Source: a virus. Taken from it: a DNA stretch of 64,000 bases. Location: positions 32,001-96,000 of the IMG/VR virus record IMGVR_UViG_3300025015_000010; one strand, given 5' to 3'. Positions 1-64,000 of this stretch are shown one piece after another. How positions within the stretch are numbered: position 1 is the stretch's first letter; the number at the start of each line of letters is the position of its first letter. The notes beneath the pieces were generated by a model. It ran no database searches and was not told where the DNA came from. It saw only the letters and a program-made list of their open reading frames with translations. The position numbers and the translations under genes were made by a program.

Positions 1-14
1 GCCTGGGGCACGAA

Positions 15-965
15 GTGGCGATTCTATCTGAGCTAAGCAAACACGGTATGGCACCAAAGATAGGCGATTGGGTTTATTTTAAGTCAGTGATATCAGAACA
101 TTCGGGGGCATGGCATATAGATCCATGTGGAGCATACGGTTATGAGATGGAAGACGCTAATAGTTTACCCAAGGGTAATTTTAGCATCGAATTTATGAAG
201 ACTCTCCCAATAGTCGGTTCCAGTGGAGCATGGTCGGATATTATGGTCAATGGCCGAGAGAATGTAGTCAACGGCTATTTAGTAGACGTTAGGCGCTCAG
301 CATTTGATATGTTTAGGTGGTCCGGTAAAATTCCGGAATTAGCTGTTTATGATGATCCAGTTATCAGAATAAAGGACGATGTATGTCTGTTGGGGGCTTT
401 TCCTAAGGGAGAAAGATCCGAACCGTACCAAGATTATTACCTTGATGGCCTGTGGTACGAAGGGTCAAGGCGGGTAAAAGCCAGGGCCGATGCATTCGAA
501 TTTTGCCCAAAATATGGTGAGTCTGTTCTTGAGATTGGGTGCCAAACAGGCGGTTTTGAGTCTTTTGCCTATCTTAGTGGGTCCAGGCGAATCGTCGGTG
601 TGGATGTCGATAAAGACTATATTGATCTATGTCGTAGGCTAGCAAGAAAGAATAGGCATAATATGTGTTTTAGAAATATAGACGCATGCAGTGATGATTT
701 TATGTCATGGGTTGAATGCTACTTCCCAAACGGTGTAGATCACTTACTGATATTATCTATGTACAAGCATGTTAAGCCTGAATGGTTCTATAGGTGGATG
801 GATGAAATAAATGCTAGGAATGTATACATTGAAAGCAACGCATTGAAGCCTAATGAGCCTCCAGAATTTGATCAGCAAATTAAGCAGCGCGGTGGATTGA
901 GGTTGTCAGATACTTCCGACAGGAATCCCAGAGCCGTGTACAGAATTGTGCGGGAAAAGTCATGA
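15..965 (+). CDS. SAM-dependent methyltransferase with a possible kinase-like N-terminal part; probably truncated by the window start
   Basis: Motif I VLEIGCQTGG and VGVDVD; N-terminal WSDIMVNGRENVVNGYLVD resembles a kinase catalytic loop. Confidence 0.7.
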   Translation: MAILSELSKHGMAPKIGDWVYFKSVISEHSGAWHIDPCGAYGYEMEDANSLPKGNFSIEFMKTLPIVGSSGAWSDIMVNGRENVVNGYLVDVRRSAFDMFRWSGKIPELAVYDDPVIRIKDDVCLLGAFPKGERSEPYQDYYLDGLWYEGSRRVKARADAFEFCPKYGESVLEIGCQTGGFESFAYLSGSRRIVGVDVDKDYIDLCRRLARKNRHNMCFRNIDACSDDFMSWVECYFPNGVDHLLILSMYKHVKPEWFYRWMDEINARNVYIESNALKPNEPPEFDQQIKQRGGLRLSDTSDRNPRAVYRIVREKS

Positions 966-1657
966 AGACGGTAAATTATAATGGTACTTTAATTAATGTT
1001 AGTAGGAAAGATCACTACTATCATAGGTGGCCAGAAAGCCCTAAAGAGCCTTACACGTACAAAATATTTGATAAGTTTACTGATGATAAGACAGTATGTT
1101 TGGATATTGGAGCCTGTCGTGGTGTAACGACGCTGTATCTGGCTAAGAGGTGCAAAGTTGTCTATGCGATTGAACCAGATCCTGTCGCACTAGAGGATAT
1201 TAGTGCCAACATCGCAGTGAATGATATCACTAATGTTATTCTCATAGACAAGTGTCTTAGTGACGTGTCTGGTCCTAAGTTATTTGGCGGCAATGGTCCT
1301 CTTGGCAATAGTGAATCATCTGTGTTTGTTAATACTGGCACTAAATCGTTAGTAACTGTTGATGGTATTACGATAGATCAGTTACTAGTTATGCACCCTG
1401 GCATATTAGAATGCTCTTTTATTAAGATTGACATAGAGGGTTCAGAAAAAATAGTTATACCAGCTATGAAAAATTATCTGTCTGAGCATAGGCCTACCGT
1501 GTATATATCATTTCATACTAGGTATGGTATAATAACCAAGGAAGAAGAACGCGAAACCGCAGGAGTTCTTAAAAGTATATATCCGCACGTGTATGATATC
1601 GATTTGAATAGGTCAGACGGGAATTACATAGGCGAGTGCATGGTCTTCTGTGCATAA
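962..1657 (+). CDS. FkbM-family methyltransferase
   Basis: LDIGACRG, YAIEP and FIKIDIEGSE motifs. Confidence 0.9.
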   Translation: MKTVNYNGTLINVSRKDHYYHRWPESPKEPYTYKIFDKFTDDKTVCLDIGACRGVTTLYLAKRCKVVYAIEPDPVALEDISANIAVNDITNVILIDKCLSDVSGPKLFGGNGPLGNSESSVFVNTGTKSLVTVDGITIDQLLVMHPGILECSFIKIDIEGSEKIVIPAMKNYLSEHRPTVYISFHTRYGIITKEEERETAGVLKSIYPHVYDIDLNRSDGNYIGECMVFCA

Positions 1658-1666
1658 AGGATTAGA

Positions 1667-2554
1667 TTGTCTAAACCTAAGATAGTTTTAGTGGCAGATG
1701 CGAGAGGATGGGCGTGGGAAAGAAAGTCCATGGCCATTAAAAAATACTTGTCCGATTTCTTTGATTTTGAAATTAGGTATGAACCGCAGATGCGTAATAC
1801 CGATTCTACAGCAGATTTGTATTTAACCTTTGATTTTCCTGGGTCTCAAAAAGTTCCAGCGGGATGTAAATACATAACAGGCATTACAGCCCATGTTGAC
1901 TGGAATGTTTGGGGTTTAAGTGAAGTGAGAAGATGGGCCTCGGGTGCTACCTGTTTACATGCCAACTCAAAACTGTTAGTTAACGAGGTAAAAGAACGTC
2001 TAGGCGTTGAGCCTTTTTATGTTCCTAATGGTGTTGATCATACAATTTTTTATCGTGACGCACCACGTGGCAAATTTACCGCTGGATACGTGGGCAAAGA
2101 TCAAGAACAAAAAGGAACCGACATCATAAAAAGAGCGTGTGAGTTGGCCGGGGTGCCGCTGAAATTTAATGCCAGTAGGTACTATAGTCAGGACGTTCTT
2201 TCTGCTAGCCTAATGCAAAAATGGTATCAAGACATCTGGGTTCAGATAACATGCTCAATAAAAGATGGTACACCTAATCAAGCGCTAGAGTCGGCGGCAT
2301 GCGAAAATATCAATATAGGAAACGCCATAGGTAATCTGCCTGAATTTATTAACACCGGAGTTAATGGTTTTTTGATAGAGCGTAATTGTGATGCAATTGT
2401 AGAAAAGCTTATATGGTGTAAGAATAATACTGGCAGCGTTATAGAGATGGGCAGAGAGTCTTTAAAAACAGTGTTGTCTGGATGGACTTGGGAAGTTATG
2501 GCCTTAAATTACAAGAATATGTTTATGCATGCCCTGGATAAGACTGATGCGTAG
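1667..2554 (+). CDS. GT-B (GT4-like) glycosyltransferase
   Basis: VPNGVD, EQKG, DGTPNQALESAAC and NGFL motifs. Confidence 0.85.
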   Translation: MSKPKIVLVADARGWAWERKSMAIKKYLSDFFDFEIRYEPQMRNTDSTADLYLTFDFPGSQKVPAGCKYITGITAHVDWNVWGLSEVRRWASGATCLHANSKLLVNEVKERLGVEPFYVPNGVDHTIFYRDAPRGKFTAGYVGKDQEQKGTDIIKRACELAGVPLKFNASRYYSQDVLSASLMQKWYQDIWVQITCSIKDGTPNQALESAACENINIGNAIGNLPEFINTGVNGFLIERNCDAIVEKLIWCKNNTGSVIEMGRESLKTVLSGWTWEVMALNYKNMFMHALDKTDA

Positions 2555-3530
2555 CGCATTGGTCACAGGTGCAGCCGGGTTTATAGGAAGTAATCTCTGT
2601 AGACATCTTTTAAGTTTAGGCTACCGAGTTACTGGAGTAGATTCATTTCATATATTTTATCCGAGGATACTGAAAGAGTTAAATCTGAATTACTTTAGGA
2701 AGCACTTTAATTTTACGTTTTTCGAGTGTGATATTCTAAATGTACGACAGCTTGATGTTGTTTTTAGTCAAAATCGCTTCGACGTTGTCGTACATTTAGC
2801 AGCTATTGCAGGAGTTGCACCAAGTATTGTAGACCCAGCCAGCTATTATCGTATAAATGTATTGGGGACATTGAATATTTTAGAACAGTGCAAAAAATTT
2901 GGAGTTAAGAAAGTAGTGATGGCCTCGTCGTCGTCTGTGTATGGCGATACCGACAAGTTACCACTTGCAGAAAATAACTTAGCGGGCAAGGCGTTATCAC
3001 CGTACGCCGCGTCAAAAAAAGCCATGGAGGAGTTAGCAGAGTCTTTTTCAGTCGCACACAAGATATCCATAGCGTGTATTAGATATTTTACAGTATATGG
3101 TCCAGCACAAAGGCCAGACATGGCCGTATCGTTGTTTACACGTAAGGTCTCAAGGGGGGATAAAATCGTATTGTATGGCTCGGATACTGCTAGAAATTAT
3201 ACGTATATTGATGACGTCGTTTTGGGCACGATCAAAATAGTTGAAGCCGATTTTTCCTTTGATATTGTTAATATTGGGGGTTCCGAGGTTGTTAGCTTGA
3301 CTAAACTTATCCGCGAGATATCAGACGCCCTGGGTCTTGAAGCACGGTATGAGATGCAAACTATGCCGCGCCAATATGATATGAAGGTTACGGATGCCAG
3401 TATTATACACGCACACGATAAATATGGGTATTCTCCTACAATATGTTTGCACGATGGCATAAAAAAGTATGTTAGTTGGTATTCTGGTCTGCGCAATGTA
3501 TATGACCAACTAGATAACGGTCAGTTGTGA
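2547..3530 (+). CDS. NAD-dependent nucleotide-sugar epimerase/dehydratase (UDP-glucuronate 4-epimerase-like)
   Basis: TGAAGFIGS, HLAA, SSSSVYG, YAASK, RYFTVYGP and RPDM; ATG 2547 preferred as start. Confidence 0.92.
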   Translation: MRSALVTGAAGFIGSNLCRHLLSLGYRVTGVDSFHIFYPRILKELNLNYFRKHFNFTFFECDILNVRQLDVVFSQNRFDVVVHLAAIAGVAPSIVDPASYYRINVLGTLNILEQCKKFGVKKVVMASSSSVYGDTDKLPLAENNLAGKALSPYAASKKAMEELAESFSVAHKISIACIRYFTVYGPAQRPDMAVSLFTRKVSRGDKIVLYGSDTARNYTYIDDVVLGTIKIVEADFSFDIVNIGGSEVVSLTKLIREISDALGLEARYEMQTMPRQYDMKVTDASIIHAHDKYGYSPTICLHDGIKKYVSWYSGLRNVYDQLDNGQL

Positions 3531-4147
3531 CGGATAGAATTTCTGTTATAGTGCCATGTTACAACGATGCTCACAATCTCCCGTCACTAGTCAAATCAAT
3601 CCGTACGGCTTGTTCTTTTTCAGAAATAATCGTAGTAGATGACGGTAGTCAGTGCCCAGTAAAACAATCAACAGACTATAAACTTATTAGACAGAATAAT
3701 AAGGGGCTGGGACCGGCTAGAAATACAGGTGTAACCCATGCAACCAGTGATCTTGTGTTCTTCTGCGATTGTGATATTCAACTCGCCCCAGGGATTTTAG
3801 ACAAGTTAAAAAACAAGCTAGAAAGCACGCCAGGGGCGGTGTTGGCGTTCGGGGACTTTATCTGGGATCGAATAAAATATGCTCTTGGTCCTTATGATTA
3901 TGCTAGACTTAGAGTAGAGCCTTGCATATCTCCGATGTCTCTAGTTCGAAAATCATGTCTATTAGATTTCAGAAATATACCTTATGAGGACTGGGATCTT
4001 TGGTTACGAATGTTAAATCCAGAAAAATATCCAGGTCGAGTAGCAGTTTATTTACCTGAAATGGTGTTTGCCACGAGAGGTCGTAGGTTATCAAAAAATT
4101 TGCCCCAGGTACGAGGCACAACAGAAGGTGTGGTGATTAATAGCTAA
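3527..4147 (+). CDS. GT-A (GT2) glycosyltransferase
   Basis: ISVIVPCYN, VDDGS, ARNTG, DxD (DCD) and EDWDLW. Confidence 0.9.
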   Translation: MTDRISVIVPCYNDAHNLPSLVKSIRTACSFSEIIVVDDGSQCPVKQSTDYKLIRQNNKGLGPARNTGVTHATSDLVFFCDCDIQLAPGILDKLKNKLESTPGAVLAFGDFIWDRIKYALGPYDYARLRVEPCISPMSLVRKSCLLDFRNIPYEDWDLWLRMLNPEKYPGRVAVYLPEMVFATRGRRLSKNLPQVRGTTEGVVINS

Positions 4148-4348
4148 ATTGTTAACAGTTAAAGAATTAGACGCGCTACCCAGCGGTACGAGGTTGTTAA
4201 CCATTATGGGGAAGTCCCTAGTCAAAGGTGTAGATAGGCATGGAGCAAGGATACGCGGCATGGTGGTTTAACAGCCTACAGCATAGCACCAAAACCAAGG
4301 CGCAAAAGTCGTAAATCCAAACGTAAATCTAACAGAAAGGGAAAGTAA
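4140..4348 (+). pseudogene. small phage protein, apparently frameshifted
   Basis: One frame reads ELDALPSGTRLLTIMGKSLVKGVD; a second frame continues DTRHGGLTAYSIAPKPRRKSRK...* ending at the next gene start. Confidence 0.4.
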
Positions 4349-4660
4349 ATGCCACAAGAACAAGCACAAATCTGCCCGCTAACCTTTGCTCAGATTCCAA
4401 TCCCTCGTCAAACAGGTTCAGCAATCTTAACGGGCACTCCAGATTCTGGCCGTCAAGGAATGACTTTGGAAATTAACCAGGTAGCTAGGCCGTGTGTAGG
4501 GCCAGCATGCTTGTTTTATTTGGGCAACACACGTCCAGATCATCCATGCAGTTTTATTGCCCAGCAGGCCGATGCAGAGCAGTTGTTGGTTGAGCAAAAG
4601 AAAACCAACGATCTGCTAGCTAATTTGGTTAAGCATCTAGAGGATAAGTCTAATGGCTAA
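4349..4660 (+). CDS. hypothetical protein (Cys motifs)
   Basis: ORF track; packed in operon. Confidence 0.65.
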   Translation: MPQEQAQICPLTFAQIPIPRQTGSAILTGTPDSGRQGMTLEINQVARPCVGPACLFYLGNTRPDHPCSFIAQQADAEQLLVEQKKTNDLLANLVKHLEDKSNG

Positions 4661-4793
4661 ACCATTACCTAAGAAGCGCGAAAAAGTTGGCCTTGGAGAT
4701 CTTGTTAAAAAGATGCTCAAGAAGGTAGGTATCGAGAAAGATTGCGAGCCATGTGAAAAGCGCCGCAAAGCCCTAAATAAGATCAAGTTTTAG
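4653..4793 (+). CDS. small basic phage protein, 46 aa (not in ORF track)
   Basis: MAKPLPKKREKVGLGDLVKKMLKKVGIEKDCEPCEKRRKALNKIKF; GAGG RBS; fills the gap exactly. Confidence 0.75.
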   Translation: MAKPLPKKREKVGLGDLVKKMLKKVGIEKDCEPCEKRRKALNKIKF

Positions 4794-5287
4794 TGCGTAC
4801 CTTAAGCTATGCCGAACCAGCTAAGATATATGATTTAGCCGGTTACATCGGCCGCGCTAGTATTTTTGATGCCATTTGGAAAGACTGGCATGATGCCAGA
4901 GAAAAGAAGCGCGGTAAAAATCGAACAATTGCAGCGTGGTTAACAGGCACTGATCCTAAAAACGGGTTTGAGACCGAAGGCGAACCTAGAGAATGGGATT
5001 TTGATTTTAGTCGTAAGCCAGGCACGTTTCTTAATGTTGTAGTAGGCACTTCGGAAGATAAGCCAGTAGATTATATCCAGTGGGTAATTGCACCAGATAG
5101 AACGATACGGAATAAATATGATTGGGACACGTCCGGTTTAAAATCGTCCTGTGGCAATGACCGTTGCTACGAAAGTCGTGGTGACCCACCCTATTTTGCG
5201 TCATTTCCTGCATTATGGACAGTAGCCTCATTAGATTTATCAGAAGCCGTATTGGGGCTTCAAGCATTTCTTAGGCAGAAGCCTTAG
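4793..5287 (+). CDS. hypothetical protein
   Basis: ORF track; stop/start overlaps on both sides. Confidence 0.7.
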   Translation: MRTLSYAEPAKIYDLAGYIGRASIFDAIWKDWHDAREKKRGKNRTIAAWLTGTDPKNGFETEGEPREWDFDFSRKPGTFLNVVVGTSEDKPVDYIQWVIAPDRTIRNKYDWDTSGLKSSCGNDRCYESRGDPPYFASFPALWTVASLDLSEAVLGLQAFLRQKP

Positions 5288-5973
5288 TGCCAATTAAACG
5301 CCGTGGCTCACCTTTATATGAAGCCAGGTCGCGCTTGCATGACGTTACTGTTGTGCAGACAGATCATGGTATAGCTTTGTTGGTGGATGGTGTGCTTCGT
5401 GCAATTGAAAGTGACGAAAAGAAGTTTTTTGCACACTTAGTTTTACCCGCGATGGTCCAAGCCGGTAAACTGGAGCGAGTGCTAGTACTTGGTGGCGGCG
5501 ATGGATTGGCCACACGGGACGCGCTCAAATTTAGTCCAGACTCAGTGACCGTGATCGATCCAGACTGTGTTATTTTTGGTGTTGCCCAAAAAGCACCGTT
5601 TACTACTTTGAACAACTCAAGTCTGACCGATGCCAAGGTAACTAAGCAGTGTGCTATGTTGGATAGCTATCTGAAGGGTGTGTCAAAACCTTTCGATGTA
5701 GTGATTGTCCATCTTCCAGACCCGACTACGGATGTTATAGCTAAGCTGTATAACAATGATCTAGCCAGATTGCTGCGCAAGGCAGTAGTTAAGGGCGGAA
5801 CTTTGTCGTTTGTGGGCACAATGAAGACCGGCCGCGTAGAGCCAGTGATTGCTAGTCTTGAAAAGCTGTTTAAGTACAAGCAGCTAGTAACCAAAGAAAT
5901 TCCGCTTTATGGTGAGCGTAAGTTCTTATTAGTCAGCGATTTAGAATTAGTACCAAGAAGAAATCCGATTTAG
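5287..5973 (+). CDS. spermidine synthase-like aminopropyltransferase, degenerate active site
   Basis: VLVLGGGDGL; FDVVIVHLPDP where DxxDP is expected. Confidence 0.8.
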   Translation: MPIKRRGSPLYEARSRLHDVTVVQTDHGIALLVDGVLRAIESDEKKFFAHLVLPAMVQAGKLERVLVLGGGDGLATRDALKFSPDSVTVIDPDCVIFGVAQKAPFTTLNNSSLTDAKVTKQCAMLDSYLKGVSKPFDVVIVHLPDPTTDVIAKLYNNDLARLLRKAVVKGGTLSFVGTMKTGRVEPVIASLEKLFKYKQLVTKEIPLYGERKFLLVSDLELVPRRNPI

Positions 5974-5977
5974 TAGC

Positions 5978-6006
5978 TTGACTTTGTGTTCGCTGTAGTG
6001 TAGACT
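5978..6006 (+). promoter_or_regulatory. sigma70-type promoter, leaderless
   Basis: TTGACT-17-TAGACT; ATG at 6013, 7 nt after the -10. Confidence 0.75.
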
Positions 6007-6012
6007 TAAGTA

Positions 6013-6507
6013 ATGCGATCAGTTCAAGCTATTCAGGATATGATTTCTCGTGGCATTATTTTAGACGCTGCCATGGGTGGTGCGACGGCAGTAATTTACT
6101 ATACAGAACCATTTTCTACCGAAGATATAGATTTCTTTGTGCTTATTCCAGAAGGTGGTTCGTTATTTTTGCCACTAGATGGAATATATAGGTACGCCGA
6201 GCAGCACGGTTTTAAGCTAAGTGAAGAACATATTTTGATCGGCGAAGATAAAGTTCAATTTTTGCCAGTGTTTAACAAGTTAACTGAAGATGCTGTAGCA
6301 GATGCTTCGCAGTACGATATTGATGGCTCGCAAGTTAAGATATTATCTCCTGAGTATCTTATTGCCATTATGCTGCATACAGGTAGACATAAGGATTTTC
6401 TAAAGCTAAGATTGTTGTTAGATCAAACGAAGGTCAATAAGCAGAAACTAAAGTCCGTTTTGCGTAAGCACAAACTCGAAGAAGCCTGGAAAAAGTTCAA
6501 TGCGTGA
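6013..6507 (+). CDS. nucleotidyltransferase-fold protein (AbiEii/DUF6036-like)
   Basis: GGATAV, STEDIDF and GRHKD motifs. Confidence 0.7.
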   Translation: MRSVQAIQDMISRGIILDAAMGGATAVIYYTEPFSTEDIDFFVLIPEGGSLFLPLDGIYRYAEQHGFKLSEEHILIGEDKVQFLPVFNKLTEDAVADASQYDIDGSQVKILSPEYLIAIMLHTGRHKDFLKLRLLLDQTKVNKQKLKSVLRKHKLEEAWKKFNA

Positions 6508-6664
6508 TTACTCTCGGATCGAGCATTATGTAAAAACGGTGCTGTTTCCTGCAAAAGAGAAGTCCCGGCAGGAGGCCGCTAAGTTGCCGTTCGCAGAGAA
6601 GATGCGGCGCGTTAGGCATATGCAAAGTAGGATAGTTTCGATCAAGAATGCAAAGAAGGTTTAA
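6500..6664 (+). CDS. small partner of the NTase (putative antitoxin), 54 aa (not in ORF track)
   Basis: MRDYSRIEHY...AKEKSRQEAAKLPFAEKMRR; overlaps both neighbours. Confidence 0.6.
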   Translation: MRDYSRIEHYVKTVLFPAKEKSRQEAAKLPFAEKMRRVRHMQSRIVSIKNAKKV

Positions 6665-7320
6665 TGCCACAGGAATCCTCATGGAAACTCAAAGATCGCA
6701 AAAATATCAAGCCCGATGAAGTGTCGAGGCTATTTACAGCAGCAAAGAATTCCAGTATTCGTGATTATATTATGTTGGCTTTGACAGCCAATATGGGGCT
6801 CAGGGTCGGTGAGCTAGTACAATTGAAGTTTGAGGATTTTTTGCCCCAACAAGGTATCGCTTTAGTCAAGACGTTAAAGCAAAAAGAAGCCGTAGTGGAC
6901 GAACTCAATGTAGATAAGGGTGTTTTCGAATTAGTAGACGAGTGGAAGAAAGCCTCAGGTCGTTCACGAGGTTGGTTGTTTCCTGGGAAGAATCCTGAGC
7001 AGCCTATAACAACTCGTGGAGCCCAAAAGATATTCGAAAGAGCAGCGCGAGCAGCAGGAATTGAGACAGACGCCCCGCTAGCCTTGGTTGATTCAAATAA
7101 TGCCAGAGGTAAAGGCATACATTCATTGAGGCATTATCGCGGGACTGTATTGGCTACATCAGGGGCAGACATGCCAACAGTGGCCAGACAACTTCGGCAC
7201 AAGTCACTCCAGGCTACGCAAGCATATTTTGACACTTTAAATGAGTCCAGTGCAGTCCGTAAAGTTGGTACACTGAAGATAGCAAACTCCATTAAACGAA
7301 AATTTAATCTGGAGGATTAA
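6664..7320 (+). CDS. tyrosine recombinase, catalytic domain only
   Basis: GLRVGEL, HSLRH and LRHKS...TQAY. Confidence 0.9.
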   Translation: MPQESSWKLKDRKNIKPDEVSRLFTAAKNSSIRDYIMLALTANMGLRVGELVQLKFEDFLPQQGIALVKTLKQKEAVVDELNVDKGVFELVDEWKKASGRSRGWLFPGKNPEQPITTRGAQKIFERAARAAGIETDAPLALVDSNNARGKGIHSLRHYRGTVLATSGADMPTVARQLRHKSLQATQAYFDTLNESSAVRKVGTLKIANSIKRKFNLED

Positions 7321-7767
7321 ATGCTACCATATACGCAGGTTTCAAATGTCACGCCTATTCCAGCCCAGCGGGTGATCGTTGTTTCCAAGATAGGGGAACA
7401 GTGGATTGTTCGAATGGCTGGGTTGGTGGCTCCTACATTTCTAACGGCTGCACCTATGCCAGTGTTGAAGATTGAGCGCGAGCCATGGCAAAGTACTGAC
7501 GACGATGCAGAACGTCATCAGGCCCAGCCATCGATTGCAGTAACCATAGGCAGCGCTAACGAAATCGATGAAATTCTGAACAGTTCTCCAGAGTCATTTT
7601 TTATAGTGGAAAATGGTCATAATGATGCTTACGTATTTACAAGAATTTCACCGTTGGCACCTAATGTACATGTAGGCGGGTATCCAAAAGTATTTTCCAG
7701 CATGAGAGAATTGGCTAAGTATATCGTGGATATTTTGAGTGCAAATACGACTTTAACTGTAAATTAA
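7321..7767 (+). CDS. hypothetical protein
   Basis: ORF with GGAGG RBS. Confidence 0.7.
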   Translation: MLPYTQVSNVTPIPAQRVIVVSKIGEQWIVRMAGLVAPTFLTAAPMPVLKIEREPWQSTDDDAERHQAQPSIAVTIGSANEIDEILNSSPESFFIVENGHNDAYVFTRISPLAPNVHVGGYPKVFSSMRELAKYIVDILSANTTLTVN

Positions 7768-7848
7768 TCTGTGCCATTAAGGCACAAAAAGTCCACTGTT
7801 GAGGTGGCAGAAGTCCTGCATGAGCAGGCAGATTAAGTGAGGAACATC

Positions 7849-8673
7849 ATGGCAGATTATAGTTTGGCAGTGTTGGTACACGGCAACGCAGTAAAGACGT
7901 ACGAACACAACAGTAAGACGTACGTAGAGGGCCGCAAAGGGTCTGAGTTTTCTATTCAGCTTCGCAACAATACAAGTTCCCAAGTTGAAGCCGTAGTTTC
8001 TGTAGATGGCAAGTCCGTGAACAACGGTGAAGCAGCCGCGTATGCGACTCGTGGCTACATTTTAGATGCTCACAGCACGCTCACAATTCCAGGCTGGCGG
8101 TTAAATAACCAGGAAGTTGCAAAATTTGGTTTTAACAGCGTTGGTGGATCATATGCGGCAAAGACAGGTGTGCCCGAAAATATTGGTGTTATTTCAGCCG
8201 CTTTCTTCAAAGAGAAGGTCAGTGTTTCGTTGGGTGGATCGGCAATTACAGTCTATTCTACGCAGCCGTGGGTTTACCAGAATCTGCAATGGCCAGAGTA
8301 TCCTAATAAGTTTTGGCTTAGCTCAGGCGGCACAACTGCCGACAGTTACAAAGGTTTGCGAAGCTGTACTACGTCTGCGAGCCTGAATTCTGGGCCTGCT
8401 TGTGCGGGTCACGAAGGCGCCCTTTGTGCGGATCAAACCAGCCAGAATATTGGTATTAGCTTCGGTCAAAAGGCAGATCATCAGGTGCATGAGGTATCTT
8501 TCGTTCGCGCCTCAGTGTCTCCTGATTCAGTAATCTCAGTTTATTATAATGACCGTCAAGGGCTTGAAACTATTGGTATTAACTTCAAGCCTGTGTCCAA
8601 GATAGCCGCTCCAAACCCATTTCCTGGTAATCCCGGTCAGGCATGCAAACCGCCCGACGGTTGGGTAGGCTAA
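7849..8673 (+). CDS. hypothetical protein
   Basis: Long ORF with GAGG RBS; VSVDG...GY...IPGWR...NIGVI...PFPG. Confidence 0.75.
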   Translation: MADYSLAVLVHGNAVKTYEHNSKTYVEGRKGSEFSIQLRNNTSSQVEAVVSVDGKSVNNGEAAAYATRGYILDAHSTLTIPGWRLNNQEVAKFGFNSVGGSYAAKTGVPENIGVISAAFFKEKVSVSLGGSAITVYSTQPWVYQNLQWPEYPNKFWLSSGGTTADSYKGLRSCTTSASLNSGPACAGHEGALCADQTSQNIGISFGQKADHQVHEVSFVRASVSPDSVISVYYNDRQGLETIGINFKPVSKIAAPNPFPGNPGQACKPPDGWVG

Positions 8674-8691
8674 AATTCTTCGAGAAAGTAG

Positions 8692-8720
8692 TTGACATTA
8701 GCTCGCACAAGTGGTATAGT
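8692..8720 (+). promoter_or_regulatory. strong sigma70 promoter with extended -10, upstream of the RNA/Ro60 operon
   Basis: TTGACA (8692-8697), 17 bp, TATAGT (8715-8720) preceded by TG. Confidence 0.85.
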
Positions 8721-8769
8721 ACTAGCATAAGAAACAAATGACTTTGGAAACGGAGTCAAATTATGAAAA

Positions 8770-9090
8770 ATAGCGCGTAGATCCATGGGCCATAGCGAGA
8801 ATCCTAACAAAAAGTGCTACCAAGGCACCTCTATCCTACCTGTAAGGAATCGGACTGAGCATGTATGGCGGTATTGGGCAAAGCTCGCAAAGGTCCAAGC
8901 TAGGGATTGGACAATAAGATCCTTGGAGCCGGGTGAAAACCTCACTTCGTGTGACAGCAGGAAACCTGCTTTCAATCCTATTAGCGATTCGTTACCAGTA
9001 TACTGTTCGGGTAACGTCACTCATTCATGATTGTCATAAATGGGTATGAGAAATTGAACGGTTGCCATGTTAAAGTCCCGGAAACGGAAC
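8770..9090 (+). ncRNA. orphan IS607 TnpB omega-RNA/right-end copy with a different guide
   Basis: 8770-9061 is colinear with 16692-16983 up to the GG end; followed by TTGCCATGTTAAA and a GAAA hairpin; no tnpA, tnpB body or left end. Confidence 0.75.
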
Positions 9091-9091
9091 G

Positions 9092-9365
9092 AAATTAACC
9101 TCTTGGTGCAGTACAGCGAAGTGAAAGCACAGGAATAATTCTAGTGGATATAGCCGTAATCTATAGTACGAGTTGGCCATAGTAACTATAGTTGTGAGCA
9201 AGGCTGCTAGATACGTTGGACGACAGACGGTGACCTATGCCGGAAATGTACTTTGCGCCTTAATTGGCGGCGTACGAGCAAGGCTGATTAATCGTCAGCC
9301 TACTTAGCCTTCTAAAGATGCCGTAGTTCGTGTCGGTGAAAGCCCGGCCACCGAGAGTTTAATTT
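9092..9365 (+). ncRNA. ~275-nt structured RNA (raiA-motif-like local features)
   Basis: Terminal stem aaattaacctcttggtg / caccgagagtttaattt; several internal hairpins; no ORF. Confidence 0.7.
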
Positions 9366-9371
9366 TAGAAT

Positions 9372-9440
9372 ACTGAACGAGACGCTTTTGCAGGGTTATC
9401 CTATGGAGATAAAATCCTGCATACTAATTTGCCGTTCAGT
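9372..9440 (+). ncRNA. Y RNA-like 1 (minimal, variant Ro stem)
   Basis: actgaacg/cgttcagt stem; ACG...GGTTATC and TTTGCC. Confidence 0.55.
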
Positions 9441-9443
9441 TTT

Positions 9444-9556
9444 GTTTGTGTGGTACGGATGTTTGGGTTACCTACTGAGAAGTGATCCTCTTTAACTGGA
9501 TCACAAATAACAAGTAACACCCTAGCCCAAGCAAACACTTGACCGCTTCTACAAAC
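9444..9556 (+). ncRNA. Y RNA-like 2
   Basis: gtgGTACG...GGTTAC and CA...TTGACcgc Ro-type helix. Confidence 0.75.
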
Positions 9557-9643
9557 GAATATCGTGGTACGAATGCTTTTGGTTACCTTCAAATGGAAGT
9601 GGCTTCGGTCACAGAGCCAAAACAACTACTTGACCACATTATT
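9557..9643 (+). ncRNA. Y RNA-like 3
   Basis: gtgGTACGAATG...GGTTAC and CA...TTGACcac. Confidence 0.75.
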
Positions 9644-9663
9644 TTAACCAGAGGAGATTATCG

Positions 9664-11313
9664 ATGTCGAGTTATTTGAAGACTGCTGCGAATCGTAATC
9701 AGAGTACTACACTCCAGACCGAACAGGCACGCGAAGACCAGGTAGTCAACAACGCTGGTGGTTATGTATTTAGCCAGGATGCTTGGTTGAAGGTGAGGTC
9801 GTTTCTTATTCTTGGTGCCGAAGGTGGTACTTACTATGTCGGCGAGAAAGAATTGACTAAGCAGAACACCACTAATTTGCAGGCTTGTCTCAAGGAAGAT
9901 GGGCCACGCTTGGTGCAGTTGATACGCGAGGTATCAGTTAACGGTCTGGCGTCCAAGCAGTCAGCTACCTTGTTTTCCTTGGCGCTAGCCGCTGCGGATG
10001 GTAATGCTGCTACTCGTACGGAAGTTTTGAAGGTACGCGACGAAATTCTGCGTACTGGTTCACATCTGGAAGAATTTGCCAGTTATTTGCTTGGGCTCGG
10101 CTCAAAGTCTTCTAGGTTTACTCGCAGGCTGCTCGGTGGTTGGTACAATAAGCCTATTGACGATCTTGCTTATCAGGCTGTCAAGTACCAGTCCCGTGAA
10201 GGCGTGAGTCACCGCGATATTTTGCGCGTCGCCCATCCCAGGCCAGCGAGTGCATCTCACGATCACTTGTTTAAGTGGGTTGTAGATGGTTCAGCAACAA
10301 CAAAGCCGGTTCCAGAAAAGTTTGCTAACAGAATCAATGTAAAAGCTTTGAAGTCTGTCTTGCAGTTACCAGCGATTGTACAAGCTTTCGAGCGGGCTAA
10401 GGCAGCAACTACTGATACCGAGATTGTGCAGCTTATTACAGAGCATAATCTTCCTCGCGAGTGTATTCCCACACAGTGGCTGAATTCGATTCCAGTGTGG
10501 GAAGCCTTATTGGCAAAGATGCCATTGACCGCGCTGATTCGTAATTTAGGGAAGATGTCTTCGGTCGGACTACTTAGGCCACTTAATGAGGCTTCTAAGC
10601 TGATTGTAGAGAAGCTTAATGACCAAGAGTACTTGACCAAGTCTAGGATTCATCCTATCGGTGTATTGTCGGCTCTGAAGACTTACGAAAGTGGTCACGG
10701 CGTTCGTGGTAAGCTATCTTGGGAACCAGTCAAGCAGGTAATTGATGCGTTGGATAGTGCGTTCTATAAGACGTTTAAGAATGTAGAACCCACTGGCAAG
10801 AACTTCCTACTAGCCTTAGACGTATCAGGTTCGATGGGTGAGGGAGATGTGGGTGGCGTACCTGGATTGAGTCCACGCGAAGCTTCTGCGGCTATGGCTC
10901 TAGTGACTGCTGCCACTGAACCAAACTACGAAATTTTTGGATTTTCAAATAGCTTTGTAAGACTTAATATTACACCCAGGATGCGCTTGGATCAGGCTAC
11001 GAAGGTCATTAGTAATCTGCCATTTGATGGCACAGATTGCTCATTACCAATTCAGTATGCAGATAGGCAGGGCTTAAACGTGGACACGTTTATTGTCTAT
11101 ACTGACAGCGAGACTTACACAGGCAGAATTCATCCGTTCCAGGCTCTCAAGAAGTACCGCGCTAAGACGGGTAAGTTTTCTAAATTGATCGTTGTTGGTA
11201 TGGTTTCCAATGGTTTTACGATTGCAGATCCAAATGACCGAGGCTCACTAGACGTAGTTGGTTTTGACTCATCTGTACCCGAGGTTATTAGGTCGTTTAC
11301 TCTAGCTCAGTAA
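9664..11313 (+). CDS. rsr: Ro60/Rsr RNA-binding protein (TROVE + vWA)
   Basis: NNAGGYVF, FLILG.EGGTYY, KYQSREG.SHRD.LR.AHP, LIRNLGKM, IHP, MIDAS DVSGSM and GFD. Confidence 0.96.
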   Translation: MSSYLKTAANRNQSTTLQTEQAREDQVVNNAGGYVFSQDAWLKVRSFLILGAEGGTYYVGEKELTKQNTTNLQACLKEDGPRLVQLIREVSVNGLASKQSATLFSLALAAADGNAATRTEVLKVRDEILRTGSHLEEFASYLLGLGSKSSRFTRRLLGGWYNKPIDDLAYQAVKYQSREGVSHRDILRVAHPRPASASHDHLFKWVVDGSATTKPVPEKFANRINVKALKSVLQLPAIVQAFERAKAATTDTEIVQLITEHNLPRECIPTQWLNSIPVWEALLAKMPLTALIRNLGKMSSVGLLRPLNEASKLIVEKLNDQEYLTKSRIHPIGVLSALKTYESGHGVRGKLSWEPVKQVIDALDSAFYKTFKNVEPTGKNFLLALDVSGSMGEGDVGGVPGLSPREASAAMALVTAATEPNYEIFGFSNSFVRLNITPRMRLDQATKVISNLPFDGTDCSLPIQYADRQGLNVDTFIVYTDSETYTGRIHPFQALKKYRAKTGKFSKLIVVGMVSNGFTIADPNDRGSLDVVGFDSSVPEVIRSFTLAQ

Positions 11314-11320
11314 AAGCATT

Positions 11321-11450
11321 AGTCGGTACGTCAGTACTGGGTTATCTTCTTAGGGAAGTGAGGCACAGGTTCGAATCCTGTCGGGTGACGCGAGTCACAC
11401 GTAGCTTAGTGGACAGAGCGCATTAGCTCCAGTACAGTATTTGACCGGCT
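11321..11450 (+). ncRNA. yrlA: YrlA-type Y RNA (permuted tRNA-like domain)
   Basis: Ro stem agtcgGTACG / TTGACcggct; T arm acaggTTCGAATcctgt precedes a GCGA-capped acceptor stem and the D arm tagcttagtggacagagc. Confidence 0.9.
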
Positions 11451-11456
11451 TTATTT

Positions 11457-11589
11457 TAGGCTGTACGTAGTTTTGGATTATCATCCAATCAGAAGGTTGT
11501 AGTTGTTACTACCATGGCATTCTATGCTGTGTAGCTCAAAAATAGAGCATCTGACAAAAAAAATATCTAAAGCAAAATTTGACAGCCTA
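11457..11589 (+). ncRNA. second YrlA-type Y RNA with degenerate T loop
   Basis: taggctGTACG / TTGACagccta; closed acceptor catggca/tgctgtg; D arm gctc/gagc; T-tract follows. Confidence 0.8.
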
Positions 11590-11609
11590 TTTTTTAGGGA
11601 AACAAAGTA

Positions 11610-11834
11610 ATGCTAATAATCTGTCAGCCAGATTTCGAAGGTAATATCAGGTCAGTGTACGTTGAGATTTGTGATCGACCTATATTCGATACGGACAAGG
11701 CATCCAAGTTAGCTCGTGTAGATTATACAAAGGATGGTATTGTAGTAGGCATTGAGCTAGTTGGTGGAATATCAAGAACAGCAATTGAGCGCGCTTTTAA
11801 GGTGGCTATAGAACAGTCATCAGTTAAGCAGTAA
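11610..11834 (+). CDS. DUF2283-like small protein
   Basis: VYVEI...VDYTKDGIVVGIEL. Confidence 0.6.
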   Translation: MLIICQPDFEGNIRSVYVEICDRPIFDTDKASKLARVDYTKDGIVVGIELVGGISRTAIERAFKVAIEQSSVKQ

Positions 11835-11884
11835 CTTCGTGGTGTTCGTAAAACGGTTACTCGGATTTTGCTAGACTAATACAT

Positions 11885-11956
11885 TGCGGGGTGGAGCAGT
11901 GGCAGCTCAGAAGGCTCATAATCTTCAGATCGCAGGTTCGATTCCTGCCCCCGCTA
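11885..11956 (+). tRNA. tRNA-Met(CAT), initiator-like body, CCA not encoded
   Basis: Cloverleaf with 1:72 mismatch, loop CTCATAA and T loop TTCGATT; TAGACT -10 at 11872. Confidence 0.9.
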
Positions 11957-12044
11957 GAAATAAGGTAGAATGGACGTACTAGGTTATACGATAGTGATTG
12001 CAGCATTCGCTGTGGCCATATTCTTAGCTCGCAAAGTACTATGA

Positions 12045-12776
12045 GTGCTTATGATAGTGTCAGAGAATAAAGGCTCTCTTAATGTGAAAGTTTATGGCTT
12101 TATTTACCGTATTACTAATATAATAAACGGAAAGCACTATATAGGGCAGACACTTCGAACGGTGCAGAAACGATTTTCCAGTCATTGTTGGAATTCTATG
12201 CTAGAAAAGTGTAACATGCCGATAACAAGAGCTATACGAAAATATGGCAAGAATAATTTTGATCTAGTAACTTTATGCGAATGCGCTTCTCAACTAGAGC
12301 TAGATGAAATGGAAATTCGTTATGTCAAGGATTTGAAGACATTTGTTCCACACGGATATAATTTAAAAGCCGGTCAGGGTCGCGGAATTACATCTGAGAT
12401 AACTAAGAAACGTATAGGAGATGCAAACAGAGGTAAGAAAGTTGGTGTAGAAGCTAGGCAGCACATGTCAGATGCACATAAGGGCAAAAAATTATCGGAC
12501 ACACAGGTTCAGAAACTCAGGGATAAGTATAGAGGACGGCAGGTGAGTAGTTTGGGTCGGGTAGCTACTAGTTTAAAATCTGCTAAGACATTTTTATTCA
12601 TGGACCCACACGGTGTAATATTATGTATTCGTAATATGAGACAATATTGCGTTGATTATGGGCTCAGTCCATCAAAAATGTGTCTAGTGTCACAAGGAAA
12701 AAGAAATTATCATAAAGGATGGAGGATTTGTACTTCTGCGGTCATAATTGGCGACGCCATCTTAGTAGGTTGCTGA
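12045..12776 (+). CDS. GIY-YIG homing endonuclease with NUMOD3-like repeats
   Basis: FIYRITN...YIGQT, GYNL and MSDAHKGKKLS. Confidence 0.9.
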   Translation: MLMIVSENKGSLNVKVYGFIYRITNIINGKHYIGQTLRTVQKRFSSHCWNSMLEKCNMPITRAIRKYGKNNFDLVTLCECASQLELDEMEIRYVKDLKTFVPHGYNLKAGQGRGITSEITKKRIGDANRGKKVGVEARQHMSDAHKGKKLSDTQVQKLRDKYRGRQVSSLGRVATSLKSAKTFLFMDPHGVILCIRNMRQYCVDYGLSPSKMCLVSQGKRNYHKGWRICTSAVIIGDAILVGC

Positions 12777-12833
12777 TGAAAATTCGAGATGAGTTGCGAG
12801 GTAGGTTGCGAGCTTTGTAGATTTAGAAAGGAT

Positions 12834-12943
12834 ACTCTGGTTGGCGTGTCGCAGATACAGTTTCCCCTCCTTTTCTGTGTTTGTGACCGAGGCTTTGCTG
12901 TCAGACCGTCATAGTTTCGACGCGGGTCAGAGCCAACCAGAGT
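12834..12943 (+). ncRNA. putative sRNA with an anti-Shine-Dalgarno loop
   Basis: 12-bp terminal stem actctggttggc/gccaaccagagt; 13-bp hairpin with loop TTTCCCCTCCTTTT. Confidence 0.6.
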
Positions 12944-12952
12944 TTTTAACTT

Positions 12953-13450
12953 ATGAGCGTTAGCAAATTTGAGCAGTGGCTATCCGCTAGAGTCAAAGAT
13001 CGTCAAGCCTGGGGCGCCGACAATATAAGTCTTCCAATAGCTTTTTGGAATGATGATGGTAAATCTCTTGATGTCTACTTATCCAATGACGAAGCCTATT
13101 CTGAGTGGATTGATCGTCGCGTAAGTATCCAGCGAGCGGTCAAGGATAATAGGTTGATAGGTATAACTTTTGAGCACCTAGACGATATCGATGCCGCTGT
13201 TCAAAAGCTTTCGCCAGATACACATGAATACAAGTCGTTTTTGATCTATCGTCAGGTGATTTCAACATACAGAAGTTTTGCACGCGGGCATGTGGATTTG
13301 GCCAGTTTAATTTCGCTTCTCTACTTGGTCTTCGATCCGCAGCCTTCAGCAGTATACGACGAGATTGAGCAGGTAGGTCGTGAGGTTGGATTGATTCCAA
13401 TAGACAGTGGTAAACAGGAATTGTTAGATCATTTCACTGGAGTGTTATGA
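12953..13450 (+). CDS. hypothetical protein
   Basis: ORF track. Confidence 0.7.
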   Translation: MSVSKFEQWLSARVKDRQAWGADNISLPIAFWNDDGKSLDVYLSNDEAYSEWIDRRVSIQRAVKDNRLIGITFEHLDDIDAAVQKLSPDTHEYKSFLIYRQVISTYRSFARGHVDLASLISLLYLVFDPQPSAVYDEIEQVGREVGLIPIDSGKQELLDHFTGVL

Positions 13451-13746
13451 GTCTTATAGGTAGTCATTTACGAGTACTGGTCACAGCATGGAATCTCAAG
13501 CGTCGAGGTTATCATGATTTTAGATTGTGTTCTAAGTGTGGCAAGAATCAGACAGGTTATGAGTTTATCGCTATGTGTAACGGCACGAGTCCAGATGATT
13601 GTCCCAACTGCGGCGGTGTAAACACATCAAAGCGTCCATGGCCTCTGCCTCAGATCGCTCGTGTAGAGGCTACGGGCGAGCCTATGATGCGAAAACTGGA
13701 AGGTCAAGAGTTGATCGAGGCTTGGAAAGTACTAGGTCCAGACTAA
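13447..13746 (+). CDS. Zn-ribbon hypothetical protein
   Basis: CSKC...CPNC. Confidence 0.65.
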   Translation: MSLIGSHLRVLVTAWNLKRRGYHDFRLCSKCGKNQTGYEFIAMCNGTSPDDCPNCGGVNTSKRPWPLPQIARVEATGEPMMRKLEGQELIEAWKVLGPD

Positions 13747-14231
13747 TGGCTGATACACTCAACTCTATATGGTCTGGTACGACAACGCAGTATTGCACGG
13801 GTAAAGTCCCGATGTCGCCTAAAGTAACCAGAGTAGTCGTTAGTGCTATTATCCGCAGTCATGGCCAGATATTGATAGGCCAGCGGACTAAAGAGCCGTA
13901 CCAAGAAAAATATACATTTCCTGGTGGAAAGATTAATTTTCTTGAATCGTTGCAAGTCGCTTTAGCCCGTGAAGTCCACGAAGAAACAGGCTTGAGCATT
14001 AATCCAGCTAATGTCAAGCAGTTAGTGACATCGGAGTGGATTGATCCAGTAGATGAGATTCACTACATCGATGTGTTGTTCGAGGTTGTAGATTTTGATG
14101 GCGAGCCGAGAGCGGCCAGCGACATGTCCAGTTTGCAGTTTGTGGACGCAGGTCATTTGGCTGATTATGATCTAGCTCCTTATGCATACAAAACAGTCAG
14201 CGATCTGATTAAGATTGGATACCATTTTTGA
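13746..14231 (+). CDS. NUDIX hydrolase
   Basis: PGGKINFLESLQVALAREVHEETGL. Confidence 0.9.
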   Translation: MADTLNSIWSGTTTQYCTGKVPMSPKVTRVVVSAIIRSHGQILIGQRTKEPYQEKYTFPGGKINFLESLQVALAREVHEETGLSINPANVKQLVTSEWIDPVDEIHYIDVLFEVVDFDGEPRAASDMSSLQFVDAGHLADYDLAPYAYKTVSDLIKIGYHF

Positions 14232-14766
14232 GCGACGAAACGACATTACGGGGCATGACTTCTTTATCATTTTTTTGCTACTTATTAGATGACGAGAGCG
14301 TACCACAGAAGATTAAGAATTTAGCCCGAGTATCTAGAATGTTACTGACTGTTATACCCAATCCAGAAGATATGACCGATGAGTTACAAGATTTCAAACA
14401 AGAAGCAGACGAATGCTATCAAATTTCTATAGACATTCTCGCGGACGTGATCCGAAAAGAATCACCCAAAGTTTGGGTTACGTTTCTTGACCGGATTCCA
14501 TCCGAGATTCAAGATGGCATAGCATTAGAGGGCAAGCCGTGATACAGACAGATGTAAAGATTGTGAAGGCAGTGTGTGATTCGTGTCACAAGACGCTTGT
14601 AGATAAGAAGTCGATACCGGGCGCGACGTTGCTGCATTACGCCGAATTGATACCTAGATTTGGTTATGGACACGAGCTAGATAATATCAACGATGGCGAG
14701 TACCATGTCTGTGGTAAGTGTTGGCAGCGAGTGCTGAAGTTGTTGGGATTATCGCGTGGCACATAG
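14228..14766 (+). other. two small hypothetical CDS (14228-14542; 14539-14766 Zn-finger)
   Basis: ORF track; overlapping starts and stops. Confidence 0.65.
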
Positions 14767-14926
14767 ATTTGATGGTCGATGGAAGTGGTGTCCAGCGTGT
14801 AAAATACCTAGGATCAAATGTCTAGACCCAGACTGTTTTGGCCCGTCTTGTAATGGCGGCGGGTTCTCAACAGTAAATTAGAATCTACCCTTGAAACCCC
14901 CATCAATACAGTGGTAGACTTAATAT

Positions 14927-15499
14927 ATGAAGCTGAATGATTGGGCAAAGCTGCAAGGGATCACTTATAAAACAGCACATCGCTGGTTTCAAGCAGGTAT
15001 TATTCCTGATCCTGTAAGACAACTTCCAACAGGAACGATTCTGGTCGATGTCGAAAACATTACGAAAGTAGAAAATAGGACCGCGCTTTACGCCCGAGTT
15101 TCATCTTCTGGCCAGAAGGTTGATTTAGACCGACAAACATCAAGACTTATGAGTTTTGCACTCGAAAACAAACTGACCATTGTTGATTCTGTACAGGAAA
15201 TCGGCAGTGGTCTTAACGGACATCGCAAAAAGTTACTGAAGTTGCTGGCCGATAAAAGCATAAATACCATTGTTATAGAGCATCGAGAACGTCTTGCACG
15301 ATTTGGATTTGATTACATCGAAGCAGCCTTGGCCGCGACTGGGCGTAAGCTTGTAGTGATAGACAGCACTGAGATGAAAGACGATTTAGTTCAGGACATG
15401 ATTGATGTTTTGACATCATTTTGTGCAAGACTTTACGGACGCAGGTCCGCAAAGAACAAGGCAAAGAAAGCCATAGAAAGCATTCATGAGCAAGGATAG
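14927..15499 (+). CDS. tnpA: IS607 serine recombinase
   Basis: N-terminal HTH, YARVSS, EIGSGLN, ERLARFG and RLYGRRS. Confidence 0.96.
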   Translation: MKLNDWAKLQGITYKTAHRWFQAGIIPDPVRQLPTGTILVDVENITKVENRTALYARVSSSGQKVDLDRQTSRLMSFALENKLTIVDSVQEIGSGLNGHRKKLLKLLADKSINTIVIEHRERLARFGFDYIEAALAATGRKLVVIDSTEMKDDLVQDMIDVLTSFCARLYGRRSAKNKAKKAIESIHEQG

Positions 15500-16952
15500 C
15501 ATTTCCACATTTCAGACTAGGATCGATTCATACCCAGCTTTACAGGCTTATGCAGACCGTCATAATCTGGTCGAGCACAAGTTGTACGCCCAGATATTAG
15601 CCGGTAAAAAGCCGAACAAACTTAAGCAAGCGTTCCTAGTTAAGTATGGCATTACGGCGCGACAATTCAATGCTATTGAGCGAAATCTACGCGGTAAAAT
15701 TAGCAGTGTTCAAGAACTTCGCAAGGACCATAAAAAGGAAACAAACTACAGGATCAAGGATTGTGAGCGCAAGATAGAATTTGTCAAGGACAATCTCAAA
15801 CAGCACAATTTGAAGCGCAGATTGCATGGCCTAAAAACCAGGTTGGCCAGGCTCGAACAGATGCCAAAATCCTTGTGTTTCGGGTCCAGGAAGTTGTTCA
15901 ACTCACAATTCGGTCCAGAAATAGATCATGATGTTTGGTCCAGTGATTGGAAACAGTCCCGTTCGAGTCAGTTCTATGTTCTCGGTTCTCACGAAGAAAC
16001 ATCAGGGTGCCAAGGATGTGTCGCTACTGTGCAGGACGACGGCAGCTTAACGCTACGTTTGCGCCTTCCAGATGCACTGATGGCCATCCATGGTAAGTAT
16101 ATTGAAATCCCCGGCGTGTACTTTAACCACGGCCATGAGCATGTACTACAGGCCCTGGCTTTGGGTAATACACCAACCAACTACAGGTTTAAGCTAGATG
16201 GCATTGGCTGGAGAGTCTTCGTTTCAGTTCACGTCATCGAAGCCAAAATTGTTACCAGGGACAGCCTGGGCAGAGTCGGTTTTGACCTTAATGAAGATCA
16301 CATCGCAGTTACCGAGACCGACCGTTTTGGAAATATAATCAACACGTTCAATGAGCCTGTAATAACCACAGACTTGACCACGCACCAGACATTGGCAGTC
16401 TTAGGCAATGCAGTTAAGAATATCGTAGCTTACGCCAAGAACGTTCAAAAGCCTATTGTTATTGAGAAGTTAGATTTCCAAAAGAAACGTGCTGAACTTC
16501 GTGGCCGAGGCCAAACTGCGAAGAATCTTAGTTCATTCGCGTACAGTAAATTCAGATCCATAGTCGTATCGCGTTGTCAGCGAGAAGGCATTAAGGTTTA
16601 CAACGTGAATCCGGCCTACACATCGATTATCGGTAGAAATAAGTTCGCGCTTCGGTACGGACTCACAGTACACAATGCAGCGGCGCTAACTATAGCACGT
16701 AGATCCATGGGCCTAAGTGAGAACCCAAATAAAAAGTGCTACCAAGGCACCTCTTTCCTACCTGTAAGGAATCGGACAGAGCATGTGTGGCGGTACTGGG
16801 CAAAACTCGCAAAGGCTCAAGCTAGGGATTGGGCCACAAGATCCTCGAAACCTGACGCAAATCACGTTTCGTGTGATAGCAGGAAACCTGCTCTCGGTCC
16901 TATTAGCGATTCGTTACCAGTATACTGTTCGGGTAACGTCACTCATTCGTGA
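15486..16952 (+). CDS. tnpB: TnpB-related RNA-guided protein without Zn finger
   Basis: RuvC-I GFDLN, RuvC-II VIEKL, VNPAYTS and RuvC-III region VHNAAALTIARR. Confidence 0.9.
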   Translation: MSKDSISTFQTRIDSYPALQAYADRHNLVEHKLYAQILAGKKPNKLKQAFLVKYGITARQFNAIERNLRGKISSVQELRKDHKKETNYRIKDCERKIEFVKDNLKQHNLKRRLHGLKTRLARLEQMPKSLCFGSRKLFNSQFGPEIDHDVWSSDWKQSRSSQFYVLGSHEETSGCQGCVATVQDDGSLTLRLRLPDALMAIHGKYIEIPGVYFNHGHEHVLQALALGNTPTNYRFKLDGIGWRVFVSVHVIEAKIVTRDSLGRVGFDLNEDHIAVTETDRFGNIINTFNEPVITTDLTTHQTLAVLGNAVKNIVAYAKNVQKPIVIEKLDFQKKRAELRGRGQTAKNLSSFAYSKFRSIVVSRCQREGIKVYNVNPAYTSIIGRNKFALRYGLTVHNAAALTIARRSMGLSENPNKKCYQGTSFLPVRNRTEHVWRYWAKLAKAQARDWATRSSKPDANHVSCDSRKPALGPISDSLPVYCSGNVTHS

Positions 16953-17138
16953 TTGTCATAAATGGGTATGAGAAATTGAACGGTGTTCAAAATGTTCGGA
17001 CGATTTCGATGAGGCTATCGATATGATCAATAATGGTACGGCCCCAACCCATGCTGATTTTCCAAATGCAGACGCCGATGAGATTGAGTACAATAATGAT
17101 CCATTAGGACTTGGTTCGTTGAGTAAAGGAACATCTTG

Positions 17139-17492
17139 ATGGCTGAGTGGACCCGAGAACGCCACGATAAGTGCAAGCAGGCTATTGCCAAGGCCACGCC
17201 AGGCCCGTGGTTTGGTAATAGTTATGGCGAGATGTTTTCAGCTAAAGACTGCACTTGCTGGCCAGGTGACCCAGAGGGTGGAGGACATTTTAAGGAAGGC
17301 TGTCCGTACTATGATTCAGAAGAAGCTAGATTTCCAATAGTGCCCATTTGGGGACACGAAAGTTCGATGGATATGGTGTTTGTCGAGGTGGCTAGGAATC
17401 ATCTGCCCGATGCCTTAGCCGAGATCGAGCGCTTGTGCATTAGGTGCGATGATTTAAAGCATGAGTTAATCGCGGCTGGACGGTGTAAGTAA
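17139..17492 (+). CDS. Ead/Ea22-like phage protein
   Basis: AKATPGPW...ARNHLPDALAEIERL. Confidence 0.55.
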   Translation: MAEWTRERHDKCKQAIAKATPGPWFGNSYGEMFSAKDCTCWPGDPEGGGHFKEGCPYYDSEEARFPIVPIWGHESSMDMVFVEVARNHLPDALAEIERLCIRCDDLKHELIAAGRCK

Positions 17493-18162
17493 TGTCGTTC
17501 AGCATGTTTCTTCCAAACTATCCAAATAGTGGCTTAGCCGCTGATATGAGTGAGTTGTTCGAAGTTTGGCCAAAGGTACATAGATTGTCTATGGAACAAC
17601 AGGCTGTATACGCTGATGCAGTATTTCGTTGCCATATCGACAATAATGAGTTTTTGTTTCTAAGCCTAGTGCGCTGCGGATCGCCAGCAACAACGACCGC
17701 TGTTGGTAATCTGGCATTCGTGATTTTGTATGTCAAGGACGAGGCAATTAAAGAAAAAGCCAGAGAAATTCTAGGTAATTTTGTTCAGCAAAGAAACCTT
17801 TTAGATGAGAAGCGAGGTAGAAAGTGAGCAAGTCTAAGTGTACAGGCGCTTGCTGTAAACATGTTGCCGGTAAATTAGCCCTCCAAGTGTCTGATTCGAG
17901 ATACGAGCGCTTAACAAAGCGTGTAGACGAAAGTAAGAAGCTGGCAGATTTGTACCGCGAGCTAGGAATAATTCATGGACAATATGCAGAAGATGTGGGA
18001 CAGTTGTTGTTCGAAGTTAGCATAGCCTCGATGAGTGGCAGTTTAGCCTCTGAGATAGGGAATGCTTGTGTACTGCCACAAGAATTGTCAGAGATGAGTA
18101 ATTCTAAACCAAATGGTAGGCTAAAAAGTGCTATAAAAAAGCACGGACGTAATTTTGCTTGA
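17492..18162 (+). other. two hypothetical CDS (17492-17827, 17824-18162)
   Basis: ORF track. Confidence 0.65.
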
Positions 18163-18187
18163 TTATCTGCAATAAGTATGGTACACT
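18159..18187 (+). promoter_or_regulatory. sigma70-type promoter
   Basis: TTGATT-17-TACACT with extended TG. Confidence 0.6.
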
Positions 18188-18214
18188 AGACAGAAATCTA
18201 TCAAAGGAAATCCT

Positions 18215-19096
18215 ATGACGTTGCCACAGAAGGTGTATTTGCAGGCCGATCAGAAGTTATCCTTGACAAATGATGGCCAGCTAGAAGTCTTTTTTCTTGG
18301 TGTAGGCTCTGCATTTGCCAAGACACTTAATCAGTTAAATTTCTTGCTGATCAAAGGGAATCAGCATGTGCTGATCGATTTTGGCATGACGGGTCCACGT
18401 GCGCTTCAGGAAACCGCCAGACTTGATCCTACGGATATTGAGTACCTTTTGCCAACGCATCTCCATGCCGATCATGTAGGCGGTATCGAGGCACATGCTT
18501 TGCTTAGTAGATATGTAGGTATTCCGTTTAAGAAGAAGCCAAAGCCGAAGGCCATCCTATCTAGGGAACTGGAAATTCAGTTGTGGGATGATACCCTTCG
18601 CGGTGGGATGCAGTACAATGAGAATATTGCAGAAGTAAAGTCTGGCCGTAGGTCACTTACTTTTGGCGATTACTACGATGTGATTCGTCCGCGATGGAAG
18701 CAAAATCAGCCACGCGAAATGTTAGAAATTAACTTAGGCGGCATTCAAATCGAGTTATTCCGCACTAAGCACATTCCAGACGGCGTCGGTTCATGGGAAG
18801 ATTCGTTTACCAGCTTCGGATTGTTTGTAGACAATCATGTATTTATTTCGGTGGATACCAGATTTGATTTAGAACTTATCAATCAGTACAAAGACCGTGC
18901 AGATGTTTGGTTTCACGATTGCCAGTTATTTGAGCCCGAGTCAGTGCATGCAACTTTAGGTTCACTACGGACACTTCCGGCCGAGGTCAAGCGAAATATG
19001 TACTTGATGCATTATGGCGATAACTATAAGACAGTTGATGTTGGCGAATTCGCAGGCTTTGCAGAGCAAGGTGTGATCTACCGTTTCGCAAATTAG
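18215..19096 (+). CDS. MBL-fold hydrolase, Apyc1-like cyclic-NMP phosphodiesterase
   Basis: GVGSAF, THLHADHVGG, LWDDTLRGG, DTRFD, FHDCQ, VHA, LMHYGDN and QG..Y. Confidence 0.8.
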   Translation: MTLPQKVYLQADQKLSLTNDGQLEVFFLGVGSAFAKTLNQLNFLLIKGNQHVLIDFGMTGPRALQETARLDPTDIEYLLPTHLHADHVGGIEAHALLSRYVGIPFKKKPKPKAILSRELEIQLWDDTLRGGMQYNENIAEVKSGRRSLTFGDYYDVIRPRWKQNQPREMLEINLGGIQIELFRTKHIPDGVGSWEDSFTSFGLFVDNHVFISVDTRFDLELINQYKDRADVWFHDCQLFEPESVHATLGSLRTLPAEVKRNMYLMHYGDNYKTVDVGEFAGFAEQGVIYRFAN

Positions 19097-19108
19097 CGAG
19101 GAGCGCAT

Positions 19109-19864
19109 TTGCCATTTGAGGAATACTTAGACGAAATAAAGCAATACCCGCTTCTTACAAGACAACAAGAGAAAGAGTTAGGAACATTAGCATTAGCTGG
19201 AGATAAAAGAGCACAAGGCAGATTAGCCAATGCTAATCTTCGTCTTGTTGTGTCAATAGCCAAAAAATACACAACAAGTGGGGTATTGATTGAAGATATT
19301 GTGCAAGAAGGTAATATTGGTCTTCTTAGGGCTGTAGAAAAGTTTGATCCAAATTTTGGTGTTCGTTTTTCAACCTATGCAACTTACTGGATCAAACAGG
19401 CTATTCAGCGTGCAGTACGCGGTAAAATGGGTGTCATCAAAGTACCTACCAATATAGCTGAATTGGCAACTAAAGGGCAAGTGAGTGACATTGCCGATTT
19501 TGCACGCCGTGCTATGACGCCATCGACGTCTATCGACGAAGAAGATACCAAACTGACAGACATAATGATAGGTAGTGATCCTAATCCACAGGATGTTACG
19601 GATGTGGTGATCACCAGAGAGTATCTCCGTGATGTTTTAGATCGACTACCTAAGCGCACAGCGGATGTTTTGCGACGCAGATTTGGCCTACATGGTAAAC
19701 GCGGTAAATGCGCTACTCTGTCAACACTGTCTAAGCTGTTGAAGATATCGAAAGAGCGCGTCCGCCAAATCGAAGATGAGGGACTAGTTATGTTACGCGA
19801 GTTAATGACAGGGAAGCAGGAAATGTGTGACTTAGATCAAAGAGACAGAGAAAAGTTTTGGTAG
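19109..19864 (+). CDS. sigma70-family (RpoD/SigA-like) sigma factor
   Basis: [40 protein letters not shown] and SKERVRQIE. Confidence 0.95.
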
Positions 19865-20428
19865 CTATTTTTCTTTCCAGCAATTATAGCATCTAGGTTC
19901 GTACTGATCAAATCCTACCTCGACACGGTTACCGCCCGCCTGCTTCCAGGTAAACCGCGCAGGCTTGTTGCAGAGCGCGCATCGAGCTTCAAGGCTCAAA
20001 ACTAAGTTTGCTATGGATGCAATGTCCGCAGTAGTTTCAAACGGTTTTCCTAAGTAGTCTAAATTTAATCCACCGAGCAATGTAGGTCGGTGGATAGATT
20101 GTCGTTGCCATAAAGCGTTTAGAAGATTTTGCGACGGCTTGAAGAACTGTAATTCGTCTACTACAGCCAATCCGGAGATGCTAAGCAGTTTTTCAACCAA
20201 GTCCTCAGTATTTTTAGACAGCACCGATTCCCAAGTATCCCCATTGCGACTTTCCCAGGCATTAGTTCTACTGGCGTCAAAAGCATGCCGTATAGCTGCT
20301 GGCTTAGTTCCCCATGTATTGGCTAGCATTTTCACTGCCTTGATGAGAGTGCTAGTTTTTCCAGACGCCATACAGCCGGTGACTAATACAATTTTGTTAG
20401 CACAAAGCGCTTCAGTGATATCTGGCAC
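19865..20428 (-). CDS. tdk: thymidine kinase
   Basis: GCMASGKTS, VDELQF, GLNLDY.GKPF and YEPRC..C. Confidence 0.9.
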   Translation of the reverse strand: MPDITEALCANKIVLVTGCMASGKTSTLIKAVKMLANTWGTKPAAIRHAFDASRTNAWESRNGDTWESVLSKNTEDLVEKLLSISGLAVVDELQFFKPSQNLLNALWQRQSIHRPTLLGGLNLDYLGKPFETTADIASIANLVLSLEARCALCNKPARFTWKQAGGNRVEVGFDQYEPRCYNCWKEK

Positions 20429-20712
20429 TAGCCACGCCCCCGTGCTTGTCTAGCTGGATCTCGCAAAGCTTTTTCACCCAAGAATCCAAAGCATGGAGCG
20501 TGTGCTGACATGCACAAAATGCAAAGCAGTTTACCACATTCTAAGCATACGCCACACTTGTTGTTAGGTAAAAACTGGTTTACTTTGAAATCTCGATGGC
20601 ATCGATAACAGCATACTTCTTCTTTGTTATTATGTAAGTCTTGCACTATCTGGTTTATTTTATTGGGGTTGTTTTCGCACAGAGTTCTTGTAAATTCTAC
20701 GATTCGAGCCAC
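20428..20712 (-). CDS. Zn-finger protein
   Basis: Several CxxC motifs. Confidence 0.65.
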   Translation of the reverse strand: MARIVEFTRTLCENNPNKINQIVQDLHNNKEEVCCYRCHRDFKVNQFLPNNKCGVCLECGKLLCILCMSAHAPCFGFLGEKALRDPARQARGRG

Positions 20713-20714
20713 TA

Positions 20715-21506
20715 TTAATACTCCTTAACAATTTCTAGCTTTTGGGGTAGTGCCTTCCACTTGATAGCTATCTTGATACCCTCGTCGCCTGATAGTGGGG
20801 CAGAAAAATAGGGGAGTTGTCGGCCACATGTTCCAGTTACCTTGTTTGTGAATACAGGTGCAGCGTTGTTCTTTAACATAGTAGCCAATGAATCAAGTAC
20901 AAAGAACCCAGGTAGATCACTGTTGAATGATTCTACCGTTTGGTGGGTAGCTAAAAATAATGGTGGTACAGGACACTGTTTAAATTGTTTAGTTAATTCA
21001 CCTACAGGTTCGATGTTTTCAAACAGATTATCTGCTGGATTTCCATACTGTACATTAAGTCTTTCGTGGAGTATTTTTCCATAAGCCACAGGCGAGTTTT
21101 TGATTGCGTCTAGCAAGTCTTTTAGTGTCGAGTCTAGTAGCTTGATTCCTGGCCATACGATTAAGTAGAAATCCGAAGGATATTTGATGGCTGCATACTG
21201 TAATGCTCGCACCTCGGATGGCTGTCCGTAAGACATCATTTTTATATTACAGTAACGATTATCGCTGCGTACGAAAGTAACGCCCGCCGTTTTTAGATCC
21301 TTAGACCGTCCTTTACTTGGAGTACCCGACAAAATAAATGACTTTGTTAGTAGCGGGTTCCAGCAATCAACTACAACAGTGTTTAAATCTATGCCTGTAG
21401 AGTCAGTTGAGGCTACGGACATCGCCGTGTCCCGCAGGTAGTCACGTAATTGGTTTTTTCGCCAGGAGCGTGGGGAGACTGGTATGAGGATGGTAACTTT
21501 AGGCAT
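20715..21506 (-). CDS. degenerate GT-A-fold protein
   Basis: PKVTILIP...VVVD; no DxD. Confidence 0.5.
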   Translation of the reverse strand: MPKVTILIPVSPRSWRKNQLRDYLRDTAMSVASTDSTGIDLNTVVVDCWNPLLTKSFILSGTPSKGRSKDLKTAGVTFVRSDNRYCNIKMMSYGQPSEVRALQYAAIKYPSDFYLIVWPGIKLLDSTLKDLLDAIKNSPVAYGKILHERLNVQYGNPADNLFENIEPVGELTKQFKQCPVPPLFLATHQTVESFNSDLPGFFVLDSLATMLKNNAAPVFTNKVTGTCGRQLPYFSAPLSGDEGIKIAIKWKALPQKLEIVKEY

Positions 21507-22381
21507 TAGTGGATTTCACCGTTTCACTTTTAGCTTTGGGCGGATGCTCTACACGGTCCAAAGCCTTTACCAGGTCTTTTGTGTTGGCAGAGAATTTCCA
21601 CAGCAAAAATATACCTAGCTGGCGCCTTTTTACTTTAGTGGTTAGCCCAGCAGGAGACTCTAAAAATCGCTCAAAATCGTCTTGCCAGCCCTGGTCTTGC
21701 ACTACGGATACTAGTGTGTCTTCAGTAGCAATGCTCAGCCTGTAGGTTTCTCCAGCAGTTTGTAGCGTTTGAAACAGCAAAGGAACATAGTCACCACCCT
21801 TCGCTTTGTCGATCACTTTTTGCCACGGTCCCATACTCAAGTTGTAGGCCCTCCATATCGCATGTTTTTAGCCAAGCTTCGCATAAGCTTGAGCACCCAG
21901 CTTTCTTTGTTTGCTACCATTTTGTTTGCTATAAGATACGGATAGATCGTGTCCGCCAATTCAGCCGGATTCATATCATCTCGATATTCTTGAAGTATTT
22001 CTTTGAGCGGATCGCCAGTGATACCAGCGCGAATGAGCATACCTGCGAACCGCAGTTTTTTGGACAGATCCTCGACATCGGGGTCATACTCCCAGCTCAT
22101 TTGTCTTCATATTCGTTAGGATCGTCATCGGGTTCATCACGTAGTCCAGCATTGAAATCCCTTAGAATGTCCTGTTGTGCAATTACTAGGAGTCCTAAAG
22201 TTGTAATAAGATCAGGTGAATAGTAGGTGAAAAAACCCTCTTCAAAAGATTCTTCATTGTTGACCATCTCATGCGATCCTATGATTGCAATGTGATCGAA
22301 TCTAGCGCCTATTTCACGGGCAAGATCAGCAGTTGAGACCCAAGCTAAATCTGTTGGACCTTTGGATATTTCATCAGGCAT
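21499..22381 (-). other. three hypothetical CDS (21499-21840, 21837-22100, 22097-22381)
   Basis: Overlapping minus-strand operon; TGGTAGACT -10 upstream near 22410. Confidence 0.7.
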
Positions 22382-22521
22382 GATAGGTTCCTTAAAGACT
22401 AGATATTGAAGTCTACCACTTCTTGAAAATTGTGTCCTTTTTATTGCTACAATGCAGGTATGGCAGGCTAGTTATGCCTAGCTAGCAGGATTGATGCGAC
22501 CGAGATACTGTAGACTGGAGT

Positions 22522-22950
22522 ATGATCAAACAGCTAGTTAATGGGGTTGATGTCAATAAAGAGTACCAGCAATTTCGTAATTTAAGTGTGTTCGATCAGT
22601 ATAATTTACCTGAAGCTGTCAATATTACAATTAACGAACATAAGCACACTCGTTGGGTATCTGGTTCACAGCAAGGCTCGAATATAGCATTGATCGTACA
22701 TAAAAAGTCAAAGCCAGAGGCAATTCGAGAAGTGTTGCTTCACGAGGTATGCCACCTGGCTTTGGACGTTGGCGGTAAAGAAGGTCATCAGTTGCACGAC
22801 ATTATTTTTCAGGATTTATTGTTACAATCAGCCTTTGAAGCTTTTGGAGTTAGGATTAAAGTCCCAAAAGGAGAAGGCTGGAAGTGCATAGCTTACGCAA
22901 TGGATGAGAAGATAGTTCGGTCGATGTATGCCAAGAAGCGCTACACTTGA
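22522..22950 (+). CDS. SprT-like Zn metalloprotein
   Basis: LLHEVCH...H; TAGACT -10 at 22511-22516 just before the ATG. Confidence 0.7.
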   Translation: MIKQLVNGVDVNKEYQQFRNLSVFDQYNLPEAVNITINEHKHTRWVSGSQQGSNIALIVHKKSKPEAIREVLLHEVCHLALDVGGKEGHQLHDIIFQDLLLQSAFEAFGVRIKVPKGEGWKCIAYAMDEKIVRSMYAKKRYT

Positions 22951-24035
22951 ACGAATTTGACCGACAGTAGATCGGTTTTCCAAGCGTCCATGGATCGCGT
23001 CTGTTCGAATACCGTATACCCGAAAACAGGTGGCCTGAAGCATATTTGTCCATAGTCGTGGGCATACTGTAGAGATTTGATATCACCACCAAATCCACCC
23101 TCTGTCAGTATCTGATGTCCACCGTGGCCGTAAGAAATGCCCGCGCCATGAACGTGTGCCTGGATAATTAGTCTAGGCAGTATAAAGCCAAGCTGTTGGT
23201 GCCAAGTGTTGGCCCAGTCCGCTAAGGCGGCTACTGAGCGCGTATCGTGTTTTCTAGCCACTTCGGCGTGTCCGATTAAAGCATCTCCGACATGGGCAAC
23301 GAATACGTTATGGAATGCCTGTGGCATAATCACGCCAGATGGTCTGGAGTAGTCGTATACGTTTCTCACGAGAGTTACATTGGGTATACCGGCAGAAGCT
23401 AATTCAAGTAGATTGTACTTACATAACGGTAAAAATTGCGGATCGACGTGCGTCGAAAAGTATTTCTTGGCCCGTTCATCGTGATTGCCGGTGGTCAGTA
23501 GCTGTTCATCACAGTGCGCGCGCATAGATTCAAGCATCGCACGTACAGAGGCGATCTCATCAGCAACATTTACAACGTGATCTTTTGGATGGCGAGAAAA
23601 AGCAAAGCTGTCGAAGATATCGCCGTCGTAGACAATGGTGTTTGGATGTTCTTTAGCGACTTCAATCAGCACACGTTCATCAGGCCGACCGTGGATATCA
23701 CAGACTACAACTACTTTGCGTCGATCTGTCTTTTTGACCTGTTTTTCTTTGAGTTTTGGCCGATCAGGGTTGCGGCCGATGAGCGTGTTATACAGTTCCA
23801 TGTATTGTTCAAATTCGCCAAGATCCATGACGATAGGCTCAGGTACTCGTTCAGGCAAACCTTTTTTGTCCCGCCATTTTCTTAATGATCGCCCCAACCC
23901 TTGGTAGTTTTCAATCCCAAGTTCAGATGCCAAATCAGCACTGTGTTCGCCATTAGTATACCGTTCAAGTAATGTATCTCGTTCTGCGGAGGATAGACTG
24001 CCCCAAGATTTTCTTCGTGTAGTCTGTCTACTCAT
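22941..24035 (-). CDS. calcineurin-like metallophosphoesterase with N-terminal HTH
   Basis: CDIHG, GDIFD, GNHD and HVH. Confidence 0.85.
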   Translation of the reverse strand: MSRQTTRRKSWGSLSSAERDTLLERYTNGEHSADLASELGIENYQGLGRSLRKWRDKKGLPERVPEPIVMDLGEFEQYMELYNTLIGRNPDRPKLKEKQVKKTDRRKVVVVCDIHGRPDERVLIEVAKEHPNTIVYDGDIFDSFAFSRHPKDHVVNVADEIASVRAMLESMRAHCDEQLLTTGNHDERAKKYFSTHVDPQFLPLCKYNLLELASAGIPNVTLVRNVYDYSRPSGVIMPQAFHNVFVAHVGDALIGHAEVARKHDTRSVAALADWANTWHQQLGFILPRLIIQAHVHGAGISYGHGGHQILTEGGFGGDIKSLQYAHDYGQICFRPPVFGYTVFEQTRSMDAWKTDLLSVKFVQV

Positions 24036-24151
24036 CAGTTTGCCTCACAATGAAATTGAGCGCCTCAGGCGCGATAAGAATGAACTTCTAACTGTAGTCT
24101 AGCACATTTTCTTGGGTTGTGTCTTGTGCTGCCTCTATTTTGTCTAGGCTA

Positions 24152-24216
24152 TTGACTTTGTTCCGAACACGTGATACACTAATTTTCTGACAGGCAAAAA
24201 TAAAAAGTGGTAGACT
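24152..24216 (+). promoter_or_regulatory. tandem sigma70-type promoters
   Basis: TTGACT-17-TACACT; CTGACA-18-(TGG)TAGACT. Confidence 0.6.
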
Positions 24217-24250
24217 TAAAGTAGAAAGGTAAGCAGTTATTAGGTAAGTT

Positions 24251-25332
24251 ATGAGAACATTAACAGGACAACAAACACTTGAACAGGCTGAAGCACTTAG
24301 ACTTGCGGATACGATAGTTCGTAGAGCGGCCGAAAAGGTGTCTGAAAACGAACCATGGAATAGGGTTCGTAATGCTTTTTTGTATGTGGCTTCTCAGCGC
24401 GAAGATTATGCAGTAAAGACGTTAGCCAAGGCTTTTTCGTTATCCACAAAAAATATACGAAAAATTCTCAAAGACATGCAAAGAGCCGTAGGCATCATAG
24501 TAAAAAATATGGAGCGCGGCGAGAGCCCAGAGCCGGGTTGGAACATCGCTGCGGATAGTCCATTTGCTTGGTTGAGTACTTTTTCAGTGGACGACTTACT
24601 GGTTTTGGCTAAGCAGTATAAACTCGAACCAATGGCCAGTAATTGTGTAGGATGCAAGTTTAAACAGATATTGGATGTATCTAGTCTAGGCGGTTCGGAA
24701 AATCATCCAGGATGTTTCTTGCACAAGACGCTGTTTCATGGTATAGTAGATAAGGAATGTGAGGATCGAAATGGCTAATCTTGTTTTTGTGTCGAGATCT
24801 TATGCGGTGCGCGGGGTATGGCCACCAGCATCACGCGTCACAATTGTTTTAGACGGTTCGATGGAACAAATTGAGGACTATGCGTTAATGCATAATTTGG
24901 CCTGGGTAGTTTCGGCTTCAATTGAAGAATCAGATTTAAAAGACCGTGTTGTGTACAGTGGCTATTGGACTGATTCTGTTGGCAACATGTTTGTTCCAGT
25001 GTAACTCGATGAAACTCCTAGACAATTCTTTCAAGTGTGATCGCTGTTCTCATGGACAGCAGTATATTAGCACAGAGCAGTGTGTTACTATTGGCGGGTC
25101 GTGGCTTGATTTATGTGATGCTTGCTCGGAAAAATTTAGACAAATTTGGTATGGTGACAGTAAGATGTTCGAGTCTGGTACTAAAATTAAACCCGCGCCG
25201 AAGTATCCAGATGTTAAATTAGGTGTAAAAATAAGTGGTGCCTTAACTACTATTTATGACGAGGACGTAGCAGAATTGACCGAATGGCTGCGTGCTGGAC
25301 GAACAATCCCGAAGACAACACATACCTACTAA
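24251..25332 (+). other. three hypothetical CDS (24251-24778, ~24771-25004, ~25009-25332)
   Basis: ORF track. Confidence 0.65.
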
Positions 25333-25451
25333 TCGCGTAACCTTTGCAATACGTGTGAGTACTGAGATCCAGCCTTGAAACTTTGTCTACAAGCCTGTAG
25401 ACTTAGAGTAATTCTACCTATTTTTTTAGTCCCAGTAAGCGAGGAAAATCC

Positions 25452-27467
25452 TTGATAGTTCTTGCGTCCGTAGAGTACATTATTAAAAGAGAAGATAGAA
25501 AGCCGTTTGTAACTCACAGGTTTGAACTAGGGCCAGCATCAGTAGCTAGAGTACGTGGTACATCTTACGAATTTGGCTTCGACGGCTTTGGAGAAGCAGT
25601 TTATTATAGAACCTACTCAAGGCCAAAAGCAGACGGCACACAGGAGGATTGGCACGACACGGTTATCAGGACTGTGAACGGCGTGATGAGTATACGCAAG
25701 GATTGGTATATGAAGAATTATCTGCCTTGGGAAGACGCTTATTGGCAAGAGTTCGCCGAGAAGATGGCCATCTATTTTGTGCAGATGAAGTGCATGCCAC
25801 CAGGTCGTGGGCTAGCCGTTATGGGCACCGATTTCGTGTATGAGCGCGGATCTATGGCCCTTTTTAATTGCGGCGCCAGTAAAACGGATCACCTGTCGTA
25901 TGATTGTAATTGGATTATGGACGCTTTGATGTGCGGAGTCGGCGTGGGTTTTGGAGCGACGTCTGAACCTGTGTCCATGTCTGCTCCTAATGGGAAGCCT
26001 TATACTTTTGTGATACCTGATAGCCGAGAAGGCTGGGCAGAGTCTGTAGAACGTCTGATATTAGCATATGAGACAGGCACAAACCCAGTAAGATTTGATT
26101 ATTCAGATTTACGCCCGAGTGGGTCACAAATAAAGGGGTTTGGTGGAATTGCGTCTGGCCCAGAACCATTGATTAAACTCCACGATAGAGTGACACAGTA
26201 TCTCGATAAGTTTATCAGCGGTGAGACATCCAGTCTGAGGATGAAAGCCGACATTATCAATGCATTAGGTTGCTGCGTGGTAGCCGGTAATGTGCGTAGG
26301 TCGGCTGAGATTATGTTAGGTTCGGCGGATGACAAAGAATTTTGGGATTTGAAAAATTACGAGCTACATCCAGAGCGCGAAGAGATCGGTTGGATGAGTA
26401 ATAATTCAGTAGCTTTGAGTAATTCCGATGATTTTTCTAAGATACCAATGATTGCAAAAAGGATTAGGGCTAATGGCGAGCCCGGTTTTGTTAACCTGAA
26501 GAATGTACAGAAATTTGCAAGGTTTGGCAGGCACTCTTCAGACAAGGCGGATTGCATAAATCCTTGCGGCGAGATACCTTTGGAGAATAAAGAGCTATGC
26601 AATTTGTTCGAAACATACCCTTCAAGGTGTGCGGATGACAATGAATTTTTTCAGGCACTGAAGTTCGGAGCATTCTACACTCAGACCGTATCGTTATTGC
26701 CTACACACAGGCTTGACACCAACAAAATTATTGCCAGAAATAGGCGCGTCGGTATCTCGATTAGTGGCGTCGCCGATTGGAGCGCTACAGTTACGCACGT
26801 CAAAATGACTAAGACTCTTCGCGAGGGATATGCACTGGTCAAAGAAGAGAACGAGAATTTGGCGCGAGACGCTGGAGTATCACCGTCGATAAGATTAACT
26901 ACGATCAAACCAAGTGGCACGGTCTCACAATTAGCCGGGGTGTCTCCAGGTATGCACTTTCCTACATTTAAGTATGCTATACGGCGTATGCGAGTCGCTC
27001 AGAATAGCCCGATAGCTAAAGTTTTAAGAGACGCAGGCTATAACTCTGAGAAGGACGTAAGCTCGGATAATACTGACGTGTTTGACTTTGTAATAAATCA
27101 GGGAAGGTCGCGCCCCGCCACCGATGTGAGTATGTGGGAACAGGCCATGATGTTAGTTATGCTTCAGCGTGAGTGGGCTGACAACGCGGTGTCCTGTACT
27201 ATTTATTTTGATCCAGAGAAGGAAGGCGGCCAGTTAGAGCATATGCTTGCTGAGATAGCTCCTCTAGTGAAGTCAGTGTCAGTACTTCCTCACACGCAGC
27301 ACGGCGTATATAAACAGGCTCCTTATGAAGGAATTACTTACGAGGAATATTTGGAACATAAGAGTAAGTTTCAGCCAATAAACTGGTCGGGAGTTCTGAA
27401 TACCCTGCCCGATCTAGCCGCTACCAAGTTCTGTTCAAATGATACTTGTGAGTTGGTGTCTAAGTGA
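25452..27467 (+). CDS. nrdJ: class II (B12-dependent) ribonucleotide reductase; start uncertain
   Basis: PPGRGL, FNC, AGNVRRSAEI, NPCGEI and TTIKPSGTVS. Confidence 0.95.
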   Translation: MIVLASVEYIIKREDRKPFVTHRFELGPASVARVRGTSYEFGFDGFGEAVYYRTYSRPKADGTQEDWHDTVIRTVNGVMSIRKDWYMKNYLPWEDAYWQEFAEKMAIYFVQMKCMPPGRGLAVMGTDFVYERGSMALFNCGASKTDHLSYDCNWIMDALMCGVGVGFGATSEPVSMSAPNGKPYTFVIPDSREGWAESVERLILAYETGTNPVRFDYSDLRPSGSQIKGFGGIASGPEPLIKLHDRVTQYLDKFISGETSSLRMKADIINALGCCVVAGNVRRSAEIMLGSADDKEFWDLKNYELHPEREEIGWMSNNSVALSNSDDFSKIPMIAKRIRANGEPGFVNLKNVQKFARFGRHSSDKADCINPCGEIPLENKELCNLFETYPSRCADDNEFFQALKFGAFYTQTVSLLPTHRLDTNKIIARNRRVGISISGVADWSATVTHVKMTKTLREGYALVKEENENLARDAGVSPSIRLTTIKPSGTVSQLAGVSPGMHFPTFKYAIRRMRVAQNSPIAKVLRDAGYNSEKDVSSDNTDVFDFVINQGRSRPATDVSMWEQAMMLVMLQREWADNAVSCTIYFDPEKEGGQLEHMLAEIAPLVKSVSVLPHTQHGVYKQAPYEGITYEEYLEHKSKFQPINWSGVLNTLPDLAATKFCSNDTCELVSK

Positions 27468-27628
27468 TCAAGCCAGAGGAAGACAAAAATGACTATGGCC
27501 TAGAGCCCAGACCGACAAAACCAATCGAAGTTAAATTGAACGGCTGTAAGGATTTAGACTGGCATCTCGAACTTGATGAACAAAATTTTTAGCTGCCTTC
27601 TAGGTAGAAAAGTGGTAGACTTAAGTTA

Positions 27629-27768
27629 GCGCCCCGCGAGATTCTACCATGTCATGCTTTAATTTAGCCAAGATCAGTTCCCGTGCCAACCGTTCTGGGT
27701 CGCGCTGTAGGTCTAGCGCAGGCTTCCGTTTTGTCCCATTCAGTGCCAAGTTCAATCGGGGATCGCCC
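27629..27768 (+). ncRNA. possible structured leader or sRNA
   Basis: Starts ~8 nt after TGGTAGACT; gcgccccg/cggggatcgc closing stem; gcgct/agcgc hairpin. Confidence 0.35.
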
Positions 27769-27783
27769 TGGAAAGGTCGTTCT

Positions 27784-28068
27784 ATGCTCACCGAGACGCA
27801 GAAAGACACTTTACGCGAATGTCATACGTTAGCTCTGAAATATTTACACAAGGAGTTCACCTATGCAGAGTTTCAGACCCCTCTTGAAGACATGCAACTG
27901 CACATTTTAGGGCTACTTTTGGATCATGATCTAGCAAGCGAAGACGGTAAGACCTTGGATCTAGCATATAAACTAGCAAATATGATGGGTCAGCAGGAGC
28001 CTACTGATTGTGCTAATAGTGTTCATACTTTAGCAAATTATCTAGAACGAGCACTTGGCATTGTGTGA
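27784..28068 (+). CDS. hypothetical protein
   Basis: ATG after GGAAAGG. Confidence 0.65.
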   Translation: MLTETQKDTLRECHTLALKYLHKEFTYAEFQTPLEDMQLHILGLLLDHDLASEDGKTLDLAYKLANMMGQQEPTDCANSVHTLANYLERALGIV

Positions 28069-28847
28069 ACGATTTCAATCTTGAGGCTGTAGTCAACGAT
28101 GTTCGAGTCTCGATTAGCTGTCGAGAGTCAAGCCCAGGTTTTAGCCCTACAGTTATTTTCTTGCATGGATGGTTTGATTCACAAAAAACTTGGGACCTTG
28201 TTGTATCTAAGGTCAAAAATTGCAACGCCGTGACCATTGATTTTCCTGGTTTTGGGAAATCAGAGCCGCTGCCGATAGTTTTGACGACTCTGAGTGTTTA
28301 TTCCAGTATTTTAGTTCAAGTGTTGGAACAGCTACCTAAGCCCAGATATATCGTAGCCCATTCAATGGGAGGGCTGATCCTATATGAAGCTTTGAAAGCT
28401 AGGTTTTTAGCCGAAAAGGTGGTTTTCGTAGGCACGCCTTTTTATGGCGTATCTTGGTTAGCCCGAGCCTCCAGACTGCCTAAGTTACCAAAGATTCTTC
28501 CGTGGCTGTTCAAAAAATGTGTTCGATTAACCCGATGGATTTACTTGCCGCACAATCTTGCGGGGATACCTCTCAGGGCTTACGGAATACAGTCTGCAAA
28601 CTCCAGGACTGTTGTAGACCTATGCTCTCAAGTTGCTAACTATGATAAGCCTTTGGCTCCGCTGGGCATTTCTACGCTTATTGCACGGGGCGAGCATGAG
28701 TGGCTGTTATCCCAGCAGGATATGAGCCGGGCAGCTAGAGAGTTAGATGCCAAGACTTTTGTGTTTACAGGCGCAGATCATAATCCGCAACTCGAACATT
28801 CTGAGATGCTTACGTTAATGCTTGAAAATTTCTTTGAATTGTGTTGA
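28065..28847 (+). CDS. alpha/beta hydrolase
   Basis: FLHGW, DFPGFGKS, AHSMGG and C-terminal His. Confidence 0.9.
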   Translation: MNDFNLEAVVNDVRVSISCRESSPGFSPTVIFLHGWFDSQKTWDLVVSKVKNCNAVTIDFPGFGKSEPLPIVLTTLSVYSSILVQVLEQLPKPRYIVAHSMGGLILYEALKARFLAEKVVFVGTPFYGVSWLARASRLPKLPKILPWLFKKCVRLTRWIYLPHNLAGIPLRAYGIQSANSRTVVDLCSQVANYDKPLAPLGISTLIARGEHEWLLSQQDMSRAARELDAKTFVFTGADHNPQLEHSEMLTLMLENFFELC

Positions 28848-28872
28848 TTTTCCTGGGCCAAGATAGTATAAT
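28844..28872 (+). promoter_or_regulatory. sigma70 promoter
   Basis: TTGATT-17-TATAAT. Confidence 0.7.
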
Positions 28873-28895
28873 CTTGGCGTTGAGACAAAAAACTT

Positions 28896-30407
28896 ATGAG
28901 GAGGCGAGACATGTCATGTGATCGTGAAGTTATCAGCATAGTTCGCGGACTGTGGCATTATTATAAGGATGAAATTACGGCATGTCATTCTGTATTGGAC
29001 ACGAAGAAGTTTAGTTGCGGCTTTGGAATTAGCGGCTATGATTTGTTGGTCGCTGCTTCCGGCTTAGGAGTGACAGCATTGAAGATAGAGGAGGCGGACC
29101 ATGCGTAAAGATCAAGAGAGATTCATCGAAGCGCTTACGGGCTTCGATCTTCGGCTGAATTATTCCGGTCGTAGTATGTATGGTCGGACCTGTCCAGGTG
29201 TAACTGTAGAGGACGCCAGGGAAGTCTACGCTGCTCTGGCCGATTTTGATGCAGATTGTCCTCCGATGGACGATGATCCGACCGCCTCGGATATAATTCG
29301 CAAGTGCCGCGTAGATAACATGGGCCTTGATTTGATTGTGTATCTGCCGTGGTCATCTTAGTAAATGCAGTAACTGCGGTGATCTGTACTATAGCCTGCA
29401 AGAAAAGTACGGACGTTGGCAACAACAAGGCAGCTTTGTTTGTTGCAGTATTGGTAGCTATAAATGTAGTTATCCTGGGTGTTAGCTTGTATAAGACGCT
29501 GTAAGGAGGTATGCCGTGAATTTAACCAGGGAAATAGTTGACGTAGTCGCGGGTGAACACGGTCGTACGTCGTGTTCGGATAAAGATTTGGCTAATAGTT
29601 TTGGCGGCTGGAGCGGGAAGTACAGTCCTGAAACTGGCGCGAAGGTAATTATGTATCCGAGGTGTAATCGGTGCTATTTACTCGCTAATCTTGGGTGTGA
29701 TACTAATGATCTGGAGTTCAAGATGGAAACGTCGTTAGTCTGGGTTGAAAGGTGATCAGTCATGGATAAACTCACATTTGTAGTTTTCAAGCTGTTTATA
29801 ATTTTGATGTTCACCGCAGGCTGTTTTCTGCCGTCGATTCTATATGCAGTGTTCTGGCATCTGGCTAGCCCGGAAGGTTTTTGGCAGAAGATGTTTCTTG
29901 CCGGGCTGGGGGTGTGGTTTTTAGCTGCAACTCAATTTGTTCTTGCAATTGTTTGGATCGCTGGTACAATTTGGTTTGTCCTGTGGGATGGAAAGTAATA
30001 TGTGTACTAACCAGGACGTGGCTACTTTGGTGATGGGCATCGAGCAGATACCGTATGATGTGATGGTCGCTGAAGCAAAGCGAGTGTGGGAAGCCCAGCC
30101 AGCATGTACAAGTTTTCTGCTCGGCTTTGAAGCATACCACTCTGCGGATGGAGATGTGTATCATCAGAGGTTCAGGAATTATCTGGAAGACGCCAAGGCA
30201 GATTTTGAGGTACTTCAGCGTGTTCGAGACGATTGGTCTGAACGAGATCAAGTCGATTTTGTGCTTGAGTTAGCAACGGAATTAGAGTCTAGAGTTTCGG
30301 GTGATAAACTCGAAAATATGTCGCACGCGGGTCTTTTGTTCTATTCGGTAGGTGACTACAGTCATGCAGCCGTGAAAGTAGTAGGCCGCAGGATGGCAGG
30401 GCGCTAG
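28896..30407 (+). other. run of small hypothetical CDS (28896-29108, 29101-29361, 29516-29755, 29762-29998 membrane protein, 30000-30407)
   Basis: ORF track; several GGAGG RBS. Confidence 0.7.
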
Positions 30408-30575
30408 GAAGGATAATCATGCTGTGGGTAAGCTTGGCGGTTAATTGTCTAGGCGTTGGCATATGTGGTGCTTTTGTGTTGCGGCATCGTGGCAAGGATA
30501 AGCTTATGATCGCGCTCGCTATAGGTAATCTTCTTTTTGTTGCTCGTGCAATTGTTCTTTTGAACCAGTGATTTT

Positions 30576-30658
30576 GGCCCAGTGCTGGAATGGCAGACAG
30601 TCAGCATTTAAAATGCTGTGTCCGTAAGGGCGTGTGGGTTCGAGTCCCACCTGGGCTA
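30576..30658 (+). tRNA. tRNA-Leu(TAA)
   Basis: Cloverleaf with long variable arm; loop TTTAAAA. Confidence 0.92.
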
Positions 30659-30668
30659 CTAAATACTA

Positions 30669-30741
30669 GGGACCGTAGCTTAATGGTCAAAGCGTCCCGC
30701 TCATAACGGGTTGAGTACTGGTTCGAGTCCAGTCGGTCCCA
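30669..30741 (+). tRNA. tRNA(CAT): Ile2 or elongator Met
   Basis: gggaccg/cggtccc acceptor; loop CTCATAA. Confidence 0.88.
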
Positions 30742-30751
30742 CAGAAATCGT

Positions 30752-30828
30752 GTCCCTGTAGCTCAAATGGATAGAGCAAGTCGGTTCTAACGACAAGGTT
30801 GAAAGTTCGAATCTTTCCAGGGATACCA
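30752..30828 (+). tRNA. tRNA-Arg(TCT)
   Basis: gtccctg/cagggat plus ACCA; loop GTTCTAA. Confidence 0.9.
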
Positions 30829-30843
30829 AAACGGAGGCAAAAA

Positions 30844-31978
30844 ATGTCGGTAGCAACAAAGGTAGTGAGGGTGGATTCAACTGGCTATTGGAAGCAAGCT
30901 GGTTGGTCTGAAACATGGACGGACATCTGGCTAGCTTGGAAGGATGGTCGTAAGCCGCGTCACGCCTGTCTTACAGTGATGTCCAGGTCCGATATCGAAA
31001 ATGAGATTGCGACCTATGAGTACGGTTTGAAGAGCGGTTCGTTTGATGAAGATACTAAGCAGATATTTCAAACGGATCTGGATCTAAACAAGATGCTGTT
31101 TGAAACTCTGGCTAAGACGGAAATTCACTTTGGCGAGGACAATAGCAACGTCTGGGTGGCAGCAGAGTTTCTCGATAGGAAAGCAATCGAGAAGGCTATT
31201 AGGCTGTATTTTAGCAAGTTTGTGAGTGAGCGGCCGATTCGCATTAAGTGGAAGAAGCCAATTTGTGTTGTCCATAGTAGTTAAAGGATATGCATATGGA
31301 CTGGACGCCAGGAAGCGATTTTAGATACGTACTTTCGTGCTTCGTTGCAGTAATACTGTTCGGTATGGCAATCTATGGATCTAGGAGATTTTGAAGTGCA
31401 GCATGATCAAGAATATTGGGAAGAAGTTGGTGATGACCTCTTGGAGCAATCCAGGAGGGAAGTAAAGCCTAAGCTACGCATCAAGGACGGCGCGGGGCTA
31501 AATGCAGATAAGAAGAAGTTGGTCGATATTCGGGCCGGAAAGAAGCACAGAAATAAGGAAAAGAACTTGATTGTTCACGAGGATGACGGTAATATAGGCT
31601 GAGAAAGGAGAAGTGGCTATGGGCGTCAGCAAGATTCTCGGCGAAATCGAAATATATCTTGAAAGCACGTTTGCCAACTGTGGAGACAAGATTGTTGTTG
31701 ATGTGCGCCGTACAGTTGTTCGTGGACAGGCCCCGTGGGATTTGTATGTTACGGTTCGTGACGCTACAGAAGATCAATCTGTAGGAATTTTTGCCCGAGA
31801 TTTATTCTGGATTTATCTCGGTGCAGATGAGGCCGGAGCGCCAATATTTAAGCAAGAATGGCCAATGGATATGCCGGACGAGGACGAGAAAGAATTTCGG
31901 TTAGGTGTTGAGAAGATTCTAGCCACGAGCGTCAAGCAAATTCTTAGACACTATGACAAGTATAGGTTTAGGGTTTAA
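30844..31978 (+). other. three hypothetical CDS (30844-31284, 31375-31602, 31613-31978)
   Basis: ORF track; first start moved downstream of the tRNA. Confidence 0.7.
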
Positions 31979-32689
31979 AACTGGAAAGGAAGTTTAGTCG
32001 TGGGATGCTATGTAAATCCGAGTGATGGTTCGAAGGAAGATTGGCTGTTTGCTAACGGTGAGTTTACGGAAAAGCCCAAGAGTTTTGGGTCCAAGCCCGA
32101 AGGCACGCTGCCAGTGTGTTTGGTAGACAATGGCCCATTTACGGCTGCCGCAGTCGCGTTCGACGCTTCTGAGTTTAAGGAGTTTATTAGACAGCGCGAG
32201 AATACCCCCAGCCTTGTGCTGGGGGATGACAGCGCCCCTAGCTACGGCTCTTTTGTGATTTAATATACTGACGAACGATATCTTCCGAAATATGGCCTAC
32301 AGTTGCGTAATATGTACCACGAGACCAAAGACCACTACCCCAGAATTTTTGCTTTTTAAGGACAGGAAATTTAGAAAAGATGTAGACTGTAGATATAGAC
32401 TTGAGTGTTTTAGCGATTTCAGATGGTGCCGTTAGGTGGTCGGCTTGAACAAAGATATGAACATGATCGGGCATAACTTCGATTCAGGCTTATGCCTTAT
32501 TTACATGTAAAGCCTAAGTTAGCCAAAGTTCCCTAATAAATAGCTAACAAAACCTGTCTACCTATGCTAAACAAAGATTCTATACTGTGGTAAGACAAGT
32601 CGTATATTTGGTGTATTTTTCGGTTTCAACGAGGTCTCTTGACCTCGGGTAATAGACCTGATATAATTTATGATAATTGGAGATACTTT

Positions 32690-33757
32690 ATGGTTGAAGA
32701 TACTTTACTGGACAGAATACATCACGGTGACGTGACCGACCTTTTGAGAGATTTGCCAGATTCCTGTGTTGATCTTGTGGTGTCGTCTCCTCCTTATAAT
32801 CTTGGAAAAGAATATGAGGCGAGAAAAGCCTTGGGAAATTATCTCAAGGAACAAACAGATATATTGTCCGAGTGTGTTCGCGTGCTCAAACCATCTGGTT
32901 CGTTGTTTTGGCAAGTAGGTGCATTTTCCGATGACGGTATTCTTATACCACTAGATATTCGATTTTTTCCAATACTGGAGTCTCTTGGGTTATACCCGAA
33001 AAATCGAATTGTGTGGGCACGACAGCACGGTTTACATGCCCGTAAGAAATTCTCGTGTCGCTACGAAACTATCTTGTGGTTTACCAAATCAGATAATTAT
33101 GTTTTCAACTTAGACGCTATAAGGGTGCCACAAAAATATAAGAACAAGAAGGCCCATAAAGGAGAGAACAGAGGGAAATATACATGTAATCCAGCCGGTA
33201 AGAATCCAGGTGATATCTGGATGTTCCGTAACGTAAAACATAATCACGAAGAACAAACAATTCATCCATGTCAGTTTCCAGAGGACTTAATCTCCAGGAT
33301 AATGCTTTGTACCACTGTGGTAGGTGGGGTTGTTTTTGATCCATACATAGGCACTGGTACAACTGCCGTCGTTGCTAGGGATCACGGTCGCCATTTTATA
33401 GGGGCAGAATTAAATATTGATTACTATAGAGTCGCAATAAGACGGCTAAGTGGACAACCAGATGAAAATGGTTTGTTTCCTAACCTGAAGACTCTTAGGG
33501 CATATGCCGAGAGAACCGGTCAACCAGTAGCTAATTTCAAATTTGATAAACAAGTAGGGAAATTTCCAACAGATCGGGCAAAGTCAAAAATATATACAGA
33601 AGAGTATCACCTAACCGAGTTGTCAAAACGACTTGAGTATGAAGAGGATTCTTTCGGTGCCCGGCTTCGCGGCAAAGACGCGCCAGCAGATTACTTCCCT
33701 GGTGGTTCGGTTAAATCAGTCGAAGACGATGCACCGTTGTTTAAGAGAGTCGTTTAA
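32690..33757 (+). CDS. beta-class amino DNA methyltransferase (m4C), M.BglII-like
   Basis: SPPY, IPLDIRFFP, NPGDIW, HPCQFP, DPYIGTGTT and FPNLKTLR. Confidence 0.9.
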   Translation: MVEDTLLDRIHHGDVTDLLRDLPDSCVDLVVSSPPYNLGKEYEARKALGNYLKEQTDILSECVRVLKPSGSLFWQVGAFSDDGILIPLDIRFFPILESLGLYPKNRIVWARQHGLHARKKFSCRYETILWFTKSDNYVFNLDAIRVPQKYKNKKAHKGENRGKYTCNPAGKNPGDIWMFRNVKHNHEEQTIHPCQFPEDLISRIMLCTTVVGGVVFDPYIGTGTTAVVARDHGRHFIGAELNIDYYRVAIRRLSGQPDENGLFPNLKTLRAYAERTGQPVANFKFDKQVGKFPTDRAKSKIYTEEYHLTELSKRLEYEEDSFGARLRGKDAPADYFPGGSVKSVEDDAPLFKRVV

Positions 33758-34427
33758 ACGTTAGTCTCCATCCGTTAGTTGACTTAGAGCCGCGTTCAAC
33801 TAGGCAAAGTCCATTTATTTGTTCTTTAATTGTTCTGGATGTTCTGTCTGGATAAATCGTCTGTACAGATGGTACCTCGTGGCCGGGGTCAACAGACAGG
33901 TTTGTTACCCGCATCGGAATTCCAAACATATTAAATTTCGACAATCCATTGGCCTGTTCTACAGATTGTTCATAGTAGAGTGTGCTATTGGAAGCGGGAA
34001 GTCTTCCTGTCTTAGTCAAAAGGACAAGGGCCTTGACAGTTTTGTGCCCTAATTTGATACCAGCCCTTTTGAATATGTCACTGCGAATGACATTATTAAG
34101 AAAGAATGGGTAATTAGAAAACTGTGCTTCGAGCATTATCCCATTCTTGGCGAAATCCACATCTGAGCCAAGAAACCGGACTGCGGGAGGCACCGATGGC
34201 CCTGATATCCATCCAGATGACCCCAGAACGCGCTCCAAATAGGCGTTAGTGGCTACTGGATCAAAAATCAGATGTCCTGATTTGTTTTTCTGTAGAGATC
34301 CTTTTAGGTACAATGGCATATCCTCTGCGGCTTTTAGGATATCTGCCCATTCTTTTGCCGCTTCGTCTGATAATAACTGTTTTACCCCATTAAAATCTTG
34401 CCATTGAACTTTAATGTTCACCTCCAA
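33741..34427 (-). CDS. BglII/BstYI-family type II restriction endonuclease
   Basis: DVDFAK...EAQFSNYPFFLNNVIR and PASNSTLYYEQ; convergent with the MTase. Confidence 0.85.
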   Translation of the reverse strand: MEVNIKVQWQDFNGVKQLLSDEAAKEWADILKAAEDMPLYLKGSLQKNKSGHLIFDPVATNAYLERVLGSSGWISGPSVPPAVRFLGSDVDFAKNGIMLEAQFSNYPFFLNNVIRSDIFKRAGIKLGHKTVKALVLLTKTGRLPASNSTLYYEQSVEQANGLSKFNMFGIPMRVTNLSVDPGHEVPSVQTIYPDRTSRTIKEQINGLCLVERGSKSTNGWRLTFKRLS

Positions 34428-34567
34428 TCCCTATTTTTGTGTATCGGAGGCTGGTGCCCAAAGCTGAAGCCTTGGTTATAAAATCGGTCAAAAAAATCGC
34501 CGATTGTAAGTACATCCTGAATTATACGGACGAGCGTTCTCAGATAGTGCTAGACTTCAAATAGCAG

Positions 34568-35605
34568 ATGTCACATAACTATTTGGAGTTAGAAATGTCT
34601 ACAACACTACCGTTCCCTAGAACAGATTTTGAATTCCATGACATGTTTCCAAATGACAGGGCGTGCATTGAATACCTGGCCGAGCTACGTTGGTCCGACG
34701 GCTTTATATGTCCTCATTGTGAGTCACACGAAGGTTATTGGAACGACAAGCGCCTGTATTTCGAGTGCAAATACTGTCACAAACAGACCTATTTAACAGC
34801 CGGGACTGTGATGCACAGTTCCAAGATACCTCTAACGGAGTGGTTCTTAGCAGCGTGGTTTATGGCTACGCTTAAACCTGGGATCAGCGCTTATCAATAT
34901 TGGGAGCGTTCTCGGATTGTAAGTTACAAGACCGTGTTCAATATGCTGCATAAATTGCGTTTCGGTCTTGTAGATCCGAATCCGTATATTTTGGAAGGCA
35001 TGGTCGAAGTGGACGAGGCACTTCTTTGGGGCGAAAAACAGCCGAAGGGCGTCAATAAAGGGCCGAAGGGTAAGATCATTTTGGCTGGCGCCGTAGAACT
35101 CAGAGAGCGCAAGGAAAAGAAGAAACATTTCCCGAATTATTACGTGTCCAGAGTACGTTTACGTGTCGTGCCCAATCGCTCAGAAGAACATCTAGCGGGT
35201 TTCGTTTATGACGCCGTAGCACCTGGAAGCATTGTTTACACAGATGCTCATGCGAGTTACCAAAACCTGGGCGGATACTATGATCATCACGTAATTAGTG
35301 AAGCCCATGGAATGTCCGCCGATAGCGTACTACCAGCATTTCACCAGGTCATCGGGAACTTTCGGGCGTGGATTATCGGTACTCACCATGGCGTAAGCTC
35401 GAAACACATGCAGACCTATGCCAATGAGTTTGCATTCAGAGTGTCCACGACGTTTGACCAGTTTCTGGCTTTTCAACAGATGCTTGGTTCTTCAGTCGTG
35501 GCGCGAGGCCCGACTTACCCAGAACTTTACAATGTCGGCCAAAAGGGTGGTTATGCCCATCTTGGGGACTGCAACCTGGGCTCTTTACCGCTCATAACGT
35601 TCTAA
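34568..35605 (+). CDS. IS1595 (ISXO2-like) DDE transposase
   Basis: Zn ribbon CPHC...CKYC, VEVDE, VYTD, HHGVS.KHMQ.Y.NEF.FR. Confidence 0.93.
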   Translation: MSHNYLELEMSTTLPFPRTDFEFHDMFPNDRACIEYLAELRWSDGFICPHCESHEGYWNDKRLYFECKYCHKQTYLTAGTVMHSSKIPLTEWFLAAWFMATLKPGISAYQYWERSRIVSYKTVFNMLHKLRFGLVDPNPYILEGMVEVDEALLWGEKQPKGVNKGPKGKIILAGAVELRERKEKKKHFPNYYVSRVRLRVVPNRSEEHLAGFVYDAVAPGSIVYTDAHASYQNLGGYYDHHVISEAHGMSADSVLPAFHQVIGNFRAWIIGTHHGVSSKHMQTYANEFAFRVSTTFDQFLAFQQMLGSSVVARGPTYPELYNVGQKGGYAHLGDCNLGSLPLITF

Positions 35606-35857
35606 TAAGTTAGGATAGTTAAGTCTAAGTTCTAGTGATATTTATAATCACATGTAAATAAGGCATAAGCCTGACTTCGATTTCTTGAAGTAGCCATTTG
35701 TAGGTAGTACAAGTTTCGGCAAGAATCTTCTTCAACTCAGCGGCTACAAAGCCTTCTAGTACAGTATGACGATACTTGGGACACCAAATGATATGATAAC
35801 CGAGAGAATGAACCGCGTGACTACTCGAAGTCGTTTTCATAACGAGGTATTATAACT

Positions 35858-37015
35858 GTGTTTCGTACAGTGTCAATACCCACTGATCTTGAACCAGAGC
35901 GGTTTCTACCGTTGATGTCTCAGTGCGCAGATATTTTCAACGCACATGTCGATTGGGCCTTGGAACAGCATAGTTGCAATAAGAGCAAGGCTCATGACGC
36001 GCTGTATTTACAATTCAGACAATCCAATCCAGATGTGCCCTCGGCGTTGATTCAGGCAGTGCGTGATACAGCTTTAGAGGCGGTCAAGGCCAATAAGTAC
36101 AAGAACTGTCCACGAAAGAAAGCATACTCAGGACTTCGTTACGACAAGCGCACAATAACTAGGCGCGGCAATCAATTAACACTTTCTACCTTAGGAACCA
36201 GGGCCAAAACTATACTAAATGTTCCAGAATACTACAGAGAAATCTATAACACTTGGGTATTCAAGAGCGCAACAATTACCTACAAGCGTTACGATCAAAG
36301 AATTTGGGTGCAGTTAGTATTTGACCACGCCACACCTGAGCGATGCCCTATGAACCAAATCCAGGGCATCGATAAAGGACTGTACCATCTGGCAACAACT
36401 TCGGATGGGCAGGTGTATTCTAATGCAAAGGTTCGTTCTGTTCAGCGCAGGTATTTGTACAACAGAGGCACGCTCCAGGCAAAAGGCACTCGCGCAGCGA
36501 AACGTCGTTTGAAAAAGATGTCAGGTCGTGAGAAGCGGTTTAGTCGGAACATGAATCATGTTGTCACTAAGTATCTTGCAAATCAAGAGAGTGTAACGAT
36601 CTTCGTATTAGAAGATTTAACAGGTATTCGCAATCAGAATCGCGGTAAGAAAATGAACAAGTGGATGGCATCGTGGCCGTTCTACGAGTTCGACTCGTTT
36701 CTTATTTACAAATGCGAAGCCTTAGGCAAATTAGTCGTTTTTGTGGACCCGCGAAACACCAGTAGAAAGTGTAGCAGGTGTAAGCACGTCTGCAAAAAGA
36801 ATCGTCACAAGTCTCATTTTCACTGTGTAAAGTGTGGCTTTAGAGCGCATGCCGACTTTAATGCCGCAATCAATATCCGTGACGATTACATTCTCTCTAC
36901 TATGCCTTTGGCAACGGTAGAGCAGGCGGCTGTCAATCCGCCATATGTTTCGAGTGTTATGGGTGAAAATCCCGCCTTAGTTACAAGCCACCAGCCTTGT
37001 GCTGGTGGTCATTGA
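35858..37015 (+). CDS. tnpB: TnpB RNA-guided nuclease, intact D-E-D
   Basis: GIDKG, VLEDL, Zn finger and ADFNAA. Confidence 0.95.
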   Translation: MFRTVSIPTDLEPERFLPLMSQCADIFNAHVDWALEQHSCNKSKAHDALYLQFRQSNPDVPSALIQAVRDTALEAVKANKYKNCPRKKAYSGLRYDKRTITRRGNQLTLSTLGTRAKTILNVPEYYREIYNTWVFKSATITYKRYDQRIWVQLVFDHATPERCPMNQIQGIDKGLYHLATTSDGQVYSNAKVRSVQRRYLYNRGTLQAKGTRAAKRRLKKMSGREKRFSRNMNHVVTKYLANQESVTIFVLEDLTGIRNQNRGKKMNKWMASWPFYEFDSFLIYKCEALGKLVVFVDPRNTSRKCSRCKHVCKKNRHKSHFHCVKCGFRAHADFNAAINIRDDYILSTMPLATVEQAAVNPPYVSSVMGENPALVTSHQPCAGGH

Positions 37016-37121
37016 CTGATCCGATGGACACCAGAGCGAAGCTTTGGTACTGGGTCAAGATCGAGGATCTTCGTAAGGTGTCGCCTCTCGAACGCTATCT
37101 GAAGTAGAAAGGAAATAAGTC

Positions 37122-37528
37122 ATGGCATTAAAACTGTATGTATGGCAGAATATGCTGAGCGATTATTACCCTGGGATCGCTTTCGCTATGGCAGAAAACG
37201 CGGCAGATGCCCGCAGGCAGATTATCAGAAGTGGACTCAGTGCCACAGAAGCTAAGCTAGAGTTGGCTGGTAAGCCCAGTGTCTATCGCAGTCCAAAAGG
37301 TTTTCATGAGTATGGAGGCGGCTAATGTTCTGGCAACGAAAGGTCACTAAGCGTGAAGTAGTTCCGTGTAAGGCATGTGATGGGACGGGGTTGCGGGTGC
37401 CAAATAATGGCAATTTTGAATACACGAGTAAGTACACTTTTGATCAGGTTACTAAGCTGGCCCAAGGAATCTGTATAGCTTGCAACGGCCAGGGTGAGCA
37501 GCAGCGTGTTTGGACCGAATATGTATGA
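37122..37528 (+). other. two small CDS (37122-37325; 37325-37528 with DnaJ-like CxxCxGxG)
   Basis: ORF track. Confidence 0.65.
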
Positions 37529-37848
37529 GTTCTTCTCGCAATAGTGGTGAAAAGCGATCTTGGAAGGCAAAGTTATTTGGAGGCAGGGAAACAAAGCCAT
37601 GCTGTTTTTGTCGCTGTACTCTGTATTTTAGCTCAGCAACCCTAGAACACGTAGTACCAAGGTCTCAAGATGGAAATTGGTCTCTTGACAATCTAAGGCT
37701 TTCGTGCTATGATTGTAACCATGAACGGGGTTCAGACGATTTCGATGAGTTTCAACAGCGTAAGCGGGCAGAATTAAAGCAGCATGAGCAACGTCAAGAA
37801 GAAATGAGGTTAGTTAGACTTGCAGAATTATTGAAGCCGATAAATTAG
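37525..37848 (+). CDS. small HNH endonuclease
   Basis: CCFC...TLEHVVPRS..G...NL..SCYDCN. Confidence 0.85.
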   Translation: MSSSRNSGEKRSWKAKLFGGRETKPCCFCRCTLYFSSATLEHVVPRSQDGNWSLDNLRLSCYDCNHERGSDDFDEFQQRKRAELKQHEQRQEEMRLVRLAELLKPIN

Positions 37849-37850
37849 AT

Positions 37851-38531
37851 ATGAAAAGAACTAGTTGGAGCGACGAGGAATTTATAGTCGCTGTTAAGTC
37901 GAGCATTTCTATTGCTGAAACGTTAAGAAAGTTACGCCTTGTACCGATTGGCGGTAATTACAGAACAGTGCATAGAAAGGTCAAAGAATTATCGTTAGAT
38001 ACGAATCATTGGCTTGGCCAAAAACACTTGATTGGAAAAAGCCGAAAAGGAATAGGGCAGAAACCTCTTACGGAAGTGCTACTTGAACATAGCGAGTACA
38101 GTCGAGGAAGTATTAAAAAGAGACTTTTAGCAGAGGGTGTTCTAAAAAATGAGTGCGCCATATGCGGGCAAGGCCCTGTTTGGAATGGAAAACCGCTTGT
38201 TCTAACTTTGGACCATATAAACGGCACAAACAACGATAATCGGCTAGAAAATCTGAGAATAATTTGTCATCATTGTGGTAGTCAACTCGAAACTTTTTGT
38301 GGCAAAAAGAATAAGGGGAAAAAATATACAGAGGAAAGTGTCTGTTTTAATTGTGGTAAAAAAGTAGAGCCTTATGCAAAACACTGTGTTGATTGCTACC
38401 ATAAATCAATACGAAGGATTGAAAGGCCTCATATAGACGTTTTGAATAGTGAAATAGATGAGTTTGGATATGAAGCTGTGGGAAGAAAATATGGAGTATC
38501 AGGTAACTCGATAAAAAAATGGGCAAAATAA
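37851..38531 (+). CDS. HNH endonuclease adjacent to a tRNA
   Basis: LDHING.NNDNRLENLR.IC; C-terminal HTH. Confidence 0.9.
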   Translation: MKRTSWSDEEFIVAVKSSISIAETLRKLRLVPIGGNYRTVHRKVKELSLDTNHWLGQKHLIGKSRKGIGQKPLTEVLLEHSEYSRGSIKKRLLAEGVLKNECAICGQGPVWNGKPLVLTLDHINGTNNDNRLENLRIICHHCGSQLETFCGKKNKGKKYTEESVCFNCGKKVEPYAKHCVDCYHKSIRRIERPHIDVLNSEIDEFGYEAVGRKYGVSGNSIKKWAK

Positions 38532-38561
38532 CCAGCCTCATTGGTTTAATAAAATACAGTC

Positions 38562-38637
38562 GGGGGCGTGGCGCAGCGATTAACGCAGCGGACTTTTAAT
38601 CCGATGATCGCAGGTTTGAATCCTGCCGCCCCCACCA
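38562..38637 (+). tRNA. tRNA-Lys(TTT)
   Basis: gggggcg/cgccccc plus ACCA; loop CTTTTAA; T loop TTTGAAT. Confidence 0.92.
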
Positions 38638-38658
38638 CATTTTTAGAAAGTAGGAAAG

Positions 38659-40515
38659 ATGCTGATTAAGCTAACAAAATCCTTGTGGATTGATCCGTCC
38701 GCTATAGTAACTGTTACTCAGAAGTACGATTTCACTACACCAGGACAGACGCCAGCAATTAAAAAGCAGTGTTCGGTACTCGCGTCCTGTGGCAATAAGC
38801 AGTTAGAATATCTTGTAGATGAACTTGCTGATACAGTGAGCAATCAGATTAATATTGCCGTGGGGCACGTCTGATGTGTGAACAGTGTGTTGCAAACGCT
38901 CATGGGTGGATAGAAATACTGCCTGGTTGGCAGCTTTGTCGTGCCCACAAGAGCGGTAACGACATGAAAGCCGGTCAGTGGGGACTGCTAACTTGCAATG
39001 ATCCTAGCTTAATTTTGGCTACTGACCCAAGAACAAGTGAGCACCATGACTGTTGTGCCCACGAAATGTTTACTGGACTAGGTGGCGTCCAGATATACTC
39101 AGAAATTTGGTTTTCTATTCTGAAGGCAGCTAAGACTGTTGGCTACAGTGATAACGATGGTTCGTTGGAATCGTGGCTCATGGAACGAATCTGCAAGTTG
39201 GTCAAAGAAAATCTAGGCAAAGTCCCATTTCGTATAAATCGATCAGGCACGTGGATGGGTGGTGTGGCACCTGAGTTGGAAGATGATCTGCTAAAATATG
39301 GTGAAGTGGATGTATATGCTACAACCGAAAGTGAGGAAGAATGCTAACAGTTTCGGCCATAGTAATTTCCTTATATGTTATATTAATGTCTGTGCATGTA
39401 GGATACAGACTAGGTTTTGATCGCGGCCAAAGGAGCGGTATTAGTCAAGCTGAAAGACTGTTAGGCGCACAGAAAGAAGCCTTTGAGTGCTCGCAGTTGG
39501 CTGACAGATGTGAAGCTTCGGCCGAGCACTTAGTCAGTCCGATGTATGAGGTTCTATATACCCAAGAGACATTTGAGAAGTTACGGCAAGCTGGGCCAAA
39601 AGCACCCGATAAGGTTTATCCAGAAGATGACGATCTTTGAATTTAATTATGATACTGTTAATAGCTGGTCTTGCTCTGTATATAGCTTTAGCGAGGGACT
39701 AATTTGAGACCTGAAGAAACCGTCGAGAATCACCGTCGCACAATAGCCAATTTAGCCAAGAATAGCCTGTCCGAGCACGTGATCACCCAGAGGTCTGAGT
39801 CAGATTTAGTCAAAGCCTATATTTGTCGAGGACCTAAAAATTCGTTTCACTGGTTTGGAGTTATCTTCGCGCCAAGGTTGGTAGTAGTCTATGGTGATAT
39901 AGGGGATTTAACTCTGAACGTGAGCCAGCAAGACACTCGTGCGTGGGCTTTGGTATCCGATGAACTAGACTATGTGCTTGGTAAGGCTGTTCGCCCAGAG
40001 TTAGACTTCTTCTTAGAAGAAGCTAAGCGAGCTATCGAGGACATTCGTAAAGACGAGCCGGGCTTAGCTGAAGGACTAGATGATGCCATGTCTATGTTGC
40101 AGTACGATATGGATGATCGATCTTGGCACGAGTTATTCTATGAGTTTGCTAATACAAGCGAAGCGCCAGACTGTACCGACTTTTCGAGCGAAATGCTGTG
40201 GTGTTTCCACGCTCTGAGGAAGTTTGCCGAGTTGTTTAACAGGGATTTGCCGACAGCAGTACAGGAAAGGTTAATATGAGCATAGAGACCGATTTTGTAA
40301 AAGGCTGGACTCAGCATGTCGATAGGCTGGAATTAGCGAATCAAATTCGCGCTAGCCTACCGGTTGCGGCTATTCTAGCCACACGGCTCGTTGACGAAAA
40401 TCTAGATGAGGTAACCGAGGCCGTTTTAGTTGAATCTGCACTGAGAATTGCTCAGAAGTTAGTTATAGGTGCAGACGATTTGGCAGCTAGAACGGTAGAT
40501 AGCAAAAATAGCTAG
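38659..40515 (+). other. five hypothetical CDS (38659-38874, 38874-39347, 39341-39640, 39704-40279, 40276-40515)
   Basis: ORF track. Confidence 0.7.
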
Positions 40516-40527
40516 AAAGTTTGTAGT

Positions 40528-40947
40528 ATGCAGACGTTTCTACCTTATCCCTCGTTTAGTCTGACCGTAGAAGTGCTGGACTACAGGCGGTTGGGGAAAC
40601 AAAGAGTCGAAGCGGCACAAATATGGCGTGTCTTAATGGGAAGGACAAAGTCATCCGCTTGGAAGAACCATCCTGCCGTGTTAATGTGGCGCGGATACGA
40701 AGACGCGCTTGCTCTGTATGCGAATGTATGCATCGGTGAATGGATTCGCCGTGGATACAAAAATAACATGCTATTGATGAGTCACGACCAACACCTGAGA
40801 ATGCCGAGATGGCTAGGCGATGCTGGATTCCACGCTTCGCACCGAAGCAATCTGCTCCGCAAGGATCACTCCTACTATAGTCAGTTTAAGTGGCCCGAGC
40901 CAATTGATTTACCCTACGTTTGGCCAGAAAGTGAGACAGCTAAGTGA
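40528..40947 (+). CDS. pyrimidine-dimer DNA glycosylase/DenV-like protein (MSMEG_6728-type)
   Basis: MQTFLP, LD.RRLGKQRVE, HPAVLMWRG, SHRSNLLRKD and PYVWP. Confidence 0.85.
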   Translation: MQTFLPYPSFSLTVEVLDYRRLGKQRVEAAQIWRVLMGRTKSSAWKNHPAVLMWRGYEDALALYANVCIGEWIRRGYKNNMLLMSHDQHLRMPRWLGDAGFHASHRSNLLRKDHSYYSQFKWPEPIDLPYVWPESETAK

Positions 40948-41405
40948 AGAACGATACCGGGCCGATTTTATATGAACTAGACAATGCGCTTATGCTGGCT
41001 ACAACGGCACACGCGGGCCAAATCGATAAGAACGGTGTGCCGTTTGTTTGGCATCCTATTAGGGTCGCGTTAAAGTTGTCAGAGCCAGACCGTGTAGTTG
41101 CGCTACTACATGACGCAGTAGAAGATTCCACAATGGATTTTCAGGATCTATTGAATCTAGGTATTTCATTTGAAGCCGTCGAAGTAATTAAAGTTTTGAC
41201 CCACGAGGACAGTATAAGTTATGACGATTACGTTGAGCGCGTGGCTAATAATCCACAGGCCGTTCGAGTGAAAGTGGCTGATCTGTTAGATAATTTGTCT
41301 GAGAGTAGGCGATATAAAGGGGATGAGCAGACTCGTGAGAAGCACAAGAAGGCTTTGTTAAGGCTGACTGGATGCACGTGGGAAGATTATGTTCAAGGCC
41401 ACTAG
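40944..41405 (+). CDS. HD-domain small alarmone hydrolase-like protein
   Basis: AHAGQ.DK.G.P...HP, ALLHDAVED and VKVADLLDN. Confidence 0.85.
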   Translation: MKNDTGPILYELDNALMLATTAHAGQIDKNGVPFVWHPIRVALKLSEPDRVVALLHDAVEDSTMDFQDLLNLGISFEAVEVIKVLTHEDSISYDDYVERVANNPQAVRVKVADLLDNLSESRRYKGDEQTREKHKKALLRLTGCTWEDYVQGH

Positions 41406-41727
41406 CGGTGTAGCAGGCACATTCGAGATTTCAGATGTTCCAGTGTCCCTGGTGTTCGAGCCAGAAGATGTAGGCGCGAGTTACCACAATCAAGGCGGGT
41501 GTACTGTTTATTTGCATTATGCGTCGAGTAATTGTTTGACATCGGGCTACCCCGTTAGTCCAGGTGCATTTATTGATCGAAGTTGGACTGGAAGGATTGT
41601 GATTAGTAGCCCAGATGGCGCTGTGGCTTTTTTCCCAGGCCCATTTCCAGCTACGATGCATGCTGTTTGTGGCAAAGGACTCAAAACATCACTGACTTAT
41701 ATCAAGATGAGCAGAAAAAGTAGTTGA
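41389..41727 (+). CDS. hypothetical protein
   Basis: ORF track. Confidence 0.6.
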   Translation: MFKATSGVAGTFEISDVPVSLVFEPEDVGASYHNQGGCTVYLHYASSNCLTSGYPVSPGAFIDRSWTGRIVISSPDGAVAFFPGPFPATMHAVCGKGLKTSLTYIKMSRKSS

Positions 41728-41751
41728 CATTCAGGTCAGACATGCTATAAT
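41724..41751 (+). promoter_or_regulatory. strong promoter, leaderless
   Basis: TTGACA-16-(TGC)TATAAT. Confidence 0.8.
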
Positions 41752-41757
41752 TTTGGC

Positions 41758-42414
41758 ATCAAATACCCGCGTACACCATATCTAACCTGTTCACCTACAA
41801 TCGACGAATCCGACCGACTTACGGTCGATCTCGCTTGCCTCTGTAACAAGCCTTTGGTCGCAACGATCAAGCTTGACGGCTCCAATGTGCAGCTGACTTG
41901 GAATCATGTCGCCGCCCGTAACGGGGCCACAGCCAACCATCCTAGTTTCAATATGTTAAAGCAGATCCATGCCCAAATCAGGAATCAGATTCCTGAGAAT
42001 GTAACGGTCTATGCTGAGTGGTGTTATGCTAAGCACAGCATTCACTACACAGGTGAATTGGCACTTAGGTCGTTGCTTCGTTTGTTTGGTGTTCATGATG
42101 ATAGTCAAAAATTCTGGTATAGTTGGCAGGACGTAGAAGCCCTGTCTTTGAGCCTCGGATTAGATACTGTTCCCGTTATTGGGAAATTTTCTTTCAATTT
42201 TCCCGCCGAAGTGGTCGCAGAAAGTGGTAGACTACAGTATGGAATTATGTCTAAAGGACATGAGGGATTCGTGTTCAGATCCGCAGGCATGATTCCAGAC
42301 AGCGATTTTTCTACCAATATAGGTAAGTGGGTGCGTCCAAATCATGTCCAGACAGATGACCATTGGTCAAAAAGTTCAATTGTTAAGAACGAAGTCTCAC
42401 CGACAGGTATCTAG
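41758..42414 (+). CDS. ATP-dependent RNA ligase-family nucleotidyltransferase; begins at ATC
   Basis: KYPRTPYL, KLDGSN, YAEW, HSIHY, EGFV and KWVR..HVQT. Confidence 0.85.
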   Translation: MKYPRTPYLTCSPTIDESDRLTVDLACLCNKPLVATIKLDGSNVQLTWNHVAARNGATANHPSFNMLKQIHAQIRNQIPENVTVYAEWCYAKHSIHYTGELALRSLLRLFGVHDDSQKFWYSWQDVEALSLSLGLDTVPVIGKFSFNFPAEVVAESGRLQYGIMSKGHEGFVFRSAGMIPDSDFSTNIGKWVRPNHVQTDDHWSKSSIVKNEVSPTGI

Positions 42415-43246
42415 GCTGTCAGGTTTATTGGACGTTGTACCCACCGACTTAGATATAAGATTGGGCAATGATTCAGCAGCCAAGGTCGAAAAAGATCTTG
42501 GTGGGTTACTTAATGATCCTAAAATCACCGCCTATGTCTCCGCAGTAGGTAAAAAAGTAGCAGCTAATTCGAAGCTGCCTAATCTTCCTTATTCATTTCA
42601 TGTCATTAATAATAAAGTCATCAATGCCTTTGCATTGCCAGGCGGTCGTGTTTACGTGACCAAAGGGCTATTGGATACTTTGTCTACCGAAGCGCAGCTA
42701 GCCGCTGTCCTGGGGCATGAAATAAGCCATGCAGCAGCCCGTCATGGTATTCAGCAAACTGCGGCTACTCTCGGGCTTAATACTGTGTCACTGGCCTTAG
42801 CTGGCAATAACGCAGCTAAGCAGGCTATGACAGGCGTAGTTAGTAGCCTAGTTACAGCACAGTACAGTCAGAGTCAAGAAAGCGAAGCCGATATCTTAGG
42901 TTTAGATGCCGCTGTAAAATCAGGCTACAACCCGTTTGGTGCAGTCGAGGTTATGCAAATACTGCAAGCTAAAGGTGGTAATCAGAACGTCGATTGGTTT
43001 GCCTCACATCCGCTGACGTCTACTAGGGTAGCCGAGTTGAAAGGAACAATCCTAGGCAGCGGCTATACCAACACAGGCGAAGTCGGCGCAGAACGTTATC
43101 AGGTAATTATGAGTAGAACCGTTGCGGATAAGCCAAGTATTTTTGGATTACCTAGCTGGGTGATGCCGGTGGTGATTGCCATACCATGGACAGTAGTGGT
43201 TGCTGTAGGACTAGCCATGTTTAAAAGGAAGAAGGTGAAAGCGTGA
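42344..43246 (+). CDS. M48 Zn metallopeptidase with C-terminal TM; start uncertain
   Basis: NAFALPGG, HEISH, ESEAD and SHP...R. Confidence 0.9.
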   Translation: MSRQMTIGQKVQLLRTKSHRQVSRLSGLLDVVPTDLDIRLGNDSAAKVEKDLGGLLNDPKITAYVSAVGKKVAANSKLPNLPYSFHVINNKVINAFALPGGRVYVTKGLLDTLSTEAQLAAVLGHEISHAAARHGIQQTAATLGLNTVSLALAGNNAAKQAMTGVVSSLVTAQYSQSQESEADILGLDAAVKSGYNPFGAVEVMQILQAKGGNQNVDWFASHPLTSTRVAELKGTILGSGYTNTGEVGAERYQVIMSRTVADKPSIFGLPSWVMPVVIAIPWTVVVAVGLAMFKRKKVKA

Positions 43247-43887
43247 AAACCAATATCGATCTTCTCAGGTTCATGCCTAGGCATGTGCAAACCAGGGATC
43301 AGTATAATGATTCGTGGGTTGTGCAACACATGCAGGCTATCAAATCACCTAAAACACTGCAAGAGCAAGCCTTGGTAAGTTTGCTGTCAGGGCTGCTACT
43401 GTATGCCGACTACCTGGAGTCAGTAGGCTATATTGCAGCCGAAGACGACGCACTAGGTTCTGTGTGGCTCGATATGGCTGACAGGATAAAAGCGTTGCTA
43501 GATGGTGACGTGGGTCGCCTTGATACAGGTGTGCTGCTAGTTATATTGGATCGAGTTAGAGCCAGACAAGGATTTGAGGCTGAATAATGAAAACATCTAG
43601 TTCGGAGGGCAGCAGACGTGTTGACTCTACTGGCCTTCTTTTTTACTGGCTTGATCCAGGATTTTCTTGTAACGCTTAATTGGCGTTATGTTGCTAAGCA
43701 AAAGATCGCGCCAGCAGCATTAATGTCCTGTCTGACAACTTTCGTAGGTATGACTGTATTTTATAACATTATTCATGACAATTGCGGTCTTGTGGTGATT
43801 CTAGTTTATGCTTTGGGCGTTGCTGCTGGGACCGTGATAGCAATGAAGTGCAGGTGGGGATTCAATGACAAAAGCAAGCTTAGATAA
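43243..43887 (+). other. hypothetical CDS (43243-43587) and small membrane protein (43618-43887)
   Basis: ORF track; hydrophobic segments. Confidence 0.65.
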
Positions 43888-44257
43888 ATTGTTTAAATTG
43901 GCTAACAAGCGATATCCCCATGCAGGCAGCACGGTAAGTGGATTACTAGTTCGTGGGCAGGCCGACAATCAGGAGTCCATCGAAGCTAGTCTGACTGACT
44001 ATAAAATTCTGCCGGGAGTACGTGAAGTTCCAACGGGTGACTTTGACGCCGATCCTAGGCACATGTACTATGATGTCTACGACCTAAAACGATGTGAAGA
44101 ACTGGCGTTGGAAATTAGCATTAAAGGTTGGATTTCGCCTTTGATTGTTGTTATAGACGAGCACGGTCCTTATGTACTGGAAGGCGGTCACAGACTTGGT
44201 GCAATGTATTTATCTGGCACAAAATCATTTCCTGCTTTAGTAGTTGTGGGTGAGTAG
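43865..44257 (+). CDS. ParB/Srx-like N-domain protein
   Basis: ISPLIV...VLEGGHRL.A. Confidence 0.7.
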   Translation: MTKASLDKLFKLANKRYPHAGSTVSGLLVRGQADNQESIEASLTDYKILPGVREVPTGDFDADPRHMYYDVYDLKRCEELALEISIKGWISPLIVVIDEHGPYVLEGGHRLGAMYLSGTKSFPALVVVGE

Positions 44258-44631
44258 AATGCCACCATACGTTGATAAGTCAATCTATTTTGATTCTGCA
44301 CTGGATAGATTTAGCGAGAATTACCCTGTGTCCGGTTTGATATCAGATTCGTTTCAGATCAATAAAAATTTTATCGCTTTTGTGAATATATACGAGCCAT
44401 TTTCTAGTGGTGCTAAAATTTTTGTAGTGCCAATAAGCGACGCGGATAACTTGCCAACTCGTAGTAAAGATTTAACTGTTAGATGCATAGCAAAATATGC
44501 AATTGGTGGCGTTATTTTGGCGGACTGTACAGTGATATCTATTTTTGCAGACAAATTATGGCAGTCTTTGATGAGATATGGTCAAGTAGTCGATGCCTAT
44601 GATCGGTATTTACTTTTATGCAAGGAGTAAT

Positions 44632-45429
44632 ATGCCAACACGGAAGCAAATAAAGGATTTTGAAAAGACCTTGCTATTTCATGGCACAATCGAACCGTTT
44701 GATACTGCGCTCGAACCGCAGAGTCACGGCGGTTGTTTGTGGGTCGCATTTACGTCTACGATAGCTCAGAGTTATATACCAGCGAGTGGCGGGGCACAGT
44801 GGTTAAATATTGATGCACATAGGCTGGACGAGCTTTTGCGGCCAAGTAAAAATAAATTCTGGGTCGCAGTCTATGACTTGATGAGAATAAAACCTAGATC
44901 AGATACTGAGTATGATGCTTGGGACAGATCTACCTTTTGGGCATGGGAAGGTGATCATGCATACTGGCCTACGTACCGAGATGTTGTAGATTTTTTCGAT
45001 AGCATCGGATATTATGGTAAGCGTGATAAGTATAGCTATATATACGAGATTAGGACAGGCTATGCTGATCATCGGGAGATTGTTTATCCGGCAGATTACA
45101 AAAAACCTGGCAGACTGTTTATTTTTTACGGACAAGAGCATTTAAACATTTTGAACATTTCACGCGGAGAGAGCGATTTAACTGATCTACAGTATCATAA
45201 GTACAATGTGTTTAAACAGGCTAAAGAGCAAGGTTATGACGGTGTGAGAATTGATGACTTTGCTCAGAGTAAGATTCACGGTAATTATGGTCATCAAAGC
45301 ATTTGCTTGAATGGCAATGGGCTAAAAAAATTGACCTATGATGTGATTCCAGCAACCAATTACGACGAGGAAGAATGGGCCGATTTTACACCCGAGTTTG
45401 AGCAGTATGCCAGAAAGGTATTGTGGTAG
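44632..45429 (+). CDS. ADP-ribosyltransferase-like (ART-PolyVal type)
   Basis: LFHGT...F...LWV...AQSY...GYDGV. Confidence 0.65.
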   Translation: MPTRKQIKDFEKTLLFHGTIEPFDTALEPQSHGGCLWVAFTSTIAQSYIPASGGAQWLNIDAHRLDELLRPSKNKFWVAVYDLMRIKPRSDTEYDAWDRSTFWAWEGDHAYWPTYRDVVDFFDSIGYYGKRDKYSYIYEIRTGYADHREIVYPADYKKPGRLFIFYGQEHLNILNISRGESDLTDLQYHKYNVFKQAKEQGYDGVRIDDFAQSKIHGNYGHQSICLNGNGLKKLTYDVIPATNYDEEEWADFTPEFEQYARKVLW

Positions 45430-45430
45430 A

Positions 45431-46576
45431 ATGCTAACTAATCCGCACGATCTAATTCAATATGGCGTCAATTATCTTATGAAGCAGTCAGAGGATAATT
45501 CTGCTTCAGTAAAGTCATATTTGGCTAAATATGCCAAGACTGATGATCTGAGCTACTTGCAATATGCTATTCAAAAGGCAGGTAACTGTGCAGGTAACTT
45601 TGATGCTAGTATGTGGCTTAGTGAGTTATATGCTTTTATCCACGACCCATATTTTATCGAAGCCGTAGAAAGTCTGTATCAGCAAATAGTGAAGTTTATA
45701 CGTTTGCCGCCAGCCGGTCAGGTGCGTAAGCGGTTTGATGAGGTGATGGCTGCATTTGATATCAATGTTCAAGGGTTGCGTTTGCCGAGAACAAAATACT
45801 ACGAAGAATATGGCGATCCCTTTATGCAGTTTATGGAAGAGTATGCCCGCTATTGGACTTTCTCATCAGCGGCTCACACATTGGAACAAATATTAGCTGC
45901 CGCACGGGCAGATGATGATGTGTCATGGAGTCGAGAACTACAGATGTTAGTATTGAATCGTAGCCGAGATTGGGCCGAGCGAATAACAGACAGGGATCTT
46001 GCTAATATTCTGGACAATATCAATTCGGAAATTTCCGGCCGTGATACTTACGGTCTGCGTAATCAGCAAGGATTTCCAGGAGATGCCACTAAGCTAGTCT
46101 GGAGTAATGGCTCGGCATCGTGGCATATATCCAGGACGCTAGGTACACAGTTATTAGACAAACATGTGTACAACCGCACCAGAGACATTCGACTCGATGC
46201 CAATGAGATCATTGTACCTTATCCGCCAGAAATAGTGGAAATGATACAGTCCTCTTTGTACCCGCTTCCGCTGTATGCATATAGTTTAGAGGGTAAAGGT
46301 CGAGCTAGAGCCAAGCATGCAGGCGAGCCGTTAGTTTCGGACAAGGAAGTCAAGATGATGATCAAATCGACATACAAACAGGCATATGGTGAGGATAAAC
46401 CGTTGCTTGATTATATGATTGACGGCGATTGGGCCAAATTTATGCAGTTCAAATCAGAGTCGTTTGATGAGACAGAACTTGTGGCTTATCTGGAAGACCG
46501 TGTTCGGTACGATGTGATCTATCCAGAATCGTTTAAGGCAAGAATCATTAATTGGTTTTTGAACAGGCAGATGTAA
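45431..46576 (+). CDS. hypothetical protein
   Basis: Long ORF. Confidence 0.75.
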   Translation: MLTNPHDLIQYGVNYLMKQSEDNSASVKSYLAKYAKTDDLSYLQYAIQKAGNCAGNFDASMWLSELYAFIHDPYFIEAVESLYQQIVKFIRLPPAGQVRKRFDEVMAAFDINVQGLRLPRTKYYEEYGDPFMQFMEEYARYWTFSSAAHTLEQILAAARADDDVSWSRELQMLVLNRSRDWAERITDRDLANILDNINSEISGRDTYGLRNQQGFPGDATKLVWSNGSASWHISRTLGTQLLDKHVYNRTRDIRLDANEIIVPYPPEIVEMIQSSLYPLPLYAYSLEGKGRARAKHAGEPLVSDKEVKMMIKSTYKQAYGEDKPLLDYMIDGDWAKFMQFKSESFDETELVAYLEDRVRYDVIYPESFKARIINWFLNRQM

Positions 46577-47103
46577 TGCAAAGTAGTTACGGAATAGACA
46601 CTGTGCATGATTGCAAGGATCGTGCAAAGATGACTGGCGCGAGTAATCCGAAGCTGATTAATGAGGGTGGCACCGCTCTTATTTTTTCATCGGACGACTT
46701 GGTTTATAAAGTGTATATGCATGGATTCCTGGAAAATACCTGTTCGGATTTTCTTTGTTTTACTCAGTTGTGGGATCATTATCCAAAATTTAGAAAGCAT
46801 CTTCCGAAAATCTATGCTGTAGATGCTAGGTATAGCGTGATAATTAAGGAATATGTACCTGGAGGTAATTGGCTAGAAGTTAACAATACAGGTAAAATGG
46901 CTATTAAGTACGATACTGTGATAGATGCTATTAAGTCTAAAAGCGCATCACTGGGATGGAGAGTTTTTGACCTGTCAGACCTGAATGTTATTTGGACAGG
47001 CAAAGACTGGGTTGTTATCGATTTTTATGCAGTGCCAGTAACAGAGGAAACTGAGAAGACGGTCATGGATTGTATGCTTAGTGTGAGAAACAATGCCTCC
47101 TAA
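46576..47103 (+). CDS. minimal protein-kinase-like protein (paralog of 48652)
   Basis: NEGGTALIF, VYKV, KEYVPG, DLSDLNV and VIDF. Confidence 0.75.
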   Translation: MQSSYGIDTVHDCKDRAKMTGASNPKLINEGGTALIFSSDDLVYKVYMHGFLENTCSDFLCFTQLWDHYPKFRKHLPKIYAVDARYSVIIKEYVPGGNWLEVNNTGKMAIKYDTVIDAIKSKSASLGWRVFDLSDLNVIWTGKDWVVIDFYAVPVTEETEKTVMDCMLSVRNNAS

Positions 47104-47608
47104 AGTCAAGTCCGTATACGAAGTATGTCCAGGTTTTGATGTCGAAATGGAAGACATGCTAGCTGATATAGTATCATTTCGTCGCCACAAGCCAGTAAAG
47201 ATTTTGCCTATACAAAAAGGCATAATTGCTGTGGTGATAAAAGATTTCTACCAGTATGGATTTGACTATTCAGTCTGGATTATGACCAAAGAAAATTATA
47301 GCAAGGTAAAAGGTTATTGCAAACTTAGCTATCTTCCTGCTATGGGAATAGTGCAGTTAGATCGTAATAATCGGCGCGTAGCAGACGAGCCCGCATTAGA
47401 CATAGTGAATTCTTACATGTTCCCATTTTATCGCGGACAGGGGATTATGAGAAACGCATACTTAGCTATTATACACTATTTTGGCAGTGTACGAAGCTAT
47501 GCGACACTGTCTAAAGATGCGTGGAATTTGTGGCAGTCATTGATGGATGAGCGGAGCATTAGCGTAGAAGACGATGGCCATCGCTGGCGAGCAGTGAGTC
47601 TAAAATGA
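47093..47608 (+). CDS. GNAT-like acetyltransferase
   Basis: YRGQGIM...Y...LS.DA..LW..L. Confidence 0.7.
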   Translation: MPPKVKSVYEVCPGFDVEMEDMLADIVSFRRHKPVKILPIQKGIIAVVIKDFYQYGFDYSVWIMTKENYSKVKGYCKLSYLPAMGIVQLDRNNRRVADEPALDIVNSYMFPFYRGQGIMRNAYLAIIHYFGSVRSYATLSKDAWNLWQSLMDERSISVEDDGHRWRAVSLK

Positions 47609-48225
47609 TCCCAGTTGTTCATTTCTCAAAATCGGCTGGTATATCTGAGGTTAGATCCGGAACTTTTTTCGCGGAGAATCCAGACTCAGTGCCTGTATTA
47701 AGGGCTGGTTTAGGCTCTTATGGTAAAGGTTACGTGTACGAAGCCGAGATAGACCCAATAAGTGCCATGGATCTTCTGGATTGGGAGCTATCTGGTAAGT
47801 TAGTTTGGGGGTCAAAAATATTAAGAGCAGAAATTATTCGCATTATTAACAGCGCTAGGCATAAAGATCACAAGCGCCCCGTAACAGAGATACAAAAGCA
47901 GAAACAGTATTTGCTAGATTCGTATACGGTAATAGATGCCTTTCGAGTTGTGTGGCATTCACTGGATATGGGCACAGATGATGATATAGTGTCTGGTGTG
48001 TGGGATATGTGTTTTGATTATTCGGGAGCAATTAAGGAAATAGTCAAGGTAGCAAAGAAGTATCAAATAGCGTCTTTATGCTACGATACTCAAAAGGATA
48101 AAGCCGAGCGAGTATGGATCGCAATCGATCCGACAGTAGTAAGCAATCTGAGACTAGCAAAGAAGTACGCTGAGTACACAGAAGCAGAACTAGACGAATT
48201 GGGCACAGGAAGGCATCCTGGTTAA
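47605..48225 (+). CDS. possible ART-like protein
   Basis: VVHFS...GTFFA...YG..YVYEAEI...WIAIDP. Confidence 0.5.
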   Translation: MIPVVHFSKSAGISEVRSGTFFAENPDSVPVLRAGLGSYGKGYVYEAEIDPISAMDLLDWELSGKLVWGSKILRAEIIRIINSARHKDHKRPVTEIQKQKQYLLDSYTVIDAFRVVWHSLDMGTDDDIVSGVWDMCFDYSGAIKEIVKVAKKYQIASLCYDTQKDKAERVWIAIDPTVVSNLRLAKKYAEYTEAELDELGTGRHPG

Positions 48226-48247
48226 TTCCAGAGAAAGTAGGTAAGCC

Positions 48248-48652
48248 ATGGACACACGAGAACAGAATAATATTATCAAGCAGATGCGCGGCGAGCAGTG
48301 GAGACAGCAGGACGTTGGTGTATTTGATGAAGATGTAAGAACATTGATTTGGTATGGTCCAGGCGGTGTTGAAGGTGATTGTGCGTCTGAGTTGGAAGAC
48401 GAGGGTGGCTTTTGGCAGTTTAGTAGCTATCAACGTGTTGATGGTTATTTTGACGAGTACGATAAAGATTTTCCGTTCCTTAAAACCACTGTAAGTTTTG
48501 ATACTGTAAGTTTAAAAGATGCTTTAAAATTATTATGTATAAGTACAAAATTAGACAGACTTGGTCTGGCTCTATATGCGGCTGACTATGGCCAGGCAGC
48601 ACTGGCCTATTATGGCAGCAGAGAAGAGATGGTAGAGGATCTACCAAGATAA
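48248..48652 (+). CDS. hypothetical protein
   Basis: ORF track. Confidence 0.65.
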   Translation: MDTREQNNIIKQMRGEQWRQQDVGVFDEDVRTLIWYGPGGVEGDCASELEDEGGFWQFSSYQRVDGYFDEYDKDFPFLKTTVSFDTVSLKDALKLLCISTKLDRLGLALYAADYGQAALAYYGSREEMVEDLPR

Positions 48653-49164
48653 TGTCACACAGAGAATATGCTGCTAAGAAGAGGGCCAGGTTGGCAGGTG
48701 CAATTAAGCCTATATATGTAGATGAGGGCACACGATCAACTGTGTTCGAATCTAAAGGTTTTGCATATAAAGTCTACAACAAGTATAGCTATTACATGGC
48801 TTGCGCCGAGTTTTTGTGCCTGGGGCAACTCTGGGATCAGTTCCCAGAAGTCAGAAAGCACATACCTCGCATAGAGTTTCTGGATCGTGATAACGTTGTA
48901 CTAGTAAAAGAATTCATTAACGGGACTGTACTTAACGGTATGGATTATAGAATCGACGACGATCCTGGCCAACAAGCTAGGGAGCAAATTAAAGACGCAG
49001 CCAGTCAGCTAGGTTGGTTGGTAATTGATATGGAATATTATAGGAATGTTGTATTTGATGGCGAAAATTGGGTCATTATCGATATGTCACCGATTCCAGA
49101 CAGCGATAGTACACGGCAGCAGTTGAGCGAGTGTACCGCGCAGTTAGCTTTGCCAGAGGATTAG
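48652..49164 (+). CDS. minimal protein-kinase-like protein
   Basis: DEGTRSTVF, AYKV, KEFING, DMEYYRNV and IIDM. Confidence 0.75.
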   Translation: MSHREYAAKKRARLAGAIKPIYVDEGTRSTVFESKGFAYKVYNKYSYYMACAEFLCLGQLWDQFPEVRKHIPRIEFLDRDNVVLVKEFINGTVLNGMDYRIDDDPGQQAREQIKDAASQLGWLVIDMEYYRNVVFDGENWVIIDMSPIPDSDSTRQQLSECTAQLALPED

Positions 49165-49165
49165 A

Positions 49166-49903
49166 ATGTCAAAACCATCTTATGCTCTAATCAACATAGC
49201 CCAGAAGTATTGGGAAATGATCGAGGCCTACAGCGATCTACCTTCAGGTCAGTTGCCTACTCGGGAAAACAGCCTGGGATGTGGGTCGTGGGGCTGTGCG
49301 TGGATGTCAGGCGATCCAAGATATGTGATCAAAATCAGCCGTGATCCAACAGAAGGCCCAACAGTAGCCGCGATACAGCATTTTGTAGGCAACCGTCAAG
49401 ATAGTTATCCAGGGTTGGCTATTATCAAGGCAGTTTGGCGGCTACCCGAGAAGATGGTCTACGGGGGTAAATCTCGGGATGTTTATGCTGTAGTGCGAGA
49501 AGCAGTCCAGCCTCTAGACTACCTTGGTTATCGTGGCAGGTCTAATTCAGATGATTATATCATACGTGAGACATCATTAGGCTTAACGCATTTGCGTGAT
49601 TATGTTAATGCAGGCATAGAATATAAGCAAGTGAAGAGAAATAAAGCCTGGTATTTTGATAAAATGAGAGATTCTGCTGTCGAGATGTACAATTACGAGC
49701 CTACCTATTACATAGCCGCAGCCTTAGAAGAACTACTCGATGCGGAAATTACATTGACTGATATACATCAAGGCAACATAGGATATCGTCTGATTGATTG
49801 GGATACAAATGGTAAGTTTGAACTTGCACCAAGCAATAGCCTACTGATCTTTGATTTTGGCCACTCAACTGTGCAGTTTGAAGTTCCTGTTTTGGGCGAG
49901 TGA
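49166..49903 (+). CDS. protein-kinase-like protein
   Basis: LGCGSWGCAW, VIKI, DIHQGNIG and FDFG. Confidence 0.8.
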   Translation: MSKPSYALINIAQKYWEMIEAYSDLPSGQLPTRENSLGCGSWGCAWMSGDPRYVIKISRDPTEGPTVAAIQHFVGNRQDSYPGLAIIKAVWRLPEKMVYGGKSRDVYAVVREAVQPLDYLGYRGRSNSDDYIIRETSLGLTHLRDYVNAGIEYKQVKRNKAWYFDKMRDSAVEMYNYEPTYYIAAALEELLDAEITLTDIHQGNIGYRLIDWDTNGKFELAPSNSLLIFDFGHSTVQFEVPVLGE

Positions 49904-50631
49904 TGATTCTATATCACGGTACAACGCTTCAGAATCTACAGAGTATTTTAGAACACGGCTTGATAGCTGGTAAGGGAAATAGTCTGCACAGAACAAAGAC
50001 ACGCAGTATGTTGTTTCTTGCAGGCGATATTCAAGGTGCGTTTGTATATGCGTCACCGGATTGTTATGATTCTAGTCGTGCAGATAAGACGCCTGTAGTG
50101 CTCGAAATCATATTGTCAGATGCATCTAAATTAGAACCCGACTATGACGATATAGACATAGGCAGTGTTTTGGATTATTTAAGAGAATTGGCCGAAAGTT
50201 TGGATATAGACCCATTGGAAATCTCACTAGATACGCCACTAGATGATACTTTGTATGAGCGAGTCAGCAGCAGAATATACAGAGACAAGATGGATTACGG
50301 GTATACGGGCATACGAGTTGATACAAATGACAATTTGAGAACTTTGTATGTTGATCCACTTGTATTTTTGTATATTGCATTAGAAGATATAGACCCAGAA
50401 ATTTTGGACGACGGTACTATAGACTGGGAAGATTCAGGCCTACCTGGGCTGTGGACACGTCAGTACAGGTATAACGGTAAAATTCCGACCTCAGACATTA
50501 GAGCAGTATGGTCGCCAGAAGGCGTAGCACCTAGTAATGGGAGATTAATGTCGATCAAGAATTATGCATGCTGGTCCGATGATAGAACAGAGCCACAAAA
50601 GGTTAACATGATAAGAAATTTGGTGTGGTGA
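49900..50631 (+). CDS. ART-like protein (Tpt1/KptA-like)
   Basis: LYHGT...SILEHGL, LFLA, A..YA, VVLEI and QYRYNGKIP..DI. Confidence 0.7.
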   Translation: MMILYHGTTLQNLQSILEHGLIAGKGNSLHRTKTRSMLFLAGDIQGAFVYASPDCYDSSRADKTPVVLEIILSDASKLEPDYDDIDIGSVLDYLRELAESLDIDPLEISLDTPLDDTLYERVSSRIYRDKMDYGYTGIRVDTNDNLRTLYVDPLVFLYIALEDIDPEILDDGTIDWEDSGLPGLWTRQYRYNGKIPTSDIRAVWSPEGVAPSNGRLMSIKNYACWSDDRTEPQKVNMIRNLVW

Positions 50632-51395
50632 TGTTCGCTATCCATAGAGTTAACTATGATAACGTGTTGTCAGCCAGCGAGGTAGATGGTGTTGTTCGTG
50701 CTATCGAGCATACAGGATATATCTTGCCCCAGGCCGAGTTAGTTCGTCGAGGACTATCTGGTAATATGTGTTTTGGGTTAGACTACCTGGCAGGTGATTG
50801 CGAGTATGTGTTTTTAAAACCTGTTGCCGAGGATTGGCAAGGTTGGTTGAGACAGTTCAAGATCACGGACGCTTTTGTTTTTGATTTAGATGTGCTGTTT
50901 GAGCAGGGCGCGTTGTACGGATTAAAAGATTTACTGGAAGATTATAAGCGGCTAGCTTATGAAACACTACTAGACAGAATTGGTGTTAGATTCAGCGCGG
51001 CTTATGTGTCTATATTTTTTGATTTACTGTTAGTGGAAATAGACGATGTGCCTATGTCTAGCAGTGCTAAAAGATCCTATAGTCAGATGTCCTACGGTAG
51101 TAAAATGCTACTTGAAGAAGTAGTTGGCGATGTACTTAAGCAGGAATTAGGTAATAAAATACTGGACGGAGTAAGGTCTAGATGCACTGATGCACAAAAT
51201 GCGTCTAGACACGCGTCAAGAACTATTATGAGCAAAGATTTAATCTCGTTAAACAGGTTATTACAAGTAGCAATCAACGAAGATCGGAAATCACCGCACG
51301 TGCTCGCTTCAGAACTATGCTATGAACATGTATTAGGCAGAGAGGTTCTATTTCCAGGCCCGCTGCCAGTCAGCCTTGCAATAAGTTGTCCATGA
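50631..51395 (+). CDS. DarT-like ART family, paralog 1
   Basis: AIH, GYILP, DYLAGD.EYVFL, AFVFD and EVLFPGPLP. Confidence 0.6.
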   Translation: MFAIHRVNYDNVLSASEVDGVVRAIEHTGYILPQAELVRRGLSGNMCFGLDYLAGDCEYVFLKPVAEDWQGWLRQFKITDAFVFDLDVLFEQGALYGLKDLLEDYKRLAYETLLDRIGVRFSAAYVSIFFDLLLVEIDDVPMSSSAKRSYSQMSYGSKMLLEEVVGDVLKQELGNKILDGVRSRCTDAQNASRHASRTIMSKDLISLNRLLQVAINEDRKSPHVLASELCYEHVLGREVLFPGPLPVSLAISCP

Positions 51396-51427
51396 TGGTA
51401 GACTTAATATAGGTAAACAGCCCCTGG

Positions 51428-52600
51428 CTAAAGCCAGAGGCTTTGTGCCAACCGCAGCACACTCGGGTGGTTTACATCGCCCGTTGCAATATCGGCAGAC
51501 ATTGCAAGCCGTTCGTGATTCAACGCAGCGTTGACATCACTGTGCATTCGGCTAGCACACAGGAAACATTCAAAAAGGTGTTTAAGACGATGACCACGAC
51601 TGGAGCACTTAGAACACGTTTTGCTCGTGTACGCGGGGTTGACATAGATTATATACAACCCCGCTGCAAGAGCTTTGTACTCAATAAAAGTCTGAAGTTG
51701 TTTCCAGGCCCATCGATGGAGCCTCGTGCGCTCTCGTTTTCTAGCTTTGATCCTGTCTCGGATATGAGTCAAGTCTTCCATTGCGATGGCATTACAGCCA
51801 TGGGCAAGGGCCTCTTCGACAAGTTGCTTACTGACGACGTGATTCACATGGGTCATGTAACGACTTTCTCTGCCAGAGATCATGCTCAAGCGCTTTTTAG
51901 CGCCCTTACTACCGTTGGCTTGAAGACGTCTACGAAGACTCAAATAGCAATCACGGTCGTGTCTTACTTTGCCCCCTTGGAAAAGTTTACCAGAACTAGT
52001 TGCTGCCATGACATTTTCACCAAGGTCAATACCAAGAACCTTAAGTGTTTTAACTGGAACAATTTCTTTGTTCTCAAGTTCAAGGGCGAGATTAAAATAC
52101 CAAGTATTATTTCTACAGACAAGTTCGGCCTCTTTAGGCGTACCCGAGGCAAGATAGTCACTCTGAAACCTGGCTACGACCATAGGCACTTTAATGCGCC
52201 CAAGAATCGTGTACATCGAAAGCTCGGAACCTTTTATCGAGTACGTCCGTTTGTCATAATGTACGCTGCCGGTGGGTCTGAAGTTAATCGCAGGGATCGG
52301 TTTGTTCTTGGCAAACGGTTTTTTAGACACAAGATCGCTATAGCTTCCACAAACATTCTTTAGAGCATTGCATACCATTTGAGACCCTAGTTTTGATCGT
52401 TTACGTAAGTCATCATAGCTGAAATTATGGAGCCTAAAGTGATTCCAACAACGATTTTTAATTACAACAGGCACAATACTTTGACATGTCGATATAAACT
52501 CGGTCCTAGTGTCCAAGAGAGCCTGGGCCTGTCCACTTGTTGTGTCAAGTTTGATTGACACAGTTCTGAGTATTTTGTTCTTATTTTCGGTTTTTGACAT
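51428..52600 (-). CDS. tnpB: TnpB RNA-guided nuclease, intact D-E-D
   Basis: GIDLG, AMEDL, Zn finger and SDVNAA. Confidence 0.95.
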   Translation of the reverse strand: MSKTENKNKILRTVSIKLDTTSGQAQALLDTRTEFISTCQSIVPVVIKNRCWNHFRLHNFSYDDLRKRSKLGSQMVCNALKNVCGSYSDLVSKKPFAKNKPIPAINFRPTGSVHYDKRTYSIKGSELSMYTILGRIKVPMVVARFQSDYLASGTPKEAELVCRNNTWYFNLALELENKEIVPVKTLKVLGIDLGENVMAATSSGKLFQGGKVRHDRDCYLSLRRRLQANGSKGAKKRLSMISGRESRYMTHVNHVVSKQLVEEALAHGCNAIAMEDLTHIRDRIKARKRERTRLHRWAWKQLQTFIEYKALAAGLYIIYVNPAYTSKTCSKCSSRGHRLKHLFECFLCASRMHSDVNAALNHERLAMSADIATGDVNHPSVLRLAQSLWL

Positions 52601-52991
52601 GCTCAAGCCTGTTAATATAGTTCTGGATTGTTTCTGCGCTAACACTGCCAGCAGTACCGACATAGTAAGATGGAGACCATAAGTGACCGCCCCACAGTTT
52701 GTTCTTGATCATCGGATGTTTCAGAAACAAGGATCTGGCTGTACGTCCTTTAAGGATTTGAATTGCACTGGCCACAGAAATCGCAGGAGGAATCGAAACG
52801 AACAAGTGAACATGATCCGGTTGAATTTCGATAGCAATAATTGGCCAGGCACACTCGTTGCAAATATTTCTGAGCAACGCTTCGAGACTGGTTGCTACAT
52901 CTTTGGTGAGAACTTGTTTTCTGTACTTAGGACACCATACAATGTGATATGCTGTTTGATAAGTGCAGTTGCGATTGCTTACGACATTCAT
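52581..52991 (-). CDS. tnpA: IS200 Y1 transposase
   Basis: YHIVWCPKYR, PDHVH, LWSPSYY and YI. Confidence 0.95.
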   Translation of the reverse strand: MNVVSNRNCTYQTAYHIVWCPKYRKQVLTKDVATSLEALLRNICNECAWPIIAIEIQPDHVHLFVSIPPAISVASAIQILKGRTARSLFLKHPMIKNKLWGGHLWSPSYYVGTAGSVSAETIQNYINRLEHVKNRK

Positions 52992-53092
52992 TACCTTAAT
53001 TCTACACTATGTTTTGAATATTTTCAAGGTGATACCGTGTTGCTCGCCTTCCTCCCCTGGCTAAAGCCAGAGGTTTCCGGCGAGGTTTCGCT

Positions 53093-53488
53093 ATGAAAAT
53101 TATTACACATGCTTGGGACGATATTGACGACAGAGATAATCTTTTGAGTATAGTTAGTCAGGTTAGGGCAGATGCAGAACGTGAGTGGGTCACAAAAGAG
53201 TGCGATTCGGAAGGAAGTTGTATTATTTGTTCGGCTATGCTGGCCGATAAATTACGCGAGGCCGGGTTTACAGCCAGAGATGTTCACGGCGCCTATATGG
53301 CACCAAACAGGCTGTGGTTTAATGATAATAATGTGAGTAGGCATAATTTTCATGGCGCTCACCACTGGTTTGTAATAGTGGATGATTTCTACATCGTCGA
53401 TATAACGGCCGATCAGTTTCACAGAGGCGAAGATGGCTATGAGATTGTCATTTCGGACGTAAACGATTTTAAGCACTACGATTTTTAA
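53093..53488 (+). CDS. transglutaminase/papain-like Cys-His-Asp protein
   Basis: GSCIICS...HHWF...VDITADQF. Confidence 0.55.
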   Translation: MKIITHAWDDIDDRDNLLSIVSQVRADAEREWVTKECDSEGSCIICSAMLADKLREAGFTARDVHGAYMAPNRLWFNDNNVSRHNFHGAHHWFVIVDDFYIVDITADQFHRGEDGYEIVISDVNDFKHYDF

Positions 53489-53501
53489 TCTAGGAGAAAA
53501 A

Positions 53502-53894
53502 ATGTCAAACGGTTGGATCACTGAAGAAGATCATGCACTGCTATTAACAGTGTGTACAAGCTTGGCTAAGACATTCCATGGAAATATAGGCGAAGAGACC
53601 GAATTTAGATTCCGCCAACCCAATATTACTCGTTACATGCAGATAGATGAAGGGATCACACTGGGTGTTTCGTTGGCTGCCGACTCTCCAACTGAAGGTG
53701 ATATCGTTATCAAGTTTTGGATTACGCAGCGCGGAATCGACTACACTAAGTTTGGCCCGTCAGAGTTCGATCAGGCGCTAGAAGGTTGGTCGAGTTTACT
53801 GTACGCCCCAGACGTAAAGTCTGTGCCAGAAATGCGAAAAGACATTAAGGACTTTTTGAAGGAACTTCGCAGAGTGCGCAGAAGTTGGAAGTGA
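53502..53894 (+). CDS. hypothetical protein
   Basis: AGGAG RBS. Confidence 0.7.
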   Translation: MSNGWITEEDHALLLTVCTSLAKTFHGNIGEETEFRFRQPNITRYMQIDEGITLGVSLAADSPTEGDIVIKFWITQRGIDYTKFGPSEFDQALEGWSSLLYAPDVKSVPEMRKDIKDFLKELRRVRRSWK

Positions 53895-53895
53895 A

Positions 53896-54351
53896 ATGAC
53901 CAAGTATTGGGGTCGTATGGGAGCTGGGGTGTTGTTTATGCACAAAAATAAAGTGCTTCTAACCCTGCGTAGCGACGAAGTCGAGCAGCCAGGTACGTGG
54001 GGAGTCCCAGGGGGAGCAGTGTCGCTAGATAGTTATGATGAGGTTTATACGCAGTCCAGCAGCGCAGGTAATATACAATTATCTGAAGACGCCATTTTTG
54101 ACTCTGCAATGCGTGAGTCGGCAGAGGAACTTGGAGCATTGCCAGACGACTACGAAGTGATGGATCATGTAGTTTACGCCGATCAGAAATTTCAGTATCA
54201 TACATTTTTCGTCGCAGTAGACATTAAGTGGCCGGTAACCCTGAATTGGGAAAATACCGATTATGGCTGGTTCAGTAAGAAGAAGTTACCTAGCCCACTG
54301 CATTTTGGAGTAGAGTACTTGATTGATCAGCGCCCAGAGTTTTTTCGATGA
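53896..54351 (+). CDS. NUDIX hydrolase
   Basis: GTWGVPGG...AMRESAEELG, LNWEN and PLHFG. Confidence 0.88.
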   Translation: MTKYWGRMGAGVLFMHKNKVLLTLRSDEVEQPGTWGVPGGAVSLDSYDEVYTQSSSAGNIQLSEDAIFDSAMRESAEELGALPDDYEVMDHVVYADQKFQYHTFFVAVDIKWPVTLNWENTDYGWFSKKKLPSPLHFGVEYLIDQRPEFFR

Positions 54352-54872
54352 TGACGCTAGAACAATTTGGAAGTTTTGAGCATGTATTCACGGACAGTTT
54401 TAGGCAAGCCGTGGAAGATATTGATGCCGCGCCTAGGCAAGACAGATATCCTTATGTATACACAGAGTTTATATCAGAAATTCGAGAGGCATTAAACCCC
54501 ATTTTCCATGTTGTTATTCCGGACGCTGTTTTAGATATATGGGTTCTTCTTTTCACCTCAGATGATAAGATAGGCGGTTGGGTAGAGTATACAGGTGGCG
54601 AACTAACATTGGCGCAGAATACGCATAGACCGAGAGCTAGATTTGTTGAGGTATTTTTCCACGAGGTTCAGCATTTGATTGATCTGTATCACGGCTACCC
54701 ATACATAGACTTAGCTGGATTTAGCCCAGAAACTGTAAGTGACGAGAGTTTGTATGTAAGTTCATCAAAAAAGTACAGAATGCAGTTAACTGAGCGCAGA
54801 GCTAGGCGAGCAGAGACAGGAATTGTACGCAAAGTATACAAGTACTATGTAAGGAACAGTTTTCCATCATGA
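54348..54872 (+). CDS. HExxH Zn-peptidase-like protein (tandem paralog A)
   Basis: FFHEVQHLID...ERRAR. Confidence 0.65.
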   Translation: MMTLEQFGSFEHVFTDSFRQAVEDIDAAPRQDRYPYVYTEFISEIREALNPIFHVVIPDAVLDIWVLLFTSDDKIGGWVEYTGGELTLAQNTHRPRARFVEVFFHEVQHLIDLYHGYPYIDLAGFSPETVSDESLYVSSSKKYRMQLTERRARRAETGIVRKVYKYYVRNSFPS

Positions 54873-55372
54873 TGACGCTAGAGCGGTTCAGTTATTTTAC
54901 TAATGTATTTACGCCAGAATTTCAGACTGCTGTTCATAAAGGTGCATTCAACGGGTCTAAGTACAGTTATTACTATACTGCTGTGGCCGAGCCCGTGATG
55001 ACAGTGCGAGAAGCTTTAACCGGCTGGTTTCATGCAGTAATACCGGACGAAGTTTTAGATATTATGGTTTGGTTTGAGCCAGACAGGTATGATGGCAACG
55101 GAAATATAAGATATCATAATGGTGAGTTAGTTATGGGATATAAACCCAGCATGCGTCCTTTCGATCTTGTCAGAGTGTTCTTTCACGAGATTAAGCACTT
55201 GATCGATGTGTATAATGGTTATCCCTATGTGGATCTTGGCGGGTATAGAGAAAGTTTTGGTAAAGAGACACAAGAGGAAGAATGGGACTTGCTATGGGAG
55301 CGTCGAGCTAGGTATGCAGAAACAGCTTTGATCAAACAAGCATATAGACTATGCCAGAAAGGTCTGAGATGA
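54869..55372 (+). CDS. HExxH Zn-peptidase-like protein (tandem paralog B)
   Basis: FFHEIKHLID...ERRAR. Confidence 0.65.
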   Translation: MMTLERFSYFTNVFTPEFQTAVHKGAFNGSKYSYYYTAVAEPVMTVREALTGWFHAVIPDEVLDIMVWFEPDRYDGNGNIRYHNGELVMGYKPSMRPFDLVRVFFHEIKHLIDVYNGYPYVDLGGYRESFGKETQEEEWDLLWERRARYAETALIKQAYRLCQKGLR

Positions 55373-55727
55373 AAATAAATCCAACACCGACAATCTACAA
55401 ACCGACGGACAAGCCCAAGGAAGACTTAAAAGAAAAGCCGTGCAAGAAACCATCGAGTTTCTTCAAGGCTTTGCAAAAAGAAATCAAGAAAGGCAGGAAG
55501 TAATGGACGCTAGAAAAGACGTTCAAAATGCGCGCGACGCCGTTCAGTATGCTGCATCTGTATGGACTCGGCTGGCTTTAAGTGCCTAGTCATGAAGACG
55601 GAGGTGTGGCAGAAAATATATCTGATCTACTTACAGAGGCTTTGAGGTTAGTTCGATTGGCGTCGTCTAGGGCTAATGGTCTTGCTAAAGTTAATTACGA
55701 TCCAGATTTACTGTTTCCGGATTAAAT

Positions 55728-56111
55728 ATGGACGTTCCTGCATATCTATACCACGGTACTTTTAGGAGCCTTGTGCCAAGTATTTTGGAGCATGGCTTGT
55801 TAGCTGTGCCGAAAGATTGGCGTATATGGCCTAATTTTTCTAAAGAAGATTCTGTATATCTGGCCGATAATTACAGGTCAGCATTGGAATGGGCAAGAGA
55901 CGGACTTGGGCAAATCGAGTTAGCCCTAACGGATGGCACAGACTCTTTCGGCTATGGCACCGGATTGATGCTGAACGTCTTGAGGATAGAAACGAGAGGC
56001 TTGTATTTGTGGCTGCTGATAGAAGAAGCGCCAGTTAAATGGGGTGAGTACGGTAGAGAATACAGATATCGCGGCGATATTCCTCCAGAATTAATCACCG
56101 TACTGGATTAA
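55728..56111 (+). CDS. ART-like protein (Tpt1/KptA-like), paralog of 58253
   Basis: YLYHGT...SILEHGL, VYLA, VLRI and EYRYRGDIPPELI. Confidence 0.72.
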   Translation: MDVPAYLYHGTFRSLVPSILEHGLLAVPKDWRIWPNFSKEDSVYLADNYRSALEWARDGLGQIELALTDGTDSFGYGTGLMLNVLRIETRGLYLWLLIEEAPVKWGEYGREYRYRGDIPPELITVLD

Positions 56112-56115
56112 ACAA

Positions 56116-56478
56116 ATGGAAGATCCTAATAGCAGCCTAGCAGACTTGATAAAAGAACAGTATCGCAAAGGTGTGATTATTGTTAGTAAGTTGGCTATAG
56201 GCACTAAACTCGAAGTTAAAACAACGAATGCAGTCTACCAAATCGAAGTAGTCGATCCGAAGAAACAGAAGCTGCGAATCCAAGGGGGATCGCAGTTCGC
56301 TAAGGTTACAGATGCTGAGCTAACTGGCTCGACATGGGGCGGGTCAGCTTTATGGGCTGATCGGATCGGCCGAGATATGTATATGGAATTATTCGCCAGA
56401 GGGATAGCACTCGCAACGCTGCAAGTCGAGAGTGTTGTAATCAAGGGCGATAAATGGGAATACGCAATGGAGTGGTGA
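56116..56478 (+). CDS. hypothetical protein
   Basis: ORF track. Confidence 0.7.
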   Translation: MEDPNSSLADLIKEQYRKGVIIVSKLAIGTKLEVKTTNAVYQIEVVDPKKQKLRIQGGSQFAKVTDAELTGSTWGGSALWADRIGRDMYMELFARGIALATLQVESVVIKGDKWEYAMEW

Positions 56479-56500
56479 TTATTGTGGACAAAATAAATAT

Positions 56501-57673
56501 ATGATATTAGGACACAAAATCAGGCTGGACCCTACATGCAGGCAAGTTAAGTTATTTAACCGAGCTTGCGGCGTTGCACGTTTCACATATAACTGGGCAT
56601 TGGCCGAGTGGAATAAACAGTACGATGCCGGTCAGAAGCCAAGCATATCTAATCTTATAAAACAATGGAATAAGATTAAGGGCGCGGAGTTTCCTTGGGT
56701 TTATGATTCACCTAAAGGCGCTAATCAGAGACCATTCACTTGTCTGAGGGCTGCGTTCTCCGGGTTCTTTAAGAAGCAGACAAAATACCCAAAGTTCAAG
56801 AAGAAATTTGTTCACGACTCATTTTATGTCGAAAATGATAAGTTCCATTTTATTGGCGATGCCCACGTACGTTTGCCTAAAATCGGCACGGTAAAAACTT
56901 GTGAGAAGTTACGTTTTACGGGTAAGATTATGGGCGCAGTAGTGTCTAGAATCGCAGATCGCTGGTTTATTGCAGTCCAAGTCGATGTTGGCGACTACCA
57001 TAAACCCAGAACCGGCAATGGCATAGCAGGTACAGATTTGGGGCTTATCACAGCAGCTACGATTGCTGTTAGTGATACGAAAACGATCAAGATAAAATCG
57101 CCGAAGCCGCTAAAGAAAGCATTATCAAAGCTTAGACGAATTAACCGGAAATTTTCAAGACAACAGAAAGGATCAAAACGCCGAGAAAAGACCCGGCGCA
57201 GACTGGCTAGACTGCATTTTCGAGTCAGTAACATTCGTAGAGATTTTACACAGAAGCTTACAACTCGACTCTGCCGCGAGAACCAAGTGGTAGTTATTGA
57301 GGATTTGAACGTGAAAGGCATGCTTAGCAACCATTGTCTTGCGCGTTCTTTGAATGACATTGGATTCTCTGAAATCAGACGCGAGCTTGGCTACAAGAAT
57401 CCAATCTATGATATGCAACTCGTTGTTGCAGATCGCTGGTTTCCGTCTTCAAGACAGTGTAGAATGTGTCTACATGTCAACAAAAATCTTGCACTCAGGG
57501 ATCGTATCTTTGTGTGTCCGAAGTGTAATCATACAGAAGACAGAGACGATCAGGCAGCATATAATTTACGTACCCTCGGCTTGAGGGAAATTCACGCTCA
57601 GGGAGAGGCCATGGCTTCGAGCACCCTCGACGAACTGAGAACTAACCCGTACTCACAAATGAGTACAATTTAG
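56501..57673 (+). CDS. tnpB: stand-alone TnpB (IS1341/IS607-derived); no tnpA; element ends not resolved
   Basis: N-terminal HTH, GTDLG, VIEDL, FPSS..C and DRDDQAA. Confidence 0.93.
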   Translation: MILGHKIRLDPTCRQVKLFNRACGVARFTYNWALAEWNKQYDAGQKPSISNLIKQWNKIKGAEFPWVYDSPKGANQRPFTCLRAAFSGFFKKQTKYPKFKKKFVHDSFYVENDKFHFIGDAHVRLPKIGTVKTCEKLRFTGKIMGAVVSRIADRWFIAVQVDVGDYHKPRTGNGIAGTDLGLITAATIAVSDTKTIKIKSPKPLKKALSKLRRINRKFSRQQKGSKRREKTRRRLARLHFRVSNIRRDFTQKLTTRLCRENQVVVIEDLNVKGMLSNHCLARSLNDIGFSEIRRELGYKNPIYDMQLVVADRWFPSSRQCRMCLHVNKNLALRDRIFVCPKCNHTEDRDDQAAYNLRTLGLREIHAQGEAMASSTLDELRTNPYSQMSTI

Positions 57674-57699
57674 AGAGCAGTATAGGATGGAATGGTGAT

Positions 57700-58266
57700 A
57701 TGCATCTCATAAACACTGTCCCTGTTGAAGGTCATCCAGAGCTAAAGCTAGCTTTGTGGGTAAGAATGTTTTATGGCGAAGTTGCGTACAAGGATTTTCC
57801 AGGTACTATCGAAGTAGGTTCCGCAAGATTTGCACTGTTGCCTAAACGAATAGATAGACGGGCTATTGAGCGGTCAAATGGCTCTCAAATGATATCGGAG
57901 GTGGGTCATATTGGCATCGGTTTGTTCAGGCCAGTATATTCGAGTTATCGAAAAATGCTAGACAGTTTTGATTACGAGCACGAACTTTTTGCGATGGTGA
58001 AATATGCAGAAATTACCGACCCAGAAGCACGCAAACACGGTTTGGGCTCTGCCATGTACATTACGGCTGTACGAGAACTTGGTGTGTTATTAGCCGATAC
58101 GACCTGGAGTGAAGGTGCCGAAAAGCTGTGGGAAAAATTACACACTAGGCACAAGTGTGTGTCGGTCGAGACTTGGGACCAGATATTTTTGACGCCTATA
58201 GCCATATGGAATTGTAGTAAATCAAGGCAGAATAAGTTTTGGAGGCAGGTCGATGAAATTGCCTGA
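57700..58266 (+). CDS. GNAT-like acetyltransferase
   Basis: ARKHGLGSAMY...SEGAEKLWEKL. Confidence 0.7.
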   Translation: MHLINTVPVEGHPELKLALWVRMFYGEVAYKDFPGTIEVGSARFALLPKRIDRRAIERSNGSQMISEVGHIGIGLFRPVYSSYRKMLDSFDYEHELFAMVKYAEITDPEARKHGLGSAMYITAVRELGVLLADTTWSEGAEKLWEKLHTRHKCVSVETWDQIFLTPIAIWNCSKSRQNKFWRQVDEIA

Positions 58267-58609
58267 ATATCTCTATCACGGTACGTACAGTACACTGGTC
58301 GAACATATTATGGCTAACGGTTTGATCCGTGTGCCCAGGGATTGGCGAATCTGGCCGAGTCATGCCGAGATCGAGTGTGTCTATTTGACTAGTGATCCAC
58401 ACAATGCGCTGCACTGGGCGCTCCAGGGACTCGATAAACTTGATTATATGGATAACTATCGCAGTAAATACAATATTCTGCCAGTAGCGCTTCAAATTAA
58501 TAAGGCAGGCATAAACATGGATTTGTTATTAGAAGATACCAACATGAGTAACAAACAAGATTTTTGCTACGCGGGTGACATTGAGCCGATGTGGATCGAG
58601 GTAGTTTGA
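58253..58609 (+). CDS. ART-like protein (Tpt1/KptA-like)
   Basis: YLYHGT...IMANGL, VYLTSD and DFCYAGDIEP..I. Confidence 0.72.
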   Translation: MKLPEYLYHGTYSTLVEHIMANGLIRVPRDWRIWPSHAEIECVYLTSDPHNALHWALQGLDKLDYMDNYRSKYNILPVALQINKAGINMDLLLEDTNMSNKQDFCYAGDIEPMWIEVV

Positions 58610-59316
58610 TGGGCAGAATAATTGCAATTCATGACGTGGCATATAATAAACAGAGTGTGTCTAATAAGCTGATTCGTCAGATACTAGATTATGGCTCGTT
58701 ATTGCCAGCATCGATGCGGGATCGTTGGAAGCAGATTGGCGCGTTCGATTATTTAGCCGGTGACGCTGATTACGTATTTTTGTCTTTGTATGACGGGCTC
58801 GATGACTCCGAGTACGGTATTGGATTTAATAAGTCGGCATTTTGGTTTGATGCCGAGCACTTGATCAAGCTAGGCGCAATAGTTAGAGACTATGATCTGT
58901 TAGATGATTACTTCATTGTAGCCGAAGACGCCGCGCTTGAAATTATCAATTTCGACGTCACAGGTAATCGATATAAAAACATTGAAGACCACGTAGATGT
59001 CTTAGACCTGATACAATGCGCCGTGATGCACAACATAAATAGTAGGCTTGATCCTAAGGCTTTGGTTGATTATTCCGGTAAACAAGCATATCCATGGTAT
59101 AAGAAACTCGCCAAAGATGGCTTGATATCTCCAATGCTAGATGCCGTTCACTGTGCGCTAGTAGAATATAAAAAGCAGTATAATCACGTAGGTAAAGATG
59201 CAATTAGAGAGCTACATAATGCAATGGACCATGCCACAGGCACAGAAATCTTATGGCACGGTCCACTTCCGCTGTTATATGCTCTTCCAGAATCCCCTGC
59301 TTTTCGGGTGAAGTGA
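58609..59316 (+). CDS. DarT-like ART family, paralog 2
   Basis: AIH, GSLLP, DYLAGDADYVFL, AFWFD and EILWHGPLP. Confidence 0.6.
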   Translation: MGRIIAIHDVAYNKQSVSNKLIRQILDYGSLLPASMRDRWKQIGAFDYLAGDADYVFLSLYDGLDDSEYGIGFNKSAFWFDAEHLIKLGAIVRDYDLLDDYFIVAEDAALEIINFDVTGNRYKNIEDHVDVLDLIQCAVMHNINSRLDPKALVDYSGKQAYPWYKKLAKDGLISPMLDAVHCALVEYKKQYNHVGKDAIRELHNAMDHATGTEILWHGPLPLLYALPESPAFRVK

Positions 59317-59927
59317 TGTATGCAGTCCACAGCATAACTTACCATAGAAACTCAGATCCAGACGAGATCATTCATCAGATTCTTGCCACGGGTAAACTAT
59401 TGCCGCTCGCAGATCGTCTGCCAGTAGACGAGACAGGTATGCAGCCCGTTGATGTGTTTGCCGGGGATCATTATTTTGTTTTCCTTCGAGTTCGAGATTC
59501 TTGGCCTAACCAGTCTTCGGCATTTGTATTCGATGCCGAAGATTTGATAGCGCGTGGAGCAGCCTTTAGAAAAAGCGATCTGTTGCTGAGTTATTGGGCA
59601 GAAGCAAAGTCAGTAATAGACGAATTTAGATTGATAGATGCTTTTAATGCTACCGAGTGCGGTATATTACAAGACTTGATGCACTACGTCGATGATAAGT
59701 TTGAAGAACCATATATGCGTTATTATGGGGATTCCCAGGCCCGTACTGTGGTAAGGATATTGCAAGCTAGGCTGGGTCAGATTGCCGAAGAAGGTACATA
59801 CTACGGTAAAGAGGCCCTGAGATTGCTGTCCGACCCAAATTCTAGGTCAGGATATAGCGAGTTAGTCTGGCGAGGTCCGCTGCCAATTAGTTTAGCACTT
59901 CCAGAATCACCTGTGTTTCAAAGGTAA
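59316..59927 (+). CDS. DarT-like ART family, paralog 3
   Basis: AVH, GKLLP, DVFAGDHYFVFL, AFVFD and ELVWRGPLP. Confidence 0.6.
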   Translation: MYAVHSITYHRNSDPDEIIHQILATGKLLPLADRLPVDETGMQPVDVFAGDHYFVFLRVRDSWPNQSSAFVFDAEDLIARGAAFRKSDLLLSYWAEAKSVIDEFRLIDAFNATECGILQDLMHYVDDKFEEPYMRYYGDSQARTVVRILQARLGQIAEEGTYYGKEALRLLSDPNSRSGYSELVWRGPLPISLALPESPVFQR

Positions 59928-59930
59928 ACT

Positions 59931-60452
59931 ATGAGCATAACATTCTATGCATCAGAAGCAAAATATCATTATCAGCGCATACTTTGTACTTCACCAGAAA
60001 TGGGCCTGACATGTACCCCGTCAAGTCGTTGTGGATATTGTGAGGATGGTTGGACGGAAGAACCTGTGTACGAAATTGAGCCACTGAATTTGTCCAATAG
60101 AAATGCCAAGCAAATTATGACTATTTTGGGTCTACCAAGCACAGACGAAGGATCTATAGATAATTCAGATTTAGATCATCTGAAAAGGCGGATCGACTAC
60201 TTGACGTCCGATAAACGGTCTCTGGTTCATCAAGGCGGCTATGATGAGTTGATGCGTTACGCTTTCGATACTGTAGACTATCGAGATATAGATTTAGAAG
60301 AAGATATGTTTGGACAAGTAGTAGCGACCCCGATTGGTCCACGTGTTATTGATGTAGGCATGAGTTACGAATATCTTGTACGCAGGTTGTTAGAACTGCG
60401 CGATTTGTTTGATCAAGCTTGGCGATCTGGTTATTCGATAGGTTGGTACTAA
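59931..60452 (+). CDS. hypothetical protein
   Basis: ORF track. Confidence 0.7.
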   Translation: MSITFYASEAKYHYQRILCTSPEMGLTCTPSSRCGYCEDGWTEEPVYEIEPLNLSNRNAKQIMTILGLPSTDEGSIDNSDLDHLKRRIDYLTSDKRSLVHQGGYDELMRYAFDTVDYRDIDLEEDMFGQVVATPIGPRVIDVGMSYEYLVRRLLELRDLFDQAWRSGYSIGWY

Positions 60453-60453
60453 G

Positions 60454-61212
60454 GTGGCCAAAAAATCACATTTACGTAAGCACAGTCCGAAAGCCGCTTG
60501 GGACATACAATCCTGGCTGGCAAGTTATCTAAATACAGACGTGGATATCTATGATTTTTCGTGGACTATCCGTGAGTTCTTAGCAGATCAAGAAATTGAG
60601 TCCGATGCTGAGTATGTTGAAGATTTGACTGAGCAACAGCAGGTCGAATTCAAAGATTGGCTGTTGAGGGATAGTAAAATAGACAACATCTGTCAGGGTC
60701 AAGAAGTAGACTGTCCATCATATTTAATGTTCAGGGACGCTCGGGTACTCCCTAAAGGTACTTGGCTAGTACATTTTTCTAGCAAGTATTTTAGCCAGTT
60801 TAAGTACGGTTCAAACTATGAGCGGTTGCATCTGTCAACATGGTTCATTAAAAAGCATAAAGTTAAGTCTAACAATCTCAGTGATGAAATTGGTGCTGCT
60901 GAAGTAGTATTCGGTTTTGCTTTTGATACGGATCAGATGAATCGTATTATATGTCATGGTCACAGGTTTGGTAAGCACGTTAAGCTATTCCAATGTGATA
61001 TGGCAGTAGAAGCATACCATACTAGCGACGGCTATAGACAGGTTATTTTCCCTCTTGGCAGTGAGTATAACGTGATTGATCTATCCGAGGTATATAGTAA
61101 TGGCAACATTGATGTTGAGTTAAGTGGCGGCGACGTAATCAGGGTAGACAGTGTCTCAGAAGTTATTGATCTAGCAGCACATGGCAGAATCGAAGTGAGT
61201 AATTACACATGA
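60454..61212 (+). CDS. hypothetical protein with a possible ART-like C-terminal half
   Basis: WLVHFS...FAF...FG...QVIF. Confidence 0.45.
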   Translation: MAKKSHLRKHSPKAAWDIQSWLASYLNTDVDIYDFSWTIREFLADQEIESDAEYVEDLTEQQQVEFKDWLLRDSKIDNICQGQEVDCPSYLMFRDARVLPKGTWLVHFSSKYFSQFKYGSNYERLHLSTWFIKKHKVKSNNLSDEIGAAEVVFGFAFDTDQMNRIICHGHRFGKHVKLFQCDMAVEAYHTSDGYRQVIFPLGSEYNVIDLSEVYSNGNIDVELSGGDVIRVDSVSEVIDLAAHGRIEVSNYT

Positions 61213-62189
61213 GACCTATTTTTGCAATGCCTAAATATAGACCGTTCTCGGCCGTTATAACCAGCCACAGAGATGGCTGGCTATATGGTCATTCTGGTGA
61301 TGAGTATGATGTGTATAGACCTTTGCATATGACCTTAGACGGTTGGATGTACGCTACGCATTCATTTGGTCAAGTACTGACCAATGGTAAGTCTGTCTTT
61401 GGTGCAATCAGAAAGTCAGGTTATTTGTTGCCGGAAATAGACCGTAATTCAGCTACGCTCAAACGTAGTCCCACGGGGCAAGGCTCTATGTTTCCAATCG
61501 ATGCGATTGCTGGTGATGATAAGCTAGTATTTTTTCGCCCAGGATCACCACTCCCTGGCGCTGGTGCTTTCTTCTTCGCCGCCAGGTCGTTGATACTGGA
61601 TTTCGGAGGTAGAGTAGGCACGGATATATTAGGCGATTACAAGAGAATATTGGAAAAAGCGATGGCCGATTTTGGGTTACCATACAATAAATGGACTCAT
61701 GCACGAGAGAGCATAAAGCATAAAGAACTCGATTTGCTGGAACAGATGAAAGGTGAGCTAACTGGAGACGAAGCCTACAAAATGCGTGACGAGATTTTTA
61801 CAAAGTTTGATTCTGATCTTCGTTGGGCTATCCTAGATTTGCCACAAGAAATTGTTGAGGAATTCTATGTGCGCGTGCAAAGGTTTCGTGATACTGAACG
61901 ATCAGGTGGACTAGAAGCAGCAGATTTCGTGGACAGACTAGAGGCTCAGCAGGCTATTGGTTACCCAGGAGCGGCAATTAACTATTCAGAAAGATACGAG
62001 ATCACCGTCGAAGGTCGCGTGCCTATTGATAGCGCATTTGGGTGGATGTATAACACTACAAACGGAGTAGACTTTGGTTTTCGAGAGGAATTCTATCCGT
62101 ATTACGAGTATGTTGAATTGTTAGATAGAGCAGTCGCTAGCAGATTGAACCCAGATACGTATTTTCTTGAGGATGTGGTGAACATATGA
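61209..62189 (+). CDS. DarT-like ART family, paralog 4
   Basis: ATH, GYLLP, DAIAGDDKLVFF, AFFF and EITVEGRVP. Confidence 0.6.
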   Translation: MRPIFAMPKYRPFSAVITSHRDGWLYGHSGDEYDVYRPLHMTLDGWMYATHSFGQVLTNGKSVFGAIRKSGYLLPEIDRNSATLKRSPTGQGSMFPIDAIAGDDKLVFFRPGSPLPGAGAFFFAARSLILDFGGRVGTDILGDYKRILEKAMADFGLPYNKWTHARESIKHKELDLLEQMKGELTGDEAYKMRDEIFTKFDSDLRWAILDLPQEIVEEFYVRVQRFRDTERSGGLEAADFVDRLEAQQAIGYPGAAINYSERYEITVEGRVPIDSAFGWMYNTTNGVDFGFREEFYPYYEYVELLDRAVASRLNPDTYFLEDVVNI

Positions 62190-62965
62190 GATCAGTCTAT
62201 CATATTGTAGGCCTAAGCTACTGCCAGCCTGATCCCTCGGCAGCAGATAGTTATTATGATCAAGAAATCGAACAGCCAATTATAGAAACCTTTGAGGCCG
62301 TGTTAGCCAAAGGCGAATTACTGGCACCGAGTCAATTCGGTAGTATTGCGAGTCCGACACTGATCGATGCTATGGCAGGGGATAATCATTATGTTTTTCT
62401 CGGAGAGAGTCTAACTGGGCCTGCAAATTATGAGTGCCCAGAAGAATACTCCTACGGATTTGCATTTGATGCCTATCAGCTAATTGAGCTAGGCTGTGGC
62501 GTTCGATTTGGCGATTTGATTGTGGCTTATGAGCACGAAATTATGAATTTTGTAGGCGATGCGCCCTGGAGTCAGAATGATCTTGAGAAAGTTAACCAGT
62601 TTTTGGCCAATGGCAGCCTAGATCCGGTAGAAGAAATGATGGCTCTTAAAGGCCATGAGTATGAGATAGAAACGAAGAAAGCACGTAGGCGCGAAAAAGA
62701 GTTGATGGAGATAGTAGGTGTTCTCGAATCTCCACCTGATGAATTGCGTCATAGACTACAACAGATAGCTGATCAGAATACGATGTTCGGCAACGCGGCT
62801 ATTGAGGCACTAGAAAGTCATAGAGATATGGAGTTTGTGACGCCAGAGAAACTAAGTCTTACAGCTATGATTCACGTTATTATGGCAGGTAGAAAAGTTA
62901 GTTGGGACGAGTTGACAAGTCTGTATGATGTGAAAGTAATTAGACAGCGCGAGCTTTGGGAATAA
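62186..62965 (+). CDS. DarT-like ART family, paralog 5
   Basis: VYH, GELLAP, DAMAGDNHYVFL, FAFD and EFVTPEKLS. Confidence 0.6.
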   Translation: MRSVYHIVGLSYCQPDPSAADSYYDQEIEQPIIETFEAVLAKGELLAPSQFGSIASPTLIDAMAGDNHYVFLGESLTGPANYECPEEYSYGFAFDAYQLIELGCGVRFGDLIVAYEHEIMNFVGDAPWSQNDLEKVNQFLANGSLDPVEEMMALKGHEYEIETKKARRREKELMEIVGVLESPPDELRHRLQQIADQNTMFGNAAIEALESHRDMEFVTPEKLSLTAMIHVIMAGRKVSWDELTSLYDVKVIRQRELWE

Positions 62966-62968
62966 CAT

Positions 62969-62996
62969 TTGACTTTGCAATAAACTATGCTATAAT
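62969..62996 (+). promoter_or_regulatory. promoter, leaderless
   Basis: TTGACT-16-(TGC)TATAAT; ATG at 63003. Confidence 0.8.
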
Positions 62997-63002
62997 TTTG
63001 GC

Positions 63003-63557
63003 ATGCTTAAACCAGGTATAACTTATGCAGAAGAACTTCAGCACGCTTTAGCTCTTGCCGAGAACTGCAAATGGCTACTGGCTAAAAAGCTGAAGCAGGA
63101 ATATATGCCAGTAGTTAAGCCACAAATTGTTTGGAATACTAGACTTGGGACCACGGCTGGTAATTGCCGTACAAGAAACAAGCGCGACTATGCCAGAATG
63201 TCTCATGTAATCGAACTTAACCCTAAGCTTCTGATCGATGCCATAAAATTCAAAAGAACTCTAGTACACGAGTTAGCCCACGCAGTGACTATCGAATTGT
63301 GGCCCAGGTCTAAGCATCACGGGCGTGAGTGGAAAGCTGTAATGAGGTACATGCTAGCAGAGCCAGCAAGGTGTCATTGTTATGATACGAGTCATATCAA
63401 GCGCAGGCAGACTAGAGCCGAGATTCAATGCTCCTGCGGGAAGATATTCACACTCAGTAAGAACTGTTATACCAGGATGACCAACGGCACTACGGGCTAT
63501 AGACACAAGGAATGTAAGCGCAATCTGATCGATGCAAAATTTGTCAGGTACGTTTAG
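63003..63557 (+). CDS. SprT-like Zn metalloprotease
   Basis: TTAG, HELAH, HG.EWK..M and Zn ribbon. Confidence 0.9.
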   Translation: MLKPGITYAEELQHALALAENCKWLLAKKLKQEYMPVVKPQIVWNTRLGTTAGNCRTRNKRDYARMSHVIELNPKLLIDAIKFKRTLVHELAHAVTIELWPRSKHHGREWKAVMRYMLAEPARCHCYDTSHIKRRQTRAEIQCSCGKIFTLSKNCYTRMTNGTTGYRHKECKRNLIDAKFVRYV

Positions 63558-63607
63558 TTGTGAATAGTGGTAGACTTAAGATAGGCAGTGTTTAGAAAGG
63601 AAAAATC

Positions 63608-63856
63608 ATGGCAAAGCGAAGAAGTTCAAAGAAGTTATCTTATCGTGAGCAGCTAATAAAGAAAATCAAAGCCGCTTGGAAGAAATATGATCACGCTTAT
63701 ACCTCTGGTGATGCTAGAGAAGCTAAGTTAGAGGCAATCTACTGCACTGAAAACCTGGGCGGCGTAGCCTGTGCTTCCTGGAAAACATACAGAGACTCCT
63801 GGGCAGGTAAAGAGTGGATTAGGCGGGAAGAAATAAGGCAAAATACGAGAGCATAG
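63608..63856 (+). CDS. basic hypothetical protein
   Basis: RBS; TGGTAGACT -10 at 63571. Confidence 0.65.
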   Translation: MAKRRSSKKLSYREQLIKKIKAAWKKYDHAYTSGDAREAKLEAIYCTENLGGVACASWKTYRDSWAGKEWIRREEIRQNTRA

Positions 63857-63865
63857 AGCTACTTA

Positions 63866-64000
63866 ATGATTAACGGCATCAAATTTTTAGCATGGCATAG
63901 TGTTGGTAGTGACGATGTTAAAGCTACAATCAAGCAGATAGTCAAGCGAGGTTTCTTGCTGCCTGCTTCGATGCGCACAGGTAGAACTTGCAAGATTCAG
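63866..64000 (+). CDS. DarT-like ART family, paralog 6 (runs off the window end)
   Basis: MINGIKFLAWHSV...IKQIVKRGFLLPASMR matches the paralog 2 N-terminus (RQILDYGSLLPASMR). Confidence 0.6.
   Translation, partial: MINGIKFLAWHSVGSDDVKATIKQIVKRGFLLPASMRTGRTCKIQ

Follow-up and report, generated by a model that had tools for sequence, protein, structure and literature searches.

A truncated IS607 right end as a probable stand-alone omega-RNA in the RNA/Ro60 operon of a groundwater phage

The locus and its relatives

The DNA analyzed here, referred to as the window, is a stretch of 64,000 nucleotides corresponding to positions 32001-96000 of a 168,734-bp IMG/VR virus record from a groundwater phage. 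Coordinates are those of the window unless the record (G000:C1) is named. The region is densely coding on the plus strand and contains 5 tRNA genes, and near-identical contigs are present in several groundwater assemblies. Downstream of a gene at 7849-8673 lie, all on the plus strand, a sigma-70-type promoter (8692-8720), a leader hairpin (8739-8758), an orphan right end of an IS607 element (8770-9061), and a gene for Ro60 (9664-11313, with TROVE and vWA domains, PF05731 and PF25045) in the same apparent transcription unit. A full IS607 element, called the resident copy below, occupies 14861-16983.

The region has no match by megablast or blastn among 50,697 phage records. Protein searches of viral contigs with TnpB and with the upstream 278-aa gene return no relatives, and a search with Ro60 returns only relatives at 44%. 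Contigs from related phages were obtained through a protein collection instead. Homologues of the gene at 7849-8673 are found at 73-75% identity on L037/L038, L039 and L040. L037/L038 preserve the gene order of the window, from an integrase-like gene to Ro60; the short contigs L039 and L040 have the upstream part in common with it.

The resident IS607 and its TnpB

The left end of the resident element, placed at about 14861, starts GG(G)TTCTCAACAG after a CGGG flank. The tnpA gene (14927-15499, plus strand) scores 200 bits to the IS607 transposase equivalog model NF033518 (transpos_IS607), whose cut-off is 110, and also matches the Pfam Resolvase family. The tnpB gene (15486-16952, plus strand) overlaps tnpA, reaches the right end of the element, and scores 50 bits to TIGR01766 against a cut-off of 32. 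The omega-RNA region spans about 16692-16983, and the guide position that follows (16984-16999, plus strand) reads TGTTCAAAATGTTCGG. Assignment to the IS607 family follows from the serine-recombinase TnpA, the TnpB, the GG core at the ends, insertion at NGGG, the varied flanks, and the empty sites described below.

The TnpB protein (488 aa) has no Pfam match above cut-off, and comparison with the PDB by sequence, either as a single sequence or as a profile, gives nothing useful; it is the fold search that decides its identity. An AlphaFold model (pLDDT 76.5) retrieves Cas12f and TnpB folds by Foldseek (best E 4e-10), including the TnpB proteins of ISFba1 and ISDra2. RuvC-I (D267) and RuvC-II (E327) align with canonical TnpB, and the NPAYTS motif is kept. 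Neither the third RuvC motif nor the zinc finger is canonical, CxxC pairs being absent. In a by-eye comparison of motifs, the invariant histidine H396 (VHNAAAL) takes the position of the third RuvC aspartate of canonical TnpB (HADxNAA); the invariant residues after it are E412, R428, R430, H433, W435 and W438. The clade to which this protein belongs is divergent and counts over 2,400 homologues, most of them 500-540 aa long. Separately, positions 168,407-168,729 at the right end of the record, outside the window, are 86% identical in nucleotides to the 3' part of a canonical TnpB gene found on L011 (373 aa, PF07282), so the phage probably carries a second, unrelated TnpB element that is cut by the end of the contig.

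Across the family, IS607 right ends read AACGG and are followed by at least seven different flanks, nearly all starting with T, while the four independent left flanks are CGGG, TGGG, CGGG and TGGG. In the phage of the window, two sites that relatives have filled with a copy are cleanly empty. One is GCGGG/TCAGAGCC at about 12925 (window 12,900-12,945, approximately; the slash marks the insertion point), where GCGGG/TCAGAGCCAACCAGAG here corresponds to the insertion CACGGG/IS/TCTTGAGCCAGCCGAG in L037/L047. The other is CAGGG/CACGAATTTCG at position 130,966 of the record, outside the window, where CAGGG/CACGAATTTCGTAAAT here corresponds to IS/TACGAATCTCGTAAAT in L043. Neither empty allele fits the guide of its relative perfectly: one has 2 mismatches, and the other has an indel in addition to mismatches. 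According to the published rule for IS607 TnpB, the TAM is TGGG, the scaffold ends in UCGG, and self is discriminated from non-self at position -3 (10.1101/2023.11.20.567912). The flanks and empty sites seen here agree with that rule, and matched filled and empty sites of this kind indicate that the family is moving actively among related groundwater phages.

Anatomy and origin of the orphan right end

A first-pass annotation of this DNA described 8770-9061 as an exact copy of the last 292 bp of the resident IS607. The extent is correct and the exactness is not: the two stretches, 8770-9061 and 16692-16983, form a gapless alignment of 292 bp in which 259 of the 292 positions are identical (88.7%). 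Both copies stop where the annotation had placed the GG end, in the sequence GAACGG, after which the flanks differ (TTGCCATGTTAAAGTC at the orphan, TGTTCAAAATGTTCGG at the resident copy). These two are the only copies of the 292-bp stretch in the whole 168,734-bp record. Near 8770 there is no tnpA, no tnpB body, no left end, and no other IS607 sequence, again as first described. The orphan has a right end only and not both of the transposon ends that mobilization as a unit calls for; without a left end and a transposase, it is unable to move.

The junctions of the orphan are identical in at least four independent assemblies. An assembly artefact was considered as a source of the arrangement and is ruled out by the recurrence of the same junctions. 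All copies of the orphan found belong to one near-clonal phage population, and the nearest relatives lack it.

Sister IS607 copies with TnpB proteins 85-86% identical lie on other groundwater contigs. The orphan is closer to one of these (L011, L012 and L049, 93.9%) than to the resident copy (88.7%), and this sustains the earlier proposal that it came from a sister element. Twelve changes are private to the orphan, and 9 of the 12 fall at third codon positions, in keeping with the earlier remark that the differences in the 5' part are mostly synonymous. A residual open frame (8767-9030, plus strand) represents the last 87 codons of the sister tnpB, shows no Shine-Dalgarno sequence, and is not called as a gene. 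Since the private changes favor third positions and the frame has stayed open, it was in a coding element, namely a third sister copy, that the divergence arose, with little or nothing changed since the truncation, which is therefore recent. It also follows that nearly all of the private changes predate the truncation, so that the sequence offers no evidence of selection acting on the orphan, nor of the domesticated guide that the first-pass annotation proposed. Taken together, the alignments point to a right end left by recent truncation of a sister IS607.

The last 86 nt (8976-9061 against 16898-16983, scaffold positions 207-292) show a different affinity, with 1 difference to the resident copy and 4 to the closest sister; that the last 80 nt or so are almost identical to the resident had been seen correctly. 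This closer 3' match counts against reading the orphan as a plain remnant. It could come from gene conversion between two copies in one genome, for which few sites are available, or from tuning to the resident TnpB.

One of the sister copies has a composite structure of its own. L012, a 2,546-bp contig, has a left flank and left end identical to those of the resident IS site in the phage, a sister-type body, and the right flank of L011 and L049. Either assembly across the repeat has made a chimera of it, or it is a recombinant.

The open frame raises the question of a small protein gene, in which 8785-9030 (81 aa) would encode a TnpB C-terminal tail peptide, such as a modulator of TnpB. The frame does retain the family-invariant residues R405, R406, E412, R428, R430, H433, W435 and W438. 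However, no Shine-Dalgarno-like sequence precedes the ATG, no assembly has the frame called as a gene, the TnpB tail is of low confidence or disordered in the structural model, and recent truncation already explains why the frame is open. We consider a protein-coding role hardly credible.

Extent and fold of the omega-RNA scaffold

The tnpB 3' end overlaps the omega-RNA. In a codon-by-codon comparison of four full copies, the fraction identical in nucleotide sequence among codons with a conserved amino acid is 0.21-0.45 in the tnpB body of the resident element, 0.64 at 16656-16691, and 0.73-0.95 (mostly 0.87-0.95) from 16692 onward. The rise in conservation at synonymous sites thus falls at the position matching the left edge of the orphan, which argues that the omega-RNA starts there; the edge lies within approximately 0-35 nt of the omega-RNA start. 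A random deletion endpoint in the 2.1-kb element would land at this start only about 2% of the time. The coincidence hints at selection for a minimal working module, which would weigh against a mere remnant, or else at a mechanism biased to this point.

Six distinct copies give a consensus fold with 88 pairs, spread over the entire 292 nt, and 98.9% of cells are paired, as compared to 30-43% in slid controls. Six pairs, in the 5' and central domains, show compensatory change. With only 6 closely related sequences behind it, the support for this fold is moderate. The orphan keeps 86 of the 88 predicted pairs and breaks two, 23:122 and 160:175, so the earlier description of its differences as structure-preserving holds. 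Rfam has no family for the omega-RNA. By extent and predicted fold, the orphan appears to retain the entire omega-RNA scaffold and nothing more of the element.

A conserved promoter cassette and a variable slot

The promoter at 8692-8720, TTGACA-17-(TG)TATAGT, scores 11/12 and is the top match within 5-19 kb (14 kb). It was rightly described as near-consensus, sits some 50 nt ahead of the orphan, and is in sense orientation to it. The leader hairpin that follows (8739-8758, GACUUUG-GAAA-CGGAGUC) has a folding energy of -9.2 kcal/mol (z -4.9), and its stem covaries among five cassettes, which include those of relatives and a second one in this genome. Promoter and hairpin are conserved together in L037/L038, L040 and L039. 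They constitute a phage cassette and are no part of the IS. The promoter is consequently not the orphan's own, as the first-pass annotation had it; its presence in relatives and its duplication in the genome indicate that it predates the insertion.

The leader hairpin had also been paired with a second one at 9075-9090, the two being thought to bracket the orphan. Only the first half of this is borne out. The second hairpin is no better than shuffled sequence (z -0.4), and GGAAACGG occurs in the genome at about chance frequency. A role for the second hairpin as a terminator or guide-limiter is likewise unsupported, since the hairpin is not significant, and the idea that a hairpin 13 nt into the guide would favor binding over cutting falls with it.

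The second promoter-hairpin cassette of the phage lies at about 113,288 of the record on the minus strand and is followed by roughly 800 nt without ORFs longer than 60 aa. This locus (L056; record positions of about 112,400-113,290, minus strand, the cassette being at window coordinate 81,288, approximately, and so outside the window) reads TTGACA-17-TATAGT and then AGCATAAGAGACAAACGACTCGGAAACGAGTCAAAAC. It has long closing stems, e.g. TAGGCCAGTAGTG...CACTACTGGCCTA, and no Rfam match. It looks like a second non-coding-RNA locus.

Homology of the relatives to the window halts at 8763 and restarts at 9371. In between, the relatives carry unrelated sequence, 796 nt in one (L037:2322-3117) and 616 nt in another (L040:1264-1879), that is apparently non-coding, with at most one short ORF call (108 aa, minus strand, in L037) and no Rfam match. 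Where homology to the window breaks off, the relatives' sequences part from one another too, with a common module of about 340 nt at 78% identity. From this break in homology and from the unrelated cargo of the relatives it follows that a conserved RNA operon has a first slot of variable content, and that the orphan sits in it. The slot (8764-9370, plus strand) is filled in this phage by the omega-RNA module and about 309 nt of unassigned RNA-like sequence, and it behaves like an exchangeable position for RNA cargo. Weak Y-RNA-like matches, YrlB-like and YrlA-like, flank Ro60 at 9369-9441 and 11339-11450, and the plus strand has no terminator-like site from 8720 to 11323. Two further observations concern the relatives: the YrlA-like match is stronger in L037 (30.5 bits, E 0.0025), and immediately ahead of the Y-RNA-like array the relatives have an additional promoter (TTGACT-17-TAGACT) that the phage of the window lacks.

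After the hairpin, the leader reads AAACTATAAAAAACTAG in the second cassette and AAATTATGAAAAATAG at the orphan, where IS sequence then begins. This comparison puts the join of leader and IS within a 3-4 nt microhomology, ATAG (8770-8773), of the kind that illegitimate joining would leave.

Guide position and search for targets

The first 16 nt of the right flank of the orphan (9062-9077, plus strand), TTGCCATGTTAAAGTC, occupy the guide position. By the NGGG rule, the expected target is NGGG followed by TTGCCATGTTAAAGTC (in longer form NGGG + TTGCCATGTTAAAGTCCCGG, with NGGG/TTGCCATGTTAAAG as the uninterrupted allele). The first-pass annotation took this to be a new guide that reprograms the resident TnpB. 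An omega-RNA module and a presumably compatible TnpB gene are indeed both present, tnpB starting at 15486, 6.4 kb downstream of the end of the orphan. The guide, however, is nothing other than the insertion flank, as in every copy of this IS607 family, where the guide is the DNA adjoining the transposon end.

The predicted target, NGGG followed by the guide, was found neither in the phage genome, nor in related loci, nor in two scans of sequence collections. In its own genome the guide is unique, with no other site at up to 3 mismatches. The 1.08 Mb comprising this genome and related loci have no site of GGG plus guide at up to 5 mismatches. The collection scans were for exact matches only. 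Among viral contigs the guide 16-mer has 22 matches, about the number estimated for chance, none of them preceded by GG and none extending further. Among 596 Gb of prokaryote genomes the 18-mer of GG plus guide has 6 matches, fewer than a rough chance estimate of about 17, and none with GGG.

A relative with the uninterrupted allele would complete the history of the site. None appears among viral contigs with a 26-mer taken from 9103-9128, nor among the loci of relatives, so a history of insertion followed by truncation is one that we infer. The relatives offer neither the orphan cassette nor the clean empty site GG/TTGCCATG that, according to the first-pass annotation, would mark a decayed insertion; their slot holds the unrelated sequence described above. 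Nor do other orphans emerge. A conserved scaffold 20-mer has 0 matches in viral contigs, and its 8 matches in metagenome contigs are consistent with full copies cut at contig ends, none being demonstrably an orphan.

These results bear on what the orphan could be for. It might be a domesticated trans-guide, that is, a minimal omega-RNA gene kept in order to aim the resident TnpB at a locus of a competitor phage or of the host, either to cut it or to block it. The module is minimal and complete, with its left edge at the omega-RNA start; the best promoter match within 14 kb lies 50 nt ahead of it, with the module in sense orientation; its structure is intact and its 3' scaffold nearly identical to that of the resident; and it fills a slot in an operon that otherwise carries non-coding RNAs. 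Set against this, no TAM-competent target is found in its own genome, the 1.08 Mb of related loci, viral contigs, or the 596 Gb of prokaryote genomes. The guide is an insertion flank as in each mobile copy, the promoter predates the orphan, the nearest relatives lack the module, and the private changes record coding selection before the truncation, with none visible on the orphan itself. Trans use of the orphan is plausible on sequence grounds; domestication is unsupported, and we regard this explanation as doubtful.

At the other extreme, the orphan might be inert debris, at most a passive leader of the Ro60/Y-RNA operon if transcribed, which either is not loaded by TnpB or has no target, and which will decay. 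Its immobility, for want of a left end and a transposase, would fit, as would the missing target, the two broken pairs (23:122 and 160:175), and the restriction of the orphan to one lineage. But the orphan retains 86 of 88 pairs, an open frame, and a 3' scaffold that agrees with that of the resident; moreover, it lies directly behind a strong conserved promoter with no terminator-like site between, and published stand-alone omega-RNAs act in trans (PMC10691335). Inertness is an explanation to keep in mind, although an unlikely one.

A model for the origin of the orphan

The reading we prefer, at a probability of about 0.62, is that the orphan is the truncated right end of a sister IS607, that it is likely transcribed, and that it would form a TnpB-compatible, stand-alone omega-RNA, with no sign that the phage has selected it for use. 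A sister IS607 copy would have inserted at NGGG/T in the variable first slot of the phage non-coding-RNA/Ro60 operon. Illegitimate, microhomology-type joining to the operon leader would then have removed the left end, tnpA, and tnpB up to codon 402, leaving the full omega-RNA scaffold and a flank that could serve as the guide. The orphan lies about 43 nt downstream of the predicted start of the conserved promoter, in sense orientation, and its place behind this strong promoter makes transcription most likely, with the orphan as the predicted first RNA of the operon. For ISDra2, TnpB is known to carry out 5' trimming (PMC10278001). The resident TnpB could take up the orphan RNA because its own omega-RNA differs from it at just 1 of the last 86 scaffold positions. 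We infer transcription, loading onto TnpB, and any activity from these sequence features. The default target would be the uninterrupted allele NGGG-TTGCCATGTTAAAGTC in related phages, with homing or exclusion in mixed infections as the possible outcome; the orphan RNA would be no regulator.

One speculative route to the truncation is abortive repair. TnpB might have cleaved an empty slot, after which a fragment proximal to the right end was joined by microhomology. On this route homology would exist only on the right, since the content of the slot to the left differs between phages.

In a bolder version of the model the orphan persists because it is functional. It would be a promoter-driven "mini-array" with a single guide, turning the transposon-borne TnpB on rival phages that have the uninterrupted allele, or on a host site not yet sampled. 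We think this improbable. If true, the locus would stand midway from selfish omega-RNAs to trans guides of a CRISPR-like sort, and its home would be a modular RNA operon of the phage in which lineages exchange the cargo of the first slot.

Comparison with known systems

Stand-alone omega-RNAs that have neither effector nor transposase beside them work in trans (Altae-Tran et al. 2021, as cited in PMC10691335). The orphan resembles them in consisting of a scaffold and a flank-derived guide, with no adjacent effector but with an effector locus of the same family elsewhere in the genome. Homology that runs exactly to the element boundary, conserved structure, the absence of an attached effector or transposase, and an effector encoded elsewhere in the genome all place it in this class. 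The published examples are described as evidently mobilized, whereas the orphan is a product of truncation, without a left end and immobile. It differs also in being IS607-type, in a phage, and behind the captured promoter of a Ro60/non-coding-RNA operon, with an activity that is predicted.

The parent element resembles the IS607 element CboIStron (10.1101/2023.11.20.567912) in its serine-recombinase TnpA, a tnpB 3' end that overlaps the omega-RNA, and a scaffold that ends in CGG, as well as in insertion after NGGG, with G in the target and C in the element at position -3. The orphan holds just the last 292 bp of such an element. Unlike that of CboIStron, the TnpB here belongs to a divergent clade with no Pfam match, no CxxC pairs, and, by eye, a histidine at the third RuvC aspartate. 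PATE-like elements of the IS200/IS605 type (10.1101/2023.03.14.532601) are likewise protein-free omega-RNA carriers that need a TnpB from elsewhere. They keep both ends, however, and can be mobilized in trans, while the orphan is from the IS607 family and has a right end only.

The TldR proteins, nuclease-dead repressors (10.1101/2023.11.30.569447), come closest to what the first-pass annotation proposed, a TnpB-derived guide used for something beyond transposon upkeep. The TldR guide matches a host or phage promoter, and the protein has lost both its RuvC residues and its transposon context. Here, by contrast, the data contain no matching target, and the TnpB belongs to an active, multi-copy IS607. 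Given that the guide has no TAM-flanked target and that the orphan is not conserved across diverged relatives, it does not group with domesticated guides of the TldR type.

Stand-alone guides are a kind already known, and the orphan adds no new principle as yet. What it documents is how such loci can originate, from a sister insertion truncated beside a strong promoter, along with matched filled and empty IS607 sites among related groundwater phages. If the RNA is made and loaded, a single phage TnpB would work with two guides, of which one comes from a locus unable to move, and this would be a first step from a transposon guide to a trans-acting one.

What the first reader, a model, noticed from the sequence alone, without database searches (positions are those of the whole stretch)
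9092..9365. Unassigned ~275-nt structured RNA in the Ro60 operon
Seen: 17-nt terminal helix, internal hairpins (ggctga/tcagcc; cgcc/ggcg), two TGAAAG T-loop-like motifs (gtgaaagcac; gtcggTGAAAGCccggc) and a CGTAA...TGAGCA internal loop closed by agcc/ggct. From memory, the raiA-motif RNA has similar elements in the same order, but overall similarity is loose. Inference: a divergent raiA-like or new large ncRNA co-expressed with Ro60.
Basis: partly seen in the sequence, partly recalled or inferred. Interest (0 to 1): 0.7.

Follow-up and report, generated by a model that had tools for sequence, protein, structure and literature searches.

The report
Orphan helix-closed RNA module beside phage Ro60
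A 274-base gene-free stretch in a large phage's Ro60/Y-RNA operon is a real, discrete unit closed by a long stem, but it matches no known RNA family (not raiA) and is absent from the only related phage available, so whether it is a working RNA remains unproven.

Summary
The 17-position terminal helix (16 pairs, one C.U mismatch) is real. Helices of this quality are common genome-wide, but it is significant because it brackets the unexplained stretch between two hard landmarks: 2 of 5000 shuffles and 2 of 2808 genome chunks do as well. Fold energy does not discriminate (z -1.6; the true omega-RNA next door scores -1.4).

The raiA reading is not supported. No Rfam 15 family matches at E <= 10 on either strand, while in a same-size search the true tRNA-like Y RNA downstream of Ro60 is detected by the YrlA, Y_RNA and tRNA models.

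The one reachable relative (L029, Ro60 90% identical, flanks 77-78% identical) keeps the promoter, leader hairpin, Y array and Ro60. It carries about 800 nt of unrelated, strongly folded, ORF-free sequence in place of the solo omega-RNA plus this element. The same promoter-leader unit occurs once more in the phage and drives other helix-closed, ORF-free modules.

Best reading: a lineage-specific RNA cassette co-transcribed with the Y RNAs. It is an orphan, covariation could not be tested, and function is unproven. The scan noted this same stretch once before from another window.

The parts
8692..8720 (+). Sigma-70-type promoter TTGACA-17-TATAGT (TG-extended); the only strong promoter upstream of the element
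   Evidence: 11 of 12 matches. Conserved in L029 at 2250-2278 and in a second copy in the same phage.
8739..8758 (+). Leader hairpin hp1 (GAAA tetraloop, 7-8 bp) followed by an AAAUUAUGAAAAA tail
   Evidence: A profile of the promoter-leader unit finds exactly two copies in the contig, E 1e-22 and 7.5e-19.
8768..9062 (+). Neighbour, not part of the element: solo TnpB omega-RNA scaffold, 89% identical to 16692-16984 at the 3' end of the resident tnpB. Similarity stops at 9062, so a guide would be about 9063-9082.
9075..9090 (+). Hairpin hp2 (GUCCCG-GAAA-CGGAAC) with tail GAAAUUA; possible second copy of the leader hairpin, immediately before the element
   Evidence: Direct repeat D2, 8746-8763 vs 9080-9097, 83%. 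One of three sites genome-wide with this hairpin plus tail. Not recovered by the blind covariance model R1 at E <= 10, so only suggestive.
9092..9365 (+). The element: a 274-nt ORF-free module
9091..9108 (+). 5' strand of the closing helix
   Evidence: Pair probability >= 0.96. Bracket test p about 5e-4.
9349..9366 (+). 3' strand of the closing helix
   Evidence: (inverted repeat I2).
9121..9130 (+). GUG-AAAG-CAC mini-hairpin (first 'TGAAAG' motif)
   Evidence: P 0.39.
9161..9191 (+). Hairpin CUAUAGU / ACUAUAG (7 bp); competes with the MFE pairing
   Evidence: P 0.40.
9196..9206 (+). First copy of the exact 11-mer GAGCAAGGCUG
   Evidence: Both exact copies in the 64-kb window lie in the element.
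9276..9286 (+). Second copy of GAGCAAGGCUG; its 3' part forms the 5' strand of the 9281-9301 hairpin
9257..9268 (+). Hairpin GCC-UUAAUU-GGC
   Evidence: P 0.89.
9281..9301 (+). Hairpin AGGCUGAU / GUCAGCCU (8 bp, one G.U)
   Evidence: P 0.91.
9332..9348 (+). T-arm-like hairpin GUCGG-UGAAAGC-CCGGC (5 bp, 7-nt loop, one G.U), with no linker before the 3' strand of the closing helix
   Evidence: P 0.72. Not recognised by the tRNA model or by ARAGORN.
9369..9645 (+). Context: three Y-RNA-like cassettes; similarity to L029 resumes at 9371
9664..11313 (+). Context: Ro60 (TROVE plus vWA_Ro60 domains)

Best explanation
The element is a lineage-specific, non-coding RNA cassette transcribed as part of one long precursor: promoter 8692, leader hairpin, solo omega-RNA, second hairpin, this module, Y RNAs, Ro60. 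Shown: it is ORF-free, it is a discrete unit bracketed by a 17-position helix, it sits in a slot whose content differs between sister phages, and the phage uses the same promoter-leader unit to drive other helix-closed ORF-free modules. Inferred: the 5' and 3' ends pair into a roughly 18-position stem, stacked on a 5-bp T-arm-like hairpin. That stem serves as a double-strand-specific processing site (RNase III type, as in rRNA and phage T7 precursors) and/or an end-protecting clamp, releasing a stable RNA of about 240-275 nt. Its variable interior would be an accessory payload, for example a partner or decoy for an RNA-binding or RNA-cleaving factor, rather than a core part of the Ro60-Y RNA machine.
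For: No ORF in any frame. Same strand as the operon, behind an 11/12 promoter, with no terminator-like site until after Ro60. The terminal helix coincides with the independently set limits of the unexplained stretch: 2/5000 shuffles, 2/2808 genome chunks. Each of the three best-determined helices holds one G.U pair (U9104.G9353, U9288.G9294, U9333.G9347; read), which would be A.C mismatches on the other strand. L029 keeps the promoter, leader, Y array and Ro60 at 77-78% identity but carries unrelated ORF-free sequence in the slot that folds at z -5.35. A second promoter-leader copy at about genome position 113,291 on the minus strand drives three modules closed by 13-17 bp helices, z -8.79, with no significant ORF. 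The window has no tool-called promoter between the element and the Y array, whereas L029 does, so in this phage read-through of the element is probably how the Y RNAs and Ro60 are expressed. Chen et al. 2014 (PMC4201824) show that RNAs upstream of rsr are processed from a single precursor and that further small RNAs near rsr fall outside the Y-RNA definition.
Against: No homolog was found anywhere, so there is no covariation and no evidence of selection. The only relative lacks the element, so it is dispensable for the operon. MFE z is only -1.6 and the 150-nt core is poorly determined. An inverted repeat is equally a DNA-level feature. There are no expression data. The hp2 'punctuation' hairpin failed the blind covariance-model test in this phage.
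Confidence: 0.42

Rival explanations
1. Transcribed passenger with no function of its own: leftover or illegitimately acquired sequence in a recombination-prone slot, the same slot that took in an IS607-type element now reduced to its omega-RNA. The terminal inverted repeat would be a by-product of how the piece was acquired.
For: Absent from the sister phage and replaced by unrelated sequence. Directly adjacent to an IS remnant. Single copy and orphan in every collection searched. Fold energy no better than expected and an ill-defined core.
Against: Phage genomes are compact, yet about 300 nt of ORF-free sequence is kept inside a highly expressed operon. The bracket helix is unlikely by chance. 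The replacement sequence in L029 and the modules at locus 2 are very strongly structured, which argues that this slot holds RNAs rather than junk.
Confidence: 0.3
2. An atypical Ro60 partner: an oversized Y-like or tRNA-scaffolded RNA whose closing stem plus T-arm-like hairpin imitates the acceptor/T minihelix. It would be bound by Ro60 or by tRNA-processing enzymes.
For: It sits directly upstream of the Y array. A 5-bp/7-nt-loop hairpin abuts the 3' strand of the closing helix, as in tRNA. A short collinear resemblance to the tRNA-like cassette Y4 (AGCGAAGUGAAAGCACAGG against AGGGAAGUGAGGCACAGG). Earlier notes of this scan report oversized tRNA-shaped RNAs beside Ro60 in other phages (unchecked leads).
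Against: The Y4 similarity is not significant (67/1000 shuffles and 31/605 genome chunks score as well). The closing helix lacks this phage's Ro-binding handle (GGU-A-CG ... UUGACC). YrlA, Y_RNA and tRNA models and ARAGORN find nothing in the element, yet the models detect Y4 in a same-size search. L029 has no counterpart.
Confidence: 0.13
3. A DNA-level element: a MITE-like insertion or recombination cassette with 17-bp terminal inverted repeats. TTAA lies at the inner edge of both AT-rich ends (9095-9098 and 9359-9362).
For: Inverted repeat 15/17 at the DNA level, lying exactly at the edges of a segment that differs between sister phages. A tyrosine recombinase gene (6664-7320) and several IS/TnpB elements are nearby.
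Against: Single copy in 169 kb and no copy in any collection. No transposase. TTAA is its own reverse complement, so no target-site duplication can be demonstrated. L029 shows no empty site, only different sequence. The helix-closed modules at locus 2 have unrelated end sequences. The G.U pairs favour RNA.
Confidence: 0.1
4. A divergent member of raiA or another catalogued large RNA family (ROOL, GOLLD, tmRNA, RNase P, group I).
Against: No Rfam 15 match at E <= 10 on either strand in three searches of decreasing size. raiA is defined by P1, P3a/b, P4-P6 and two pseudoknots (PMC12968392), and none of these could be mapped onto the element.
Confidence: 0.02

Closest known systems
Bacterial and phage Y RNAs (YrlA/YrlB, Yrn1; Rfam RF02553, RF02565) encoded next to rsr/Ro60 and cut from a common precursor (Chen et al. 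2014, PMC4201824)
   Same: Location directly upstream of Ro60 on the same strand. 5' and 3' ends paired in a terminal stem around a variable interior. A T-arm-like hairpin. Probably released from a multi-RNA precursor.
   Different: Two to three times longer. It lacks this phage's Ro-binding handle. Not detected by the YrlA, Y_RNA or tRNA models that detect cassette Y4. Not conserved in the sister phage, whereas the Y RNAs are.
raiA motif RNA (Rfam RF03072; PMC10861870, PMC12968392)
   Same: Size class of about 200-270 nt, with a long closing P1-like stem.
   Different: Fails the covariance model. No identifiable P3a/b, PK1 or PK2. raiA is described in the phyla Bacillota and Actinomycetota, not in a phage Ro60 operon.
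Processing stalks of rRNA operons and phage T7 early transcripts (RNase III sites formed by long-range pairing of sequences flanking the mature RNA)
   Same: A roughly 18-position helix formed by the two ends of a unit inside a polycistronic non-coding transcript.
   Different: Shorter than the classic two-turn substrate unless the stacked 5-bp hairpin is counted. Cleavage is untested.
Stand-alone TnpB omega-RNA (the adjacent 8768-9062 segment)
   Same: Same transcript, and likewise variable cargo of the slot.
   Different: No sequence similarity to any omega-RNA or tnpB 3' region in the contig. The similarity to the resident omega-RNA stops 30 nt before the element.
Closing-stem plus heptad-repeat RNAs that accompany DIP1984/DUF6847 genes, as noted elsewhere in this scan (unpublished AI notes)
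   Same: Large phages, an RNA-repair/Ro60-type setting, and a long closing stem.
   Different: No 7-nt periodicity and no DUF6847 gene nearby; the only signal is 15.5 bits, below the cut-off, about 60 kb away.

Membership tests
raiA motif RNA (RF03072) | Match to the family covariance model (nested stems P1, P3-P6) | tested here: not met
   No hit at the gathering score, nor at E <= 10 on 1101 nt or 321 nt.
raiA motif RNA (RF03072) | Pseudoknots PK1 (P3b loop with the P5-P6 linker) and PK2, and the asymmetric loop bending P3a/P3b (PMC12968392) | tested here: inconclusive
   No P3/P5/P6 equivalents could be assigned because the core fold is ill-determined. No alignment is available to test pseudoknots.
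YrlA / Y RNA (RF02553, RF00019) | Ro60-binding bulged helix near the termini (here GGU-A-CG ... UUGACC) | tested here: not met
   The closing helix reads AAAUUAACCUCUUGGUG / CACCGAGAGUUUAAUUU, with no handle motif.
YrlA / Y RNA (RF02553, RF00019) | Covariance-model match | tested here: not met
   None at E <= 10. Control: Y4 gives YrlA 23.1 bits (E 0.009) and Y_RNA 19.8 bits.
tRNA-like / tmRNA | Cloverleaf or tRNA-like domain recognised by ARAGORN or the tRNA covariance model | tested here: not met
   ARAGORN finds none in 8600-9700. No tRNA hit at E <= 10. Only a generic 5-bp/7-nt-loop hairpin next to the closing stem.
ROOL, GOLLD, RNase P, group I intron, 6S, HEARO and the other Rfam 15 families | Covariance-model match | tested here: not met
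TnpB omega-RNA | Derived from the 3' end of a tnpB/IS right end; similarity to an omega-RNA in the genome | tested here: not met
   Similarity to the resident copy ends at 9062. The element has no other match in the contig, which holds five TnpB-like genes.
Retron msr-msd ncRNA | Flanking inverted repeats plus an adjacent reverse transcriptase | tested here: not met
   Inverted repeats are present, but there is no RVT_1 match anywhere in the contig.
MITE / TIR mobile element | Multiple copies sharing terminal inverted repeats, and a target-site duplication | tested here: not met
   Single copy. Pattern scans give only chance seeds. TTAA at both ends is palindromic, so a duplication cannot be told from the repeat itself.
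DIP1984/DUF6847-partner heptad-repeat RNA (this scan's notes) | Row of evenly spaced 7-nt units inside a closing stem, directly behind a DUF6847 gene | tested here: not met
   Lag-7 autocorrelation 0.243 against 0.251 in shuffles. No DUF6847 hit over the cut-off.

The most novel reading that the evidence does not exclude
This phage lineage runs operons of interchangeable non-coding RNA cassettes: a shared strong promoter and GNRA leader hairpin, then modules each closed by a long stem. The 274-nt element would be one such cassette, a previously undescribed large structured RNA released by cleavage at its closing stem. It would work as an exchangeable accessory, for example a decoy or partner for an RNA-targeting host defence or for the Ro60/Y-RNA machinery, which would explain why sister phages carry different RNAs in the same slot.
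Probability: 0.25. Interest if true: 0.65.

Novelty: new variant of a known kind. Interest (0 to 1): 0.35.

Why it matters
If the element is a working RNA, phage Ro60 operons would carry exchangeable large structured RNAs as well as Y RNAs, and the variable slot would resemble the accessory (often anti-defence) islands known for phage proteins, but at the RNA level. That would widen the known RNA repertoire linked to Ro60 and give a tractable case: one promoter, two sister phages, different cargo. If it is only a passenger, the result is still useful. It removes a supposed raiA relative from consideration and shows that a long terminal helix and T-loop-like motifs read by eye do not establish an RNA family.

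Tried and rejected
1. Rfam at three scales: nothing.

2. BLAST of the region against INPHARED phages and PLSDB plasmids: nothing.

3. Exact-pattern scans: GTCGGTGAAAGCCCGGC, the paired GAGCAAGGCTG motif and GAAGTGAAAGCACAGGAA in IMG/VR, and a 25-mer in GTDB genomes. They gave only chance seeds or unrelated tandem repeats.

4. Ro60-anchored loci: two in IMG/VR at 44% identity and four in JGI metagenomes. Only L029 is close, and it lacks the element.

5. The upstream 278-aa protein as an anchor: no relatives in IMG/VR, and no Pfam or PHROG family.

6. Tracing the origin through the IS: an invariant omega-RNA 20-mer has no match in IMG/VR or GTDB genomes.

The contigs of the near-identical Ro60 proteins (P0001 on 12 contigs, P0002) and of P0003 could therefore not be fetched. 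This is the main gap.

9. Coding remnant: six-frame tblastn found only self hits.

10. Similarity to L029's cargo, to locus-2 modules and to Y cassettes: none above shuffles. The tempting Y4 resemblance has p about 0.05-0.07 before multiple-test correction.

11. Internal duplication: only the exact 11-mer repeat, nothing longer.

12. Retron: no reverse transcriptase.

13. Heptad-repeat/DUF6847 RNA: negative.

14. A resemblance I thought I saw to RNase P conserved regions (AAAGUCC, GAGCAAGGC, ACAGA) was dropped because no RNase P model scores.

15. One search used helix coordinates off by one; it was replaced.

Full report
**Setting.** The window is bases 32001-96000 of a 168.7-kb IMG/VR phage contig, estimated 77% complete. 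The 549-aa ORF at 9664-11313 is a genuine Ro60 with TROVE and vWA_Ro60 domains. Between the end of the preceding gene (8673) and Ro60 lies about 1 kb with no credible ORF. A near-consensus promoter, TTGACA-17-TATAGT with an upstream TG, sits at 8692-8720. No terminator-like site follows on the + strand until after Ro60.

**The observation.**
- The ends 9091/9092-9108 and 9349-9365/9366 pair in 16 of 17 positions: 15 Watson-Crick pairs, one G.U and one C.U mismatch. Ensemble probability is at least 0.96.
- Other well-determined helices are 9281-9301 (P 0.91), 9257-9268 (P 0.89) and the T-arm-like GUCGG-UGAAAGC-CCGGC at 9332-9348 (P 0.72). The last abuts the 3' strand of the closing helix with no linker.
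- The roughly 150-nt core (9109-9256) is poorly determined.
Its inner 7-bp hairpin and the GUG/CAC mini-hairpin each have P about 0.4 (one search is discarded because of an off-by-one error).
- The exact 11-mer GAGCAAGGCUG occurs twice, 80 nt apart, and both exact copies in the window lie here.

**Is it more than chance?** Fold energy does not decide. The element's z is -1.4 to -1.6, the true omega-RNA next door scores -1.4, the Y array -3.5, and coding controls -0.65 and +1.25. A 16/17 helix at 100-500 nt spacing is also common genome-wide and equally common in shuffled genome.

The helix becomes significant once the limits of the unexplained stretch are fixed independently. The left limit is where similarity to the resident omega-RNA stops (9062). 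The right limit is where similarity to the sister phage resumes (9371). A 16/17 helix with its 3' end within 8 nt of the right limit and its 5' end in the first 40 nt occurs in 2 of 5000 dinucleotide shuffles and 2 of 2808 natural genome chunks. With the tighter left limit of 9091 the figures are 3 of 20000 and 1 of 4212. The element is therefore a discrete, bracketed unit. All six frames are closed, with a longest open stretch of 54 aa, and six-frame tblastn finds no coding remnant.

**Known families.**
- Rfam 15 gives nothing at the gathering score, nothing relevant at E <= 10 on 8600-9700, and only a 13-bit noise hit on 9055-9375. That excludes raiA, ROOL, GOLLD, tmRNA, RNase P, group I, 6S, YrlA, Y_RNA and tRNA at the sensitivity of those models.
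- As a positive control, the same-size search on 11300-11620 detects cassette Y4 with YrlA (23.1 bits, E 0.009), Y_RNA (19.8 bits) and the tRNA T-arm.
- ARAGORN finds no tRNA or tmRNA in 8600-9700.
- raiA is defined by P1, P3a/b, P4-P6, PK1 and PK2 (PMC12968392), and none of these could be mapped onto the element.
- The contig has no reverse transcriptase, so it is not a retron.
- A lead from this scan's notes, closing-stem plus heptad-repeat RNAs behind DUF6847 genes, was tested and is negative.

**Neighbours.** Window 8770-9062 is 89% identical to 16692-16984, the 3' end of the resident tnpB (15486-16952) and its omega-RNA. The similarity stops at 9062. A guide would span about 9063-9082 and ends roughly 10 nt before the element, so the element is not part of the omega-RNA. 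Directly downstream, from 9369, come three Y-like cassettes.

L029 is collinear with the window at 77-78% identity over 6662-8763 and 9371-11601. Across the slot the similarity disappears. The window carries the solo omega-RNA plus the element there (8764-9370). L029 carries 796 nt of other ORF-free sequence (2322-3117) that shows no similarity above shuffles. That sequence folds very strongly (z -5.35), matches no Rfam family, and ends with its own promoter TTGACT-17-TAGACT just before the Y array. The window has no tool-called promoter there, only a weak GTGAAA-16-TTTAAT that I read by eye at 9336-9363.

Because the non-coding flanks are still 77-78% identical, the difference reflects replacement and not drift. 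More distant Ro60 loci (44-48% identity) hold Y-RNA and tRNA arrays but nothing like the element. No homolog turned up in phages, plasmids, IMG/VR, GTDB genomes or other windows of this scan.

**A repeated design in the phage.** The promoter and its leader (AGCAUAAGARACAAAYGACU..GGAAACG..GUC followed by AAAYUAU.AAAAA) occur exactly twice in the contig, with nhmmer E values of 1e-22 and 7.5e-19. The second copy, at about genome position 113,291 on the minus strand, drives three modules that are each closed by a 13-17 bp helix. That region has no significant ORF, no Rfam match, and a fold z of -8.79.

A similar GAAA hairpin with an AAAUUA tail (hp2, 9075-9097) immediately precedes the element. 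It is one of only three sites in the genome that fit the hairpin-plus-tail descriptor, and the other two are the true leaders. A covariance model trained only on the three promoter-proximal leaders recovers L029's internal hairpin weakly (19.1 bits, E about 0.08). It does not recover the window's hp2, so hp2 as 'punctuation' is suggestive only.

**Interpretation.** The most economical reading is that the slot between the leader and the Y array holds exchangeable, ORF-free RNA cargo, and that the element is this phage's cargo. Three things favour an RNA-level unit: strand-specific G.U pairs in the three best helices, the operon context, and the parallel with the locus-2 modules. I infer, but have not shown, that the closing stem acts as a processing or end-protecting helix and that the interior is an accessory payload.

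The main rival is that the element is a transcribed passenger without a function of its own. It is single-copy, absent from the sister phage, next to an IS remnant, and thermodynamically unremarkable. A Y-like or tRNA-like Ro60 partner is possible but fails every test available here. That includes the resemblance to Y4, which 67 of 1000 shuffles equal or beat. A MITE-like DNA element is unlikely, given the single copy, the lack of a demonstrable target duplication, and the absence of an empty site in L029.

**Verdict.**
- Observation: partly confirmed. It is a real, discrete, helix-bracketed non-coding unit, but its internal structure is not established.
- raiA-like: rejected.
- New Ro60-operon RNA: possible but unproven, and not a conserved component of the operon.
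- Interest is moderate to low until related contigs or expression data are examined.
- The scan noted this same stretch once before from another window.

Noticed in passing
Outside the window: G000:C1 about 113291-112940, minus strand (L041 989-640, minus): A second non-coding RNA operon with the same TTGACA-17-TATAGT promoter and leader hairpin. It is followed by three modules closed by 13-17 bp perfect helices, folds at z -8.79, and has no Rfam match and no significant ORF.
   Followed up: partly
L029:2322-3117: The sister phage carries 796 nt of unrelated ORF-free sequence in the same slot. It folds at z -5.35, has no Rfam or phage-database match, contains an internal leader-like hairpin (2701-2720) and ends with its own promoter (3083-3111). 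It is probably two further uncatalogued RNAs.
   Followed up: partly
window 9075-9097 compared with 8739-8763: A GAAA-tetraloop hairpin with an AAAUUA tail recurs just before the element (15 of 18 identical to the leader). It could be a cassette 'punctuation' or processing signal, but a blind covariance model did not recover it.
   Followed up: yes
window 9336-9363: A weak promoter-like GTGAAA-16-TTTAAT lies inside the 3' end of the element and would start transcription at about 9370, exactly where the conserved Y array begins. The scanning tool did not call it, because the second hexamer has T at position 2.
   Followed up: no
G000:C1 at 48542, 68680, 83518, 89365 and 168564 (window 16542, 36680, 51518 and 57365, plus one beyond the window): The contig holds five TnpB-like (Cas12f1-like_TNB) genes or fragments, an unusually high load for a phage.
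   Followed up: no
window 11339-11450: Cassette Y4, downstream of Ro60, is recognised below threshold as YrlA (23.1 bits, E 0.009) and has a canonical GGUUCGAAUCC T-arm. It is a true tRNA-like Y RNA that the Rfam gathering thresholds miss.
   Followed up: partly
L029:8858-8897: The leader-hairpin covariance model gives a 21-bit hit (E about 0.02) inside L029's tnpB ORF. This is probably chance and was not examined.
   Followed up: no
window 6664-7320: A short (218-aa) phage-integrase-family tyrosine recombinase lies 1.4 kb upstream of the variable RNA slot and is conserved in L029 (245-901). Any link to cargo exchange is pure speculation.
   Followed up: no

Follow-up and report, generated by a model that had tools for sequence, protein, structure and literature searches.

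The window analysed here is a 64,000-nucleotide stretch from a large, uncultured groundwater phage, whose record spans 169 kb with a completeness of about 77%. The phage is very distant from cultured phages, its DNA polymerase A being <30% identical to that of any of them. Between 42344 and 64000 the + strand carries about 33 tightly packed ORFs, which belong to an island of ~23 kb and about 35 small genes that runs past the window end to about window coordinate 65231. About 24 of the 35 gene junctions overlap or are ≤4 nt apart, and dN/dS was 0.04-0.22, with saturated synonymous sites, for every ortholog pair with an estimable dS (18 of 26 compared). The island genes are real and under selection. 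This dense packing and strong purifying selection bear out the island proposed in the original prediction, and the junctions are in line with its claim that the genes are mostly translationally coupled; its statement that all are co-oriented holds for most of them, a TnpB gene on the minus strand (51428-52663) being the exception.

A promoter-like site, and an RNA ligase gene that probably opens the transcription unit, lie at the left edge:

41724-41751, + strand: sigma-70-like promoter with TG extension (12/12 consensus), preceding both the island and its RNA ligase flank
41854-42414, + strand: RNA ligase gene, left flank (PF09414, E 9e-22)

The promoter is intergenic and the sole perfect match, while promoter-like sites overall were no more numerous than expected by chance. 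Neighbouring genes encode RNA ligase, HD, DenV-like, RNR, DNA polymerase A and helicase proteins, and none of ten large ORFs scanned was a virion gene. The setting is one of replication, nucleotide-metabolism and RNA-repair genes, that is, early-type and not virion genes. Two ART families (famA and famB), a kinase pair and an HExxH pair are confined to the island, with no members elsewhere in the record. No island gene matched a proven anti-defence protein above the level of a lead.

ART-like genes

At least nine window genes have ART folds or ART-like features, and these form three unrelated clades: a DarT-like family (famB), a minimal Tpt1-like family (famA) and one ART-PolyVal/RES-like gene. 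Six paralogs make up famB, five complete in the window and the sixth crossing its end:

50625-51395, + strand: famB DarT-like ART paralog
58591-59316, + strand: famB DarT-like ART paralog (66% identical ortholog in related contig L023 only)
59316-59927, + strand: famB DarT-like ART, modelled member (AF2 pLDDT 89, pTM 0.85)
61209-62189, + strand: famB DarT-like ART with N- and C-terminal extensions (orthologs in related contigs L007, L010 and L023, 71-77% identity)
62186-62965, + strand: famB DarT-like ART paralog (orthologs 64-79% identical)
63866-64000, + strand: N-terminus of the sixth famB paralog (237 aa), remainder beyond the window

The top four matches of the famB model in a VIA search of 48,161 chains were all DarT (Z 9.0, 8.5, 7.7 and 7.2), followed by OspC3/CopC, SopF and Tpt1, and the top five Foldseek matches were also DarT (E 0.05-0.2). 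DarT is the toxin of DarTG and ADP-ribosylates ssDNA. Among 140 famB homologs the catalytic positions are nearly invariant (H5 in 124/125, D46 and D51 in 139/140, D88 in 140/140 and E182 in 136/138), and they are kept in all six island paralogs, which share 33% identity over the core and 13% over a helical insert. tblastn found no famB match in 50,697 GenBank phage records. Relatives elsewhere are located in phage-like contigs. The domain also occurs in fusions: as a tandem triplet in a 5358-aa protein, and as one copy with Amidoligase_2 and RadC (1973 aa), with trypsin domains (1523 aa) or with a weak ART-PolyVal match (588 aa).

Three window genes belong to famA:

49900-50631, + strand: long member with a Tpt1-like ART core, a ~90-residue insert and a C-terminal tail
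55728-56111, + strand: minimal ART, modelled member (AF2 pLDDT 78)
58253-58609, + strand: minimal ART paralog (36% identical to 55728, E 3e-25; Tpt1 E 0.021)

For the modelled member, the top 19 Foldseek matches listed were Tpt1/KptA (best E 5e-4), and the VIA search gave KptA at Z 8.6, with ART folds for all of the best 50 matches. The PARP (E 0.0013) and Tpt1 (E 0.017) matches of the long member both cover the N-terminal motif only. Predicted structures of famA and famB members thus match ART folds, as had been anticipated. The original count of about 12 ART-like genes is upheld for nine in the window by fold or feature search; two further candidates, at 47605 and 60454, are called by motif only. 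These two and the third clade are as follows:

44632-45429, + strand: ART-like gene, ART-PolyVal/RES/AcrIF11-like (ESM Atlas features 0.91)
47605-48225, + strand: 206-aa gene of the backbone, a candidate ART on motif grounds only
60454-61212, + strand: 252-aa gene, likewise a candidate ART on motif grounds only (WL-x-HF[ST], LST, VVFGFAF and QVIFP are conserved)

The gene at 44632-45429, which probably starts at the ATG at 44632, had no Pfam match. Its ESM Atlas clusters include ART-PolyVal (21-24% of members), RES and AcrIF11_ADP_ribosyl, and its structure matches include RES and DUF3990; we treat its ART-PolyVal/RES-like identity, suggested by the Atlas features, as a lead. Just 4 homologs of the 206-aa gene were found in 5.8 billion proteins, and 7 of the 252-aa gene, none with a Pfam domain; hhalign of the former against famA was not significant, and a PDB search with the latter gave no match. 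Beyond the window, after the sixth famB gene, an ART-PolyVal-like gene (L006:850-1431) matches PF18760 at E 4e-6 with 28 bits, below the 31.2-bit cutoff.

Kinases, GNAT-like genes, peptidases and other enzymes

The remaining enzyme genes are interspersed with the ARTs:

46552-47103, + strand: minimal Bud32/RIO-like protein kinase (TIGR03724, E 4.9e-4)
48652-49164, + strand: second Bud32/RIO-like kinase paralog (32% identical to 46552, E 1e-31)
49166-49903, + strand: protein-kinase-like enzyme (G-loop, Lys, DIHxGN and DFG motifs; dN/dS 0.06)
47093-47608, + strand: GNAT-like acetyltransferase candidate (PF00583, E 0.012 over motifs A-B)
57700-58266, + strand: GNAT-like candidate, second family member (hhalign to 47093, E 1.7e-4)
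44244-44630, + strand: degenerate paralog of GNAT-like 47093, by alignment
42344-43246, + strand: M48 zinc metallopeptidase (HExxH) with C-terminal membrane anchor (PF01435, E 1e-37)
63003-63557, + strand: SprT-like zinc metallopeptidase (PF10263, E 9e-17; 88% identical in L007)
54348-54872 and 54869-55372, + strand: tandem HExxH paralogs, zincin candidates by motif only (42% mutual identity)
53896-54351, + strand: NUDIX hydrolase (PF00293, E 3.8e-9), in 4/4 related islands
43865-44257, + strand: ParB/Srx N-terminal-like protein with GGHR box (PF02195, E 0.02, below cutoff)
53093-53488, + strand: Cys-His-Asp (transglutaminase/papain-like) candidate (PF01841, E 0.005, below cutoff)

Three kinases had been proposed. 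The best supported, 49166, falls with a T7 kinase (PF27024) cluster at 0.96 in the ESM Atlas, and its structure matches (Pkinase, APH and RIO1) reach a TM of 0.60. Weak hits, which for 46552 also include RIO1 (E 0.011) and a PDB kinase (E 0.3), suggest that 46552 and 48652 are a Bud32/RIO-like pair. The two predicted GNATs are weaker calls: 47093 scores 16.3 bits against a PF00583 cutoff of 20.7 bits, and 57700, which has no Pfam match, joins it only through an hhalign alignment that spans the R-x-x-G-x-G and A-x-x-L-W motifs. In the degenerate paralog about 48 residues are deleted, the R-x-x-G-x-G motif among them.

Two of the four predicted zinc peptidases are firm, the M48 gene (80% identical ortholog in L010; dN/dS 0.06) and the SprT-like gene, and so is the NUDIX hydrolase. 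The tandem HExxH pair, also present in L023, matched nothing in Pfam, PHROG, NCBIfam or PDB and is assigned by its motif only. Sub-threshold evidence is consistent with the other two proposed classes: 6 of 7 PDB sequence matches of the ParB/Srx-like protein are ParB/Spo0J (E 0.07-1.8), and residues C43, H91, D103 and D107 of the Cys-His-Asp candidate are kept in its L007 ortholog.

Exchange of single genes among related phages

We compared the window with three related metagenomic phage contigs (L007, L010 and L023). The four islands have a common conserved backbone and differ in the presence or absence of genes, one gene at a time. Two insertions, absent from the original prediction, and several genes of no assigned family illustrate both components:

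51428-52663, - strand: TnpB, IS605-type insertion (PF07282, E 1e-19; PF01385), missing at the same position in L007 and L023
56501-57673, + strand: TnpB, IS605-type insertion (PF01385, E 3e-28; PF07282; HTH_OrfB), missing at the same position in L007, L010 and L023
43243-43587, + strand: 114-aa gene of no assigned family, with a different gene at this position in L010
43618-43887, + strand: small membrane protein (weak DUF5698 match, E 0.0016; L010 ortholog 88% identical)
45398-46576, + strand: conserved 392-aa backbone gene (83-86% identical in L007 and L010; dN/dS 0.04), without a match in family searches
48248-48652, + strand: 134-aa gene of no assigned family, no ortholog in L007 or L010 (the L023 sequence does not cover its position)
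53502-53894, + strand: 130-aa gene of no assigned family, without orthologs in L007, L010 or L023
56116-56478, + strand: conserved 120-aa backbone gene, always after the famA gene (79-88% identical in L007, L010 and L023; dN/dS 0.045)
59931-60452, + strand: 173-aa gene of no assigned family, without orthologs in L007, L010 or L023
63608-63856, + strand: small basic 82-aa protein (L007 ortholog 68% identical)

The ORFs at 51443-52363 and 52683-53096, which overlap or adjoin the first TnpB element, are probably not genes. Because single cassettes differ on a backbone shared by four related phages, the genes are individually exchangeable, as predicted. Orthologs between the phages are 60-88% identical and paralogs 25-35%, so the paralogous genes have long been separate.

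Interpretation of the island

We consider it reasonably likely that the island, which lies in the non-structural arm, is a hypervariable accessory region whose small separate enzymes covalently modify or cut host macromolecules after infection. From the gene-by-gene exchange among related phages, we infer that it is probably a host-takeover kit, familiar in kind and unusually rich in content. Host RNA polymerase would initiate transcription at 41724, from the perfect sigma-70-type promoter, and read through the long coupled operons. The ARTs would use NAD+ to ADP-ribosylate various proteins or nucleic acids of the host. All six DarT-like paralogs retain H...[Y/F]...E, and their helical insert, which may set the target, is almost wholly different from one to the next. 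Kinases and GNAT-like enzymes would attach phosphate or acyl groups, as in the case of T7 gp0.7, peptidases would cut host factors and the NUDIX enzyme would remove ADP-ribose or NAD-derived molecules.

Since the nearest solved folds are a DNA-modifying TA toxin for famB and an RNA-repair enzyme for famA, nucleic-acid targets or use by the phage on itself are also conceivable. The ART-fold, NUDIX and ligase genes might repair or self-mark phage or host RNA/DNA ends and NAD-derived molecules, with no attack on host proteins. An RNA ligase gene heads the unit, with HD and DenV-like genes just upstream, the record also holds an Rnl1-like ligase and a CCA-adding or poly(A) polymerase, and the NUDIX gene is constant across the four islands. 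We nonetheless think such self-directed repair unlikely: famA (118-127 aa) matches KptA over its C-terminal ART lobe alone (chain residues 92-180) and has no room for the RNA-binding lobe, repair does not require so many enzymes (at least nine diversified ARTs, three kinases, four peptidases), and the cassette turnover is typical of conflict genes.

The original prediction likened the island to a disassembled polyvalent protein. Those proteins, found in phages and conjugative elements, are listed with ART, kinase, GNAT, zincin peptidase and ParB/Srx classes, with the T7 kinase as a precedent for their kinases, and small ORFs with polyvalent-type domains have been described in clusters near a polyvalent locus and likened to recombining cassettes (PMC5512222); ARTs are their commonest modifying domain (PMC9503650). 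The resemblance holds for the enzyme classes and for the fusion of famB in giant proteins. It does not extend to the specific Pfam families, MuF or a virion link: the whole record gave no Kinase-PolyVal, MPTase-PolyVal or MuF match, its sole ART-PolyVal match is sub-threshold and outside the window, and it encodes no giant protein, the largest ORF being 671 aa. Given these absences we take the likeness as functional and not as evidence of common descent; with no MuF or virion context, delivery is probably by early expression and not by injection. Actual descent from, or recombination with, a giant multidomain effector packaged in the virion, with the island proteins likewise supplied or produced at entry so as to blunt host defence, would fit the famB fusions of 588 to 5358 aa, the near-threshold match just beyond the window end and the published cassette-like ORFs, but it is improbable in view of the same absences, the early-type neighbours and one-to-one orthologs that mark long-separate genes.

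Least likely are toxin cassettes that serve superinfection exclusion or addiction in conflict between phages or other mobile elements. TA or effector toxins (DarT, RES, ParT and pertussis-like) are indeed the closest relatives with solved structures, downstream of some distant famB homologs lies a gene of 76-85 aa with a 4-nt overlap, which might encode an immunity partner, and the region is rich in transposons. But the record has no macrodomain or other visible antidote gene, no small partner ORFs adjoin the six famB paralogs, and the genes share long coupled operons with kinase and peptidase genes and are kept as orthologs across phages.

Comparison with known systems

Among solved structures famB comes closest to DarT (PF14487), with Z 9.0 over 122 aligned residues and an rmsd of 3.2, and both have an N-terminal His in H-x-[IV] and a near-C-terminal Glu (DarT H13 and E160). 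Unlike DarT, famB has no Pfam DarT match and no DarG or macrodomain partner, and it carries the long helical insert and an invariant signature, D-x-x-A-G-D...D, for which no DarT counterpart is described. The match of famA to the C-terminal ART lobe of the RNA 2'-phosphotransferase Tpt1/KptA is at 20-25% identity and includes the HGT-type first motif; famA differs in lacking the N-terminal RNA-binding lobe, in scoring 15 bits against family cutoffs of 26 (Pfam) and 239 (NCBIfam), and in having three to five paralogs per phage. The counterpart of the kinase at 49166 is the gp0.7 protein kinase of phage T7: the gene has kinase motifs and groups with viral clusters carrying PF27024 (Phage_T7_kinase), yet it has no direct Pfam match, and the island holds three kinases of two kinds.

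Polyvalent proteins (Iyer, Burroughs, Anand, de Souza and Aravind 2017; PMC5512222) share the catalytic-domain classes and conflict setting of the island, and the famB domain itself is found within giant multidomain proteins; in the island, by contrast, each domain is a separate gene, and the record has no polyvalent-type kinase or peptidase Pfam match. Multi-ART phages are already described, namely T4 with Alt, ModA and ModB and Bacillus phage G, which has 10 ARTs or more (PMC9503650). They likewise combine many fast-evolving ARTs in one phage with NAD/ADP-ribose network genes such as NUDIX, whereas the ART families of the island have no Pfam or PHROG model and all its ARTs lie in one contiguous block with kinases and peptidases.

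Genomic setting and anatomy of the island

The source record, of which the window is bases 32001-96000, is 168,734 bp long and rated about 77% complete. Megablast of the island against GenBank phages gave no match, the family A DNA polymerase of the record was <30% identical to its best phage matches and, judging from sequence, the phage is far from any cultured one. Seven of the ten larger ORFs scanned across the record had matches (DNA polymerase A, two helicases, class II RNR, a methylase, an Rnl1-like ligase and a CCA-adding or poly(A) polymerase), and none of the ten was a virion protein. These replication- and metabolism-type matches, together with the lack of virion proteins among the ten, therefore place the island in the non-structural arm of the genome. 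Its neighbours are replication, nucleotide-metabolism and repair genes, and the structural module could fall within the roughly one quarter of the genome that the record lacks.

Between position 42344 and the window end, about 33 ORFs, 82-392 aa long and each with a separate start and stop codon, lie on the plus strand. Neighbouring genes overlap or are separated by ≤4 nt at about 24 of 35 junctions, frequently through ATGA, making the original prediction's description of the genes as mostly translationally coupled a fair one. The island ORFs are real genes; when window genes were paired with their orthologs on two related contigs (26 pairs), dN/dS was 0.04-0.22 in the 18 pairs with estimable dS (dN 0.07-0.44; dS >1.3, that is, saturated). 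A sixth family B gene starts at 63866 and crosses the window end; it is followed by an ART-PolyVal-like gene and a secreted glucosaminidase-like gene, beyond which minus-strand transposon cargo starts. Based on an all-against-all comparison, the island contains four paralog families, members of which were found nowhere else in the record. Genes are named here by their start coordinate.

Mapped features and paralog families of the island
41724-41751: perfect sigma-70-type promoter (12/12, TG extension), ahead of the RNA ligase gene that overlaps the M48 gene
51428-52663, minus strand: IS605-type TnpB gene, inside the island
56501-57673, plus strand: IS605-type TnpB gene, inside the island
Family B (DarT-like ADP-ribosyltransferases, ARTs): 50625, 58591, 59316, 61209, 62186 and the gene at 63866
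Family A (minimal Tpt1/KptA-like ARTs): 55728, 58253 and the longer 49900
Kinase pair: 46552 and 48652
HExxH pair: 54348 and 54869

Both TnpB genes were missed in the original prediction and are absent at these positions in relatives. The insertions, which contain TnpB only, span window positions 51396-53092 and 56479-57699, and the minus-strand one lies directly upstream of the ATG of gene 53093. Across the record, four TnpB-like matches scored above the Pfam cutoff and a fifth was weak. We rejected two plus-strand ORFs as genes: 51443-52363, which is antisense to tnpB, and 52683-53096, which falls within the IS end. A second sigma-70-like promoter (11/12) at window 52594-52621 on the plus strand sits within the 5' end of the minus-strand tnpB, is directed at gene 53093 and could provide transcription of the island's downstream half; promoter-like sites as a class were not above chance.

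Rfam gave no RNA family within 41000-64000, PHROGs gave no match for 20 island proteins and PADLOC gave nothing beyond one noise-level match. Sequence profile searches of the PDB gave nothing significant for family B (with 6 or 140 sequences), the kinase pair, the kinase-like gene 49166, the GNAT pair, the HExxH pair, the Cys-His-Asp gene or the 60454 family.

Family B resembles DarT at the level of fold

Family B had no sequence match in Pfam, PHROG, NCBIfam or the PDB, tblastn with it against the GenBank phage set found nothing and a related-locus search with one member was likewise negative. Searching 1.84 billion cluster representatives with a family profile recovered 248 relatives at E ≤0.001. 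We modeled 59316-59927 with AlphaFold2 from an alignment of 140 relatives (pLDDT 89, pTM 0.85) and compared the model exhaustively to 48,161 PDB chains. Four DarT entries ranked on top (Z 9.0, 8.5, 7.7 and 7.2; about 120 residues aligned, rmsd 3.2-3.5), followed by the ART-fold effectors OspC3, CopC and SopF and then by Tpt1; Foldseek also placed DarT first, though with E of only 0.05-0.2. The predicted structure identifies family B as an ART at the fold level, with the split beta-sheet core matched across the whole domain.

Across the 140 sequences, H5, D46, G50, D51, F/Y56, F72, D88 and E182 are conserved in 92-100% (H5 in 124 of 125, F or Y at position 56 in 140 of 140, E182 in 136 of 138), and all six island paralogs retain all eight. 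The order of histidine, aromatic strand and C-terminal glutamate fits the H-Y-E type of ART and the DarT residues H13, Y71 and E160 (PMC9967889). From order and position rather than superposition, we infer that H5, F/Y56 and E182 form the catalytic triad. With the catalytic R51 of Thermus DarT as reference, an arginine aligned about 20 residues ahead of the Y/F strand in 50 of the 57 sequences having that column and in four of the six paralogs, by sequence alignment and not superposed; DarT also has a DNA-binding ARTT loop. Identity among the paralogs is 33% in the N-terminal core versus 13% in a helical insert of ~65 residues, which is likely a target-recognition element.

Family B does not belong to Pfam DarT (PF14487), which matched none of three members at E up to 10 and nothing in a six-frame search of the whole record. 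DarT is partnered by a DarG-type macrodomain antitoxin, whereas no Macro domain was found at E up to 1 in this record (about 77% complete). In three distant phage-like contigs, a gene of 76-85 aa follows the family B homolog with a 4-nt overlap (L012:5726-5956, L013:5696-5953 and L014:3883-4140) and could encode a partner or immunity protein; no such small gene lies beside the six island paralogs. A more ambitious reading, which we regard as rather improbable, is that family B is a new phage-borne, offensive and antidote-free branch of DarT-like ARTs, with six paralogs joining one catalytic core to unrelated helical inserts, each ADP-ribosylating a different host nucleic-acid sequence or protein, and with giant injected proteins in other phages carrying the same module as tandem copies.

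Family A is a minimal Tpt1/KptA-like ART

Only 14 relatives of family A were found in 5.8 billion proteins, and the model of 55728-56111 is only moderate (pLDDT 78). In Foldseek, the top 19 matches listed were Tpt1/KptA chains (best E 5e-4, probability 1.0), with pertussis S1, tankyrase, RES and Arr below them, and all 50 best matches of an exhaustive structure search were ART folds (KptA Z 8.6). The predicted fold is that of a minimal ART core, with Tpt1/KptA nearest. Tpt1/KptA is two-lobed, with an N-terminal RNA-binding lobe, whereas the family A proteins are 118-127 aa and align to KptA only over chain residues 92-180, in the C-terminal lobe. Because only this lobe aligns and the RNA-binding lobe is missing, family A is not a Tpt1 enzyme. 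Profile scores were 12.6-15.6 bits for PF01885 (cutoff 26) and 15.4 bits for the NCBIfam Tpt1/KptA model (cutoff 239). Conserved in the family are Y-H-G-T, a V-Y-L strand and a C-terminal [E/D/Q]-[Y/F]-x-Y-x-G motif.

Further ART candidates

The gene at 44632-45429 (44593; probable start ATG 44632) had no Pfam match. In the ESM Atlas (score 0.91), its nearest viral clusters partly carry ART-PolyVal, it also lies near RES-domain clusters and an AcrIF11_ADP_ribosyl cluster, and its ten best family-named matches all fall in one clan; we treat it as an ART lead only. Conserved motifs with His, aromatic and acidic residues are present in 47605 and 60454, whose relatives are few and unannotated; both genes are unconfirmed ART candidates. 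Comparisons by hhalign of 44593 or 47605 to family A, and of family B to family A, aligned short motifs only and were not significant, and BLASTP of 44593 to the ART-PolyVal-like gene gave E 0.15. An NCBIfam SecD/F match to 60454 (24 bits versus a cutoff of 1878) was taken as spurious. Supported ARTs number nine within the window and 11 across the whole island; including both motif-only genes gives 13, in agreement with the roughly 12 originally predicted.

Kinases, GNAT-like genes and peptidases

Gene 49166 contains a G-loop, Lys, D-I-H-x-G-N and D-F-G, and its Atlas neighbours are viral clusters carrying Phage_T7_kinase (0.96) and, by structure, Pkinase, APH and RIO1 clusters. Matches for the pair 46552/48652 were weak but concordant (Bud32 E 4.9e-4, RIO1 0.011, PDB Ser/Thr kinase 0.3); the Bud32 and RIO1 scores of 46552 were both under curated cutoffs, and kinase motifs are readable in the sequences. 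Fold and motifs assign 49166 to the protein-kinase-like superfamily, as do the weaker matches for 46552. A PARG-like G-x-W-G-C match in 49166 (E 0.22) was rejected, being N-terminal at the kinase G-loop of a protein with a kinase-like Atlas fold.

The GNAT-like gene 47093 scored 16.3 bits against PF00583 (cutoff 20.7 bits; E 0.012), and 57700 is tied to it by hhalign only (E 1.7e-4), over the acetyl-CoA motif. A third GNAT-like paralog, 44244-44630, has a ~48-residue deletion that removes the acetyl-CoA binding motif, with the frame still open, and may be an inactive or repurposed copy. Family matches were firm for M48 (1e-37), SprT-like (9e-17) and NUDIX (3.8e-9). Six of seven weak PDB matches of the ParB-N-like gene were ParB/Spo0J, the Cys-His-Asp gene has a sub-threshold transglutaminase match plus conserved Cys, His and Asp residues, and the HExxH pair is supported by motif alone.

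Gene exchange among related phages

We compared the island to those on three metagenomic contigs of related phages. Backbone genes were found in each contig spanning their position, with the following distribution.

Gene content of four related islands (window; L007, 50-kb JGI contig; L010, 17-kb Logan contig; L023, 15-kb JGI contig)
M48, membrane protein, ParB-N: backbone, window and L010
44593, 45398, 47605: backbone, window, L007 and L010
NUDIX, family A 55728, 56116, family B 59316, 61209, 62186: backbone, all four
SprT: in L007, absent from L010
Three kinases and family B 50625: absent from L010
HExxH pair, 58591, 60454: window and L023 only
GNAT-like 57700: absent from L007
Family A 58253: only a 61-aa remnant in L007
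Family A copies in L010: five
Extra genes in L007: ART-like, ParB-like and repeat-protein genes

This gene-by-gene presence and absence bears out the proposal that the genes are individually exchangeable. Each family B paralog has its own ortholog (59-82% identity), compared with 25-35% identity between paralogs; the duplications are old, with every copy retained.

The 355-nt gap at 55372-55727 holds small ORFs of <60 aa, and the same place in L007 and L023 has called genes of 44 and 119 aa; the 119-aa gene belongs to a repeat-protein family with several copies in L007 and L023 and none in the window. Related islands contain ParB-like genes, one or two in each, that have a G-N-H-R box (L007:15725-16638 and L023:11829-12218), and their only homolog in the record lies far outside the island, at about 150.6 kb of the genome. 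In L010, the M48 gene is preceded by a 64-aa gene and, ~0.8 kb upstream, by a sigma-70-family gene (170-1027). The homolog of this sigma-70-family gene in the record (window 19109-19864, 42% identity) is 22 kb upstream, so that synteny breaks at the island's left edge.

Relation to known phage effectors and polyvalent proteins

Host-rewiring ARTs, kinases and acetyltransferases have been described in a few model phages, and most of the diversity of these phage enzymes is unannotated. At least ten ARTs are reported in phage G, and ARTs occur in >40% of jumbo phages (PMC9503650). New here are two unmodeled ART families, the six-fold diversification of one catalytic core, a single coupled array that combines ARTs with three kinases and several peptidases, and a four-phage mosaic; the function of the island we infer. 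Neither ART family has a Pfam or PHROG model, and one has 248 cluster representatives in public metagenomes. Six diverged paralogs sharing a conserved active site form a natural series, and the four related phages allow core genes to be distinguished from swapped ones, making the island a compact system in which to study how effector specificity diversifies in phages.

The island had been likened to a disassembled polyvalent protein, one of the multidomain proteins of phages and plasmids. Its enzyme classes appear in the published list for polyvalent proteins, and the same paper mentions solo forms as well as small ORFs clustered close to polyvalent loci (PMC5512222). Polyvalent proteins carry two to fifteen effector domains per polypeptide, whereas the island genes are single-domain ORFs of 82-392 aa. 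We found no match to Kinase-PolyVal or MPTase-PolyVal, no MuF and no giant protein in the record, and no virion genes in the context examined; for this reason we do not extend the likeness to descent or shared delivery. The one ART-PolyVal match, that of the gene just past the window end (28 bits versus a 31.2-bit cutoff), lies outside the window, and 44632-45429 is an Atlas lead. What stands is the exchangeability of the genes and a functional analogy, in which the same enzyme classes recur. The family B domain is itself found fused: in three tandem copies in a 5358-aa protein, and singly in proteins of 1973 aa (alongside Amidoligase_2 and RadC), 1523 aa (alongside trypsin domains) and 588 aa (alongside a weak ART-PolyVal match). 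The island is in this respect also a test bed for whether or not stand-alone and fused (polyvalent) effectors come from one domain pool.

Follow-up and report, generated by a model that had tools for sequence, protein, structure and literature searches.

DarT (PF14487/DUF4433) is the single toxin of a toxin–antitoxin pair, normally with DarG or NADAR as its partner. In DarT1 and DarT2, a conserved Arg (R52/R51) is required for proton abstraction, and the DNA strand is contacted by the ARTT region, which determines which base is modified (PMC11543638). [quoted passage not shown] Here we analyse six genes of a large uncultured phage, termed family 1, which the original prediction presented as an expanded DarT-like family that would modify or protect DNA.

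Six paralogs form an uncatalogued gene family

Five of the six genes lie whole within the window (the entire 64,000-nt stretch of DNA analysed), together with the first 45 codons of paralog F, and all are on the + strand at the positions originally given (Table 1). With the 58609 protein (paralog B, whose residue numbering is used throughout) as the query, other paralogs are retrieved at E values of 9e-26, 3e-18, 6e-7 and 3e-3. Additionally, an HMM built from five members recovers the held-out paralog F at E 1.6e-33, so that the sequence likeness among the six is far above chance. The same HMM reveals no seventh member in the 169-kb phage record, in which the next ORF reaches only E 0.81. The ATG starts named earlier fall on stop/start overlaps (TGATG or ATGA), and P0001, P0013 and P0015 from the database agree with them; specifically, paralog C starts within the stop overlap of paralog B (TGATG), and paralogs D and E join through an ATGA overlap.

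Table 1. Coordinates of the family-1 paralogs and of neighbouring genes in the window.
Feature	Position	Strand	Length	Remarks
Family-1 paralog A (H..AGD..YVF..E ART-like protein)	50631..51395	+	254 aa	HMM E 2.1e-84; invariant residues all retained
Family-1 paralog B	58609..59316	+	235 aa	Protein used for structure model
Family-1 paralog C	59316..59927	+	203 aa	Shortest insert, 88 residues; HMM E 9.2e-80
Family-1 paralog D	61209..62189	+	326 aa	HMM E 2.9e-61
Family-1 paralog E	62186..62965	+	259 aa	HMM E 5.4e-81
Family-1 paralog F	63866..64000 in window, then to record position 96579	+	237 aa whole	Locus L001
Family-2 ART-like protein (LYHGT..SILEHGL, LAGD..FVY)	49900..50631	+	243 aa	Matches PARP (E 0.0013) and Tpt1 weakly
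Family-2 minimal ART (lone KptA/Tpt1-like catalytic domain)	55728..56111	+	127 aa	Model pLDDT 73
Family-2 minimal ART	58253..58609	+	118 aa	Alignments A2, A7; weak Tpt1 match
NUDIX hydrolase	53896..54351	+	151 aa	PF00293 E 3.8e-9, exceeds family cut-off

The six paralogs share the motifs H, G.LLP, D..AGD..[YFL]VF, F.F(D) and D.L..Y, with E.[LIV] at the C-terminal end, and residues H8, G29, L32, D47, A50-G51-D52, V56-F57, F78, F80, L85, D96, Y101 and E213 are invariant among them and six homologues. Paralog F, at its full length, retains H, D, AGD, VF, F.F, D, Y and E. Between the N and C cores, which are 33% identical among paralogs, lies a helical, acidic insert of 88–132 residues with an identity of 14%, in agreement with the variable helical insert described before. 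Paralog D carries approximately 45 additional N-terminal and 60 additional C-terminal residues in the alignment, and paralog E is the most acidic member (net charge −25, pI 4.5).

A search of 1.84 billion representatives yields 273 metagenomic relatives, counted as 50%-identity clusters, at E ≤ 1e-3, 154 of them at E ≤ 1e-10. Among 93 full-length domains of this wider family, conservation reaches 91% for E213, 97% for D52 and 99% for D96, but only 76% for H8, in part because some N-termini are cut. D47, D52, D96, Y101 and E213 constitute a conserved polar set that ARTs do not usually show, and the 93 domains have no Arg or Lys in common; both points, like the incomplete H8, count against the ART reading proposed below.

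Each paralog has an orthologue in related phage contigs, at 58–82% identity: 58–59% for paralog A (L006 and L008), 66% for paralog B (in L006, with none found in L008), 80–82% for paralog C and 71–77% for paralog D (P0004–P0008). Because neighbouring genes fall in the same range, all copies are held to be under selection that maintains them. Pfam, NCBIfam, PHROGs, PADLOC and PDB profiles give zero matches; family 1 is therefore a so far uncatalogued gene family and, as the original prediction proposed, an expanded phage one.

Genomic setting and partners

Family 1 lies in a co-directional, translationally coupled accessory block that also contains three KptA-like mini-ARTs (family 2), NUDIX and SprT-like genes, weakly kinase-like and GNAT-like ones and, just beyond the window, an ART-PolyVal-like gene (PF18760, E 4.3e-6). 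The stops of the 243-aa and the 118-aa family-2 genes overlap the starts of paralogs A and B, respectively. Judging from the model of the 127-aa protein, family 2 unambiguously adopts a predicted ART fold: its best 50 structural matches are all ART-fold enzymes, with KptA (9ld3) on top at Z 9.8, rmsd 2.2 and 25% identity. Together with the HGT..SIL..GL motif, this likens family 2 to the catalytic domain of the RNA 2'-phosphotransferase Tpt1/KptA. Unlike Tpt1, however, it lacks the N-terminal RNA-binding domain, and its Tpt1 scores of 15–19 bits fall far under the cut-offs of 26 (Pfam) and 231–239 (NCBIfam). Profile alignment (hhalign) of the N-terminal half of family 1 with family 2, to which the 243-aa protein belongs, matches H, G.L and AGD at E 0.0018 and 15% probability, and gives E 0.095 with a richer alignment.

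Of the known reversal enzymes, none (Macro, NADAR or ADP-ribosylglycohydrolase, ARH) is matched at E ≤ 10 anywhere in the 77%-complete record, which for these enzymes confirms the earlier remark that no antitoxin is visible. The NUDIX hydrolase, 79–81% identical in related phages, is the only recognisable enzyme in the cluster that could act on NAD or ADP-ribose, and it may handle ADP-ribose.

The predicted structure resembles ART enzymes

The paralog B model, which rests on a shallow alignment of 12 sequences, is confident, with a pLDDT of 84.4 and a pTM of 0.81. DarT occupies the top three rows of a Foldseek search against the PDB (best E 0.14), and an exhaustive structural aligner likewise places DarT of Thermus (Z 8.0) and of M. 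tuberculosis (Z 7.9) on top, followed by Thermosipho DarTG (Z 6.6) and E. coli DarT1 (Z 6.3); re-alignment of Foldseek's matches gives 7omw at Z 8.4. A Z of approximately 8 is middling and, according to the tool's note, is often reached by models without true relatives. The other whole-core matches are all ART enzymes, namely OspC3/CopC, Tpt1/KptA, the cholera and pertussis A subunits, SopF and TreX. In the model, H8 lies in strand 5–9, Y55 and F57 in strand 55–61, and E213 opens strand 213–217, which assigns the His to strand 1, the aromatic residue to strand 2 and the Glu to the start of strand 5, matching the motif mapping made beforehand. Strands 4 and 5 flank the variable helical insert, which thereby occupies the site of the substrate-selecting ARTT loop of ARTs. 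These findings give family 1 a predicted ART fold with DarT as the closest solved structure, which bears out the original fold assignment at the level of the model.

Might this resemblance be a modelling coincidence, with fold and function unrelated to ARTs? The Z and Foldseek values are indecisive alone, the alignment beneath the model is shallow, and no sequence method yields a significant link of family 1 to any known ART family. However, the core-spanning matches represent at least seven different ART families and nothing else, three invariant residues land on three canonical strands, and family 1 adjoins and weakly aligns with the clear ART family 2. We therefore consider a coincidence very improbable.

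Family 1 is distinct from DarT

DarT, with solved structures of DarT2 of Thermus (7OMV–7OMY), DarT of M. tuberculosis (7YK3) and DarT1 of E. coli C7 (8BAQ), is the best structural neighbour, aligning over 116–125 residues at Z 8.0–8.4 and rmsd 3.4–3.7. Both families have a strand-1 His, an aromatic-rich strand 2 (DYVF here, DYVPF in DarT), a Glu that begins strand 5 and precedes a Pro-containing turn, and an enlarged element at the ARTT position. Family 1 might accordingly consist of true DarT-type enzymes that ADP-ribosylate ssDNA bases, to the harm of a host or competitor (toxic) or in defence of their own phage (protective), as originally proposed: DarT is the top structural neighbour in three independent searches, the region variable here is the one that binds DNA and specifies the base in DarT (PMC11543638), and the Glu motif is similar to the DarT QAE..P and is the one stretch that hhalign aligns, with E213 on the QAE glutamate.

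The differences are nevertheless extensive. PF14487 is unmatched in the six paralogs, in 50 wider members and anywhere in the record. Profile–profile alignment with DarT gives E 0.3. A D..AGD loop replaces the NAD-binding loop of DarT, the helical insert measures 88–132 residues, and the essential R51/R52 has no conserved basic counterpart in the 93 domains. Family-1 proteins, inserts included, are acidic, with a median pI of 5.1 and a net charge of −10 versus −1 for a DarT set. Unlike DarT, family 1 is phage-encoded, lacks a DarG or NADAR partner in the record, and occurs as six diverged, retained copies and in arrays of at least 11 domains, which suit many targets better than a single DNA mark. 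Membership in the DarT family, as the DarT-like label of the original prediction implied, is thus not supported, and DarT-type activity appears rather unlikely. The acidic charge also mildly disfavours DNA as a target, a function that the original prediction had put forward by pure inference; DNA is not favoured, and host proteins are more likely targets than nucleic acid.

The domain recurs in tandem arrays of giant proteins

Giant polyvalent-type proteins also carry the same domain in tandem arrays, a feature overlooked originally. One protein of 5358 aa carries three family-1 domains in tandem, and three adjacent giant genes of contig L020 carry at least 3, 4 and 4 (at least 11). Within single proteins, the domain also co-occurs with Amidoligase_2 and RadC, with Trypsin_2, or with a weak ART-PolyVal match. 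Such a tandem habit is typical of phage conflict ARTs.

A proposed battery of phage effectors

Taken together, we propose, with a probability of roughly 0.6, that the six genes encode diversified phage effectors of the ART superfamily, a host-takeover or counter-defence battery that needs no antitoxin. The core of each paralog would form a split six-stranded ART sheet, in which the strand-1 His is followed by a helix ending in G.LLP, the Asp-rich D..AGD loop leads into strand 2 with its aromatic residue ([YFL]VF), and the F.F strand and the D.L..Y element precede strand 5, opened by the invariant Glu. At the ARTT position, each paralog would present its own acidic helical module. Each enzyme would bind NAD+ and pass ADP-ribose to its own target, selected by the insert, and the set would be deployed against a doomed host in the manner of T4 Alt, ModA and ModB or multi-copy polyvalent ARTs. 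Because the phage is to kill the host, an antitoxin would be unnecessary; to our knowledge, Alt, ModA and ModB likewise have none. By this analogy, the absence of an antitoxin would need no special explanation in a lytic-phage effector, a point missed in the original prediction.

Two other readings concern the chemistry. The ART-like fold could serve other NAD-linked chemistry, such as hydrolysis of NAD+, ADP-riboxanation as by OspC or a Tpt1-type phosphotransfer, since OspC3 and CopC rank next after DarT (Z 5.3–5.9) and the conserved residues, rich in Asp but with no Arg, set the family apart from the classical H-Y-E and R-S-E transferases. A protein-language-model search also leads to an OspC-family cluster at 0.92, a lead only, as chance hits reach the same range. 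However, the Shigella_OspC and Tpt1 models are unmatched by family 1, and NAD+ depletion would not call for many diversified copies with variable substrate-side inserts, which renders this reading decidedly unlikely. Alternatively, the proteins could be non-catalytic decoys or sponges of the ART fold that bind host proteins or nucleotide immune signals, NAD-derived or other. Phage sponges against immune nucleotides exist, the proteins are abundant and acidic, they lack a conserved Arg, and H8 is imperfectly kept in the wider family. Yet H8 and E213 occupy canonical catalytic positions and do not vary among the six paralogs or in any orthologue of theirs, whereas pseudo-enzymes usually lose catalytic residues; arrays within giant enzymatic polyvalent proteins also suit effectors better. 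To this reading we give the slimmest odds.

Comparison with known systems

Beyond DarT, the proposed effectors resemble three known systems. Like ART-PolyVal/Tox-ART-HYD2 (PF18760; Iyer et al. 2017, PMC5512222), family 1 occurs solo and in tandem in giant multidomain phage proteins, accompanied by peptidase, RadC and amidoligase domains, and may share its predicted role in modifying host macromolecules early in infection. It differs in its H-aromatic-E rather than H-Y-D residues and its large helical ARTT insert, and PF18760 is unmatched in family 1, hitting only the separate gene past the window. The OspC3/CopC ADP-riboxanases, the second whole-core structural group, similarly bear helical elaborations on an ART-like core, but score below DarT and have ankyrin and calmodulin-binding parts that are absent here. 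As with T4 Alt, ModA and ModB, several ART paralogs would be encoded by one phage; the T4 ARTs, however, are of the R-S-E type, and family 1 shows neither a sequence match nor a top structural match to them. We therefore regard family 1 as probably a new family within a known kind of phage weapon, rather than a true DarT toxin.

Six paralogous genes share a constant core and a variable module

The 58609 protein (paralog B, 235 aa, whose residue numbers are used throughout) retrieves the other five proteins within the record at E values from 9e-26 to 3e-3, and an HMM built from five members retrieves the left-out sixth at E 1.6e-33, with the next best protein of the record at only E 0.81. The six genes, hereafter family 1, are therefore real and paralogous, as originally proposed. 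In an alignment of the six paralogs with six homologues, residues H8, G29, L32, D47, A50-G51-D52, V56-F57, F78, F80, L85, D96, Y101 and E213 are invariant. Each is kept by all six paralogs, with position 55 alone varying (Y, F or L), in agreement with the motif first read from the sequence. Across 93 full-length domains, conservation reaches 99% at L85 and D96, 97% at D52, 96% at D47, 95% at F80 and Y101, 94% at F78, 91% at E213, 90% at F57 and 76% at H8. The paralog cores share 33% identity, compared with 14% in the stretch between Y101 and E213, which spans 88-132 residues and forms a variable helical insert. Both the full proteins and their inserts have an acidic composition (median pI 5.1, net charge -10, with 91% below pI 7).

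The expectation that the family lacks prior annotation holds, since no model in Pfam, PHROGs, PADLOC or NCBIfam matches any of the six paralogs. Pfam searches with 50 wider relatives return nothing relevant, and profile searches of all PDB sequences yield helical chance matches in the insert only. Searched exhaustively with a profile, 1.84 billion representatives yield 273 relatives at E <= 1e-3, 154 of them at E <= 1e-10; a word-index protein search, which gives 11 relatives only, is an underestimate by comparison. All relatives that were looked up are unnamed proteins of metagenome assemblies; a UniRef entry from an Ammonifex degensii bin has the label 'uncharacterized'. A pattern scan of IMG/VR with the 58609 protein finds no relative, and a structure search of BFVD gives weak rows only (best E 0.013), from mimivirus and tupanvirus ORFans and three Bacillus phage G proteins. 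Our literature searches found no paper on family 1, which thus appears undescribed.

The predicted fold is that of an ADP-ribosyltransferase

The 58609 protein was modelled with good confidence by AlphaFold2 on the 12-sequence alignment (pLDDT 84.4, pTM 0.81). Foldseek against the PDB returns nothing at E <= 0.001, and its top three rows are Thermus DarT at E 0.14-0.22. A second fold search, independent of Foldseek and covering 48,161 chains, likewise places Thermus DarT first (Z 8.0, 118 residues aligned, rmsd 3.5), followed by DarT of M. tuberculosis (Z 7.9), Thermosipho DarTG (Z 6.6) and E. coli C7 DarT1 (Z 6.3). When the Foldseek matches are aligned again, 7omw reaches Z 8.4. Altogether, the DarT entries 7omw (8.4), 7omy (8.1), 7omv (8.0), 7yk3 (8.0), 7omu (6.6) and 8baq (6.3) all span model residues 1-235. 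Every further match that covers both ends of the model is an ADP-ribosyltransferase (ART) enzyme: OspC3/CopC (Z 5.3-5.9), Tpt1/KptA (4.3-5.2), SopF (5.0), cholera toxin A1 (4.4), pertussis S1 (4.3) and the Rhs toxin TreX (4.1). MarR-like (Z 5-7) and globin-like matches cover residues 94-192 only and were set aside, because helix arrangement alone yields such scores; the MarR-like ones are further discounted by the acidity of the inserts.

Predicted strands lie at residues 5-9, 55-61, 77-81, 91-93, 213-217 and 220-221. Specifically, H8 is located on the first of these, Y55 and F57 on the second, and E213 opens the strand 213-217. The model therefore predicts a split beta-sheet ART core with His on strand 1, an aromatic residue on strand 2 and Glu on strand 5, an H-aromatic-E arrangement as in ARTD-class enzymes (PMC11543638). 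[quoted passage not shown] A Z-score of about 8 alone is not decisive; we assign the ART fold because the ART matches are consistent and the catalytic geometry fits. That the ART likeness is spurious appears very unlikely, and to read the proteins as non-catalytic binders carries the slimmest chance of the explanations weighed here. The predicted ART-type fold, with DarT as the closest solved structure, is in line with the original prediction.

Family 1 lacks most testable defining features of DarT

DarT-like was nonetheless the original designation, and it stands only in part: DarT is the nearest structural neighbour and the glutamate position is shared, whereas neither the domain model nor profile comparison gives a significant match, and the NAD-loop arginine and partner gene are missing. 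The DarT catalytic glutamate is E160 in DarT2 and E152 in DarT1, and the corresponding place is taken by E213, with which predicted strand 5 begins. However, the DarT model PF14487 (cut-off 22.5 bits), which detects EPEC DarT at 181 bits as a positive control, detects none of five paralogs (threshold E 1), nothing in the whole 169-kb record (threshold E 10) and none of 50 wider members. We compared family 1 (50 sequences) by hhalign with an alignment of 27 DarT2-type sequences built from EPEC DarT, and obtained E 0.3 and a probability of 0.2%; given the low diversity of the DarT alignment (65-84% identity), the two may still be remotely homologous. The sole stretch aligned places E213 on the glutamate of the DarT QAE motif, a suggestive though non-significant match.

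In DarT, a conserved Arg in the NAD-binding loop (R52 in DarT1, R51 in DarT2) is needed to abstract a proton from the base (PMC11543638). In family 1, by contrast, D47..A50-G51-D52 stands in the loop ahead of strand 2 in place of this essential Arg, and no Arg or Lys column is conserved at >=70% in the 93 full-length domains. Additionally, the net charge is -10, compared with -1 in the DarT set. Because family-1 proteins and inserts are acidic, a nucleic-acid substrate is mildly disfavoured, which is a soft argument. The absence of a visible antitoxin is borne out, as searches of the record (77% complete) for Macro, NADAR and ARH domains (PF01661, PF08719, PF03747) find nothing at E <= 10. Taken together, family 1 is not a DarT on the defining features that computation can test. 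A DarT-type DNA-modifying activity, to which the nearest structure and the glutamate position would point, is unlikely given the acidic proteins and inserts, the absence of DarT's Arg and the negative PF14487 result.

Family-1 copies in related phages and giant proteins

Two related phage contigs, L006 and L008, carry five family-1 copies in 15 kb and seven in 21 kb, respectively. Identity between orthologues, at 58-82%, has the same range as that of the genes around them. No 58609-type gene is present in L008, which has extra family-1 copies after its SprT gene. Specifically, at L008:6099-6895 the 118-aa gene of a second ART-like family (family 2, see below) is shortened to 61 codons, the paralog B orthologue is missing and the paralog C orthologue comes next, which looks like a single deletion. 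Other family-1 members are found on phage-like contigs, next to primase and helicase genes. In a quick, unrooted tree with many open forks, the six paralogs fall outside any single clade of their own: their branches are long, and for each of them other metagenomes supply closer relatives, while copies within one giant protein group together. We therefore reject a recent lineage-specific burst, and the scatter on long branches of this tree suggests that the paralogs are old and individually maintained.

Family-1 domains also occur in tandem within giant proteins (see table). On L020, a 23.6-kb ENA metagenome contig with phage-like surroundings, at least 11 copies are distributed over three adjacent giant genes, of which the last ends at the contig edge and two also encode trypsin-like domains. 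Family 1 is thus present, often in multiple copies, in giant multidomain proteins from phage-like contexts together with hallmark domains, as described for polyvalent phage proteins (Iyer et al. 2017). Polyvalent proteins contain up to 12 ART domains each, and phages with ten or more ARTs are described (PMC5512222, PMC9503650).

The paralogs lie in a cluster of ART-like and other enzyme genes

The source record (168,734 bp, an estimated 77% complete), of which the window covers bases 32001-96000, encodes a family A DNA polymerase, helicases, ribonucleotide reductase, Ro60 and a DNA methylase. Its DNA polymerase is <30% identical to anything in 50,697 GenBank phage records, in which neither the region (megablast) nor the 58609 protein (tblastn) finds a match. 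From about 44.6 kb to the window end, the genes form a run of small co-directional genes with many stop/start overlaps, and a promoter/terminator scan shows no enrichment over shuffles and is uninformative on timing.

The KptA/Tpt1-like genes of family 2 share LYHGT..SILEHGL and give weak PARP and Tpt1 matches. For the model of the 127-aa member (pLDDT 73), the best 50 rows are all ART enzymes, with KptA at the top (Z 9.8, rmsd 2.2, 25% identity), and the 243-aa member additionally has LAGD..FVY. An hhalign comparison aligns H, G.L and AGD of this member with those of family 1 at E 0.0018 with low probability; a richer family-2 alignment reaches E 0.095 only. Although two of three family-2 genes adjoin a family-1 gene here, an obligate two-gene unit was rejected because four genes part the 49900-type and 50631-type genes in L008. 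The gene that comes next after the sixth paralog, 650 bases beyond the end of the window, is ART-PolyVal-like and precedes a glucosaminidase gene. It is the sole PF18760 match in the record, at 28 bits against a cut-off of 31.2, and no family-1 protein matches this model; unlike ART-PolyVal (H-Y-D), family 1 has Glu rather than Asp on strand 5. Family 1, family 2 and this gene together account for about ten ART-like genes within 15 kb.

The same block contains genes for a NUDIX hydrolase, a SprT-like protease, two HExxH paralogs and weak kinase-like, GNAT-like and transglutaminase-like proteins. The two overlapping HExxH paralogs, judging by their motif, may be zincin-like peptidases, a kind common in polyvalent proteins. 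The kinase-motif paralogs and the GNAT-like gene are just upstream of the ART cluster, and a 278-aa protein with LLFHGT near its N-terminus could be one more ART-like gene. The 120-aa gene always follows the 127-aa family-2 gene, and is among the best conserved of the block. TnpB genes are present in both L008 and the related contig L009, elsewhere in the corresponding block.

Features of the window, the record and family-1 giant proteins (G000, coordinates of the IMG/VR record; other positions are those of the window or of the contig named)
Feature	Position	Strand	Size	Remarks
Ro60/TROVE protein with vWA domain	9664-11313			phage protein; PF05731 E 7.5e-36, PF25045 E 3.1e-63
LLFHGT protein	44593-45429		278 aa	no Pfam match; missed by family-2 HMM
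Kinase-motif small paralogs (three)	46552-47103, 48652-49164, 49166-49903			one with weak RIO1 match, E 0.011
GNAT-like protein	47093-47608			weak, E 0.012
Family-2 gene	49900		243 aa	
Paralog A	50631			
IS200/IS605 element	51428-52991	-		TnpA Y1 transposase and TnpB; between paralog A and next phage gene
HExxH paralog	54348-54872		174 aa	FFHE[VI].HLID; no Pfam match
HExxH paralog	54869-55372		167 aa	FFHE[VI].HLID; no Pfam match
Family-2 gene	55728		127 aa	
120-aa protein	56116-56478		120 aa	87-88% identical in L006 and L008
Solo TnpB	56501-57673	+		between family-2 and family-1 genes
Family-2 gene	58253		118 aa	
Paralog B	58609		235 aa	
Paralog C	59316			
Paralog D	61209			
Paralog E	62186			
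Paralog F	63866 to G000 96579		237 aa	
ART-PolyVal-like gene	G000 96650-97231 (L012:650-1231)		193 aa	starts MRLLGYHGT; PF18760 E 4.3e-6
Database protein P0014			5358 aa	three tandem family-1 domains
Database protein P0058			6513 aa	two family-1 domains
Database protein P0028				3-4 family-1 domains, Trypsin_2
Database protein P0078				one family-1 domain, Amidoligase_2, RadC
Three adjacent giant genes	L020:3242-17627			at least 3, 4 and 4 tandem family-1 copies

Discussion

We propose, with a probability of roughly 60%, that family 1 is a new family of the ART superfamily and a diversified effector set of large phages, for which we infer NAD+ use, catalysis and targets. In the modelled structure, the constant core would carry out NAD+ chemistry and the variable module at the ARTT position would choose the target; that the core serves some other NAD-linked chemistry is improbable. 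As phage effectors, the proteins would be unremarkable in missing an antitoxin.

A bolder reading, which is tentative and rather doubtful, takes family 1 as a separate clade of ARTs whose chemistry or acceptor is its own, deployed as combinatorial arrays in which each insert disables a different host protein. Its signature would be the Asp-rich D..AGD / D.L..Y without DarT's Arg, and its arrays would be separate genes, as here, or fusions in giant proteins. Each insert would recognise a host immune or core protein, so that the set acts as a modular anti-defence battery.

Much of the conflict between phages and their hosts is fought through ADP-ribosylation (T4 Alt/Mod, DarTG, polyvalent-protein ARTs), and family 1 (273 clusters), being without a model in the libraries searched, is invisible to current annotation and to defence and anti-defence surveys. 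Because it combines a predicted fold nearest to that of the DNA-modifying DarT with acidity and the lack of the key Arg, it may reveal a new acceptor or mode of substrate choice. The six paralogs and the fused arrays, with a constant core and swapped inserts, offer a natural series in which to study how target choice depends on the ARTT region. If the ART prediction fails, family 1 is one more unknown phage accessory gene.

Phage ART batteries are already known as a kind, and what appears new is family 1 itself. Compared with DarT, its nearest structural relative, the catalytic loop, the charge and the size of the substrate module all differ. The gene block contains the same enzyme mix as polyvalent proteins (PMC5512222), here as separate genes, and family 1 is deployed much like the ART domains that polyvalent proteins carry in several copies and like the ARTs of ART-rich phages (PMC5512222, PMC9503650).
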